DNA from: Perkinsus chesapeaki ATCC PRA-425 | Taxonomy: Eukaryota > Protista > Perkinsozoa | Assembly: GCA_013115145.1 (NCBI GenBank) | Contig: JAAPAO010000078.1 | Location: forward strand, 24,306 to 88,305 | DNA length: 64,000 nt | Direction of reading: 5' to 3' | Shown: piece by piece, positions 1-64,000 of the stretch | Layout: every line of letters starts with the position of its first letter | Numbering within the stretch: the first letter of the stretch is position 1 | Made by a program: the position numbers and the translations under genes | Notes under the pieces: generated by a model | Databases searched by the model: none | The model's input: the letters and a program-made list of their open reading frames with translations, nothing else | Told to the model about the DNA's origin: nothing

Positions 1-2518
1 CTGTCATCACAAGACATACTACCTGTAAACCACCATATTAATTTAGTGGCGCGTGACTTTTCCCTTACCTCAGTTAGCAGTTCTACATCTTCCTCCTCCT
101 CCCCTTTTTCATCTCCGCCCACAATGTCTGTCATTTCCTTCATCCGGCTGCCAACCGCACCCGCGATGACTCCACCAGGAGATGTCTCTGTCACCTCTGC
201 CACAGGGAGGCCGATGCCACTAGGGGTAGATGCCTGCAGCATTATGATGCCAGAGCATAATATGGAGGATGACCAGGAGACATGCGACACAATTCTAGTA
301 GCGGGAAGGCCACACATTTCTACTTCAAACATGACTCCCGGAAAATCCATTACTCACACAAATAAAAGCATTAGGACACTCAGACCGCAGTCCTAAAAGC
401 TTTCTTAACCACTATGGAAGAAACGGAAAGATTCCCCGCGCAGAAAATGGAAGAAGACCACCACCGCCAAAGATACTTACCAATCGACAGCAGCCATCGT
501 CCTCCCCTTGGCTCTCCTCCTCCTCATCATCATCACTGCTCTCCTCAAGAGCATCATCTTCGCAAAATTTCAAAAAGAATAATAAACTTGTTACGACATT
601 CGCAGCCCCTCCCTTCACAGGGGTATCTTTCGGCAGCGTCCCCGACACTATTCGACCTATTAACCTATCAATCTCATCAAGGAGGCCATTCGCCAACTCT
701 GGCACATACACTTGGTGCACATCCTCCGACGGGGAGCGATCTGATAATACCGACAACACTGTTAAGGATTGCTGTATCGATTAAATCAATAATCAAATTT
801 GATTTGGTATTCACTGAAGTTCTATCCATTCACAACATCTTATAATATCGTCCTCATCTCCACCTCGGATTCCCCCCATACTCCAAAACCGAGGCAAATG
901 GCACGGCTACGGTGAGTTACCAGCGAACTTCAAGTACAACCACAGATGGGCTCCAGGTGTTTATGAGAAGACCGCGCGCCCCAAAATCTCTCCATCTCCA
1001 AGGTACGGGCTTTGGTACCACGAAGAGAGTTTCATGCGAGTCTTGAACCAACCAATACCGGACTGAATAACGCCAAAGAACCGAGACACATCCGCTCAAA
1101 ATCGATTTTATACAAAATAGCTGTCACGTTATACTTACAGCATAACAGTTTCTGCAACAGCTCAGCACAGTTACGGGACACTTCTTCTCTGCCAGGCGCT
1201 TTGTCACAAATAACATCCACAAAGTCACGCGCCGTTAAATTACCAAATGGTACCTACGAAAGATACGCTCTTTAAATTCTTCCGAGTGCGCACCTACCGC
1301 ATTTTTATCCGAAGTTAAAAGCAAGTTGTATAGCATTTCGCAAGTAGACATATCATAAAGCAACGAGAGCAACGACGGTTTCAAGGATTCCTCCATGCCC
1401 CCTAAAGCACGGGTCAACCTAAGATACGTCCAAACCTCCTACTGCATATTTTCGCCACATCTACCGGTCGCTTCTCAAAGATTGCCTGACAAGAAATATT
1501 TTCCCGCCGAAATTGCATCTTACGCTGATCGCTCGGGACATGTAGCCTGCAATGACACAATTGAGAGCCTTTCCGGTTTGTGACGCCGTGACGTACTGAA
1601 ACAACAACAAGTCACTCGACGACCATCGGGACAATTCTGATGAGGAGAGCCGAACTGATCGACCGCACTAAAATCTAGGGTTGAACACGAGGGAATGGTG
1701 ATTCGCGTTTGGACGGGATCTTAAGGATGAGCCTCAGCCGACCCTTTCGTGACACGAGTCTTGTGCGCATCGCCGTCGAGTACGATGTCACCTGTAGGAT
1801 CCGCGCACGAGATGGCGCGCCGCGCAACCAATTTTACAATGTCCATATGACAGTGAAAGACGTTTAATGAAGTCGGTAAAGCAAAGAGAAAGCTACGCCG
1901 TCTCCTAGTAGTCCTCCTATAGAGCAACCTTCTTCTTACCGCTTTAAAAAGATTTCCCAATGCTGACTCTCCAGTGGAAACATCTTCATGGACCCATGCA
2001 TCCAGAAACGTATCATTTTCGCAACTTATAAGCTCAACGCATATATACGGGAGAACGTACTTTCCTGAAAGTGACTTTAGCGAAGCGAAGCGTTGCATGT
2101 TTACCGATTTTACGATCCAGACCCACCCCCTACCTACGAGTGTCGGACGCTCCATCTGGCGGCATTTCCGTTAGTATTTTAACCATACTCTGCAGACTAG
2201 ACTGAAAAAATATCTTTTCCGACCTCTCACAGAAAAAACCTGCTTCAACCTAAGATACCCCCTACTACCTTTTCACACAATCTGTCTACCAGCTTGCTAG
2301 ACCCTGCTCTGAGCTCCTGAACGACTTCATCTGAGCTCAGTATTTCCTAACATTTCCATAACCACTCATCATTTTCCATCCACTACTTCAATTGATGATT
2401 TATTTCCTTTATCCAGCAAATCATCCAGCCTGCTGAAGGATGACCCGCAACCGTGCAGCCAGCTGTTACCCCGGGAAGCTTTAGTCGAGAAAAACGATCC
2501 AGCCCCGACGTACTCCAT
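1..2518 (-). CDS. SIT4-associated (SAPS)/PP6 regulatory subunit family protein, multi-exon, 3' end outside window
   Basis: Spliced exons give MEYVGAG...SRLDDLLDK, EILSSDEVVQELRAGSSKLVD, KYVLPYICVELISCENDTFLDAWV and SLLSLLYDMSTCEMLYNLLL. These match SAPS-family motifs (LL-DEVLQEC, YP-IACELL-C). ATG at 2518. Confidence 0.8.
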
Positions 2519-2985
2519 AGAAGAGGAGGAAACAACAAAAGTAACGACAACTACAAATAATACTATTATTTACCAGGGCTCAGGATGTATCACCACTAAT
2601 TGAAAGCCCAGGCCTGATGACACTTTTTTGACAGGGTCGCGGAGGCTACACCACATAGACGACTTCAAAGTGCCCCCGTCCACTGTAGCAAAGACGCCAC
2701 AGTACTTTTCAATATATCTAAAGGAGTAATAAAATATTATTTGTCAAACAAACCGGGTGAAATAGCAAACCACCGACACATTTAGAAGAACGAAAAAGCG
2801 TTAACGTGAATGCAACGGCAAGTCATAATAAATAAGTTGATAGGCGGAGGGTCAAATGTTATAATAAGATCACTCTATAGAGGATTAGTTCCAAAAACAA
2901 AAACTGTGGACCGCTTAAGTATCTACGAAAGACTCAACAAAACATCTGCCTTCTCGAGAAACCAAATAATTGTAGGAATCAATCT

Positions 2986-4296
2986 CTACGCCGCCTTGAC
3001 CATTTTCGGTTCGTGTTTTCCGGTCTTGCATTTCGGTAGTGCCATAAAATCATCCCAATCATAGCTCCGTGCACCGCAGCATGACCACTCCTTCTTCAAG
3101 TCGTGGAAAACTGGCCTAAAATGCACCCCATGGGACTCGAACCCAAGCCAGTGGCTTCCCGTAAAGCGGCTGCATGCTCTACTGCTCCACTATTCCTCCA
3201 GTAGATTACTTCCCATCATGATAGTGGCAGCAACCTTCCACGTTATCCTCTGGATCATACTCCTTTCCGCAGCCAACGTGACAGCAGCGATATTTACCAG
3301 ACGGTGTAACCTAAGCCACATTCTTCACAGTGCGCAAAAGACTCCACCACAAATTATTCACAGTGCGCAAAAGATTCTACCACAAATTATTCACAGTGCG
3401 CAATCCTCCGAAGATCCCCCCATTACAAGCGGTTTCATTTCGACCTGCGGCTTTTCCTCAACCTTCTCCACTGACAAGGCCGGAGCTGGAGTATCTAAGG
3501 TCGAAGCCATCCGTCTGGACTATGAGCTCACAAAGATACTCTTGCTCTCCTTCTCAGTTGTGTCTATTCTAACAGGTGCAGACGACGGCATGGTCACCAA
3601 GCCGCTCGAATTAGTATCTATCCGTTGTGGGGTAGATGACTGTACTGATGCTGCCTGATCCTCAGCTTTGGCTTGACCAACACCTGAAATGCATCCACTG
3701 GGAATCGAACCCACGACCTTCAGCTTGTAATCCGCATTGCACACAGAAAACTTCGGCCTATGTTTTTGGATCCCTCCTCTGCGTTCCCGTACATATTCAT
3801 CGAGCAATTCGCGCAGCTCAGCCGAGGACGCTCCCTTCGTACAACACAATCGGATTGTGTTGTTGTGTTGTGACAATCCCAACACTAGCCAGTGGCTAGT
3901 AGCCACCAATTCTATGCGAATTTAATAACGAAACTTCACAGCCCCACTGCTGAAAGATATTCCACCCTATTACCCGGCTTCACTGGTTTAACATCCGTAT
4001 GCTCCCCAACTGCACACCCCGGAATCTGCATGAACTCATCCCAGTCATACTTTACTGCCTGCCATCCACAAATCTTACACTAACCTCGCTATAACCCCAC
4101 CTACCCCACAGCACGTCCATGTCTTTTTTATATCTTGGAACACGGGCCACCCTGGATGATACCGACATGCCTCAGGACCGTTGGTCGCATCAGTATACCT
4201 ATTCACCACATCACCAAAGCTCACACAACCATCCTATCACTTTTTACCGCACCCGTGGTGCCGACATGTCTTAACAACTTCACTGCTATCAGTCAT
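2986..4296 (-). CDS. Two-CHORD-domain zinc-binding protein (RAR1/CHORDC1-like, no CS domain seen)
   Basis: Spliced: MTDSSEVVKTCRHHGCGKKYTDATNGPEACRYHPGWPVFQDIKKTWTCCGAVKYDWDEFMQIPGCAVGEH, a linker, then YRCCHVGCGKEYDPEDNVEGCCHYHDGKPVFHDLKKEWSCCGARSYDWDDFMALPKCKTGKH. Both have the CHORD Cys/His pattern. Confidence 0.9.
3116..3209 (-). other. 94-nt GT-AG intron containing a degenerate near-full tRNA-like body (sense)
   Basis: Splits CHORD2 at HDGK|PVFHD. Contains A-box-like TAGTGGAGCAGTAGAGC and GGGTTCGAGTCCCATGGGGTGCATTTTAG. Confidence 0.85.
3324..3403. repeat. 33-bp minisatellite, about 2.4 copies, intronic
   Basis: TTCACAGTGCGCAAAAGA(C/T)TC(C/T)ACCACAAATTA units start at 3324, 3357 and 3390. 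Confidence 0.9.
3684..3973 (-). other. 290-nt intron ending in a tRNA-like anticodon/variable/T-arm segment
   Basis: A phase-1 intron joins KPVKPG to VGQAKAED. Its 3' end reads GCGGATTACAAGCTGAAGGTCGTGGGTTCGATTCCCAGTGGATGCATTTCAG. It also holds perfect palindromes at 3841-3863 and 3884-3900. Confidence 0.75.
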
Positions 4297-4464
4297 TATT
4301 CAACAGGAACTGTAAAACCCGAAACCCAAAACCCGAAACCCGAAAATAAAACCCGACAAGTGATCCATGAGTAAGAAACCGTAAACTGGACACGTCTCTT
4401 GCCTATGACGCCTCATCGGTTAGTGGTAAAGGAGACAACAACAGCAGCAAGCGAGGACCGCTTT

Positions 4465-6123
4465 TCAATTTTCAAACTTAGAGTTAGGAGTCTTCGGACT
4501 CGCCATTATTTTCATTCTTTCCTCCCCCATGCTATCCCCACTCTTTGGTGCGCTCAACAGACTCTCTGTGAACGTGAATTTCTCCTCTTTTGGGACCTGA
4601 AAAATACCTTTACCAGGATTCGAACCCGCGACCTCTTACCAATTTCAACAACGGTAATCGCATGACCAGTGCGACCAAATAAATATACGCCGTCACCACA
4701 AACGTGTAACGATAATCATGATTATCCATCAAATACCCCCCAATAACAGCCGAGCCAGACCAAGTCATCGACGACAGAGACTCCAAAGCATTCCACCTGC
4801 CACGTTGATGAGATGGCACGAAGTCCATAATAATCGATCTATCTACCGGATAGATAGCATTCTGCACCGCACCACGGATCAGAAAAGTAAAGACGACCGC
4901 CGGCAGCCATCTGACCCAGGCCAGACAGAACAGGCATATCACACCCATTGACGAGAAAAGTATCCCAGCTTGGACTCGACCGATGTGATTAGCAACTTTA
5001 TCACAAAACCAAGTGAACAAGCCAAATGTTAGGCCGTAAAATGCCCACAGTAGCTGCACTTGAGTTGGACTGAAATTGTAGTCGTTCTTGAAGAATAGAG
5101 GGAAGAACTTCACTGTCATTCCAGCTCCTATACAAGTGATAAAATCATTGGCACACATCAGATAAGGAATCGTCCATGTCCATTTAGACGTAACTTTCCT
5201 GTGCACGCGTCCACCTAAGATTCATACAGCTTCTCAACAATCTATGTAATATTCCCTATCACCTTCACGGTTGCCGCTGTTGCCGCCGAGGCCATCCTCA
5301 TGGCTCACATCTGTCCATCCAAACAAGAATAAATTAGCCGGTATAAAGCCCAGGAAGCCAATAATCAACACCGTATGCAGCACACTGAGCCTCCATGCAT
5401 TCCCAAAGTAAACAAACAGGAAGAGCCCGATGAATGGACCGATTCCCGAGGCTAGCTGATTCACCACAGAGGCCCAGGTCAGCCACTTGGCTCTGTGGCC
5501 TTGAGGGATCGAGTCCGCGAAAAGGGAATATGTTGCGCAGTTTTGGGTGGCGAAATAACCACCGGCAACGGCGAGTGCAAAACATAAAACTATAATCTGA
5601 AGAAGATATCTTCTGGAGGTCTTATGTGCACGCTTCGAGCTAAGATGCCATGATCATCCCCGTTATTACGTTATCGAAGTGTATTCCGTATATTGATAGA
5701 GCAACCATCACCAGTGATGCCCATCCGCATAAGCGACAAATCCGAGCTCGAGAGAATCTTTTAAAAAATATCCGACCTAAGATACCATCTGCATTAGCCT
5801 ACTTATCAACCAAGATTCCTGCGGGTATGGCCGCAATGACCTGACTCAACCCAGAAATAGATTCAGCCCAACCGACAGCTTTATTGGAATCACCAGCCAT
5901 CACGTAAAGGTAGGCGTCAAATATACCCATTTGGGCGATAGCTTGACAAATACCTTGAAGAGCTGAGAACCTAAAGAGTATCTATGTCGACCGTGCAAGA
6001 TACAAAATAGGTTGATGTCTACATCAACATGTGATAAATGTTCTTCTTGCATGCCTTTTCAAAGTCCTCTTTATCTGTTATTGGAGATAAGACTTGATGT
6101 CCCAGATGATTGGTAGTGGGCAT
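4465..6123 (-). CDS. Major facilitator superfamily transporter
   Basis: MPTTNHLG...FSALQGICQAIAQMGIFDAYLY...GILVD, many TM segments, DKVANHIGR (MFS motif A-like) and YPVDRSIIMDFVPSHQRGRWNA. Confidence 0.88.
4597..4639 (-). other. 43-nt intron that is essentially a tRNA 3' half (sense)
   Basis: GTAAGAGGTCGCGGGTTCGAATCCTGGTAAAGGTATTTTTCAG. Removal restores LLKL|VPKEEK and skips the stop at 4610. Confidence 0.85.
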
Positions 6124-8202
6124 CCTCACAGAGAATTATAGATACACTGCAAGAATAACAACAACCCCGATTACCCAACGCGCATGACTAGCAACAAGCA
6201 GTACCGTGTCAGAATCGCTACGCCCCGGTAATCGATTATGGTTCGTGCCTGCTGCTGCACTGTGACAGCTAGAGAACGTGACAGTTGAATTGTCATAGGC
6301 CAAGCGGACATCGTTCCGCTGATCGAGAATTATAGGTCTCACCGTATGCGGTAATCAACGAACACATCGTTCAACACTCACGGCATATACGCGACAGTCC
6401 AACTTCCTTCTTAAATGGAGACACATTGTACACATGCCAACACCATGACTGCCTTATCAAGCATGAACAAACAGCTAGAAAAGGCGTGATCCATAAAATG
6501 GGTATTACCCTGAGAGTAATTGAAAACTGTCCGAATTTACGTATATTCCATATATCAGCAAAACCTCGTGGGCCCAGTGTGTTCATGTTCATTTTGAATT
6601 TATAAATCTAGCGTGGGCGCAATCGGCAAACAACCTTGAGGTGACATGGTACAAGGAAGTCTCACTGATGGTGATCATAATATCAATCCAATGCTCTCAA
6701 TGGCAGGAGAGATAACGGTGACAATGGGCAGGAGAACAAAGCGAGGTACGCCTATGATGCCGCTCTTTGCAATTCCGAGACAGGCCTGCCGCCGTGTCAG
6801 TATCACCACCCGCCACCACGGTGTCACGGCCTTACTGGGTGATACTGTGAAGAAGGGTCCCAAGGGCTCTATACGATTTAGTGATTTTCGGACAGCCAAT
6901 ACAGGTCCGTAATAGAAATATAATCTTATACATCTGGTCCGGTTGTGTTCGTCATTACGTGCCAACTACAAAACGTCCCGCGGAAAAATGTAAGGATCGA
7001 GGAATGGCAGAGTGGTTATGATCTCGCGACCGCTACTTACCCTACTAAATCTTTTTACGCCCAGTGGTTGTCACCCACTGCGATGTCACAAGGTACGCAG
7101 TCGGTGGCACCGACTCGGTGCTGCATTCATACGAGGAGCTGAGACATATTTGCCAACATTTGTATTATCCAGACTGTGACTGTCGTTATTCCATGCCTCC
7201 TGGTATCAAAGAAAGCCAACAAGGGGTGACAGCCGATCACCCATTCTCGATGCCGCGAATGACAACACAACGCGCCTTTGTGAATGCTTGATAGGCTTCT
7301 CTAAGGCGTCGCTTCAGAGGAGATGTTCAGGCATTGGTGTGCAACAGTAGCGATATTCTTCCGAACGACCGGACTACAGAAGACATCAGTTTCACAATGA
7401 ATCATTCACTAAACCCAACTTCCAGACACCTAAGGTTCCCTCACTTCAAGAGCGCGACTGTGACTACTTTTCCCTCAGACTTGGAATTGTCCTGCCAAGG
7501 TATATTTTACTGGAACATGCATCGTTATACCGCTGGACTTTGTTGGGCTGACTCTTACTTGGCGAGCAGGGATTCCAGACAAAAGCTACATCGTCATCAA
7601 TGATAACGTATCAATTCTGGCATCTTCAGGGAATTGTAAAAGTTCGGTGCCATTCCTTAATTCGACAGTCGGCTTCCAGTGCTCTCCCGAGAAAAAGGCT
7701 CCACGCAGTTCTCAGTGGAGAGGAAGCTGTCACACACATCTTCAATAATCATCAACCCCCATAATCATTGCGCGTCTGCGAGGTGATACTCGCGGTATCA
7801 TTCTTGACCGTCGTGATTAAGACGGGTTAAAGGGTTAGAGGTTGGGTTACGGATCACTCGTCTTCGTCCACGTAGAGGAATTCCGAAAAAAATACCACGG
7901 AGCACTGGGAATGGTTCCCGCGGCTCCCACCCGTATTGTGGTCTTAGGCTAAGACCACAATATTAAGTCGCAGTTAAGCCATTTTACTGCGAAGCTTGGA
8001 TGCCTTCTAGAAAGAAGGGCGATCGACACGGTACATCATAGAGCCCGGGTATGGAAGATGAAACTTTCGTCATGAAAGGCCTATTCCCCGAGAGACAAGA
8101 TCTCCGGGACCCTGAATTCTACACGAAGTTCTCGTCAGGAACCACAGCCCAGGTTACTCTCGAGCTTCAATCCACTCACCAACTCAAGCTTTCGGCCTAT
8201 CA

Positions 8203-8946
8203 ATGAGATCTACATCAACTTGGTTATTGGCAGCTGCTTATATTATCATCGCCGCTGCAGCTCAGCCAGTGGGAAGATATGTTTATGCTGAAGAAAACGG
8301 TGCCTACACCCTCGCCTTCGACATCGATGAGGATAAGCGCGCCAGAATCAATTTCACTTCCCCTTTCGGTAGTTACTCCGAGGGTTCATACCCGTTGGTG
8401 AAGGAAAACTCAAGCGCGTATACTATAAACTTCACCGGCAGAATCGAAGGAGCGGGCTACTGGTACCTACGAATCGGGTTACTCTACGAGGACTACGCCT
8501 ACCAACCTGGTGACTTAAGGACTTTGACGTTCACGGGCAGAAATTCTCTGTATGTTATATTTGGTGGTAAAAGACTCAACTTGGTTAGACAGGCCTTCGG
8601 CGTGCAACAGGGTACTTTTATCTACAGTTCTGAGGGTCTTCATATGAACTACACAATCCAGCAAATCCCCTTACTACTGCCATTCCGTTTGCTTTATGTA
8701 CAATTTCATTGTGATAACACTGCGATGCCACCTACGCCGTTCTTCCTCTTTGAGAACAATACGGCTCGTCCCTACAAATCCTACACTCTTTTTCCACCGC
8801 CTGCCGGCTTACAGAGAGACGTCTCGAGGTTCTGTCTCAGAGACCGCCCTCTACTACCAAATGATCTGAGCTTCATCGTTTTTGCCACCGAGAAGACGAT
8901 TACCATCAACATGATCGGCACGTACCTTTCGCTCACCAAGGTGTGA
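8203..8946 (+). CDS. Single-exon secreted protein with two beta-rich repeats, lineage-specific
   Basis: 247-aa ORF with signal peptide MRSTSTWLLAAAYIIIAAAA. The two halves end in similar DLxxLxF...LxLxK/R motifs. Confidence 0.8.
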   Translation: MRSTSTWLLAAAYIIIAAAAQPVGRYVYAEENGAYTLAFDIDEDKRARINFTSPFGSYSEGSYPLVKENSSAYTINFTGRIEGAGYWYLRIGLLYEDYAYQPGDLRTLTFTGRNSLYVIFGGKRLNLVRQAFGVQQGTFIYSSEGLHMNYTIQQIPLLLPFRLLYVQFHCDNTAMPPTPFFLFENNTARPYKSYTLFPPPAGLQRDVSRFCLRDRPLLPNDLSFIVFATEKTITINMIGTYLSLTKV

Positions 8947-9773
8947 ACAATACGTCTTGATGGCCTAGACACTTGAACTGCAACTCACTTGCGCGGCTGC
9001 TGTTCTATCACTTATTAGATACAACGCTGTAGAAGGCTCTATTCTTTTGTTGCCATGAGATCTTTATCTTCTTAACTAACTGAATCCAGTGCTTGCGTCG
9101 TGTCAATGTTTTGTCGTTCAAAGAATCAGCCATATATTCCTCCTATGTCATCGTAGGTTTTCCACACTCCCTCAAAAGCGAATCATCGTCAGGTTACTGG
9201 CATACAAAATAAGTGGGTTTTCTCTTAGTTCCCCATAGACTCGTATGGGCTAAACGACGAGTCGTGATCTGTACACTTAGTCCGCTCCTGGGCATCACCC
9301 GTTTCCCTACTATTGTGTAAATGGCTGTCTGGCAACTAGACTCCAACGGGGGGAAATTCCGGCCCGTCAGGCGGCCGCCAGTGACGTGACATTATTGGAC
9401 CAATCCAATAACACGGTGTCTCCGGCACTCCAGTCCCCAAGTTTGTCTGGGAGCCTGAGATTTCTTGGGGTAAGCTAGATTATTATCACTTAAGTGCGAC
9501 TGGAATAGATACATCGCTATGAGCCATTCCTGTCGGTACTGGGTGAATTGTACCGATTATCACAACACACATTGTCTATATGAAGATTATCCTGTCATAA
9601 GTTGTGACTCACAACGTTGCAGTTGCCCTGTTACTGGTGTAACGCAAAAGAGTATCTTAGGTGAAGAGTACAGAACAGAGAAGTGAACGACAGATACTTC
9701 TTACACCAATGTGCGGAGTCTTACATTGGTTTTCCAGCCTCTTTCACGGATAAACAAAGAGCATGCGTACAGA

Positions 9774-9841
9774 ACTGTGACAGCATGCTGTCACAGTGCT
9801 CAGAGCACAGTGCACAGTAGTCAGCAGTGCTAGCACTGCTG
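9774..9841. repeat. Three adjacent perfect palindromes
   Basis: ACTGTGACAGCATGCTGTCACAGT (24 bp), GTGCTC-A-GAGCAC and CAGCAGTGCTAGCACTGCTG (20 bp). Confidence 0.9.
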
Positions 9842-9974
9842 TCTACTTGCTTATTTGCTCAATGACTGCCAAGACTATTTTGTCCTGGGGGCTATATGAG
9901 GATAGCCAATGCGATACCTGTAGAAACCATACTCTGGTAGTGTTCATAAGATTTGACGACTTGTTACCTCTTTA

Positions 9975-10364
9975 ATGAGATATCGTCTGAACTTCATTTC
10001 CTACCTGGCCGTGATTATAATCTATGCGAAGTGTATATGTAAGGTTTATGGAGTGGCTCCGAACGGGAAGTATTGTAAGAAAGTTCCCCTAGTCTGCAAA
10101 GTCGAACTAACCTTTCATGGAAACACCTTCGATGTATCTGCTACTTATGGGCTCAAGAAAGGATCGGCTATGGGTATCCCTTATACCATGCCTAACCCGG
10201 AAGTGGTGGAGATACCCATAAAGAACGAAGCTATTGTGAAGCTGTTTAATGATTTAAAGCCACCGGTGAAACTAGAGGAGCTACGATCCCTCGAGTATAC
10301 TAAGAATAGATTAAAAGCTCACACGAGCAAAGGCAACATAGCCTTCAAGAAAGAGAGTTGCTGA
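9975..10364 (+). CDS. Small secreted protein, paralog 1 of 4
   Basis: Signal peptide followed by PNGKYCKK...TFDVSATYGLKKGSAMGIPYTMPNP...terminal Cys. Confidence 0.85.
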   Translation: MRYRLNFISYLAVIIIYAKCICKVYGVAPNGKYCKKVPLVCKVELTFHGNTFDVSATYGLKKGSAMGIPYTMPNPEVVEIPIKNEAIVKLFNDLKPPVKLEELRSLEYTKNRLKAHTSKGNIAFKKESC

Positions 10365-11507
10365 AGGCTTGTCCGCTAGAGTCCTTAACCGCCTTCTAGT
10401 AGAAGGCTTTTAGTATATCAGTCGCGTAACTGAGTACACATTGTCAGAGTGTAATTTCAGTGGGACTCACCGGTGCTCCACCATTGGTGCAAGTTCTCAA
10501 CTGAGGAGAATACGTGGCTGAGATGTATTCTTGTGTAAATCCACCGGCTTTTTGATTCCGTGTACATTAGTCACCTCAGTAACATCCAATCCACTTCAGG
10601 GTGCCTACTTTAGTGGGTGCTCCCAAGTTGCTAATGCTGCTGCGGTATTATAGACTTGCGTTAATTCGCAGTGAGCCAGCAACAATCAGTAACTTTGCCA
10701 ACCCAAACTAGCCAGCGCTCGAAGTTATACCGACTACACGTCTTGGCGATGAAGAAATATTTTCAATCCCAGCACAATAATTGTGCCACAATTTTCCTTG
10801 AACTCTTTCTGGGGAGTTTCTCAAATACCCTGTCACCTTATCCTAGCACTTGAAGCATCGATACCCTGCGGAGCGATGTAATCGAGAAGCCGTTCTTCGC
10901 GAACTTGCTCTAACTAGTGCCATGTCCGGGACATTGTTATGATTGTAGGCCCTTTGGATGCAGCCGATACGTTCTAAGTTTGTGTTGTTTTATGTCCCAT
11001 TATGTCTGTGTAAACTTTTCCACTTAACCTTGTTCCGTTTATGAAGCTAGTGGATCGAGTGTAAACATATACGAATTACGTCAAGTTTTTATTTATTTCA
11101 ATATGATCAATCTTTTGAGTTCCAGCGCAAACGGTACGGATCACAACATATAACGTTGCTTATTCTGGGTAAGGAGTCGCGGAGCGTATAGGGTCTATTC
11201 CAGTACAAACTTGTTAATCTTAGTTAATATTGTTGATACTGTTAATTGTTGCTAACCCAATAGTCGCGGATGGGGATTTCCCGGGCGGCCTCAACCGGGA
11301 GCCAGCGATGCCTTTGTGGAGGCATAGAAGGATCCCTTCTCTTGTGAAACTTCCACGGCGAAAGTTGTCAAAAGATGAAGTTATGTTTGCAACTCTCCAC
11401 AATATGTCATCAATCTGCTGTTGCAGTGACGAGATGAGCGCTAGTGGCTCCTCGCTAACCCTGGTCCAGGATTCCTGGAGGCGATTAAAGTGAAATGGGC
11501 TTCCAAG

Positions 11508-11600
11508 TTCCGAGTCCGAGTGGTCGGACCCGAGGCACTTTAATTCGTACTTTTAACCCGAGCTCGGAAAACGACCTTTTCCGAGTACTTGGACTCGGAA
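11508..11600. repeat. CCGAG/CTCGG-rich imperfect inverted repeat (possible DNA transposon end remnant)
   Basis: Left TTCCGAGTCCGAGTGGTCGGA versus reverse complement of right TTCCGAGTCCAAGTACTCGGA (18/21). About 8 CCGAG/CTCGG motifs in about 105 bp. Confidence 0.6.
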
Positions 11601-12664
11601 AACCGAGCACTTTGATTGCCTCCTGGATGTTACATCCACAATGCCAATGCCATTGCAGGCTGGGCTGCTCTGTTACCCGTTTTGTAGCTGGATCACGTCA
11701 ACTCGCGTCAAGGAATTCTAATGATTGTGGATTGACCAAAGAAAAACTAGCCTCCACCATAAGAAAGCGTGACAATCAGACTAAGTGTGGAAAACTCCAC
11801 TACTTCAAACAAAGGAGAACCCCACCGACGGTCGATGATCGACCAGTCTGTTCAGTACAGCACAGCGACTACAGCGCAGGCTCGAGATCCCAATCATACT
11901 TCCTGGCAGGAGGTTCCTGCCAGACCACCCTGATACAAACGTGACCGTGAAGCGCGGCGCAGTATACGAAACTACATGGAGCCTACATGTATCCCGTCGG
12001 GATAGGTTGGGGATAATCCCGAACCTAGCTAAGAGAAAGGCATCATCATAGTAAACTCTAGGGCGTTGACATAAAAAGGAAGAATGGTAACAGATAAGCC
12101 ACAATGCGTGTGGCGAGCCAGCGGCGTTGTGAGTCACATCCTAAAGGTGGAGTAACTTTTCTGAACAATGCAATGTCCCCTCTTTTACCCTACTTTCTCG
12201 TGCAAGATGATGCCTCCTCGCTACCTTTGGAGGCTTGAAACTGCTACAGTAGCAACTCGCCATGCCGTCTCCGTGTTTTTGTGGTCTTCTGGAGTGTGGC
12301 AGTCACGCGGTTCACTCCTCGCGGTGAGATTTGCAGCGGGCCGCCGCCGTCGCCGCCGGCGGCGGCTGATGCACTTCGCGGCGCCGCACCACCGAGCCCG
12401 CGCGTACTTTTGGTTCCGCGTTCGCATTCAGAATATCACTCTGCAACTACTGCCAGAGTCTGCAGTCTACTATTGCTCATTCCTCGTTCATATGGATGAA
12501 CACAAGACGATAAGGGAGCCAATAAAGGCTTCTTACTCACCTCACACCCGCAAGGGGAATGGGCTACGTGACGTATATACAAGGGAGCGGGCGTCGCACA
12601 ATGAATAATAAAGTAGCAGTTCCTACTAATCTCCTCCTTTGCAGTTGTTGGAAGAACTGTCCCA

Positions 12665-13063
12665 ATGGTCTGCCTTCTCAACTTCATTTGCTTTCTACTT
12701 GTCGTTACGCTCTATGGAGATACATCGAATAATGTTACGGCTCCATGGCAGCCTGAGGGTTGGTATTGCAAGAAATTCCTCGTGGTGTACAAAGTTAACA
12801 TAACTTTCCGGGACGATACTTTTGATATAAAAGCATCTTATCTGTTGAGGAAAGGCTCTGCTACCAACCTTCCTTATACTATGCCACGTCCGAAGCTGAT
12901 GGAGATGCCAATCGACAACGAAGTCTTCATCAATCTTTTCGCGGCTGTAGATCCACCGTTCCCGATCGATGAGGTAAAATACCTTGATTATGATCATGAG
13001 AAGGAGGTATTGACAGCTTATACGAGAAAGGGTCAAGCGATTTTGACGCACGGGAAGTGCTAA
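12665..13063 (+). CDS. Small secreted protein, paralog 2 of 4
   Basis: Signal peptide, QPEGWYCKK...KASYLLRKGSATNLPYTMP...terminal Cys. Confidence 0.88.
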   Translation: MVCLLNFICFLLVVTLYGDTSNNVTAPWQPEGWYCKKFLVVYKVNITFRDDTFDIKASYLLRKGSATNLPYTMPRPKLMEMPIDNEVFINLFAAVDPPFPIDEVKYLDYDHEKEVLTAYTRKGQAILTHGKC

Positions 13064-14658
13064 AACACTTAGTGAGGGTCCCTTACCGTTAACTATGAGT
13101 GCCGCTTTCTATGAGGTTACTGGGATGCATTGGTATTCAGTTGCCTAGATTTAGGTGGTAGTATATACATTTCCTACTGCCCGTAGTGTACTCATTTCAT
13201 TGCGATGGCACTTTGGATTCATTAGTACTACCCTGAAGCTCATATCAGTTCAGCTCTTTCTAAGAGCTTTTCATTTGCCTATGCAGTAACGACTTGTGTT
13301 GCATTCAACGTTTGCTATTGATGTGTGTGAGCTCATAGTCCAGCGCCGAAATGTCATAGTTACATCAACTAGTCCTTATGATACATTTCATGCGACTTCC
13401 AACAGGGTCCGATGCCTAGCCACGGAATTACGCAACAGAGAGCATGTGTACAACTACCTAAACACAGTAGCTCCAATCACTAGAGTCTACTGGTGCGACA
13501 GCACAAGCTTTATTTCTAGGCCACCAAGTATTCAGTCTTAGCATGCAGGAACACTCTTTTAGGGTCCCCAATATGAACCCAGTCACATCAACTCGAACAA
13601 ATTGTTATTTCCGTTCCGTTCTCATCTAGAGAAGGAGGCCAGAACGTAACCGATGATTTGGTCGCTTACAAATGAGCAGTAGATGTGAGCTATCATCCTC
13701 CACTCCACGGTAGTTCCATGAGCCGCAGCATCTATGCCACGGTGGTACTATACCGCCGAGTGTACCACCGGGCATTCAGCAGGCGAGAGAGTCTCGATAA
13801 TACTGTGAGAACGCACCGGTTCTCCACTCTACACAACGCGCTGTAAGAATTCCCTCGGCCTCGTGTTCCGAAGGGGTTCTAAAGAACAGAGTTAGGATCA
13901 CATTCACGGCTTATATAAAGTGCAGCGATAATAACACTGTACAAAAATTGTACTACTGTTAATTTAACAGTGTTAAATAGCATCGTGGTACTACAGACTG
14001 AGATATTATGTGTATGTCTTCTGTCTACGAGAACGCATGAGCAATATCAATCTGAGTCTCTGATCAGCAATTACCCTCCCAAATCGATTTTACGGGCTGG
14101 ATATCAGAAAAGAATCATGCAGCGAGGGCAAACTGAGGTTTACGACAACAAAGCTATAAGAAATTGAATAGCATATCTGATTAAAAATGCCACCTCTGAA
14201 TGGAAATGAACTATCAGAGTCACCATAGTCTGTCATTGCTAGTTTCACACGCAAATGTTTGAGTTAGATCACATCACATAATCCACCAAATGAAGCATTA
14301 TGCACTCAGAGCGCAGCACTCTACGCTTACATAGAGTACTGGTCCTCTTTCGGGCATTTTCCCACCCAATGTCCTGACAACATTGTTGTCCGCCGCATAA
14401 CCGGCGACTTAAGTTCAATACACAAAACGCCCGCTATTATCACGTCTGACAGATTGACTCAATCCCCGTGACACACACATGATACATTCTGTGACAGAAT
14501 TACTGTCCCCATCTTGCCTTTACCCTGTTCCACAAAGCTAACCATATTTATAGTGAACTGTAAAAATTATCTATTAAAGGGGCCCCTTCGAATATCTTTT
14601 ATCCTTGTGTTGTTCGTAATACTGCACGCCCGCAGCTTATCCCAAATTGAGAATCCCA

Positions 14659-15048
14659 ATGGGCTCTACGAATGTCAACTGCGCTCGCTGGTTGTTGGTT
14701 TGGATATATGCCGAGTGTGAGTGTTTAGCCATTACCACGGTTCCACATGGTATGTACTGTAAGACGGTTAGGCCAGTGTATAGTGTTAACCTTACTTTCC
14801 ACGGCAGCAGCTTTGATATAGAAGCGAGCTACTGGGAGCACAGAGGGTCGGCTACAGGTATGCCTTATACCATGCCTAGGCCGGAAGTCGTGAAGATCCC
14901 CATCGGGAATGAGGACCTTCAAAAGCTGTATTATGCCTTAGACCCGCCAATAGTACCATTTCAACTAGAGTATGCGGAGTACATAAAGGATAGATTGAAG
15001 TTCTATACCAGCGCAGGTAACCCCGTTTTGACGAAGTACAATTGCTGA
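14659..15048 (+). CDS. Small secreted protein, paralog 3 of 4
   Basis: First ATG at 14659. PHGMYCK...ASYWEHRGSATGMPYTMP...terminal Cys. Confidence 0.82.
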   Translation: MGSTNVNCARWLLVWIYAECECLAITTVPHGMYCKTVRPVYSVNLTFHGSSFDIEASYWEHRGSATGMPYTMPRPEVVKIPIGNEDLQKLYYALDPPIVPFQLEYAEYIKDRLKFYTSAGNPVLTKYNC

Positions 15049-16623
15049 GGCTTGTGATGAAGATGCACTTTTATTCATCTTGTCTTAAATGTACTTAATT
15101 TATTGATGCCCTCGCTGGGAAAGCTTTGCAATTAACCTTGTTAGCAAAGCGCAATGATTTGCTACTAGCAAAGGTTCATACTCGCGAGTATAACCTTAGT
15201 AATTGTTACACCAAAGGTGTTTTGCGTTCCGCGCAGTGTATTATCTCGCGCCAACTCTTCCAGTTGAACTAACTCAACACGCTTGCTTCATATGTCTCAA
15301 CAGTCACCAGCATTCAGTGACGGCTACCCACCAACCATCATTAATGGAAGACTCATTATGAGACTAGGGGTATTGCTGTCGCACCACGAAGAAGGTGTGT
15401 AAGGGCACGGGTTCCATCGAGAATCTTAGTTTGAGAAGGCGAGGAAAATTGGATAGTATCCAAGTAATCGTTGATCACTCGGATACTAGCTAATTGCTAG
15501 TAGCAATTACTAATCGATTACTAATCGAGTTCTTCACAATATATGTGACTGATCCATCCTACATAGTGTAAGGCTACATTAGCCTCCATGACGGAGGATT
15601 CAGTTGGGTACTCAAATGTTGGTACATTGTGCGCTAGATGACATGTCTTCCTCCCTCGCCAGTTAGTGGGGACTGCATACTATAAGCGAGATCTACATAC
15701 AATGTACATTGCAAATAGGTTGTCCGCAATTATGGCGCGCCACTGGGATTTACTCACCAGTCTTTTTGGAACCACTAGCAGTCATGATACATGTGCTGCC
15801 ATGCTTGCTGCCCGTGGTAAAGCGTCCTCAATCACGGAAGGTCTGCCCACCGAGAAGTCGGCCCTGCAGCACTGGGCGGTTACGGGTCGAGGTGGTAGAC
15901 AGCCGACTCGCCACGAGAAACTCTCTCTTGTCGCTTAACATGAGTGTTGTGAAAGTAAGTTTCAATTTAGGGCAGGGATTTCACGTGGAATACGCCCAGA
16001 ATCTGTATGTCTCATAGAGCAGACTCTGCTCAGCAAAGAGTTATTCAGGAGAGGGCGCTTAAGGAGCTTCACTATGCTGGTGTCCCATCGTACCATTCTT
16101 GCACCGCGTTCTCAGAGAGAACCATGAATGAAAAATATACTATATGGAGAGTGAGCATTTGTGTGGGTTTATAGTCCAACGCCGAAAAGGCCATGATCGG
16201 ACTATTCATTCTATGGTTGAGTCGGGTACGAGTACAAGAAGATAGATGTAGATGTGTATGCGGCTTGACACAACAGACCGTCCCCAATGGAGACTCTCCA
16301 TAGTTCCATTCGCACGTGTATACAAAAGTTGAAAGCTTTAAAATAAAATCTTGAATATAATATTAAATTTATATAATTTTAAGCTATATATGCTCAGAAA
16401 TGAAGCTTAGCAGGAATAAAGGGATCTCGTCACACGGTGTGAGTCAAACCTTCAGGATCGATTTGCTTATAGTGTCGCGTACCAGCAATTCTCGAGTCGA
16501 TCGAGTGTTTGCCGTCGTCGACCAGCGGGCCCCGGTGACCGGGGAAAAGCAGTGTTTTTTCAGCTCTCAACTCGAGAATCTCAATTCGACAGTTGTCGGT
16601 TAACCTTGTCGGAACTCACTCCA

Positions 16624-17022
16624 ATGCTGTTCGTTGTCAACTCAATTGGCTTCCTGCTCATCGCTATGTTCTGTGGGAGCTGTTCGGAATGCGTTACATC
16701 TCCATGGAAACCAACGGGGTCGTATTGCAAGAAGGTGCTCTTGGTGTACAAAGTCAACGTAACTTTCGGTGACAAGACCTTTGATATTAAAGCGTCTTAT
16801 CTGTTGAGGAAAGGCTCTGCTACCAACCTTCCTTATACTATGCCAAGTCCGAAGCTGGTGGAGATGCCAATCGACAACGAAGTCTTCATTAATCTTTTCA
16901 GGACCCTAAATCCACCCTTTCCGATAGATGATTTGAATTATCTTGAGTATGATCATGAGAGGGAATTTTTAGCAGTCTATACGGGCAAGGGTGCCATCAA
17001 CTTGACGCGTGCGGATTGCTAA
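16624..17022 (+). CDS. Small secreted protein, paralog 4 of 4
   Basis: ATG at 16624, MLFVVNSIGFLLIAMF. Core nearly identical to paralog 2, and the 3' flanks are also homologous. Confidence 0.88.
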   Translation: MLFVVNSIGFLLIAMFCGSCSECVTSPWKPTGSYCKKVLLVYKVNVTFGDKTFDIKASYLLRKGSATNLPYTMPSPKLVEMPIDNEVFINLFRTLNPPFPIDDLNYLEYDHEREFLAVYTGKGAINLTRADC

Positions 17023-17791
17023 AATGCTTACCGTCAACTGTAAGCGTCACTCTCGGCATTGGTATTCAGTTGGAAACTAATAGTTGCCTTCATTTAGTTG
17101 GTCGTAGATACATTCCGTACTGCCTGTATTGTATTGCAGTGCACTCATTTCATTTCGGTTATTGGTCTCAATTCTACTTAGAAGTATCTATTCAGCTATT
17201 AGCATTTGATCTAGTATTCAAGTGTTGGAGTTCAAATGTGATTGATTAAATCTTAAATGCCAGTTGATTAACGGTTAAGCCGGTATAAAAGCTCCGGCTG
17301 TAATAGTCAAACTCCAGTGTTGGGCTCAACGCTTTTACATTTCGAGTACCCTTTGATGAAGGCATCAAACCAATACAACAAGGCTTCAAGTTCTTATCTC
17401 CGTGGTTACTTATAAGTTATAAAAACGAGTGCCGGTCTTGCTGTGGATGGGAATGACAGAATTGTTTCCATGAGGAACTCTTGACTGGAGCCCGGCTGGC
17501 TCCAGTCACCAGTCTTGATAGCCGTAACTCCGCCAGCCTCGTTCATCGAACGAGAAACCGAGGACGGAGGAATCAATCTAGGGCCCATCGGTGCAGCTGA
17601 CGGGATTGCGTGACTCTAGGTGCACATAGGACCCGGGTAAGGGTAACCAATACCATTCGTTGGAATCGGCCAGTTGTTATTAACACTCAATATGCTATTC
17701 ACACGAGACAGTAGAGACAGTAAAGTGTATCATACATATACAAGCATCGTCTATTGTACATCATAACCCTCAGCAGCACTGAGGATTCCTC

Positions 17792-20169
17792 TCATTGCTG
17801 CCGTAGCTGTTCCTGACAAAAGTTAGGATCATACGGTACCAAGGTCATTGAATCGATTCCTACTACGTTATATACTACCTTTGCGCCGTAATATGCGTCT
17901 TCGGATACATTTGCCTATCACCACCACGCGGAGGTTTATTGATCAATGGCTTGAAACTGCATTCGGCCATCTCTAGAGCCTCCTGCTCTGCCTCCCGTAG
18001 CCTCCGTGCCTGCCTCAACTTTTCATCCCATCTTCATTGGACCCCTTACTTCATCGCGTCGTTCTCTCTCTTTTGCCACTCGTCTCATGTAATCGCTTCC
18101 AGAATCAATCTCCAACCTCAGCCGCGATGGCACCTGTACCGTTGCTGCTCACTATGTAAGCAGCAGTCTTCACTTCGCTAAACAGTCGTCCCGCCTCCGA
18201 GGCCTTGGCCGGTGTTGATGCCATCATATTGGCTTCCTTCTCCGCCTTTCTCTTTTTCAAGTCAATTGACAGTCGCTCGATATTCTCCTCCTTCTTCCGA
18301 AGATCACCATATGATCGCTCGAATATCTGAGACTCTATCTGAGGCTTGGCCTATTGATGCCTATTCCGGTACCGTTCTTGAAGGAGCACTCTTGGCCTTG
18401 GCTGTTACCGTTGGTGTCTGATCACGTTCGAGTTCGAACTCATAAAGAGTTGGATATCTTTACAAACGGTTGACTCCTGTTTATCTCCCTCATCATCGCC
18501 TCTCTTGAAAGAGATCGTTTGTGTGCCATTTTTCGGGCGACTTTTGATCTTGACACTCGACGAGAGCGGCTGGGCGCAGAACGCTCAGTGGTGGGAGCTT
18601 CGGCATATACCCCAAGCCTCACTCGCATATCCTAGGTTCATGCGTGCACTCTGCTCGTGCCTTCCTCTCGGCATTTGCCAGATGTTCTTTCCTTCGTGTC
18701 TCCCGCTCTTCTTGGCGCTGTAGGAAATTGTGCCTAGATTGACTCCGGAATTTCATCAAAGGTCTCCGCTACATTATTTTCTGTATTTGCTCTTCAGAAA
18801 GGCCTCCCACGCGCTGTTCGATAGACTTCTTTTTTTCTTCTAATCTTTTCCCACCATGCGACGCCAGTCGATGAAATACCTGTCCCACGGTTGGTGGAGG
18901 TGGCAAGGGCATCAGCTACCCACATTGTTGTTAGTGTACTGGCGGGCATGTCTCATGCTGTGCCTTACGGGATTGGTCGATGGCTTGAATGTATTCTTAG
19001 TGGCATCCTCTGCCGCAAGAAGTAGTGCCGAGGAGCCTGTCAACTGGTACGTGAAGACTCCCAATTTAGGATCTGTCTTCACTCCGGCGGTCCTCAAAGA
19101 TTCTACTGCTGCCCTTCCTCTTTCTCTGAGATTTCCCTATATCCGGCTCGAAGGTACCTTGTATGCCAGGTATTGCCAAAGTTGCAAGACTAGCTTACAT
19201 GCTGCAATTTCTTGCTCTTCTTTAGCTTCCTCCCTCTCTCTTTCACGTGCCTTTCGACGTTGTTCCCATTCCTTAGTCTGACGAGGACCACAAGCTATCA
19301 ATCGGAAAGGTAGTTGGGCGAGACCCTTCCCAAAGTTCGTATCAAATTCATAACACATTGAAGCAAGAAACCAACCCGGATTCATCGGCTTGGTAGTTTT
19401 TCACTGTTTGGTTATTATCCGCCCCGTACAGCGGAGACCATCCCTCACCTGCTGCGGTCCTATTCTTGTCTTTATCTCACTATGATGAGTGGTGCGCGGT
19501 TTGAAATGACAATCTTGCATTGACCTGTCTTCCTTCTCTCTTCGTCTTTCCTCTATCTTTTGCCTTCTTTTCATCGCCCATGCCTCATGACGGTCGTAGA
19601 GCGACGAGAAGGAACGCGATGATGATGAGGTATTCATGGCATTCACGCTTCTGCTAGAGTTTCGCCGGAGTCTCTGTTGGGAATGAAGGAGAGCTGGTGT
19701 CGATGCCTTCGGCTCTGAGGGGGTATCAAGGATACCGACACGTAGACGTTCTACTCGCTCTGGGCAATAGCTCTGGGGCCACTAGATCAAACAAACCGAA
19801 AATTAAACTTCATTATTCCCGATCGAACTCGTTGGGGGATCGGGAACGTGGGGAACGTTAGACTAATTAATTCACGTTCCCTGTGTATGATAACTTATCG
19901 TTGATACGATTTTCATCGTCACATGCCGTCGTGCCTTCTGAGTTGATGGTTTCCTCACCAGTCTGCCACCGTGTGCCCATGTCTCGTTCACTGTGGTCGA
20001 CGGCATCTCCAATGTAGGAAGACGTGAAGCTCTCAGAGTAGAGTGAAGATGGTGTGATGCTTGGTGATGAAAGCAAATCAGTGCTGGAGAAGTAGCTAAC
20101 GCTCGTTAAGGCTCCCAAATCAGCTGCGGTGACTCTATGTTCATAAGCCTCGGAACTGATGGTCTGCAT
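17792..20169 (-). CDS. Hypothetical charged coiled-coil protein, multi-exon
   Basis: Successive minus-strand exons rich in K/R/E (LYDRHEAWAMKRRQKIEERRREKED; EWEQRRKAREREREE) separated by GT-AG introns. The 5' end is uncertain and may include 20200-20770. Confidence 0.55.
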
Positions 20170-20827
20170 CTTCGACCGGGGGTTGGCTATCGTACATTAC
20201 TTCCTAAGAGTATCGTTTGGCATGCCTCTATAGCGTGCTGCGTATTGCCCCGCTGCCACAGTGGTTGCCCCACTTGATGAGCTTGTCTTAGCTGTCAATG
20301 GTGCCGATAGCGGACGGTACGATGTATGGTACACCCGACTGAAGAGGAGCAGCCACTACCAGCCGTGCACGTGAACTATGCAAATCGCTGACGCTCTCCA
20401 CTGAAACTTTTTGTCGCAAATTTTTTAACCCTCACAGTGTGCACGATGAACTGGGGACAAGCTATACAGGGAGCCCAATGTTTTTAAATGACACGAGAGC
20501 TCACCTTGGATCACCCGTAGGTGGTGGCCTCAAATAGGACCAGTCTGGCCTATAGACGCCGTCACTAGGCTCGTGGCTAAATAGATGGTGACTTCTTTCG
20601 TATGCTGCAGTTGCTAATCTATTTGCTGTATCGAGTGACTCAAGCAATATGTCATCTAACAATAACCACGCCTGTCCCTTTGACCAATCCGAAAGCAACC
20701 AGTCAGCAGCGATCATTTTAGACTCTTCGTTTAACCGCGCCAGTTTGCTGTAGCTTTGCTCTGAGCCCAACGCTAGCAGCTTAACTGTGCAATTACTTCT
20801 AGAACTAATTAAGGCACAGTTAAGTAG

Positions 20828-21959
20828 TTACTTGTCAGATTTCTTTACAGTGCGAATGGATTCATCTAATGTGCAGGCTCTTGAACGCCTGTGGTTTGGT
20901 GATTCACCAATGTGGAAAGCCGGTATTTTATCTTAATACAAAATACATCGAAAACCCGTTGCTTGCTGATAACGCAAGTGAATTTCGCATCTTTATTGAC
21001 CCTGTCAAAGATACCAAATAGGTTCATCATCACCTGTATCTCGTGTCATAACATGCCCATAGACGACCCCATCTCGCTGTTCCTACACTCCAACAGTCCA
21101 TGAAGAAGCCTCTAGTGCTCTCCTTACCAGAAGTCTCTCTGCTGCTTCTGGTGTTAGTAGTTTGGGAACTATAGGAGATGCTTCATTAAAACTCATCGCC
21201 GTATGGGCGCCTATACAGCTGATGCACTGCAACGCAACCAAAGCGTCGATGAGATGTAATGTACGATATCAATTTTGCGGAGCATTGTCGAGCTCCGAGA
21301 GATGCTTAGCGTACTTGTTATATAATTCTGGATGCTCCTTTTCCAGCTACATGCCCACAGTTGTGTCGGTAAGAGGTTGGATGTATCTTACTTTAGGGTA
21401 GAGGTCGCTCCATGGGTCGATGACCATGTCATCTTGAATGAATCGTTCAATCGGTAATTCTCGCAAGGATTCGGCGTCATTATTCCATCGGTGACCTTTG
21501 CCTTTACCTGATTATGATACCACTCTTCGCTGAAATCGCGCGTCAGATTACCCTTCCTGCCGCCTTTATTGTAGCTGCGATACGCTGGTTGTGTCCAATC
21601 ACCGTACCAAGACCCTTTACCTCCGTTCAACCTATTAAGGATCTTACCAGGTTGAAGCTGAGATACTACCTCTGAGCAGGCTGATAACCTCCACCGTACT
21701 GTTGTTGCTGTTGCCAATAGCCGGCTCCTTTACCATACATCACAACAACTACCTTCCACCTAGTAAAGATTCCTTCGAGGTTGATTCGCGTACCATCCTC
21801 ACATGGCGCTTCCTCCCATTCAACCCAAAGTAACATTGTACCCCCAAAAAGAATTTTCGAGATCTTATTATTTTTTGACAAATTGCTGTGCAAAGTAGCG
21901 CTCGCCCACTTAATCGTTGAGCGCACTGTCGCCGCCTCCGCCTCTTCTGCATTCACCAA
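20828..21959 (-). CDS. Hypothetical protein, multi-exon
   Basis: Coherent exons (GNLTRDFSEEWYHNQVK; EKEHPELYNKYAKHL; DKIPAFHIGESP...KKSDK*). Start uncertain. Confidence 0.45.
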
Positions 21960-22153
21960 CTAAGAGACTAGTTCCCAACCTTCTTTGTATCTTTCAGCGA
22001 TGAGCTTGAGATCCTTGCAACTCTAAGCTTCGAGTCACCGTCTTTTAGCCTCTCCTATAGGAAGGTCCTTGAATGTACCCTAGGGACGGGAATGGTTTCG
22101 GCAGGGTTGTTGTGGAGTACTGTTGGTAGTAGCCCTGAACGTTTCATTATCCA

Positions 22154-23870
22154 ATGCCAGAAGTAGAATCAAAAAAGAGATCTTTAGATTCCGACAAGGT
22201 TAAGTCGAGCACACCCGAAGTTATCTTTGGTGATTCCAAAATCGAAGTTGCCGGTAAAATATCTATCTCACATTAATGCACAGTCCCCATCAGGTTTATC
22301 GGACCCCACAGAGGTCCCTCTTGCCCGGACGTTCGACGAGTCTGGTCTGAGAAAGTCTCTTAAGGAGTATCTTAGCTCCAAGTTTTCCACTCCTTCCGCC
22401 ATCCAAGCTGCCTGCTGGCCCCTCTTGCTTTCTGGTCTCGATGTCGTCGGTGTCGCTGAGACCGGCAGCGGCAAGACCCTCGGTTTCGCATTGCCTTTCA
22501 TGTCGAAGGCTATGAATAAAGGAAATGACGGTATGATGATGGTGTTATCTCCCACTAGAGAGCTGGCGAGGCAAATCCACGAGGTTATCGTTGACGTTGA
22601 CAAGAAGAAGCAAAAGTTGCCTTCAATTTGCCTGTACGGCGGCACTCCTAAGTGGGAGCAGCAGAAACAGTTGAAGGCTGATAAGCCTCGAATAGTGATT
22701 GGCACCCCCGGAAGGGTCTTAGATCTCCTCCAGGACGGCTCATTGGACTTCTCTAAGGTTAACTATGCAGTTTTGGACGAAGCTGATCGAATGCTCGACA
22801 TGGGGTTCCTACCGAGTGTCACGCAGATCTTCGGATATCTTCCATCGGCTGATAAGAGACAATCTCTTATGTTCTCAGCTACGTGGAATAAGGAGGTAAT
22901 AAGGTAATTTCGTGGCGAGTGAGGATTGGTCACAGGTACGAAGATTATCTAGAAAGTTGATGAAGCGTGAGCGCATTACTGTTACTGTTATGGGCAGCAA
23001 TGAGACCAAAAGCAACCAGGATGAGTTGACCGCCAATACTCGTATCACCCAGATGATCGATGTGGTCCACGATAGGAAGCCTAAGATGGACCGTCTATGG
23101 CATCATCTTGGTAACCTATGCCCTAATAAGGGAGTGTGGAAGGTAATATAAAGGGGATCGGAAGAGGAGGACTCAGCAATCGCCGGGATGTTGGAAATCT
23201 GTCACAAAGTCTATTTTTATACGAAGAGTGTTGGCTATCAGGTTATTGTGTTCGCACTGTATAAGAAGGAGGCAGCCCATCTCGAGCGATGCCTCAGGGA
23301 CTACTATGATGTAGTGGGTCTTCATGGCGACATGACACAGTCCGCTCGGGAGGCCTCTATTAAGCGGTTTACCGAGGGGCAAAATCTTATATTAGTAGCT
23401 ACTGATGTAGCAGCTAGAGGCTTGGATGTTAAGGACGTCACTGGTGTTATTAACTACACTTTCCCTTTGGTTATTGAAGATTACGTTCATAGGTGAGAGA
23501 GCGACGCAGGTTCGAATCCCAGGGAGGGCATTTTTCAGGATTGGCCGTACTGGACGTGCAGGGCGGACGGGCAAGGCTGTTACCATCTTGAATGCTGATG
23601 AGGAGAAGCAGTTCGCCTTCGATCTTAAGGGACTTCTTGAGCGATGTGGCCAGGAGGTAACTTCGGTAGCGGTTGATGGGGAGTACTTGGTATGGCCAGG
23701 TACCTGAGGCTTTGAGTAAGTTGGCAAACCAGACGGGTGGGTTCAAGGCGAGCAAGAAGAAGGTTCATCCCATTTATGGGGCATTCTTCAAGGATGAAGA
23801 GGAGATGGCAAAGTTAGAGGCGAAGAAGACTCATATTACCTTCTCGGATGATGATGAAGATGACGACTAG
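22154..23870 (+). CDS. DBP3: DEAD-box RNA helicase, Dbp3-like
   Basis: Q motif PSAIQ, AETGSGKT, PTRELA, GTPGR, DEAD, SAT, ATDVAARGLD and spliced YVHRIGRTGRAG. The C-terminus HPIYGAFFKD...ITF resembles Dbp3. Confidence 0.9.
23493..23538 (+). other. 46-nt tRNA-3'-half intron (sense) in helicase motif VI
   Basis: GTGAGAGAGCGACGCAGGTTCGAATCCCAGGGAGGGCATTTTTCAG. Removal restores HR|IGRTGRAG. Confidence 0.92.
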
Positions 23871-24318
23871 GCGTGCTGCGATTTTACGGTGGTCGAAACT
23901 GATAGAAAAACAGTAAAATGATGACCATCGTCTTCATTATCTAGTCCTAGAGATTACACATCGCTTATGTATTAGTTACTAGTTTCATTATTGGATAATT
24001 CGCCACTAAATTACGTCTGAGGGCTGATGATGATGATGAGCTACAACGTTCCTGTTAAATATATAACAGCCACCACCACCTCCACACATGGTGGTGGTGG
24101 CTGCCTACGTACTGGAACCTGCGTCCGAAAGGATGATATCGTAACTGTCCTATTATACGCGGGTTTCAAGAGGCTTTGCTTGTGTAGAGTGACGGGGTGG
24201 TGGGAAGTTGAGCTGGAATGTATCTTACCTGGTTGAAGCTAAGATACCATATCACCAGTTGTTATTTAATTTTAAGTTGGCTGCTCTTGCCGCCTTCACT
24301 GCTACATCAAACTAGCAT

Positions 24319-27300
24319 ATGCCTAGAGTCCAGGAGTATCGAATAGTCCTTCCAATGGAGGTCGAGCAATACCATGTTGCCCAGCTCTACATGGTCGCCA
24401 AGTCTAGCCTGGAAGATACTACTGGCGGGGCTGGAGTGGAAGTGGTTACAAACGAACCATATGATGATGGTAGTAGTGGTTTGGTGTAGTGGTTAGTATG
24501 TCAGCCTTTCTCAGGGGAGACCCAGGGTCAATTCACTCATAAGCGCATTTCTATCGCACCGTATTTGCCGTCTTGGGTAACATCATTGGTGAATCCTGAT
24601 TGGCTGGTATTCGACGAGAAGAGTTGGAATGCCTTCCCTCGGTGCCGTACGGTCTACTCTTGTCCGATGCTTAGTGAGTTCTCGATGGAGATTGATAGTA
24701 TGCATATTGAAGGCAATTGTACAGATGATAACGCTCTTAAATTGGATGGTAACAAGCCGACAGTTTTTACGCTTTTTCTATCAGTTTTTGCCAGATGCGG
24801 ATCTTGCTAAGCGTAAAATTGACTTCATCGATATCGTAAACGATCACATATCCAGCAGGGATTATAATGAAGAAGAAGACCCGTCAAAATGGCATAGCGA
24901 GAAGGTAGATGGAGACAAGCGTTCGGACGGGGAGATGCTGTTTGCAGCTCGACATGGGACCTTTGGAGTCTGACTGGATGCAGACGACTCAGCCGATCAT
25001 GACGTGTTACAAGGTACTAAGGGGAAGGGGGTTTGGTCACCTGGGGGCGGCGTCGGCGGGGGGGAGGTGTTATTACGTGCTGCTGCGATGTGATAATACG
25101 ATTTGATTGTCGATTCGGTGCTTAATAGTGCGGAGTGGAAGAAGCATGGAATAGTTACATTCGTTGCATGTGGACGTAGTTTATATCGAGTGTCATTCAT
25201 TTGAGTGGTTATCAGGTTATTCATGTTACCTGTAATCCTGGGTTTATGATGCAGAACAGAGTTGAAAGTTTTATAGTTAAAGCGACTAAGACAACTCTAT
25301 TCAAGTAGTAAGGGGATGGATACTTGATAAAGGGGCGAATCCTGCCCAGTCGAGAGGACATGACAATAATGCCAATGTAGAGTGTATTCAGCGATGGTCT
25401 GAAGCTGAATAACTGAGTTGAGTAGTTCAATTACTAACCATTATTTCCTTCGCCACATTGAGGCCGATATCAATTGGTTTCGATTGCCGTCGTTGGAAGG
25501 CTGTCGTTGGCCTTGCCGTTTTTAACAGCGTACATCACCATTTCTCGAAATTTACGCATTCTCTGTTGGCGTGGAAAGCATTGGTATTAAAGGACGTATG
25601 GGCTCCATAAGCAGCAGGAGTCGGATTGATTATTACCGTGGTTGGCTACCTTTACGCTACGTAGCTGGGGGGAGCAGGGTGGAATCTCGAACCTCGCAGG
25701 TATCATCGAAAATGTGTGTGCTGGGCGGATGAATGGGCCGATCTGACGATGGATGATATTCGATTGATGGAGGATAAAGTCCAGAAGAAGCTGCGGAAGT
25801 TCTGGAGGGACAAACGGATTGAGGAAGGCTTGGAAGTTGCCAGCGATTCTGACGCCAGCGAAGTGCAGGGGGAGCTGGAGGGCACCCCTACTGCGGATGA
25901 GGATGCCTCACCCGGCAGCGCAACTGGCCGCCGATCTCGAACTGCTAGTCGAGCATCAAGCAAAGATACCACCGGGTTGCTAACAGTTACGGCATCACCG
26001 GTGGATCCGGCTAGGACTAGTGTGAGTGCGAGTGTTAATAATGACATAGCGGCGAGCGGTAGAGTTGGGGCTAGCCATAAGTGCAGCAGCATCACTGGTG
26101 GAGGAAGCGGTGTGGAGGTTATGAGGGCTGGATCGCTGTTTAAATTGGGGGATGGTATTATAAATACCAGCTGGAATGAGAGGTAGTAGTGGGGGGAGGG
26201 AGGGTTGGTAATTTCGTGGCGCGTGACAAGGAATTGGGAATACTGTTGTAGGGAGGTAGTATGGGAATAGGATTTAATCTATTTTGTTACTCGTTGATGG
26301 GGTGCATGTTCGATCTTTACGTCGCGCGCCACGAAATTAGTTGGTGACGTGAACTCTGCTCTTCAAGGTTGGTGAAAAAGCATTTAGTAGGGTTATGATT
26401 TTGAGAATATCGTCGAATAGGTGGAGAGTCATCTCAATTACGATAATGCCGATCGGTGTTCGATGACCGAGAGGTGGGCAAGCATGCAGTCTGGCAACTG
26501 CTGCTGCTACCAGCTTATCGATCGAGAAAGGAAGGGGCGTAGTGCGTAAACAACTGCGAGGTGTTACTGCTTTTGGCATTCAAACTAGCACTGATGTGTT
26601 GTGAAGTGGGGCCTTGAATGATGTATGTTTAGATACTTTGTGCTGTCGGGATCTGTCCTGAGCTATTATAGAGATTCGAGGGAAGTACGACCGAGGGAGA
26701 GTATACCGATGAAAGGGGCTGTAGTGCAGTGGTGTGGCTCACATAAGGGAAGAGAGCATGCCTTTATAGTCGTAATAACGTCACGCGCCATGAAATTGTA
26801 CGGTTATTCAGATGCCCAAGGACCATCGCAGACAGGTTGTTGTGTCTGGTGGAAGCGAGGGCGAGACGCGTCAGTGGATGCTTTGGTGTCAGGAGGCCGC
26901 AGATAGGGCTACGGCCTCAACGACACCTGGGCCAACCATGGAGGCATCTCCTAAGGTGGCTATGGTAGCTGAAGGAGAGCCAAAGGGGGGCGAGGGAAAG
27001 GTGAGTGGCGGTCTTTGGAGGGAAAAAGCAGTGTCTATCTTAGGTTGAAGCGCGCTCTTCGGGTGGTGGAGTAGTTCGCGAGAAGTCTGTTGATAAGGCT
27101 GGGCCGTCGGTGTCGTCTTCGTCAGGGGGCCTTCTGCCAGATGCCTGTACGCGGTATTTGCCTAAAGACCCTTTAAGAGGAATGGAGAGCCTTCTGAGGT
27201 TTGCTAGATGTGGATATCAAAGGAATGATATGTGTATGGTGTAAGTTGCCGGGGGTGGGGATCGAACTCGGGTGGGATGCCTCTGAGCAGGTCAACTGAT

Positions 27301-29517
27301 CGAGGGTTGAGGATTTGGCGGCAAATGGACCCTGTTGATGAGGAGGCCGGTTTGACGGTTTTTCTATCAAAAGTGTGGTCTGAGGCTACCAGAGTGGATT
27401 TCTATTCCGTCCCTTTGTCTATCGCCTTTGCAATAACTACCCTCTCCGTTTTCGTCATCCTCACACTCGGTGCTTTACTGACACCTCTAGCTGCATTCAT
27501 CCTCGTAGTGTGGTCCAAATGCCTGCTGGAAGTGTTCCCTATTGCCGAGGCCGTCAGGGAGGGTACTTCCAGTGGTGTTGTGATCGGTGAGGTTGTTGTG
27601 CCCACCACCGACAGCAGCATGGTCGAAGCCGCTCTTTTGGATGTATCCGAGTGGCATCGTTGGAGTCCGGCGCTGAAGTCTGCCGCTGCCTACAGGCTGT
27701 CTACTACTGGTCTGGGTCTTGTTAAATACGGCGGAGCGGAGCTTACTGAGCGAATTATTCGTCCTAGAGAGGAGGGGCCACCTAGCGTAGGTCCATGCCA
27801 GGAACAGCAAGCTTGCCTGCCATCACTAATAGTGTTGCATTACGATAGCAAGGCAAATGAGAAGTACTTTTGCTGGGCGGTGTTCCCGGGCCCTAAGTCA
27901 GTGTCGGTGCTGATGCTGAGCGCTGGTGGCCCCGGGAGAGCCATAAGGGGCCTGAGGTTTGTGCGAGAGTATCTTAGCTCGCTGCAAGTTGCCCCTGTAG
28001 TGTGGCCGAGACCCTTGCCATCACTACCGGATATGTTTATGCCACGAGGGAGCCAACATGTTCATGCGAGAAGGAGAGGGTCTGGTGGATGGGTGGAGCT
28101 ACCGGTGCCTTATGGTGTTAAAGGCCTCGACTCGGCATTAAAGAGGGCATTGTTGCACAACTCAGAGGAGGCTATTGTTGGCGGTAGGGTAATGGCTGAT
28201 GAAGATGACCGTGGTGGAGCGGACGTGATGCCGACTCTTATGGGTGGGAGAGGAGGCGGAGCGAAGTTTTTTTATGGTTTTTGGTTTCAGCGTTGTCGCA
28301 TCTATTCATCCAATCGAGTGCGTATATGCCAAGAGCGAGCACGGCTATTGTTAATAACGATAGTTGCCGAGCGGTAGGTTTGAACCGGGGTCTTTTGGAT
28401 AGCAGTTGGGCGCTTCCCCCGCTGGGCTATAAATGTGTATTTCAGTTACAACTGGTGGGAGCGTGCATAGTGGCCAGTCTACAACGTCTTCTTTGTGCCC
28501 TTGAAAGCAGTGATGCCTTCCTAACCACATCTGCAGCAGCTGCCCGGACCCCTGGTTACCGAGCCATCATAACTCCTGGAGACACATGCCAATGCAAGAC
28601 GATCCCTCGAGCTGGTCGAGGCCATGGAGCTGATATTTGCTGGGAGGCAGTGGCGCCCGATTGTGCTCATTATTTAGTGACAGAGGAAGAGGGCTGCGGG
28701 AGATGGACGCAACGAGGCACGATAAAGTGAGAAAAATACCCTCGGTGGGATTCGAACCCGAGTCGTGCTACTGCAGGTTTGGTGTATCATTATTGCCTCC
28801 TACATTGAAGTACAGAACTACTGGGATAGCTCTCAACCTCACCGGAAAGCACTATATCGACTTCCTCAGTAGTGAAGTCAAAAATGCAGCGGAGCGGAGC
28901 TCTAAGAGAACTGCAAATAAAGGCATTACCGCCTTCGTGACAGAGCTACCACGGCTGGTAAAAATGCCTGTTGCCGGAATCGAACTCGAGACCTTCTTCC
29001 TCTCGTAGGTCTGTCGCCCATTGAGTGGTTCCTCCAAGCATTGCTTGTTACGTTGGGAGGGCAAAGTATCTATCAACATTCCCGGAGCCAACGGTGGCAT
29101 TTGCGAGCTCTCCATTGTGGATCCATCCAGCGGTAAGTTATCTCGCTGTTCTTGTTCAACCCGGATGAGGGAGGATTCAGGCCGAGTGGCTGGAGAAGTC
29201 CGAAACGGTCGTGGTGGCCTGCATAGTGTTGGAGAGGGCAATATATTCGACCGTGTGTGCTTCGATGGCGAGCCACTTTGGGTTAGCGGCCTGTGCCCCG
29301 AGGATTTAGCGGCGTCTTCCGAGCATGCCGCTGAAGCCTTCCCTCCAACGTCCCCAGTTGTCGAGATAAAGGTAGGGTGCCGGGATCGAACTTGGGACCT
29401 TTCAATCGCATACTTCAGGTTGAATCTAGCAAGCGTCTCTTGCCGACTGATTGTCATACTCATCGATTGATTGGTCGCCGGCGCCGGGTCCAGTCGACCA
29501 AACCATTACAGGAATAA
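24319..29517 (+). CDS. Multi-domain lipid-transfer protein: PITP + PH + START-like
   Basis: N-terminal MPRVQEYRIVLPMEVEQYHVAQLYMVAK and CWADEWADLTMDDIRLME (PITP), GSLFKLG...WNERYFVLSGSVLSYY (PH), GLRIWRQ...EWHRWSPALK (START-like). The 3' end is approximate. Confidence 0.75.
25661..25699 (+). other. 39-nt intron with degenerate antisense tRNA 3' fragment
   Basis: Removal gives YLYAT|YHRKCVCW. The reverse complement contains GAGGTTCGAGATTCCACCCTGCTCCCCCCA. Confidence 0.5.
26209..26339. mobile_element. 131-bp MITE-like element in an intron
   Basis: TIRs TAATTTCGTGGCGCG(T/C)GAC (19 bp, 1 mismatch), flanked by the direct repeat GTTGG at 26204-26208 and 26340-26344. Confidence 0.75.
27241..27290 (+). 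other. 50-nt intron with antisense tRNA 3' fragment
   Basis: GTAAGTTGCCGGGGGTGGGGATCGAACTCGGGTGGGATGCCTCTGAGCAG. Phase-2 removal keeps the frame into STDRGLRIW. Confidence 0.7.
28727..28776 (+). other. 50-nt intron with antisense tRNA 3' half
   Basis: Reverse complement: CTGCAGTAGCACGACTCGGGTTCGAATCCCACCGAGGGTATTTTTCTCAC. Splicing removes an in-frame stop. Confidence 0.8.
28958..29008 (+). other. 51-nt intron with antisense tRNA 3' half
   Basis: Reverse complement contains AGGTCTCGAGTTCGATTCCGGCAACAGGCATTTTTAC. Splicing removes the stop at 29006-29008. Confidence 0.8.
29372..29418 (+). other. 47-nt intron with antisense tRNA T-arm
   Basis: Reverse complement contains AAAGGTCCCAAGTTCGATCCCGGCACCC. 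Flanked by AG|GT at both junctions. Confidence 0.75.
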
Positions 29518-29635
29518 TTGCCTCTATCATCCACTGCCTTATTGTAGCATTTCTACCACTTTTTTCAACTCCTTGGCATTTGAGTTAACCAAGTGGGAGG
29601 GGGTCGGGCCCGCTGCAGTCCCTAATTCGCTCACT

Positions 29636-30457
29636 ATGCTCCTCACCGGCTCACTCCTCTTTTTTTGCTCGGTGTACGGAGCACCCTTGTGGGACTCTGA
29701 GACTTGTCTGGAGGAATGCCCCGAGCTGGCTCAATCCGTGGCACTGCTGGAAGCTTTGGTTCTATCTCCTAAACTAGCCGCGGCCGCTCTATCGGGGAGC
29801 TATCAAGCCGGGTGGGAGGAGTATTTGACGCTTCGATCAGATTGATTGCCGTGTGTAGGTATAAGGCGGTCCGCGAGGACAAGGTGTACTCATGTGTGGC
29901 GGAAAAGCTATGTGGAACGTGTTTAGAGGTGAGCAGGGATCGAACTTGGGACCTTTGGATGAGGATTAATAAGTTTGTTGCTCTACCGTTCGGCCAGGAA
30001 TCCACGTGCACGATTGGGCGATGCATTGTCGAGAATGTCGCATGTCGGGCCTTAACCGATTTCACCTCGGATCTAGTTAAGATATGTTACTGCTCGATTG
30101 GTGAGCCACGACCCTACCCTTCCCTCTCAACCATCACTTCAGGTTACAACATCGCTGTCTTAAATGGGATGGTTGACCCCCAGTGGTCATCAACTGACCC
30201 TCCCTTCTGCGAAGGTGGTGTGAATGCTCCTCAAGGAACAGCAGAGACTGTTCAGGAATCATGCAGAGGTCGGTCACCTCGTTGGTTTAAGTATCCAGTA
30301 TTTTGCATTGTTGGACAGCGCCGCAGTGTTGGCTATATGCGGCCGTTGCCACTCGGCTGAGAGGGAAAGGAAGTTCCAGAGGAATAATTTGCCTAATTTT
30401 TTCGCGAAATTTGTAGATACTTGTCAGAATTCCGGTAGACTTTCGGATAGGATATGA
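29636..30457 (+). CDS. Small Cys-rich secreted hypothetical protein, multi-exon
   Basis: Signal peptide MLLTGSLLFFCSVYGA and several CxxxC motifs. 3' end uncertain. Confidence 0.55.
29929..29997 (+). other. 69-nt candidate intron with antisense near-full tRNA body
   Basis: Reverse complement: CTGGCCGAACGGTAGAGC (A-box-like)...AAAGGTCCCAAGTTCGATCCCTG (B-box). It is in-frame (69 nt), so splicing is inferred from GTGAG/CAG ends. Confidence 0.65.
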
Positions 30458-31081
30458 ATCGCAGCCACTCGATTGGTAAATATTAGGCCACGGTGACGGA
30501 AGGCGGAGAAGAATCCAAAGGATACAATCGGGATACAGTCCGTTCAGTTGTTGCATGTGTATTGTTGATGCGCATTACGTCGCCAACCTAAGGCTGTGGT
30601 TGGGGTCAGAGGCCCCATTTATTTTCCTGTTGTCATGTCACAACAGCCAGTTCGACTCGATAACCTTATGTAGCGACACACCTATACTGTCGACTATCTC
30701 CAATACAACAGCTGCTCATAATGTTAATTTCGAACCGGCTGCGGCGGCGGTGGTCCTATGGCTACGCCATGACTTATATGGTTGAATTTTAAACCGTAAA
30801 TAATTCCATGTGTGTGAAACATATCCGTAGAGACAACAGCTTCTCGCTCGCTTCCCCTTCAGATTTCAGTATTTCCGACTTCATCGGTGGTTCACCGCAG
30901 ACAGAGGAGCCAACCGAAAATGCCAAGGGGAGTTCAGCGGAGCGAAGCAGCAGATTACGCATATACCTGATATCACTCTTCAGCTTCCTGTGGGGCGTGT
31001 TCATGCTTTTATAGCTTTGATGTTGTTACTTACTATCTCGAGTTCTGCGGGGCACCGCGGTATGGTATTAGCCGTTTGTAA

Positions 31082-32191
31082 ATGTCATTCAACGGCAGCC
31101 CGATTCGGCAACAACCGGAGGAGGCAGCCCTCCCCGTCATACCACAGCAAGGGGAAATACACCACCCCATAGTGCTCCAGCAGCAGCAGGGGACAGATGC
31201 CGCACCACAAAGCCCAAATGAATTGGTCATCGGTTCAGTGGCAAGCAATAGTCCTTCTGGAAGCCCACTGCCACCTGCCCCGCCTCAACACCCACAGATT
31301 CCAACCCCAGCCACTAGTAGCAGGCCGGCCAGTGCTGGTACCAGTACGATGAGCACACAAGGGGGCAGCAGCGGTATAAGGCTGCAAGTGGAGGAAATGA
31401 AGCAGTACCTCGATCAGGCTAAATGCATGTAAGGTTGGATGAATAAAATATTATATAGTTGGAAGTAAATTCTTCGGAAAGTGGTACCGGCAACCGCGCT
31501 TGGGCGGAGTTGTAGAAATAGGAGATAACTTCGGAAGAGGCGCTCTATTATAATTATGAGGCTTCTGGGCTTCAACCCACGCGAGTTGCGTTCTTTGTGT
31601 GTTTTTCGAAACAAGTTCTTTTTCAGGTTCGCAGATTCTCCCGATAAATACGAGCAGTTGCTAGAGGTCATTGCCGGTAGCAATGACAACTGCTCCCTTA
31701 TAATTACTACCTTGTAGGTATGTCTAAAAGAACCCGTCCGCATCAGCCGGCCCCACCAAGCACTGCAGCCTCGACTCCCTCTGGTACAGTGACCGGCATC
31801 GGGGCACTAGTGGGGCAACTTCAACAACTCAATCACAGTCCTGACCAACAACAGCAACAACCCGCGGCAGCAGGCGTCCAGATGATACAGGCTCTGCAGG
31901 GTCTGATGCAGCATCAATCACAACAACAGCAGCAACAAGCAGTGGTGCCACAGCCAACACCTATGGATATTGCCAGACAGGAGGATGATATATCGGAACT
32001 GTGGGGCTTGCTCTATTTCACTACCGCCAATTTCACTTGTGTGTTTTAGGGACAACTTGGATGTTGGTGGTCTTATCGACAGGCTACTGGAGATCTTTGA
32101 GGGCCAAGGCGCGGCTAAATCCATGGTGAGGACGGGAGGGTATAGAAAGATCGACTTAGTCGATTCATCGCACGAGCTGCATGGGGCGTAG
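31082..32191 (+). CDS. Hypothetical Q/P-rich low-complexity protein
   Basis: Spliced Q/P/S-rich exons ending DNLDVGGLIDRLLEIFEG...HGA*. Confidence 0.55.
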
Positions 32192-32283
32192 TTGATCTCC
32201 CTCCTCGAGAAACATTAAGAAGTGGAGATATAATAGAAACCCTTGTTCGCGCTCAACATTTAATATTGCAGTGTGTGAGCGCC

Positions 32284-35200
32284 ATGCCGCCGGTTTGGTT
32301 AATCTACTAGGGATTACTTTAATATTAGTTATCAATCTCCATTGTTCTATCGCTCACTGATAATATTGTTAGTATCTAGCACGGCACCTGTCCAGGTCAT
32401 GGTATAGTCCCGGATGTTTTGAGATTCATTATCATCCTTGCAATCAGGTCCTATGCTTCCTACAACTCTGTCGGCTATCAAACCATCCAGCAGCCAGTTG
32501 GCTATTCGAAGAAGCTGAGAGACTTCGAGAAGCAGAAGTTAAAAGGCAAAAAGAGACCGAGGAGAAAGAAGCGGTAAATTGATTTAAAATGCCGCGTGCC
32601 GGGTTCGAACCCACGCCATTTTAGTTTGCAGCAGTCAGTGCAGCTGCTCGCGCTACTGCTGACGTAATAGGGCCTCCTGGACCGCCAATCTGTCTGGACC
32701 GCGCGGCCACTATGGCGTTTTTGACAGCAGGTGAGCGTCACTCTGCCAATCGATTGATGTCACTCATGTCGTTTCAGTTCTTCCAACTCTTCCGAGCAAC
32801 GTCTATGCGGTAGGCATTGACTCGGGTTCGATCCTCGGCAGAGGTGTTTCTTTTATCAGGTTCTTAGCTCTGGTGTCTACCAAGGCCTTGAAGCTGGTAT
32901 AGTTAATAGCAACTTCGATGAGGGTATGAGGAGGGTCCTGCAGAACTATGCCATGGCTACCTCAGTGTAAGACACATATCGCCATTCTCAAAAGTACGGG
33001 CATTTGAAAATAAAATGCCGTACCTGGGATTCGAACCCGAGATCTCCGTCCCTGTACAAAGGGTGTGGCAAGAATGATGGGTTCTGATGGTAGGTACCTG
33101 GCTCACCGTAAATCGATGATAAGGGTTCATGGGACTAACGAGTCGGCGTTCCCAAGTAGATCCACTGGAACCAGACGAGCTCCGGCTGCAAAGGGAAAGA
33201 GGAAACGAGCAACAACAGGAAGAGGAGCAGCAGCAGCCAAACAAGCTTCTACTAGCTCTGAGGAGGTATGTGAGAGATAACGGCTGATAATTATACCAAA
33301 TTTCCGTCGAATCTACGGGCATATCCCTGTCCTAGCTGACATTAGTTATACCACAAGTGTTGCCATGATTTCCTGAAGAGCGCGCGTTGTCCTAGAGTGT
33401 GACGTGGGAAGATTTCCTGAGGGAGATTCGAGGCAGATTTCCGAGAGCAATGTCAACACCCTAAAGAGAGTGAAGGGTAGTTATTGCGAAAATATTTCAG
33501 AACGGTCAAGGTTCGAGCGAGGAGGCCAGCGTTGAGGCTACAACACCTGAATCGGATGAGAGTACTGAGCTATCAAGGCAACCGGTTCGGCAAGCTAGGA
33601 AGAAAAGGGTAACTTTTGACGGAAAAAACGTAAAAACTGTCTCGTTAAGGCGAAGGCGTCTTCATCCTCCGAAGTATCTGATGACGATGCGGCGGTGCCA
33701 AAGAGACGGTCAACTCGCCGGACTCGTGCAGCTGTGAAGGTAAGTAAGGTATTTCTGGACGCTCCTATGCAGCATTTAGACCGAGAGAGGAGCATCATCA
33801 TCTGAAGCTGAGGAGCCAGTTGCTAAGCGTGGTCGAACAAACAGGAGAAAAGGCAAATCAGCTGGCAGCGCGGGGGACAGCTCGGTGGTGAGCGCTACAC
33901 AAAGACTAGGGGAGGAACCGACAATGGAAGGCCGAGAACGAGTTGCGCTTGAGATGCTGGTGGAGATTCTACCCCCTACACTTGCACATGAGATGTAACC
34001 AGCCAACACACGAGACTTAGTCGTGTTTAACCGTTTGGCCATCAGGTTCAAGACTTTGTCCATCTGGCTTGATGGAGGGTTCGAAGTCTCCACGGTCACC
34101 AGCTTTTTCGAGTAGACCGGAACAGGGAAGTCTGTCATCATGATTTATAATTTTAGGAGGATTATCGGTCATTTAAGGGGCTGCGCTACAGTACCGATGC
34201 CAACTGATGGCGAACAAGATGATATAGATATTCACAAGGAGCACAGTGCCTTATTTGATACTTATACTGAACAGGAGCGTAGGGCGGAGCGAAGCGTTTC
34301 ATGTTTACACATTTGCCCTTAGGCACAGTGCTCTTTAATAGGCTGTATGATTTGGACCGTGCCGTTATGGAGGTATGCAATCGGCATCTGACTGACCTAA
34401 TCAGTGGAATACTTCTCAAACGGGAAGGTTCCAAGCAGCGGAAGGTGAGGGACGCTCCTTCCTGATGGGAAAGTATTGGATTCATCTTTCGGTGGGGAAA
34501 ATCAAGCGTAAATAAAAGATTCTATGTTCTGCGGTGGCTCATTGTGCGGCGCAATAGTGTACCGCTGTCAATTCTTGTGCCAGGTCATCAGCCAAGCGCC
34601 AAAGGCTGAAGGATGTAGAAGTTATGTTAGCCATTTGTAGGTTGAAAAGATACAATCAGTTTGTACTGGTCATTGTGTTAGATGCTTCCCATGCGAGAGC
34701 GCGGAGGCAGCAGTCTGCAAGGAGAGGCTTCTGAGGACGCCTCCTGGGATAATAAACAACACATGGTTGGGCGTGTCACTTGGTAAGCTGTAATTCATAC
34801 CGTATTTCCCTCGCATTCTCGTTCAATAAGGCACAGAGGAGGCACAAGACTTTAAGTATTTCCGTCGAAATCATAACGAGGAGGCTTTGTTCAATAATGA
34901 GGATCATAAATACGCTACCACTCTCACGGTGAAGTGTGTCTCATTGACGGTAGGCTCTCATGCGCATGCGTGCGCATTTTTCATACCGTATTTTCGTAGG
35001 TTCGTCGTCTAGAGAAGCTCCGAAAGAGGTTGGATGGGATGTCGCAGGAGCAAAAAGAAGCTTATCAGCTTAAAATGCCTGGCGACATCACAAGCCAGTA
35101 TATCGAACAAATCATTAATAGGCATGTATCTTATTCCGCTGTGGAATGCATGCTTCAACCCAGTTACGCATCAACAGCTATGGGTCAGAAGATGGCGGAA

Positions 35201-37030
35201 GATCTGATGAAGCATCCTGCCAAGTTTTTGCCCCAACTCGTGCGTTCCTCGCCCCACCGAAGATCGGTATCCATTACTTTAGATATCACGATTGAAAGAC
35301 ACACAGGCGTCGCTGACATCACCTTCAACGGGGCTTATTGCCGCAGCATCTAAGGCATGGCTAAAGGTGGACAAGAGAAGCTTCCTACCTGGCTTGGACC
35401 ATAGAAGCTATTATTTCCGAGGGCACTGTAAGACAATGTCGTACTCCTTGATGAGCGGATTTTTATCAGGTCTCAAGAACTCTACAAGTAGAGCCTTCCT
35501 CAGTAATTTACAAGCTAGTGCCCCAATTGGCATAGTCGAGGAGGAAAGAGAATGGGCATCCTGGGGGTAGGCGCTCTACATTAGCAACAGCAGCTACTGC
35601 AGAGGTGCCTGTGTTAGGCCTCACTGGCTCGCCAGCAGCACCAATGGCCGCTACCCTCTTACGGTCATTGGTGATGATGCTGTGACCTTTGAGGACGCCA
35701 TAAGTGAGGAGACGAATAGTGCAGCTGCGGCAAGTGGTGAGGATACTATTAAGCCGTCACCTGTTCTTTTGTGCATGCCGGATCCTAAGGTACCCTGTAG
35801 GATATATATTGTGTCACAGTCTCGGACAGGTACATGAATTGGCACTCGAAGTGGTTCGGTGTAAAGTTGAAGGAACGTTCTCCGAAGAGCCACCGGAGGG
35901 GGTATCCGCTGGAACAGCCATGGAGGAGCTCGAGAAGGTGACCCTGGACGTTGCGATCGTATGGCATTCTCTCCTAAAGGTTCTTCGACCATTCTTACCA
36001 TCTACTGTACTGCCATCAGTTCACAGCTCGTCGACAACTACAATTCAGCAAGGAAATCATACCACTCGTTTGTTTGATGATGTCACCAACGACGCGGCGG
36101 ATGCAGCCACTAAGCCTAAACCTGTGTTCCTGACCCAGACTCAGTAGGTGTAGTCGTTGGCAAGCGTCGAGATACATCACTTCCTTCTCTTAGATACTTC
36201 CTGCTGCGCTTCTATCATATAGTCTACTCACGCTTGGCCAGAGCTTCCTCGGACATCACTCGTTTACAGAAACAGTACAAGCAACACAAGGAGGGACATT
36301 TCAGCAATGACGGCGGTCGAGGATGTGATCGAGACGGCCCCGTCTCGGTGCCCGACTCTCCTGAGCAGCCCCCTCCGGGTAAGCCCTTGGTGACTCTCGT
36401 AGCCCACAGTGGGCAGAAATATCTCACGTGGTTGACTAGTTACCGTCTTGTCAGATACGACGCCATCGACAGATAGTATGAACGGTGGGAATGCAATAGA
36501 ACCTGGCAGCAGAGGAATGGACTCCTTAGTATCCCAGATGGCACAGGTCGGAGGTCGTTCACCCTCGGCCTTGTATGAAGTACTACCTCAGATATTCTCT
36601 TCATCACAGGACTCCGCATCACAGCCAGCGGCGGGCTCCAATAGCACCCCGGCCCCGAGCTTCAATAATATCGTTCGAGAACACTTGGGCTTCAATAGAG
36701 GTTATTATCTCTATACCATGCCGAAGGTATGCCCAAGCCTCCCACTGCTGCTTCATTTAGCAGTCGTTTCAGGTGCTAGCTCGCATGGCCGATGTCTTGC
36801 ATCTTGTCTGTCTGGGTCGAGCCGATATCGTCGTAAAACGGAAAAGCGTCGACTCTGGTGAGCAGCAAAGACCAGATGTAGGAGTTTGATACCTTCCGCT
36901 AGGTGGCCCACGAACACCCAGAAAAGATGCGGTCACCGAACGTATACTGGCATTGAACCAATCGGTGCAAAGTGTCGGTTTGAGCCATGAAACCGCCAAA
37001 GAGCTTGCCTCCCTTGGCCTAGAGTGGTAG
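32284..37030 (+). CDS. Large hypothetical protein, many exons
   Basis: The reading frame can be followed across successive GT-AG introns (e.g. HEM|FKTLSIWLDGG...FFE|RIIGHLRG). Start uncertain (32284 or 32399). Confidence 0.55.
32574..32624 (+). other. Intron with a pseudo-palindromic tRNA-like insert
   Basis: AAAATGCCGCGTGCCGGGTTCGAACCCACGCCATTTTAG. The acceptor could alternatively be at about 32638. Confidence 0.7.
32810..32859 (+). other. 50-nt tRNA-3'-half intron (sense)
   Basis: GTAGGCATTGACTCGGGTTCGATCCTCGGCAGAGGTGTTTCTTTTATCAG. Phase 0, frame preserved. Confidence 0.8.
32994..33061 (+). other. 68-nt intron with antisense tRNA 3' half
   Basis: Reverse complement contains GAGATCTCGGGTTCGAATCCCAGGTACGGCATTTTATTTT. 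The acceptor is AAG (weaker). Confidence 0.65.
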
Positions 37031-37596
37031 GCTATCATTGCTATGTCTTAATTAGGGTTTTAACTTAGCTATCGGCACTACAACTACTATGACGCTGGCC
37101 CAGATCCTGAAGGCCTTGGTGGATCTATTATTGCCGCCAGTATTCATAATAATGGATGGTTTGCATGCTGCGAGTTGAAGGCGGTCTGACGTATATCTTA
37201 TTAGAATCGTATTAGAATCAGTTTTCACTGTTAATATTTTACTCCCTCGACTACTTGTACACTTGTTGTTGTTAACCATCCTATCATCAAGTCGGCTATC
37301 TTTTGCTGCTGTTGTTATCATTGTCGCTATACAGGGGCGTACATTGACCAAAGTTATTACCCCAACGTGATGATGATACTAGCACAATATTCCATACGAA
37401 ATCTACCACCGTTTGTGTTGTCAATGATGATGATGATGATGATGCTGAGTTACCCCTCCCACCGCGCTACGCCCCGACGTCTCCGTCCTCGAGCGCCCAC
37501 AGATTCCACCACCACCTCACAGGAGTCCCCTAGGATATTCCTCGACATTTCCGCGCTTTAGCTTTTGGTTCATACAGTATTAGCATACCCCCATTT

Positions 37597-39243
37597 ATGA
37601 AATCTCGACTAATTGTCGTTAATGCGTGTGTGGCTGTCGGACTGAGCGCCGGAGCTTTTATCCGGAGTATCTCTCCTGAGGCTGGCGGATCTCGGCTTTG
37701 TGATTGGATTGCTAAACTCCTGTGTGAATATATCACTCGAGGAGGGAACAATAAACCTGCTGAGGTAAATTAGTTAGAGGCCGAAGAAGTGCCTTCTTCG
37801 TTTGCCGCGCTTATGCATTTGTTTTCAGCTCCCGCTTACTGTCTGGGGGGAGAGGCAATGGGTAAGTAGAGTGGTATCTAAGCTGCTGCCCCCTGCGTTA
37901 CTGCCACCACTCTTGACATTCACTCATATCTAGTTCATTCTGCTAAGATTCAAGCCAGCATTGGAGTTGATAAATTCGGCCGTTCAGAGTTGCGTGAAAT
38001 AGCACGCTTCTCCAGCGGTGTTCCGGAGGGGAAGTAAGTGAAGAAGCCAGTGGCGAGATAATCACCATCTTCATAATAATGACTCATCTTAGCCTCGATC
38101 ATTTGAGCATCATCACCGATGATCCTTTGATGAATAAGTGTCATGAGGGTTCCATCAAGGACTTCTGGAAGGATAAAGACACTATTAAAAAATGCAAGGA
38201 AATGAGGTCCTTGCAGGGCATAATTCTTGATCAAATTTGGGATGGAATTGATGAAGCGGTGGCCAAGCAGTATCAGGTTATGTGTACGTTGGAAACTGCT
38301 GCTAGGCCGGCCATGGTGAGCTCATGCTTCAATGCCTCCGAATAACTTTGTCGGTATTGTTGTTGCCGCCTATTGCAGGGCATCGCATACCACTTTAATC
38401 TCGCTTGGGACGCAAAGCAAAGGCGGTTTACGCTCAATCAACTCATTGGAGGTGACAGGAATAACAGTATCACTATGTAAGCTCTTGTCATCATCATCTC
38501 CTTCTCACAGCTTCGGTATAGCAGGCTGCGTCGTCGATGCTATCTGTCGTTTTAGTTTGGTATACATGGTTTCTGCATGAACCACTTTATCGACGTATTG
38601 AACCGATAAGTTATACAAATCGACCAGCCTTCTAGGCACCACGTTCGCGCGTTGACCATCCCCCGATAACTTTGAGTTCAATGTGTTAGACCCCTCATAC
38701 CCTACCTCTTACCATCATTCGGGTCTGATCGATATCTCGGAGATGGGTTTGAGCGAGTGTGCTTGGTGTTCACACGATCAGCTTTTGCCCTTTACCCCTT
38801 GCTGTTTTATCAAGGTGGCTACCACCACCACCATCACAGTATGTTCATCTCTGCATCCTTCTGTTGTCATATCGTCATACCACGTGAATGATATTCTATT
38901 ATATTTCAGGCTCAAGTATGGTATCGTCAATATCGATAGACTGCGGCGCATGCTATCTGACTCGAGGAAGGAAACTCTCGGGTATTTCCAAAGAGGAAAT
39001 GAAGCCAATCTGCAATCCTTGTGCATAAAGCAAGTCGAACGCTTTGTCGAATATGTTATGGGTGTTAGTGGTGAAACATTGCCAAGTCCAAAGTTGGCGT
39101 ACGTTCCGAAGATATTCAGATGGCTGACAAATGGCAAATTTATGATTTATGATAACAATGAGCTGGGGGAAACCTACGAAAGACACGAATATCCGCCGTT
39201 CGCTCGAATCGATTATCAGAGACGAGAACAGCCACCATACTGA
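37597..39243 (+). CDS. Hypothetical protein, multi-exon
   Basis: Plus-strand GTAAG/GTGAG donors and YAG acceptors link the exons MKSRLIVV..., LDHLSIITDDPLM..., GIAYHFNLAWD... and RLKYGIVNID...QPPY*. Confidence 0.5.
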
Positions 39244-39785
39244 TAGGTTTAACTTATTGTTGGGTTCATGATGTTTGACATGGAACCTTGTTAAGATGTT
39301 AAGTCAATCTTGTCGCGTTTTGAGTTTACTTTATTCATCCACTTTTGTCTGACGCTGCCAGCCGTGTTTCTGGCCGTCGAAAAACTAGTTCATTGAGACG
39401 GCAACTAGCATGGGCTGTTACATGTACCTCCTCCTCCTCCTCTTTCTCATCCTTTTGTCATTATTCTCCCGGAAAGCCACGTCGATCTGTCGGATGCATT
39501 TAAAAGTGTCACCACATCTACTAAATAAAATTGAACACAAACGATGCCAGCTTGGAATGTCCACAGTGTACATGTCCAAAATTATTGGCTGAATGAAATA
39601 CTGTAGTTTCCCGACATATGGTGGTTGGTGATCCGAGTGGTAGAGTTCCTCGAGTTCAAGACTAGTAACGCCGGCAGGTCTGGGGAGTAGGTCTCCACCA
39701 AGTTAGATTATACTACTATATAAGACTTCCTTCTCGTGGAAGCAGTTTATGGTGTAACTATCAATCACGCAACACTTAACATACC

Positions 39786-40432
39786 TTAAGAAAATGCCAA
39801 TGGTAGTGAGGAATACTGATGCTTGCTTTGTAAAAACTGCCGCAACCTCGGCGCGAAATTTGGGCAACTTTTGCCGTCTATTGGCATGCCTGAGGGGAGT
39901 GTTGCTCCTCGGCAACGGTGAATCAACGACATCTTACCTCTATCGTACAAAGGATTCTTCAACACTAATTCCACGAAGAAATCTGAATAAATAGCCCCTA
40001 GGACTTCCTGCATGTCCTCTACTGTGGGATCGGTGGTAAGGATGAACATGTACCTGACATTTACACGGTAACGGAGCGAGAGGTATGCATACCACCCTGT
40101 TTGGGATTCGCAATGGTGCAGTTTGTATTCCGGTGTAGAAAACCTTGAAACAATATAGCAATAACGAATTAACAGCTACGCGCATTTACGTGTTGAATCC
40201 AGACGGTCCAGCACCGGCCTTCAAAGGGCTCATGGCTTGCCCGAAGGATTTCATCGTGGCCACCATTCCCCATAGGAGTCGTTGCTCGTGCTGAAGGAGG
40301 AGGGAACATTATCGCCTTAACTGGTGGGGAGTGCCTCCTTACATGCATGTTGCCTACCGACCTACTCCGATGGAATGCCTCATAGTAGACGACTTTACCA
40401 CCGGGAGCGTAAATGTAGAGGGTGTATATCAT
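39786..40432 (-). CDS. TRAPPC1: TRAPP complex subunit Bet5/TRAPPC1 (sybindin-like)
   Basis: MIYTLYIYAPGGKVVYYEAFHR...FILTTDPTVEDMQEVLGAIYSDFFVELVLKNPLY matches the Bet5 pattern. Confidence 0.8.
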
Positions 40433-40579
40433 TAGGAAGTATTCTTTCAACTCAGAACTGTAACCCCAAAATCGATCTCCGGTGAACTTGACGTCCTGGT
40501 TCGCGGGACTGATAGGTAAATGCCAGAATAATGATGAGGGCAACACAATTCAGCAACTAAGTAGCGTCAAGCTTTTCCG

Positions 40580-42666
40580 TCAATCTGACTCCTCGCTATC
40601 GGAGATGTCGCTAGGGTGCTCGCTAACAGCATCGCTGTCGTCCTCCTCGATAACCGCTATCGGTTTTTTGACCGTCTGCTGTTGCTCGGCGGAGGGTTCT
40701 TTCCCTTCCATCCTGTTTTCCATCATGTCAAAGGTCTTCCGTAGCCACTCCTGCCGGGTGGCAGCTGACGGCGGCTGGTTCAACTCTGCTTGGGGGCGTT
40801 CTCGCCTTCGCCGTTTCTGAGGCTTCATCGACTCGTAAAACTCCGCGCTCCGGCTGAAAGGAGTAGCTGCCTTCACACACCAGTATTGTTCCTTACTTCT
40901 CTGTGTCCCGAATACCGAAGGTCCCTGAGCGGCGGAGGGCTGAGTCGAAATTGTCAGCGTTATCGTCCTCGCCCGGCCTCCTCCGAAAAACGTGCCATGT
41001 GAGCTCCAATGGTTTGTCGTTGAATGGCACGCCTGAACAACAACCCATCTACACCTTGGTGAATATTGCTGAGATCACCACCCTGCAAATGTGACAGAGC
41101 TCCAAGGGCATTGACGTGGTCGACGAAGGTTACTCTAGCCCAGGCACCTCGGGGGGATACAAATATGCCCCTGCAGGAAGGAGGAGGAGAAAAATATTAT
41201 CGACGGTGGTTCGAGCAGCAGCAGCACCTGTCAGGGTCGAGTTTACCGAATCTGGAGAAGAGCTGCCTTAAGCCCTCTCTGGAGTCGGGCCGCACTCCAG
41301 CAACATGGATGCTGGTGGCCTGGAGGATAGCCTCCCCTGATAGAACAGTGGTGTGTTGAAGGAGGAGGGGCATGAGCTCACCCATCTCAGAGTCCTCAAC
41401 GTCACCTGGTTGGTAGACGGGGCGAATGACTAGACCTTTAGAAGGACCAAGTGGTAGGGGAAAAATACAACTAAAGAGGGAGGAAAGGCTACGGCCTCAT
41501 CGGAAAGGCTTACGCTAGATCAACCAGCTTCCGGTCCTTCGATGACTTCTTCACTGCTGCCTCGACCTCCTCTAAGCACGAGTAGCTATGAGCTGATGAG
41601 TCGAACGCTACCTGTGGGATAAACGCGTGCGAAGGCGCAAAGGGTCGACGTTTTAAAGAGAATGTTCACGTAGTGAATCCATGGGCGATCAGTCAAACTC
41701 GAGGGGGGCCAGGGAGCATTCCGAGAAGAGGGGCAGCACTTACAAAGCCATAGCCGAGGGAGTCTGAGTGGCCCTGGTCATCTGGTGGAGTTCTGATTAC
41801 TCGGGCCGCCCGAACACCTTCGTACTTGGCCTTGAATACCTCCGTGCTGAAACATAAACTCCCGGAAGGCCCCAAAGGGGATCGCCTACAGCTTATCTGA
41901 ATCGATAATGGGGAATAGGTTACCGATGTAAATCTGGTAGGAGCGATCGATACAGGCGCCCTCAGTGATAATGCCAACGGTGTCAGGTGTGGCACTCATT
42001 CTCACCTAAACCCAACAAGAGGTCGGTTTGACGCGCGGAGGACGGGGCTTAGCGCATCTAGCAGTCCCATGGATACGTGCTGTTCGGGGGTCAAAGATTG
42101 TTACTATGTGGGAAGATAATAGAAATCTTGACCCTGCTGGCACGAGCGTTTGAGGCTTCCGTATGACTCCCTGGGAGCGATCGGCATCAACAAAGGGGGC
42201 ACAGACGATGAGTGGAGGCCAGGAGGTATCGATTATACGGACTCTCCCTCGTTGTATGCCCGGCCAAGTTTCCTATACGATTGTCAATTGAGACTCGATG
42301 AGCCCTCGAATGGGGCACGGATGACCATTCCCAGGAAAGCGGGGTACTAGGAATTAGTTTTAGATTTGAAGAAGGATGAAATATTTGGTATAACATACCT
42401 GCCAACCTTGACTGTTATACGCAGACCGTCGCTTCTCCAAAGCCTCAGCTGCCATCGTTGATGAAGGAAACCGAATGAAGGCGTATCTAATGAGAGTGCA
42501 ACAATGGGCACTCTGACGGACGTGGCCGAGCTCACCCTGTCGGCCGCTGAGTCTCGGCATCTCGGTCAAGTCGAACGTGCAACAGTCCAGCGCCTACGAA
42601 GATCGATCGTATCTCATCTTCATCGGTCGCCCTTGGTAGGCCGGTAATGAGGAGGGTATCGGACAT
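40580..42666 (-). CDS. RNA-binding protein with three RRM domains
   Basis: MSDTLLITGLPRATDEDEIRSIF...PTG|YAFIRF, SLGYGFV, and IHVAGV...LRQLFSRFG. Confidence 0.78.
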
Positions 42667-42748
42667 AATTAGGCAGGCTGAGGGAGGAGCGGTAGTAGGA
42701 ATGTCAAGTTGACATTGTCAACCCAACGCTGGGGTGGATGTAAATAGT

Positions 42749-43873
42749 TCACGTCAATGCGTCCTCCTGTTTTTTAACCGGAGTTGCAAACGTCATATGC
42801 CTGAGATGGGGCGCCTGGTGCATTTGACCGCCAGCTTGAGGGGGGCTGTCGAATGGCTGCTCGGCCAGAGGGAGCTCGCTGGCGGCGGTTCGCTTGAACC
42901 TCGCTCCGCACTTGCGACAGACGCCGCTCTTATCGTTGCAGTAGATACAGAGACAGACACTACAGACATATCCCCGGTCGACTGGGAGACCATGGCAGGC
43001 GCAGAGGGAACCCATCTCGAGTAGACGGGCGCTAGGACGGGTCTTTAGGACTTCTCTTTCGGCGAGACTGGGCACCGAGAAGTGGAACATTAGCGACTGG
43101 AAAAGACCGCCAACGGAACTGCACCGCTTTGATGGGATGTGAACCCCTCGAGTTGACTCACACAACTGCACCAACAGTGTAGCCGAGGACGCTGCCGCCG
43201 GAGGAAGAGGAGCTGACGTGTTGGATCCGTTTGGGGTTGGATTGATGCCTCCAGGGCAGATGCTACAGAGGTCGATAGGCACCCGGAGGTCCTGGGCAGC
43301 CCAACCACAGTTGGCCAGAGGTACGGCTTCTGAGGAGTAGTTGGGGTCACCGAAGCTGCTAATAGCTTCAACGATACAACAACGAGCTCTGCCGGGGGTG
43401 GTGAGGTTCTTGTTGATGTAGCAGAGCGCCAGGGAAAGGCCGCTGGCCACCAGGGAGCATGTGGCGGTGTGAGCGCGGGATCTGTCTGCAACCGAACTCT
43501 GAATGAAGTCCACCATTGCAGACCATAGGGTGCTGCGGTCCATATCTGGCCACGGACCTTTCGTGAGAATCTTAGCCTTACTAGGAGACACACCGACGAT
43601 ACACACACTCAACGGGTCACCGGTGACACAGGCTGCAGAGATAGCACCAACGGTGAGGAGTAGGGCGGAGAACAGAGCCTCCAGGGTCACCGAACCGGCC
43701 TTCTCGGCAGGCTGCTGGGCCGGGGGCACCTCAGACTTGGTAAGGGAGGAGCTGGACCATACCCACGGGTTGAGATCGACCACTACGGTGACTATGTCGG
43801 TGCCGGTGATGTCGACCGAGGCCTCTCCTGTCTGGCCCGAAGCCGCATCTTCAGTGATACCCCTGTCGTCCAT
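42749..43873 (-). CDS. GTF2H3: TFIIH subunit p34/Tfb4
   Basis: 374-aa ORF with VVVDLNP, GLSLALCYIN, IDLC and the zinc finger CACHG...GYVCSVCLCIYC...CRKC. Confidence 0.9.
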   Translation of the reverse strand: MDDRGITEDAASGQTGEASVDITGTDIVTVVVDLNPWVWSSSSLTKSEVPPAQQPAEKAGSVTLEALFSALLLTVGAISAACVTGDPLSVCIVGVSPSKAKILTKGPWPDMDRSTLWSAMVDFIQSSVADRSRAHTATCSLVASGLSLALCYINKNLTTPGRARCCIVEAISSFGDPNYSSEAVPLANCGWAAQDLRVPIDLCSICPGGINPTPNGSNTSAPLPPAAASSATLLVQLCESTRGVHIPSKRCSSVGGLFQSLMFHFSVPSLAEREVLKTRPSARLLEMGSLCACHGLPVDRGYVCSVCLCIYCNDKSGVCRKCGARFKRTAASELPLAEQPFDSPPQAGGQMHQAPHLRHMTFATPVKKQEDALT

Positions 43874-43949
43874 GGGGAAGTGTCTGCTGCTGACAGTATA
43901 CTAGATGAACTCATAACACAACACAAAAGGGGACATCTCAAACCACATC

Positions 43950-46216
43950 CTCATAGAAGCTCACAGGCACACCGACACGCAGGCACAGGGGGAGAGTATG
44001 CTCAGATTCACGCCACACCATATCGACTGGTTGATTGAAGACAACATGCCACATGGCTTCAATGTCACCGCTCAGGTCACCTGACGGTCGGGATAACGCT
44101 CTCCGGGCCGAACTCGAGGCCTACCTCTATTGAGTTCGGTGTCGGTGCGTAGGCGCTCCCAAAACTGTCTGGGATGGACGTGGGCAAAGTCTCGTCGAAC
44201 TATGTATTGACCGGCCTCGTAAAAGCTTAGAGTGTCCTCCCAATCCTTGGGGAACTCTGAACCTGATCCAGGAACGAGCTTCACACCGTGAACGCCTCTG
44301 GTCGAGATTTCTTCTATTATGCCTCCTCCGCATCACCAGTAATATATTCCTTATCTAACCTTAGGCTCATTGCAGGCACTATACCACCCCGAATAACAAT
44401 CGCCAGGAGCCGCGATGGCCTCTATGAACATAACAGTTACCCCAAATTCTCCTCCATGCCCAACGGAACGGCTCCAGCCTAATCCGCTTCGGTCGGAATA
44501 TGAACTGCTGCGACAGGGGCTGAATCACAGGCTTGTGATCAGCGGCAGCTTGCTGGCAGGAGGAGGAGTATTCTTACATAAACGCCAAGGGACTCAACGG
44601 CAAAGTCACTTCCTCTACTGATGAGCTTAAGTGCTCGTGATAAAGCTATGAAGTCGTCACCTGAAGAAATCATTATACCATATTTCCGTCAGATGATGCT
44701 GCTGCTGCCTTGATGCTCATCTGAATCTGGATGCATAAATAGTAGCCAGTCGGACAGGGCATAATAGTACCTATACCAAATATGACCCAGAATGAAAGAA
44801 TACTTTTCGCGTATCAGTGGTCACCTGGTAACTCTTAACCAGGATACTGGTAACCGAAATTAATCGATAACCCCGAAGCATCGTGGGCACCACCGTTACC
44901 ACGTTGCTTCCACAGTCACCTTTAAGGCCCCCTTTCGGAAAGCTCCAGACGAACTACTCAAGAAGCGCGGTTTTATCCTGGTAGGCGGACGCATAGGAGG
45001 CAAGGGACCCTGGTGCAGACGTGGTAAGATTTTGAATTTGGAAATGACAAGCTGGACACAGGAGCCGAGCATGCTCGCTGATAGTTAGGGAATCCGCTCC
45101 TAGGCGACGTAGACATGGTAGTAGTGTGTGGAGCTACTTAGCTATATGATGGAAGTAGGCTGATTGCTCCTCCCTACTAGGACCGCCTGTGAAGTACTTC
45201 TCAATATGAACTGACCTGACTTAAGTACTGCAACAACAACACTCTCCCACCACCGCCACTGACCGGAAGTCCAAGCCTGCCAGCAGCTTCAGTATGTGAT
45301 CCATGGCATCCTTGTCGCAATGTGGTTGCTGTACCAGATAGATATGGACATTAACAAACCCCCAATAAGGCATCAGTGCTGGGGACCTACATAAGGGATT
45401 GGGGATGGAGGTCAAGTGGGAGCAGCTGGGGACCTGAGCCACTTCATCGGTTGTGTCATATTCCTCCAATCAACGCTCTGGCAGTAATTAAGGATCATAT
45501 CACCCGACAGGTCCCGGGTTCGAACCGACCGACTTTCAATTTCTAATAGTCGCTGCACTAAGGGACATGATATCCTCTTCCCCACAAACCGACGGTGACC
45601 TCTACGCCGGCCGCCACTGGCCAGGTATCGATGTCTCCGCTCGTGATGGCGCTGGGGTCTCCAAGGAACTCGAGAGATGTGCTCAAGTAATGTGCAGTCA
45701 TTTTCGCGTATTGCTCTTGGTCGAGGGGCGCTGTCTGTTCGAGCTTCAAGAGAACTGCCTAATATCGTGGCGCGCGGGAAAATCCAAAGGGTGTTCAGGC
45801 TACTTGAAGGATGGCAACGGTGCAGTTACGTTTAATGTTCCAGCTTTCGTAGACGGTAGTTAACATGGTGGTGTATCTTAGGTTGAAGTAGGAAAGATAC
45901 AAAATAGGTTAGATTAGGTGCGCATTCGAAATCACTGGCTTACTACTCGGCCTCCATCTCGCCAGTGCGATAATAGTAATGAGCATGATCTCTGACTTCC
46001 TCTAGAAAACCGCCGTCCAGACAAAACTCAGTCGGAGGCCCCGATTGCACCTTTCCTAAATAAGACACTAGAGCCGTAACAGAAGCAGCCTCGTAGCCAA
46101 AGCTTGCCTTCGATGGCCGAGACGATATCTCTGACACCAACCGCCATGGCGAAAGCAGCAGTGATGAGAAGGAGGGATAGAGTGGCAAGGAGAGGACGGC
46201 TATGATGAGGGTACAT
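43950..46216 (-). CDS. Hypothetical protein with signal peptide, multi-exon
   Basis: MYPHHSRPLLATLSLLLITAAFA followed by a series of minus-strand exons. 3' boundary approximate. Confidence 0.5.
45478..45566 (-). other. 89-nt candidate intron with antisense tRNA-like segment
   Basis: The plus strand reads ACAGGTCCCGGGTTCGAACCGACCG. Splicing on minus gives GRGYH|SVDWRN. Confidence 0.55.
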
Positions 46217-46410
46217 TGATATGAATTACAGAACAATAAACAACATTAACGTGTGAAATACGATTGGTGCTATTAGGTGGAAGATTCCTTGCGCACTATA
46301 AAGAATGATGATCGTACCATACGAGAATCAAAGGTGTGTTAACTCAAGGTCGGTTAGGTTGTAAAAGATACCAGCAATTTTATAAAACAAGTTAAACTTG
46401 ACAACAGCCA

Positions 46411-48292
46411 TCAATCGCTGTTCGCTTTTTGTCGACGCAAGAAGTCGTCAATAACATCTCGGCAATTACGAGCATCTTCCGGCCGGTGCCGAGCGCCGAT
46501 CGGAGCATCCTGATCGCGAAGCTCTCGGAAGGCTTGCAAGAAGTCCGCTCTCGGAAGATTCCTCGCTCCAAGATCTCTCTTGTATCTAAGGGAACGAAAG
46601 GTTCCGACAGACGGATTCATACGGTCTACTCGATGTCCATGCCAAGATCCCACATTTTGGCCAGACCCTCGGTTGCCAGATACGCTCCGAGAGCCGCCAT
46701 CTGAACAGTGCCGGAGCCGGGGTGATCAGGGCTGAAAAAACCAGTGAGAGAGGTGTAACTGAGAAGGAGACCAATCACACAGTTACTGCCGACGTCATGT
46801 CTCACCATGCTCCCACCAGACAGCCCAGCTCCCCGGCAATAAGCTCATTGGTATCGAGGGAACGAAGTTCGATAGAATGCAATGTGACCTTAGGATCTTG
46901 AGATGACTGGGCATCTGATGAGGATGACGATGCCGTGGACTTGTCCATATCAGAGCCCATCCGTGGCCGCTGCTGTGAGCGCTCAGTCAGGCTCCGCCTC
47001 AGATGGATCGCCTCTGACCAAGCCAGTCCATGAACACCTAGTCCTTAGCAGCTTACTCAAGGAGCTCACAATAGGAGGGTAAAGCCAGGCGACACCGTGT
47101 TGTTTCTGGCAATGCTGCACGACACCATCAAAGTCAGTGTCAATAGTCAAAATATACCTGATGGTGATGGTGACCGCGCGCCACAAAATACTCGAGGAAC
47201 AACTGTTGCATCGTCGCTCAGGTGTTCCAAGTAGAGTCCAGTTAGAACTTTATACTCCCACGCAGAAAAATCATTTCTAGAGTTCGCGAACGCTTGCCCC
47301 ACTTGCGGACTCGATAGAGCACAAAGGCGGAATCAAACCGAAGTCGTCGACTAGCTTAAAAAACGACACTCACTTGGAAGCCTTCTTTCGAACTTTTTTA
47401 TGGACTCGAAGATCTCGGGTGATATCGGGGATAATACAACGCTTACGATGCAGCTTGGGGAGGAGGATATAAAGGGCCGAGTCCATGATGTCACCGTCCT
47501 CATCGGCACCACCGATGTCGGAACAGATTGGAAGGAAACCCTGAAGAGGTTGAACCTTGCATTTGACGCGGGAAAAGATTCCTCTGAGGGATTGATGAGA
47601 GACATTAGAGCTGAGGCGCTGAACACTGTGGATGTTGGTAGTTAAGGTATATAAATGAAATAATACTTAATAATAGCAACTGAGCAGAGCCCACCATCCC
47701 GCCCATTTACTTAACGTAGTTGAGAGTATAAGGAGACCGAACCTACGGCATAAAGGATCTACCCCAACGGCAATACAAACACATAAGTCAGCTTTTGGGC
47801 CATAGAAGTTCGAGAATTCTGTATTAGCCCAGGTTAATATGCAAAGAAGAAGCCTCCAATAAAAGTTACCTGATAAAATAGATCTGACAGGAAATCGGGA
47901 CGGAAACAGAGTGACCAACAAAACTCGCACATATTCTTCTCAATGATAGCATCTGCCCGGGCCTGAAGTGGTATTTAAAATGACTGTGGACCCGTTACTG
48001 AACCATTACAGCAAGGTCCATACCCGGCATCAATAGCAATCTTGCGCGTGTTGAAGCTTCTGGCATCAACACGAAATTCTGATAGAAAAACCGTTTCCGC
48101 CAACGAGCCACGTTGTTACCTTCATCTGCGTTGCAATCATGAATATTAGCTGGTCAGTCGGTATCCGACAGAACGGCGAAGTCGGTGGGCTGATAGACCA
48201 GAGTTCGTTGTTGACCATAACAATGCCACTTACCATGCCGCAAACTCGTCATTCTCAGAAGATCCCTTCCGTTGACGATCGGTCTTCGGCAT
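46411..48292 (-). CDS. Leucyl/phenylalanyl-tRNA-protein transferase family protein (ATEL1-like)
   Basis: Spliced FCWSLCFRPDFLSDLFYQGFLPI, YILLPKLHRKRC, YILTIDTDFDGVVQHCQKQHGVAWLYPP and YTSLTGF...SGTVQMAAL...MWDLGMDIEYKRDLGARNLPRADFL. Confidence 0.8.
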
Positions 48293-48492
48293 TTCTGGGA
48301 CAAACTTAAACCAATCGGAGTAGCAGTTGAAATTCAACACTCAACCTTTTCCGAAACGATCAACTATACAGTAACTCGAGGACCACAGGCGCGAGCGTTG
48401 CTACCCGTGGGCTACTGGAGGGAGGAGGAGGAGGGGACAATGATACGTTTTATGTCAGTACAAGATTAGCAAGAGCTAATTGGCAGCAGTAG

Positions 48493-51007
48493 CTAACTTC
48501 GAATGGGCGAAGAGGAGAAGTATGCAACACCATGTCGACAAAAGGCATATATTTGTGAGCCAAAGGCCATGCCAAGGCCGACACGAACGGAGCCCCAACC
48601 AATACGTAAAGTGGATAATAAGGATCTGAATAAGGACGAGTTAGGAAAATGGAATACATGAATCGCTTCGCTCCGCTAACGGGGAGAATGAATGTTAGTA
48701 TAGAAAAGAGAACAGGATTATTGAACTTTAGTTTGATAATAGGAGTTCATGGCTCGACGGCCGAGACCGTAAATCTGGGAGCTCATGGCCCAACCAAGAC
48801 CGAGTCTTAGAGAGCCCCAACCAAATCGACACGTTATCATTAAGGATCTGAGGAGAAGGAAGTAGTCAGATCATTTCATGGTGTTAGAGAAAAATGCGGT
48901 ATGAGATATTATGAGTTTACGTCCGGCTTCTACGTTGAAAGTAGTAAGATACAACCATCGATATTTAAGAAGTTAGACAAAGATACGGTAGGGGACAAGT
49001 GAGCCGCACAGTAGGGTGTTACCATACATTGTTGAGGTCTTAATGGGAAATACGGTATGGAAGATTAAGCAATATAAACGTCGAAGAGTGATATGAGACA
49101 GACCCAACTGAATACTGAAGTACAGTCGCCGAGAAGTGTACAACTGTAGGCGAAATCCAGTAATCCGTAATGGTTGATAGTTAAGGTGTTGGTGAAGAAT
49201 ACGGTATGAGTAGCCCCCCCTGCCCAATAGTACCCTAATCGCTTGCAAAGCTCCTTAGATGACGCTATAAAGCCATCCCCCAGTGGGCGTGCATTAGCAC
49301 CCATCAAACCTTCGGACTCGAACAATATACGAAGCCATTGGTGAGTGTGACGGGATACCTCCGGCTGATAATAGGAGCTGCTGTGATTTAACCCATCACC
49401 GAGATTGCTTACATTGGAGTATTCTTGCAATCTAACCCAGTTAAATGGGGAGCTCAAAGCTGTAGCCACAATGGCACTGACCATATTACCGAGGAATCCA
49501 CCGGCTTGGGGATCGTTCGAATGAACGTGCCTTATAGAAAATCAACAACATATAAGAAGATAATAATAATATATCAATAAAAGGATATAACAATCAACAT
49601 AGAATAGGTAGTTATGATAATCGGGAAATATATATAACAATATGGTACTTTCGACTACTCCTTTGTAAAGTCCTGTCCTGCTGCCAGAATCTGCTAGAGT
49701 TTGCCTGTATGAGGCTTATATCAAATCATAACTGTATAAGATGTAACCTAGAGGACCTGACCTCTTGCGGTTTCAAACGTCCCAATTTGAGTCAATTTTT
49801 ACCGAGTTCCTGTTCCAACGAGAATGCAGTGTAATTATCCGTATTTTATTGGGCGTATATCCTGTGCCAGTGCACCCTCCCCTTTACCTCATTGAAGCAT
49901 AAGTGAGACAAAACGTGACGTCTCTATAAATCGTAGGCACACAACCACGGAAGAAGCCTTTGAGGCCCTGAGTCTGACGGATATCTGATCCACGATCATA
50001 GAAAGGAGCGGTATGAAATCCCATACTACCTCTAAAAACCTTTAATGAAGTTGCTGGGTTGGAGTACTGTTGAGGAGCGGTTCGCCATATCGAGAACTTT
50101 ACAGCGTTAAACGGCGTAGTGAAGATTCCGTTGGCGAGCCCCGCGAGAGTCCCGGCCAGCCACGCACCACCAGCCTTTTCGACCAGAGGGGATGATAAAA
50201 ACTGACAGGGAAAAGGATATGGAATTTCTGATAGAAAAATAGTAAATTTATTCAAAGCAGGCATTTCACTGTTTTTGTATCAGAAATTACCCACCCAGTC
50301 CCCCGTAGGATTATTACCAATTCCTCCATAGGAAAGTAAAGCCCAAAGCTAACAGCTTTTTGAAGCACTGCTGGCCCAACTCCCTCAAAATATTGACTTG
50401 GTCGCTGTGGCCAATTACGTCGGTCCAAAAAGCGTCGATGGTAGCCCGACGTATCATGACTGTGCTTTACTGTGAGATATAGTGCACGATCTGAAGAGGA
50501 GGATTGAGGTGTATACCAAGGGGAAAGTAAGACGATGAAAGACGCAAGTTATGGATAAATGCCACTTGTTCCCATAAGGCCCAATCCAAACTAGTGATCT
50601 ATTTACTATCAAAATTTTAGCCACATTTTGGCACATGGAAGCCTTTAGACTGTCGAGCAATACCTTCACCTCAACAATGCGGTGAGAAGAATTGGCAAAG
50701 GGAAAATCGTGGTGAATGTTACAATGCTAAAATAACCTTAAATATAAGCTTCCCATAGATCACCCTATTAAATAAACTGCTACCAATAAAGTAACGAGCT
50801 TGTGTTATATCCAGCATTATTATTAGTAGTACCATATGGATTGAACAGTAATGACTGCATTAACCCAGCATTCAGTCCACAGAGCATGAGTCCAATAGGG
50901 TGCTTGCTCTCTCCTGTCTTCGAATATGTATAGTCCTTAGCATACTTCAATAGTGTCCGGTAGACAGAGGAGGAGGAGCTCTCCGAGGTGGTGGTATCCT
51001 GTGACAT
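48493..51007 (-). CDS. Mitochondrial carrier family protein with two candidate terminal exons
   Basis: Three carrier repeats (LFNPYDRAL, FTTPFNAVK, LSSPFNWVR). Last exon is either 48718-48847 or 48493-48625. Confidence 0.85.
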
Positions 51008-51082
51008 TAAATGGAGTCAATCTTTATCAGATTGTAGGGTAAGACTAACGCAAGACCACCAAAGGAAACATATCAGAAACGG

Positions 51083-52709
51083 TCATGCACTCTTTTTCCA
51101 ATATCGTCGGTCCATGGCATCTATCAAAGCTGCCCTCAGTTCCGGTAAACCATGGCCGTCTTGAGCGCTCACACAATGAACATAAGGCCAGAAGGATAGC
51201 TAAAGAGGGGGAAGTTGCGAACAAAGTTGAGGGAAAATCGGTATGACCCCGCCATCAATAGGGAATCCTCGCTTCCCTATACTGTGGAATAACAGTGTTG
51301 ACCTTAGTCTTCCAAGGAAAGCTTCAGAGTTTTTCAAAGTGTCAGATATCTCAACGACAAGACTTTAGAGCTTAGAAGCAGGAGAATGGCGCGCTCCTCT
51401 CCACCATGGCACGGTGTTCCTTGGTCCTTGCTAAGATACGACGGAAGCATTGCTGGTAAACATGTTCCTGCTCCACAAGGAAGCGTGAGATGGTTTCCTT
51501 AAGCTGTCCGGCCTTCTAAAGTGCCTCTACGACCCCTTGCTCCCCACTGTCGTCCCGTCTACTACGTTGAACTCTTTTTGCCAATATTCAATCCTAGATA
51601 ATATAGATGCGACCTCCTCATGCAGCGCAGTAGGCTTAACTCTATCAACCTTCGTAAGAACTACCATCAACCTAAAAAGTATCTTTTGAATGCCTTGTAT
51701 GCCCCTATGTTACCTCGGCGGTGGCGGGCCTTCATCTAGGATATTCCTATTCTCCATTGACCGCACTATAAGTTTCCAAAGATACTCGTCGGTCGATTTA
51801 ACCCCTTCTATTACATCTACTAAAGATACCTGAGGTCGAAGGATACTATTAAATATCAATTTAAACAAAAGTATGATCATTACCACTAGCCGCAGGTTGT
51901 CAGCTCGCTCCATATATTCCCCTACTAGAGCACGCCATTCAGCCTTCTGTTCAGAATCTATGCCCTTAGCAAAACCCAACCTAAATAGTATCTTTCCATT
52001 TTAACCTCATTTGTATCTTTCTACCCTGGTAAGTCTACTATCCGTAATGGTTTCCCCTTGCCCTCTTTAAGGTGTTCATCTCGGCCCACCTCGAATGTGA
52101 ATAGCTGTCTAGTTCGGCCAGGTGTCTTGGAAGCTCTGGCGACCTACGGGGAAGCCAAGCCAAATGATTTCATAGACTTTCTGGGGAAGGCGAATATGAA
52201 TCGCCAAAGCGCATCCGGTACTATTTTTGGGACAGACGACGCGCCCTGAGTAAATTTACTCACCTGCCGTCCAAAAAGTAGACCGTTAACTAAACTAGAT
52301 TTACCAGCATTGGATCGTCCACAAAAGGCGACCTATAAAATATCTTTAAAGATACTTTTGAGGTCAACTACCGATGGTATCCCATGACCTTGCTGGAGCC
52401 TGTGCAAGCTTTGCCTCACTAAAACTGGATGAGCTGCAATGCTCCTCCAAAAGAACTCATCAGCCCCTTCGACATACCGCAGAAAAGGTGCATCATTCGG
52501 TGGCGGCGCTGTTGGATGGAAATCTTTATAGTGCGCACTAGCGTATCTTATTACCAAGGTTAACCTCATTCCAAAAGATACCTGCATTTATTGGTACGAA
52601 TGGTCTGGCCAGAAAGCTCGGAGGAGAAGGTCGAGCTATCTGCCGGCCTATTGAAGATGCTGCTCGAGATCGCGGCATCACTGCAGTGGCGTAGTAAAAT
52701 CTTGCTCAT
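51083..52709 (-). CDS. engB: EngB/YihA-family GTP-binding protein (organellar)
   Basis: G1 FCGRSNAGKSSLVN, G2 SKTPGRTR, G3 DLP|GFAK, G4 LTKVD and VSA. Confidence 0.88.
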
Positions 52710-52890
52710 CTTGCCAGACCTTGCATTATCTCAACGCCCCGGTGCCGTCAGCTGTTAGATAAACCTCTGCGGGCTCCTGTATCTGAGGAGCAGAATATCA
52801 AAGCCAAAGATATTTTTGAGGTTAAGTTACGCGCCCTTGTCAGTTTTGAAGACTCCTATCATTCGCCGTTTCCGGTCTCTTTCCCAGCTT

Positions 52891-55800
52891 ATGTCCACCG
52901 CCGAATCAACCGGTAAAAATTTCATCCAGACGGCCATTGACCAGGATTTGGCCCCTGGGGGCAGGTAACCATGCAAATAGATTACACCGAAAATCTTGTG
53001 AAAATTCCGGGAAAATTCCGGTAAATTTTAGGGGTCTCTGAAAATTTTGGCCAACTTTGATGAAGGTTGTTGATATCTTAGGTGCTATGGAAAGAAGATC
53101 GTTACTCGATTTCCGCCTGAACCCAATGGATATCTGCACATCGGCCACGCTAAAAGCATATGCCTCAACTTTGGCCTGGCCAAGCAATACGGTGGAACCT
53201 GCCATTTGAGGTAGGAGTATCTTTAGGTGGAGTTAAGTGCACGCATGAGGTAGGTTCGATGATACTAATCCGAGTGCTGAGAGCGATGAGTATGTGAGGA
53301 GTATCCAGGAGGATGTTAAATGGCTCGGGTATGCTCTTGCCGGGGATAGAACCTTCGCGGATTCATGCATATTAGGTTTGACTGGGGCGACAATTTGTTC
53401 TTCGCATCGAGCTATTTCGACCAGCTGTAAGCTCTTCACTATTTCCAACCTTAAATGCTTCTATCAGTTACGAGTGGGCGGAATATCTTATCAATAAGGG
53501 TGAAGCTTATGTCGACCTGCAAACCCCCGAACAGATCCGTATCAACCGCGGAAATATCAACACCCCCGGCACTAACTCCCCCAATAGGGATCAAACCCCC
53601 GAGGAGAACCTAAGACTGTTTAGGGAGATGAGGGATGGCAAATTCAAGGAGGGCGAAGCCTTGCTTCGAGCTAAGATAGACATGGCCTCTCCTAATATGA
53701 ATATGAGGGACCCACCGATGTACAGGATACTCCACAAGGAGCATCATCGCACTGGCAACAAGTGGTGCATATATCCTTTGTATGACTTCGCCCATGGCCA
53801 GGAGGATGCTATCGAACATATAACTCATTCCATTTGCACTCTGGAGTTTGAGAATCATCGTGAGCTTTATGACTGGTAACAATCGGGCTGGCTTACCGGA
53901 CTTTTGGGGGAAACAAATTTTCGTAGAAATATTTCCCAGACAAGTAGAGGGGATTTTTCGTTAGCCTTGCACGGGATCCTGCACAGTGTTGGATGCACTA
54001 CTGTAGCCAAGGATCACTGGAATGTCTTAATCGGGTTTGGGGAAGTGTTCCTGCCAGGCAGGAATATAACTAAATAGTAAATATGCTCCTAACCAAGAGG
54101 ATGCATTCCTTCTCCTTTAAGGCCAAGCGTCTGATCTCTCTCCTGTATCATTATATCCTCTTTAGGTTCATCCATCATTTGCCTGTCCCATCGGAGCCTC
54201 ACCAGTATGAGTTTGCCAGGCTGCAGGTCACCAACACCATCATGAGCAAGAGGAAGCTGCTCAAGCTTGTCAACTCACGTAAAGGATATTTCACTGCACC
54301 ACGAAATTGATCTTTAGATTCTGTGAGGGGCTGGGATGACCCTCGAATGCCGACCATCTCGGGTATGCGTCGCCGGGGAGTGACTCCGAAGGCTTTGAGG
54401 ACATTCTGCCAGAAGGTTGGAGTGTCGACCAGTCTCAGCACCATCGATAGCGTACTGTTGGATGAATGCATCAGAGAGGATCTGGAGGTGAGGTATGTGA
54501 ATCAACCTATTTTGAATCTTTCTGTTAGGCTAACTCTAACCGTCGTATGTGTGTTGTTGATCCGGTTAAGATATATATCGAGACTATGTCAGATGATGAG
54601 GTAAGTTGTGCTGCTTCGCTCCGCTAATAAGCAAATATTTGTTACTTTTGTCAGCGTATTGAGGTTGAAGCTCCGAATCATCCGGGTATGCCGGAAGCTG
54701 GTAATATCCTGGGAACAATAACCGCTCTCCTTCTTCTGAAAGATAGAGTGATTACGCACTGTGAAGAATGCTCTTAAGCGTATCTTTGCGCACTGTGAAG
54801 AATGCTCTTAAGCGTATCTTTGCGCACTATGAATAATGCCCTTATGCGTATCTTTGCGCATTGTTTAAGAATGCCCTAATGTTTCTCTTTGCGCACTGTG
54901 AAGAATGCCCTAATGTGTCTCTTTGCGCACTGTGAAGAATGCCCTAATGTGTCTCTTTGCGCACTGTGAAGAATGCCCTTATGAGTATCTTTGCGCACTG
55001 TGAAGAATGCCCTAATGTGTCTCTTTGCGCATTATTAAGAATGCCCTTATGAGTATCTTTGCGCACAGTGAAGATTATTCATTGGTATCTTGTTATATTG
55101 TAGGTTCCCGTAAACTATACCTTCGCAACCATCTTGTTATCGAATCGAGTGATTTCCGTCTGAATCCTCCAGAAGGATTCAAGAGGCTTTCCCTCGGTGG
55201 CAAGGTACACCTGGGAATTCGTCACTGCGCCACGAAATTATCCATAGGTCAAACTGCGATATGGATATGTCATCAAAGCTGAGCGTGTTACCCCGGAGGG
55301 CGTTGTCGTTTGCAGTCATGATCCAGAGTCACTTCATGGAGAAGGAAGCCTTCCTAAGGATGTTAAGGGTGTTATCCATTGGGTAATTATACCGCATTTC
55401 CGTCTGATCGTATGGGTATAATAGGCTGTCGATGCTGATAATACTAACGAGGATGTAGTTAGAGGAACAGTCAACTGGTATGAAAACCTCCTCTTACCGG
55501 AATCCACTCCCACTGGTAGGATTTCGTGGCGCGCGGTCTTTTTATATGTGAAGTTTCAGATGAAGGCGCGACATCGGAGGAGGAGGCGTCTATGGTGCCC
55601 GGCGTTGAAGTTGAGCATCCGAAGGCGGATGAGGATGGTGAGGAATTACTTTTCGGTTTTTCTATCAGTTTTTCTCAGCTTGGTTATCCACGTTGAACCC
55701 CAACAGTCTTAGAGAGTACAAGGCGTACTTCGAGCCTGCTATGGCAGAGGCGAAGGTAGAGTGCTCACTGTGGGAGGTATATTCATTGATTGAACTTGGA

Positions 55801-56666
55801 GGGAAAATGGAAATGTTAACAAGCTTTTCAGAGACAACCGGGACTTGGTAAAATTGGCAGTTTTTTCATTTCCTCACATAGTAGTTTTGGCGAGCATTGG
55901 CATAACTATTATCATTATTTGCATTGGATATGTCAAGCTTGCCAGCGGAGGGTTTATTATCTTTTCCTTCTCAGCCAATGGAGACCTTCCAATTCGAGCG
56001 TGTTGGCTACTTTGTTGTTGATAAGGATTCCACACCTGCTCAGCTTACCTGTAATCTTACAGTAACACTCAAGGAGAGTGGATTAAAGAAGACAGAGGGG
56101 AAGCATGCTGGGTAATGGGGAGGAGAGCCCTCTTTTTGAAGGGTAGACATGTTACCAGTGATACAGAGGAGGAGGAGGAGAAGATATAAGCATCGGATGC
56201 GTTCCTCTTTCTGAAGTCACTATTCGGTCTTCCTCATCCTCCTTTGTGGGTCCCTGGATGAAATAATAAATGCCAATGCTTCGTTAAATCGGCCTAAGAT
56301 TGCTGCCTCGCCTATGCTTTAGTTGGCCGCCGCTTGAATTTAGTTATATTTGATTACTGACGTGTGTAAACAGGCAGGTCTATTACAGGCATACGAACGA
56401 GTTCATTCTCAGTCGTTCACGTAAGGAGGCTCAAGCGGCTCAGTTGGCCGAGAAAGAGGCAAAGAAGAAGATTAGACCGGAGGATATGTTTAAAGGTACT
56501 TGGTAGGAGAGCAAAGATATTTTTGAGGTCAAGTTCAGATCAAACGGACAAGTATTCCCAGTTCGACGAGAGAGGTATTCCGACCCATGATGCCTCTGGT
56601 GAGAAGCTGGCAAAGAGCGCTTTCAAGAAGTTGCAGAAAGAGTGGGAAAAGCAGAGACGATTGTAA
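52891..56666 (+). CDS. QARS: Glutaminyl-tRNA synthetase with C-terminal extension
   Basis: [60 protein letters not shown] and FQFERVGYF. Confidence 0.93.
54755..55078. repeat. 34-bp minisatellite, about 9.5 copies, in a GlnRS intron
   Basis: Unit CGCACTGTGAAGAATGCYCTWAWGYGTMTCTTTG, starting at 54755, 54789, 54823, 54857, 54892, 54926, 54960, 54994, 55028 and 55062. Confidence 0.95.
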
Positions 56667-56829
56667 TAACGAAGGCATAGGTGTTATTATTAGTCTGGCT
56701 CTGGCAGGTATGAAGGTGGTGGTCATCATTAAAGGGGGAACTGTTGAGTCAGCTTTACATTATTCATACTGAAAGTTTCTACGTTATAGAAGGGATTTAG
56801 GCTGGAAGTTACTCAATGGGGGATTGAGA

Positions 56830-57925
56830 TGTTTTCTGACATCTCTAGCTTTTGATGGAAGGCATTGACGGTGTCGCGCTTTGGTAGGCCTCTTTGGTTG
56901 AATGCTGAGATCATACTTTCTGACACCTCTAGCTGCATCTAGACGGATGTTGGTGGTTGCTGTGATGGGGGCTCGAGGGATGCGTACAATTGATGGAGGC
57001 TTGATGATGGTAAGGCCATGCTTACTTCACTCATCTTGCCGTGTACCAAATTTCCGGGAAATTCTGTGAAATTTTCCCGAAATTTTAGATCTTTGCATTT
57101 GACAGCATCTTTTGGTCATCACCTCCACGCGGCAGTTTCGTGGTTCATCTGGGTGAGCCTGATAAGATAGTCGACCTTACTTGGTTAGGCCGATACGAAG
57201 GTTAATGGTCATCACAACGGAGAGGAGAATGGCTGCTGTCATCTGCCGCCTGTTGAGGATGGAACTGGTAATAGCACGCGCAAGTATTCTTCAAGGAAGC
57301 TCATTGATTGCGGGGCTGATAAAACCGACCCCGATTCGGTATTGCTGATGAAGGCCAGACGATCGTTATGGCGATTGAAGTCCTTGCCGGAGGGTAGGGT
57401 ATCTAAGGTTGGCAATGTTATGAATGATATCAGAAATAAAGGATCCGTGTTGCGATGAGGAGGTGATGCTATGGTACAAAGGGAAGCTGACGGCGAAGGC
57501 GAATAGGAAGGCAAAGCGAGAGGGAGAGAAAGAAGCAGTTGTCAAGCGAAGAGTGATACGTCTTGGTGGGCGCTGGTGTTATAATTTCGTGGCGCAGTGA
57601 ATGTGTAGGGCGGCTGGCTCTTCGACAGCTTGACGTGGGCAGTTTGCGGCCACGGGAATTGGTGGCGAAGGCGCCTCGGTTACGGACGCTGCTTGCTCCC
57701 GGAACGCTGCCCTGTCTGACGGCTGAGGATGATGAAATGTAGTGAAGGGGGGAGGTGTGGGTGGGAGGGAGGTGCCTTTCAGATATGAGTGGTATGAGAA
57801 GGTATGTGAGGCTCTGAGCCCAGATGATCGAACAGGAAATGGGTCAACTCGTGGCCAAGAGGAGAAAGCTGATGCTTTGGCATCAGCTGCCTGACCATCA
57901 ATTTATTAAGCAATTCAATAGATAG
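56830..57925 (+). CDS. Hypothetical protein, multi-exon
   Basis: Linked exons KLIDCGADK..., EEVMLWYKGKL..., RQLDVGSLRP... and MIEQEMG...QFNR*. Start uncertain. Confidence 0.45.
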
Positions 57926-57997
57926 CAATATTTCCAGCATCCGGAAGGGATAGAGTTTCAGTCATCATCCCTGTCAGTATAGTTTGTCTTATTTCTA

Positions 57998-60420
57998 ATG
58001 TTAACCAGAGCGCTGGGCTCCCCTAAGCCTCCTCTTGTTGGAGTATCATCTGTAAGATCGCTGCTGCATCCTCATCATCATTGCTGTTGCTGCCCTGTAT
58101 GCTCTGGTAGAGGCTTCTCAACGGGGGCCAAACAGGCGTATAAGCCACCATTGGCGCTGGTAGTAATCGTGATGAAGACTCATGGTATTCGATCGTAACA
58201 CTGCGTTAAAGAATCACATTAGCTGCATGCCAAGCATGGTTCAAGCAAGTCCATGACCGCGCGCCTCGTAAATATCTGTGATTCACATGTCGTTCAGAGT
58301 TGTTGATAGCACTGGTCGTTGTCTGTTTGGTTGTGCAGGTTCAAGAGTTGCGTAAGAGGACGGGAGCATCGATAAGCAAATGTCGAGATGCTTTGGTGGA
58401 TGAAGGTAATAGGGGTATTAGTACCAGACGAGGAATGGGCTATCTCAGTGGGGGATGTGGATAAGGCTATGCTATGGCTTAAGAAAAGGGGCATTCAATC
58501 AGCCAGTGAAAAGACGTATCGTGAGGTAGAAGGTCTGGTACGAGGGCTGAGCAGTTAGTAGGCGGTTCTTGTAGGCGGGAGAGGGTGTAGTGGCAGCAGC
58601 TGTTAGGGGACGCACTGGAGCATTGATTGAGGTGATGTTGGGGGGGGGGGGAGATTTAATAGGAAGGGAAAATCTCAGAGTCGGGTGATCAGAGAGTTGA
58701 TAGAGAGTGTGTTAATATGGTATATCTTAATGTAATACCAGTGCCTAAAATGTGGTGTAGGCAGCAACAAGCGAGATATAATAGTCCTGGAAAATTGAGT
58801 TGTAAAATCCATGGGAGCTATGTGGTATCCTGAAGGACGTGCCGAGGGCTGTCGAGTGATATCTCTCCTGCGCATGGATCTATACGCGACTTGCAATCTC
58901 AGAATTTACTTTTTTCACAGTACCACTCTGTATGAGAGTAATTGGTTATTATCAATGTAGATAATCTGATATTGTTATATACCCCGTGAATGCCCATGTA
59001 GCAAAAGAGAACCTTGAGATGACTGAGAACTTTTGTAAACGGTAAAAACTGCCAAACTGTTGTTTAGGTTTGCTGATCGTTAGTAGTGACTCATTACTAG
59101 TAACATATATCCGTTATTATTGTTCCCCGTCGCAGATGTCTTGCGAGACTGACTTTGTTGGTCGAACGCCCCTACTTATCGAGTTTGCTCGGACTGTGGC
59201 TGGTTTGGTGGCGGAGTCATCTAAGCCAAGCTATAGGGATTTAGAGGGCTTCATTGCAGAGGGGATGCTTGAAAGGTGAGAAAGATACGCCGGAGCTTGA
59301 TTGGAATGCCTCGCTGTCGATAGGCAAGTTGAGTGTGACGTACCTGCATCCGAAGAGCGTCCCAAACAGCATCAGGAGCTTCAGAGTCTGAAGATCAGTG
59401 AAGCTCTCTTGGAGATGAGTTCGGTGTTGGGAGAGAATGTTGGTATAAAGAGAATAGCTACTATAGGGGAGGAAGGTAGTATGGGCTGCAAGGCTGAGGG
59501 TTGGGTGAATGTGATGGTCATCTGGCTGCTGCATGATAATAATGCTTCCATTAGCATGCGCCAATAGAGGTGATGAATATAGAAATTCGAGAGGTATTGT
59601 GAGGTATTTAAGTTCTATCCGTGAGATGTACCAAAAGCCAGGGAGGATCGCAGTTCACTTTTTTCCGTACTTGAAATTGATAAAATGATTTTATATTCAG
59701 TCAAGTTTTCGAATAAAGATTGACTCTGCAGGACTTTTCCCCAGGTGGTCGTCATCAGAGTGGTCATCTGTTCTCATACGTCCACTCTTTGGCGAATGCT
59801 GGGCAATCACGGGAAGTGGGCAAGATGGGTAGTTTGATAATGCTTGATAAGGTAAAGTTTCGAAATAGTCGTTGGGGGATTGTTATCTAGGCCGTCGCCG
59901 GTGATGATGAAGTGGACGCGGAGTCGATTGGGTTCCTAGGCAAAGTGCTGGCGATGCAAGTGGTAGCTAAGCGACCGAAATACGTTACAGTGGAGGACAT
60001 ACCGACGGGTAAAGGCAAGCTGGGGAGGGAGGATGGAGGCATCGTGGAATTGATAGACGTTTTGGAATCGGAGAGGCAGATTGCGAGGGCGGCACATGTG
60101 GCGTCGATTGGAGGAAAGGAATTGGCGGATAAAGTGATGGATAAGATTGTTGATGGTAATGAAACCGTAAGATATTCTTTCGAGTGCGCACAGGTAAGAT
60201 GGGCAAGTTGCGGGCGGATGATACGCTGTATGAGATGGAGATATTATTGCCACCTTCGGCAGAGGAGAACAGTGGCAAGGTCGAAACTGTTGGTAGGAAG
60301 TGCGGTGCTGTAAAGAAGGGGACCTGAGGTATTGGTTGGCTTCCCCTGTCAGGTGAGAGGCTGCGAAAGTCCGGTCTGGTTGTTCGGGATTTCCGTTTCA
60401 TGGGCGTAGGGTTGCACTGA
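57998..60420 (+). CDS. TSFM: Mitochondrial translation elongation factor Ts
   Basis: Targeting-like N-terminus, VQELRKRTGASISKCRDAL, SCETDFV, LAMQVVAKRPKY and end RDFRFMGVG. Confidence 0.88.
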
Positions 60421-60794
60421 TAGTGAAGTACCATGCAGCAGTGGCGAAAAAGTTTCTGTTGAGGTCAGTGTTTGTTGAGTTGCTGCCGGTTCCTTCTGAT
60501 TGATGATCACGTCGTCAGTTGTATTCTCTGGGGGCCTATTAGTGGGCGGTAGGCGGGTATTCAGTTGAATCCAGTTGGTCAGGCTAGGGGTGAGGGTTTT
60601 CTATTCGTGACTACTTGTTACCACACTGATCTTGTCACTGACAAGGTGGGGACAGATTGTAGTTCGCTGAGGAGCATCGCTCTCGCTGACTATGACGGTT
60701 CACATCGTCCTTACCAATTGCTGTGATGTCTGGTAAAACTTTTAATCGATTCCTTTCCCGTCAGTAACTACTGGTTGTTGTTCTTTTTGCTATT

Positions 60795-62399
60795 ATGTCG
60801 TCTGACGATATGAGTCGCTACGATGGGGTGTATCTGTCGGTGGCGCAGCAAATTGGGGCGATCGAGCCACTGTTGGATTCCTTCTTCAGCTTCCTGGAGA
60901 GAAAGACCGACTTCATGACGGGTAATTACTTATCCCTCTTCCGGTATTCGCCAACTACGGCCAAAATGATGGCGATATCTTATTCTTGTCCTTGGTTCAG
61001 GCGAGGCGACTTCGGGTGCGGCGAAGGAGATGGTATTGAAGAGCTTTGATAAATATTATCAAGTAGCTATGCAGCGGAAAGTGGATGAGGCCGAGAAGAA
61101 CAGGTAAGATGAGGAATGGTTAGAGGAGCTTTGTTATCTTGGTGGTCGTGTGAGACCTGAGAGTGGAGTATCGATCACCGGCTTGTTTGAACGCGATGGG
61201 GGAATCAGGCAGTGTGGCTATTTGCAAAGGTGTCGGCGAGGGATGAAAGGGTTTTTACGATATATCGGTCGATTTCTGCGACCACCAGCATTTGGGATTG
61301 TTCCTTCCCGAGAGATTTAGGCGTTGGTGAGATGTTTTGATTGTAGGAGGGCCGATGAGGAAAGGAAGGCTCGGGCTGAGGCACAGAAGAAGGCTGATAT
61401 GGAGGAGTATGAGGCGAGGAAACGACAACAAGAACAGGAGGAGGAACCTAAGATAGTTGAGGTAGCTGGATAGTTGGATGGATATTGGTTAATGGAGAAC
61501 TACTTGTAGATCACAGAGGAGGAGGAACCTAGTAAGGATGAGCCAATGAAGGAGGTAAGGAGGCGAAGCGAAGCGATTCATGAATACAGATTTCAGGAGG
61601 CCGCTGCTGATGAGAAGGAGAATACGGACGAGGAGAATACAATAGATGTTGACGATGATACTCCTCCTCCACCTGGAAATGGCGGCGCTACCGACAAGTA
61701 CACTTGGACTCAAACGCTTAGTGTAGCCGATCTCCATCGAGATATCCAGGTGATAGCAGTTTGGATATTATCAGGCCGTGGAGGTATATATTCCAGTTAA
61801 GCCCGGCACGAGAGCTAAAAACGTGAAGATTACTATGACTGCTGATAAGGTGAAGGCAGTATTGGGGAGTGCATGGGAAGATGTTGTTTGGTAGGTTAAA
61901 GTGGCAACGGATGCTGATGGTGAAATTATCAATGGAGAGTGGAGCGCTCGAATTAAGCCGGATGATTCTATGTGGACACTTGAGGACAATAAGACCATTC
62001 ATGTGAGGGCTTGCTGGACTGTGGTGGTGGTGTTGGGTGGAATGGGCGTTGGTAGTTGTCGCTGGACAAGTATGATGGGATGAAGTGGTGGCCGTGTGTG
62101 GTTAAAGGAGATAAAGAAATTGATACGAAAAAGATTGTTCCGGAAAACTCGAAGTTGAGCGATTTGGACGGAGAGACGAGATCTACGGTGGAAAAGATGA
62201 TGTAAGATGATGATGGCTGAATAGCTAGAGGTGTCGGAATAATTGCGTCAGGTACGATCAGCAGCGAAAGCAGATGGGCTTGCCAACTAGCGATCAACAA
62301 AAGCAAGCGGATCTCCTGGAGAAGTTTAAAAAGGCTCATCCCGAGATGGACTTCTCCAACGCGAAAATCAATTACGGCGGCGGTGGAATGAATCTTTAA
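60795..62399 (+). CDS. NUDC: Nuclear migration protein NudC
   Basis: [69 protein letters not shown]|YDQ and [10 protein letters not shown]. Confidence 0.93.
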
Positions 62400-62550
62400 A
62401 GTTTCTATAGGCTGCGCGATTTTAGATTTCTCATTTGGTAGAACACTTGAAAGAACAGACAGACACCCTGACAGACGAACTGAGGAGTTGTGTTATTGAT
62501 GAGAGTTATGGCTGAGTTCAGAGGTTGTTGTCACTGATTCTACTTCGAGA

Positions 62551-63466
62551 ATGCCGGCCAGACTTCGGATGCCGGCGAATAATTATATGTCAACGAGCGC
62601 AACGCTGCAGACACATGGGATTTGGGTAGGTTGGGGGAAGAAGCGGAGTGAGGGTTTAATGTGATTGTTTGACAGAAACATACTATTAAATATGACCCAC
62701 ATGCCTCGGAGGAGGAAAAGAGGAAAGAGATAGGGAGAGAAGAGGACCTCAAGCACGGTGACGATTACAATGCTCAAGCGAGGTGGGCAGCAGTATTATT
62801 GTTGAAGTTATATTTGCTTAAGTGTTTGAATGTCGAGTGCAGTATACCAGAGATAGATTGCATTTTATATATGCGGTTGTACCACATTCACTTTCGACCC
62901 TTTGACTGTTGTATCGGGCAACGATCCATTTTCTCTTTACTATTGTTAGATCACTATTCCAGCTGGCAGCAGTCCAAATGGAAGGTCGCGGAGGCCATGA
63001 GCCGGGCTACACTCCTGGCGCATGTAAACATTGTGGGCAAGGTAAGAGATCACACAGCTGAATGGATGAGCCAGGATACATTTATTTGCGTAGTCGGGCA
63101 TTTGGCAAAGCAATGTATGAACTTGATAGACATAGACGACTTGGACAATCCCAATCCTAGAAAGAAACCTAGCACGTTCTCCTCTGAAGTTGCACAGCGA
63201 CCTAAGGTTTACGATAAAGTCGAGATTAGCTCTGAGGCGTCTGATAGCGATAAAAGGAAGAAGAAACATCATCACCATCATCACGTGAAGAGGCATCTCA
63301 GAAGGCGGGATGAAAGTAGGCAATCAGTTTTGTGGGAATTTAGTCATCAAACTTGTCAGGTGGGTCTCGGTCACGGTCTCGCTCGAGAGATAGAAAAGAT
63401 AAGAAGAGGAGAAAGAGCTCGTCTAAGAGATCATCCTCGCATCGGCATCGATCACGTAGGAGTTAA
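62551..63466 (+). CDS. CXIP4-like zinc-knuckle / RS-rich protein
   Basis: MPARLRMPANNYMSTSATLQTHGIW|KHTIKYDP resembles the CAX-interacting protein 4 N-terminus. Also GHLAKQCMN and an RS-rich tail. Confidence 0.75.
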
Positions 63467-63771
63467 AGTATATTATTACTCGGTGGTCGTGTTCTCGAGT
63501 TGTTAATATGTTATCATGTATCACCGATAGCTCTCTCTCGAGTAAAAAGCCATTCACCACATGGCTATGATGCATCCTCCCTGTGAACTAAACGGTCTCA
63601 TAAGTTCTCACAGCTAAGCACTTTGGAGATTTTTTGTGTAGGAGTGTAGGCTCTTTTTACGCCAACTCAAAAAACTGTACTTGAGTATGTGGATAAATAA
63701 TCTCTCTGAAAGAAATGATCACTATATCGGGCCTTGCTCGGAGTCTAGGCCATGCTACATCTCAGCAGATA

Positions 63772-63984
63772 CTAAAAGCACGTATACACCCTGCAGATGC
63801 ACCAGCGAGAGTTTGTGCAGCCAGACATGTAATTGCATCTCTGACCACTTCCTCCGCATCTGCCAAACATACAGGCGCATCTTTCCCCTGACGGACAGTC
63901 ATCATCGTCCACGCATATCTCCAGTGAGCCACCAATAGTAGAATGAATGATGAAGTTTATAACGAACAGCCACCAGGTGGACAT
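63772..63984 (-). CDS. Small secreted cysteine-rich peptide
   Basis: 70 aa with a hydrophobic leader and 10 Cys in the roughly 50-aa mature part. Confidence 0.55.
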   Translation of the reverse strand: MSTWWLFVINFIIHSTIGGSLEICVDDDDCPSGERCACMFGRCGGSGQRCNYMSGCTNSRWCICRVYTCF

Positions 63985-64000
63985 GAGGAAGGATTACTTC

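Follow-up and report, generated by a model that had tools for sequence, protein, structure and literature searches.

How pieces of tRNA genes came to lie within the introns of unrelated protein-coding genes, and whether they still move or serve a purpose there, is the question raised by a 64,000-nucleotide stretch of DNA (the window) from Perkinsus chesapeaki, a parasite of shellfish. A first-pass annotation of the window listed 14 GT-AG introns carrying a tRNA variable loop, T arm, short acceptor-like strand and T-run, and proposed that a tRNA-derived mobile or retroposed unit becomes a spliceable intron in either orientation.

Relic introns of the window

Thirteen of the 14 listed sites were found to be tRNA-tail relics within introns, whereas the remaining site, 45478-45566, was rejected as an intron, since the site coincides in part with a coding exon (45433..45561, minus strand) containing a chance B-box-like palindrome; the 43 codons of this exon show 86% protein identity to P. 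olseni, with codon-position differences of 8/2/14. Two further relic introns, missing from the original list, were identified (marked extra in Table 1). Intron calls rest on homology, reading frames and annotated models. The starts listed as 3116, 3684, 25661 and 32994 did not correspond to correct intron coordinates and were revised, although relics were retained at all four, that at 3684 lying at the 3' end of its intron and that at 25661 being very degenerate; the end of the intron at 29372 was also corrected. After these corrections, most of the listed introns are indeed short, 9/13 measuring 43-69 nt.

Table 1. Introns of the window that contain a tRNA-gene relic.
Intron	Extent (length)	Strand	Relic
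CHORD-gene intron 6	3116..3209 (94 nt)	-	sense, with longer tRNA body; B box 3133-3143; T-run then TAG forms the 3' splice site
CHORD-gene intron 3	3684..3973 (290 nt)	-	sense, last ~40 nt (3684-3722); B box 3701-3711; T-run then CAG forms the 3' splice site
MFS-transporter intron	4597..4639 (43 nt)	-	sense; B box 4616-4626
DEAD-box helicase intron	23493..23538 (46 nt)	+	sense; B box 23509-23519
PITP-gene intron	25305..25699 (395 nt)	+	very degenerate antisense B-box-like stretch at 3' end (about 25680-25692)
	27241..27290 (50 nt)	+	antisense; B box 27258-27268
(extra)	28374..28445 (72 nt)	+	decayed antisense; TTCAAA core at 28376-28386
	28727..28776 (50 nt)	+	antisense; B box 28748-28758
	28958..29008 (51 nt)	+	antisense; B box 28976-28986
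	29372..29418 (47 nt)	+	antisense; B box 29382-29392
	29929..29997 (69 nt; alternative acceptor 29973)	+	near full-length antisense; B box 29936-29946; A-box-like stretch 29983-29996
	32574..32624 (51 nt)	+	palindromic, centred on TTCGAA (32601-32612); acceptor-like and T/A-run arms flank both sides
	32810..32861 (52 nt)	+	sense; B box 32825-32835
	32965..33061 (97 nt)	+	antisense; B box 33027-33037
Glu/Gln-tRNA synthetase gene intron (extra)	53329..53375 (47 nt)	+	antisense; B box 53343-53353, one mismatch

Removal of CHORD intron 6 restores the CHORD-II motif and agrees with annotated protein P0033, while the 3' splice site of CHORD intron 3 is confirmed by a homologue alignment that starts at the first residue past the AG. 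The exon flanking the MFS intron matches Pfam MFS_1, and orthologues in P. marinus and P. olseni back the intron call. Excision of the DEAD-box intron restores motif VI (HRIGRTGR), the upstream exon stopping at position 101 of 110 in the Helicase_C profile. Support for the introns at 27241, 28727, 28958, 29372 and 29929 comes from a change of frame between the conserved exons on either side, from in-frame stops, or from a length that differs from P. marinus by other than a multiple of three. The intron at 27241 introduces a frame shift between conserved exons, with a coding-type substitution pattern in the flank; that at 28727 is supported by the frames of the conserved exons on either side; that at 28958 has the donor GTAAAAA, the complement of the T-run, and its sequence, read in the frame of its conserved flanking exons, ends with an in-frame TAG stop; and at 29372 the frames of the flanking exons agree with a length of 47 nt. 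The segment 28374..28445 is absent from annotated protein P0001. For 32574 and 32810 the support comes from in-frame stops and restoration of the open reading frame only. A start at 32994 would leave a stop codon in the exon, whereas a start at 32965 yields a long open reading frame and is the most likely. In the synthetase gene the reading frame differs across the intron and the exon that follows matches Pfam tRNA-synt_1c. The PITP relic is the weakest member of the set. Several annotated gene models of P. marinus and P. olseni conflict at exactly these introns.

Eight introns had been noted to be followed by GT in the next exon. This count is correct, but the excess over element-free introns is not significant (8/13 against 4/16, p=0.067), so that an AG/GT duplication as the footprint of a target site is not significantly supported.

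Motif enrichment and tRNA-gene geometry

The motif GGTTCGAWTCC, allowing at most one mismatch, occurs 11 times in the window against 2.0 expected, and none of 100 shuffles (0/100) reached 11, bearing out the anticipated enrichment over shuffled sequence. With the broader pattern GGTTCGAWYCC, also at one mismatch or fewer, 22 matches were obtained at 16 loci of the window against a single match in the reversed control. Genome-wide, the B-box 11-mer was found 768 times compared with 35 for its control. The genome-wide relic figures refer to 60 sampled copies selected for a perfect motif, of which only 10 proved to be intact tRNA genes. The tRNA genes retrieved represent the isotypes Arg, Cys, Gln, Ile, Leu, Lys, Thr and Ser.

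Copies aligned on the T loop have in common AGGTC, the B box, an acceptor-like strand ending GGCA, GGTA or TGCA, and a T-run. Sequence information in 50 relics is restricted to the interval from approximately 10 letters before G52 to approximately 26 after it. Both G46 and C48 persist (the latter in 44/50), followed by the GGCA-like end, and TTT directly follows position 73 in 31/50 relics against 2/50 in a control window. Variable loop, B box, position 73 and T-run are spaced exactly as in a tRNA gene, and from this geometry the relics evidently derive from tRNA genes, as originally proposed. The description of mostly 5'-truncated units, lying in introns either way round, likewise holds, with few copies near full length. 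An A box some 35-45 nt upstream of the B box, as expected of a tRNA gene, is lacking from most relics: one was detected within one mismatch in 6/50, compared with 1/50 controls and 7/10 real tRNAs, and the A-box pattern showed no enrichment in the window (6 against 6.05).

A scan with tRNA models had been among the suggested checks. ARAGORN reported 0 tRNAs in the window, and the Rfam tRNA model gave no match to positions 27200-30050 even at E values up to 10. The T-stem pairs 49-51/63-65 were complementary in 67 cases against 63.2 ± 4.8 in shuffles, which is chance level, while real tRNAs scored 29/30. A reading of the relics as RNA hairpins was rejected on this result. The T stem has lost its complementarity, and the relics are predicted to fold no longer like tRNA.

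A splice site adjoins the 3' end of the relic in 30/50 copies against 12/50 in a shifted control, and in sense copies the T-run lies next to the AG, as first described.

Age and conservation among Perkinsus species

A comparison with P. marinus, P. olseni or both was possible for ten relic loci, a recognisable motif in an orthologue being defined as agreement at 7 or more of the 11 B-box positions. Assembly gaps in P. marinus at 23493 and 32574-33061 (both haplotigs being gapped at 32574) prevent a comparison with that species at those loci. Nine of the ten keep the motif in at least one other species at the same intron position; the other is the very degenerate PITP copy, whose P. marinus orthologue is a 44-nt intron of identical phase. 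Conservation of the relic across three species was observed for the MFS intron and for CHORD intron 3, the latter measuring 61 nt in P. marinus and 103 nt in P. olseni. The relic at 27241 is nearly identical in P. marinus, and orthologous relics are present in that species at 28727, 28958 and 29372. The synthetase gene provides an additional orthologous pair, its 47-nt P. marinus intron carrying an exact B box. A fuller relic occupies the 89-nt P. marinus orthologue of 28374..28445, and two relics found in other species have decayed in P. chesapeaki.

Between P. chesapeaki and P. marinus, identity is 36% at four-fold sites (409/1127) and 50.6% in the interiors of relic-free introns, where mismatched partners give 44.2%. 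Ordinary introns are beyond alignment between the species, and neutral sites are saturated. B-box positions 52-62, by comparison, are identical at 71/88 positions, or 81% (binomial p = 5e-9). Positions 59 and 60, which are free in the canonical B-box consensus, also vary in the relics. Flanking relic positions are 51-58% identical, above the neutral level, so the B box is not the sole constrained part. Judged from these alignments, the relics are older than the separation of P. chesapeaki from both P. olseni and P. marinus, and purifying selection has evidently preserved the B box in either orientation. This constraint is not universal. The B box of CHORD intron 6 is weaker in P. olseni and the relic is gone from P. 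marinus; at 29929, the P. marinus orthologue is 74 nt long with an in-frame stop and a decayed B box.

The mobile unit envisaged in the first-pass annotation fared less well, and nothing indicates current or recent mobility. No near-identical copies were found among the 50 sampled relics, the closest pair agreeing at 16/21 non-core positions; their distribution of pairwise similarity approximates that of a column shuffle, and similarity among copies is confined to positions universal to tRNAs. Inspection of the window introns by eye showed no consistent target-site duplication, and when this assembly was searched for insertion polymorphism or a second haplotype, only the window itself was returned. 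Conservation of the same intron positions in distant alveolates had been named as evidence against intron gain. In the CHORD gene, both relic introns occupy positions without an intron in Vitrella and Tetrahymena, but three of the four relic-free introns are likewise lineage-specific. Long ago the insertions may have given rise to these introns rather than landing inside existing ones.

Origin and possible function of the relics

Taken together, these data are best accounted for, and probably so, by ancient relics of tRNA genes that persist in introns, where the T-run was co-opted for splicing and the B box is under selection, most likely as a docking site for TFIIIC. Most relics retain no more than the last third of a tRNA gene, from the variable loop and T arm through the 3' acceptor strand to the T-run of the polymerase-III terminator. 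In the sense orientation, the T-run by the old 3' end would act as the pyrimidine tract before the AG, while in the antisense orientation the complement of the T-run or of the acceptor strand adjoins the GT donor. With the splice signal supplied by the end of the relic, the shortest introns consist almost wholly of relic. The 11-letter B box most likely still docks TFIIIC on DNA, in the manner of the 'extra TFIIIC' sites of yeasts. TFIIIC is the putative reader of the relic B box. A match to Tau95 is present in the genome (E = 5.6e-10), and an exon-by-exon search for the B-block-binding TFIIIC subunit and the delta family (PF04182, PF12657), both poorly conserved families, gave no match.

A tRNA-derived introner that is active now or was until recently, spreading still as a mobile or retroposed unit and producing new introns, would account for the many copies in unrelated genes and both orientations, for splice signals located at the end of the relic, and for the absence of the CHORD relic introns from Vitrella and Tetrahymena. 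Such a unit is nonetheless improbable when nine of ten comparable loci are common to species with saturated neutral sites, the 50 relics include no near-identical copies, target-site duplications were not seen by eye, and likeness is restricted to positions common to all tRNAs. The persistence of the motif could instead be neutral, the relics being functionless and their apparent conservation a product of biased ascertainment, of biased mutation or of gene conversion by genuine tRNA genes. The copies were after all found by searching for the motif itself, and certain relics have decayed in one species. The relics were, however, chosen in one species and scored in another, and the B box far exceeds the identity of four-fold sites, against a background of intron interiors that defy alignment; that gene conversion laid down 11-letter tracts across hundreds of dispersed introns would also be implausible. 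We therefore regard neutrality, too, as a poor prospect.

Slightly less remote, though still unlikely, is a signal in the transcript, in which the palindromic UUCGAA core helps very short introns to be spliced, for instance by serving as a branch-site region or as a site for an RNA-binding protein. In short introns the AG follows the core by approximately 20-30 nt whichever way the relic lies, and some sense relic introns have no other branch-like motif. Since the palindromic core reads the same either way, orientation independence alone does not exclude a role in the transcript. Against such a role, relic-free introns of neighbouring genes have loose branch-like motifs only and nothing resembling the 11-mer, the conserved positions are those of the canonical B-box consensus down to its two free positions, and the stem is not maintained. 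The core would also pair poorly with the conserved branch-binding sequence of U2.

The relics resemble, and differ from, several known systems. Yeasts have extra-TFIIIC (ETC) and chromosome-organising-clamp sites, in which a B box conserved between species stands alone with no functional tRNA gene around it; the ETC sites amount to tens and fall mostly between genes. The relics similarly present a stand-alone B box conserved between species, but they number hundreds or more, are intronic and come visibly from the tails of tRNA genes, with TFIIIC occupancy here putative. tRNA-derived SINEs open with the 5' part of a tRNA, A and B boxes included, and continue into a body and a LINE-like or A-rich tail. 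The relics have tRNA ancestry and dispersal through genes in common with SINEs, yet retain the 3' third, with the terminator directly after position 73 and information ending approximately 10 nt upstream of the B box. Like tRNA pseudogenes and intron-nested tRNA genes, they have tRNA-gene geometry with a terminator and include a few copies near full length; unlike these, they are missed by ARAGORN and Rfam, often make up the whole intron, and have selectively retained one motif. Introners, described from Micromonas, Aureococcus, dinoflagellates and Amoebophrya, are repeats that form the whole intron, occur in unrelated genes in either orientation and provide splice signals (PMC7789003, PMC11282704). 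They form near-identical, lineage-specific or polymorphic families, usually with terminal repeats and target duplications (PMC7789003, PMC11282704). The relics also form introns from a repeated sequence in unrelated genes and both orientations, contributing splice signals, but they have only tRNA-universal positions in common, are old and species-shared, and showed no transposon features by eye.

No published description of tRNA-derived introns in Perkinsus was found in the literature outside subscription journals. The origin of new introns is a long-standing question, and to our knowledge transposon-like introners have so far been the only well-documented mass source. The relics point to an undescribed source of introns combined with a retained function, with tRNA genes, or the primary transcripts made from them, apparently serving as another kind of raw material. 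In practical terms, relic introns confuse gene prediction, as the model conflicts in P. marinus and P. olseni illustrate. It is conceivable, though we consider it rather doubtful, that an early tRNA-derived burst made a large share of the short introns of Perkinsus, and that their B boxes became hundreds to thousands of intragenic TFIIIC sites. If true, such sites could shape chromatin or the progress of polymerase II and so help to define tiny introns. The long survival of a polymerase-III promoter motif inside genes transcribed by polymerase II suggests a link between TFIIIC and the architecture of genes and introns in an alveolate, an idea that is directly testable because P. marinus is amenable to culture and transfection.

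Sequence and ancestry of the intronic tRNA relics

When aligned on the T loop, the places listed in the first-pass annotation share one unit composed of an AGGTC-like variable loop, a B box, an acceptor-like strand ending in GGCA, GGTA or TGCA, and a T-run. These worn tRNA-gene tails are termed relics. The B-box 11-mer GGTTCGAWTCC (tRNA positions 52-62), with at most one mismatch, occurred 11 times in the window against 2.0 expected, a count reached in 0 of 100 shuffles, confirming that the shared tRNA-tail unit is real. A slightly wider pattern yielded 22 matches at 16 loci in the window and a single match in the reversed sequence. Across the 41.7-Mb assembly the exact 11-mer was found 768 times (control, 35), and the first 60 of these matches, used as the genome-wide sample, comprised 10 intact tRNA genes and 50 relics.

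Sequence information in the 50 relics did not reach beyond approximately 10 letters upstream and 26 letters downstream of G52, the first letter of the B box. The informative positions were those universal to tRNAs, namely G46, C48 (44/50), the B box and C72/A73, followed by the terminator; TTT followed position 73 in 31 of 50 relics (control window, 2/50). The tRNA derivation proposed previously is thus borne out, although the relics escape recognition by tRNA finders. Six of the 50 relics had an A box at the correct distance (1/50 in the control), and longer tRNA bodies are present in the introns at 3116 and 29929. The relics lack CCA, from which we infer that their source was a tRNA gene or primary transcript rather than mature tRNA.

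The 35-nt PITP intron 24470-24504 resembles the 5' part of a tRNA and has an exact A-box match (TGGTGTAGTGGTTA); tRNA front halves therefore also occur in introns, while the A-box pattern overall was not enriched in the window. Intron 32574-32624 is an inverted duplication around the T-loop centre TTCGAA. In intron 32965-33061 a stretch just past the terminator is complementary to the acceptor strand of the same relic, making a hairpin possible. Fold-back events or tandem copies of tRNAs could account for both structures. On P. chesapeaki contigs G000:C2943 and C2831, tRNA-Arg(TCT) genes form dense local arrays, in which over 15 near-identical copies of either orientation are packed into a few kb.

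Intron status of the relics in the window

Introns were predicted from homology, reading frames and restoration of open reading frames. Both P. marinus haplotigs are gapped opposite the introns at 32574, 32810 and 32965-33061.

Relic introns in the window and the basis of each call
Gene	Position	Basis or remark
CHORD, intron 6	3116-3209	Removal restores CHORD-II and matches annotated protein P0033
CHORD, intron 3	acceptor AG at 3684, donor at 3973 (290 nt upstream)	Homologues align from the first residue past the AG
MFS	4597-4639	Orthologous introns of 58 nt (P. marinus) and 59 nt (P. olseni)
DEAD-box	23493-23538	Removal restores motif VI (HRIGRTGR); upstream exon stops at Helicase_C profile position 101/110
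PITP	25305-25699	395 nt here against 44 nt for the P. marinus orthologue; relic scarcely recognisable
Gene at 26.8-30.3 kb	27241, 28727, 28958, 29372, 29929	Conserved-exon frame changes, in-frame stops or non-multiple-of-three length differences relative to P. marinus
Gene at 26.8-30.3 kb	28374-28445	Same basis; absent from the first-pass list
	32574, 32810, 32965-33061	Solely in-frame stops and open-reading-frame restoration
Glu/Gln-tRNA synthetase	53329-53375	Absent from the first-pass list

The list of the first-pass annotation stood in part. Its 34-nt CHORD intron was right at the 3' end and wrong at the 5' end, because homologues start after the AG and the donor lies further upstream. Its intron 45478-45566 was rejected, as it overlaps a coding exon whose 43 codons show 86% identity to P. 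olseni and differences at the three codon positions of 8/2/14. That conserved exon (45433-45561) contains a B-box-like palindrome encoding SVRTRDL, which is probably due to chance but could be an exonised relic.

At relic introns, annotated gene models of P. marinus loci L031 and L123 and P. olseni locus L127 conflict with the conserved reading frame. Annotated protein P0001 omits coding sequence upstream of 27241, and P0029 is missing part of CHORD-II.

Conservation across Perkinsus

The closest proteins to the window genes were those of P. marinus and P. olseni. The window is syntenic with L031 and L123, two haplotigs of one P. marinus region, with partial coverage of the window by P. olseni loci L124, L126 and L127. 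Four-fold sites were 36% identical between P. chesapeaki and P. marinus (409/1127), and 21 relic-free intron interiors were 50.6% identical after optimised alignment, where mismatched partners gave 44.2%. Neutral sequence has thus been scrambled. Relics nevertheless occupy matching intron positions in the two species. Without alignment optimisation, 71 of 88 B-box positions were identical (p = 5e-9) and C48 was retained in 8/8, whereas positions 59 and 60, left free by the canonical consensus, vary. The MFS and CHORD intron-3 relics are kept in all three species. The constraint on the B box is not absolute: in P. marinus the CHORD intron-6 relic is gone and the 29929 relic has decayed, and two relics present in other species have decayed in P. 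chesapeaki. Among the 50 relics, no closely similar pairs were found outside the core, and nothing points to a young, active family; on mobility, unlike tRNA derivation, the earlier interpretation was not supported.

A segment of approximately 16 kb (6124-22199) has no counterpart in L031, where the MFS and DEAD-box genes lie about 500 bp apart; its ORFs lacked Pfam matches, and no relic lies within it. Between the MFS and CHORD genes (4318-4345) is a short telomere-like repeat of AAACCCG-type units. CHORD intron 5 contains about three tandem copies of a unit of approximately 35 nt at 3322-3400, and is longer here (116 nt) than in P. olseni (82 nt) or P. marinus (45 nt).

Reading of the motif and origin of the introns

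Beyond the two G-C pairs within the B box, T-stem pairs numbered 67 compared with 63.2 ± 4.8 expected by chance (29/30 in real tRNAs), which discounts a maintained tRNA-like hairpin. The conserved pattern is that of a textbook B box, retained whichever way the relic lies in its host gene, which fits a reader acting on DNA. TFIIIC is the obvious candidate and may recognise the relics; a Tau95 match suggests that the genome has TFIIIC, while its B-block-binding subunit was not detected there. As the B-box core is a palindrome, a role in the transcript would likewise be independent of orientation. This explanation was rated lower because nothing resembling the motif occurs in nearby relic-free introns and because the free positions agree with the B-box consensus.

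The relic 3' end adjoins a splice site in 30 of the 50 genome-wide copies (12/50 in a shifted control) and in most window introns, though not in 32965-33061 (coordinates corrected), where the donor is 29 nt further upstream than the relic end. Sense copies supply the acceptor through the terminator T-run followed by AG, and in antisense copies the complement of either the T-run or the acceptor strand provides the donor. Such an arrangement fits introns born from the insert, though co-option of relics inserted into older introns that later shrank would also fit. In the CHORD gene the sole intron shared with Vitrella carries no relic, and the two relic introns occupy positions specific to Perkinsus; since three other relic-free introns are also lineage-specific, this comparison does not separate the two origins.

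The relic introns bear a partial likeness to introners, as in both cases the insert itself makes up the intron, but by two defining tests of that family, near-identical copies and recent gain, the relic units fall outside it. Nor are they SINEs. Their B boxes resemble by sequence the extra-TFIIIC (ETC) sites of yeasts, with TFIIIC occupancy of the relics putative. No description of such introns was found in the literature searched, which did not extend to subscription journals. The relic introns, which carry a conserved Pol III promoter motif, appear to be a so far undescribed variant of introns derived from inserts.
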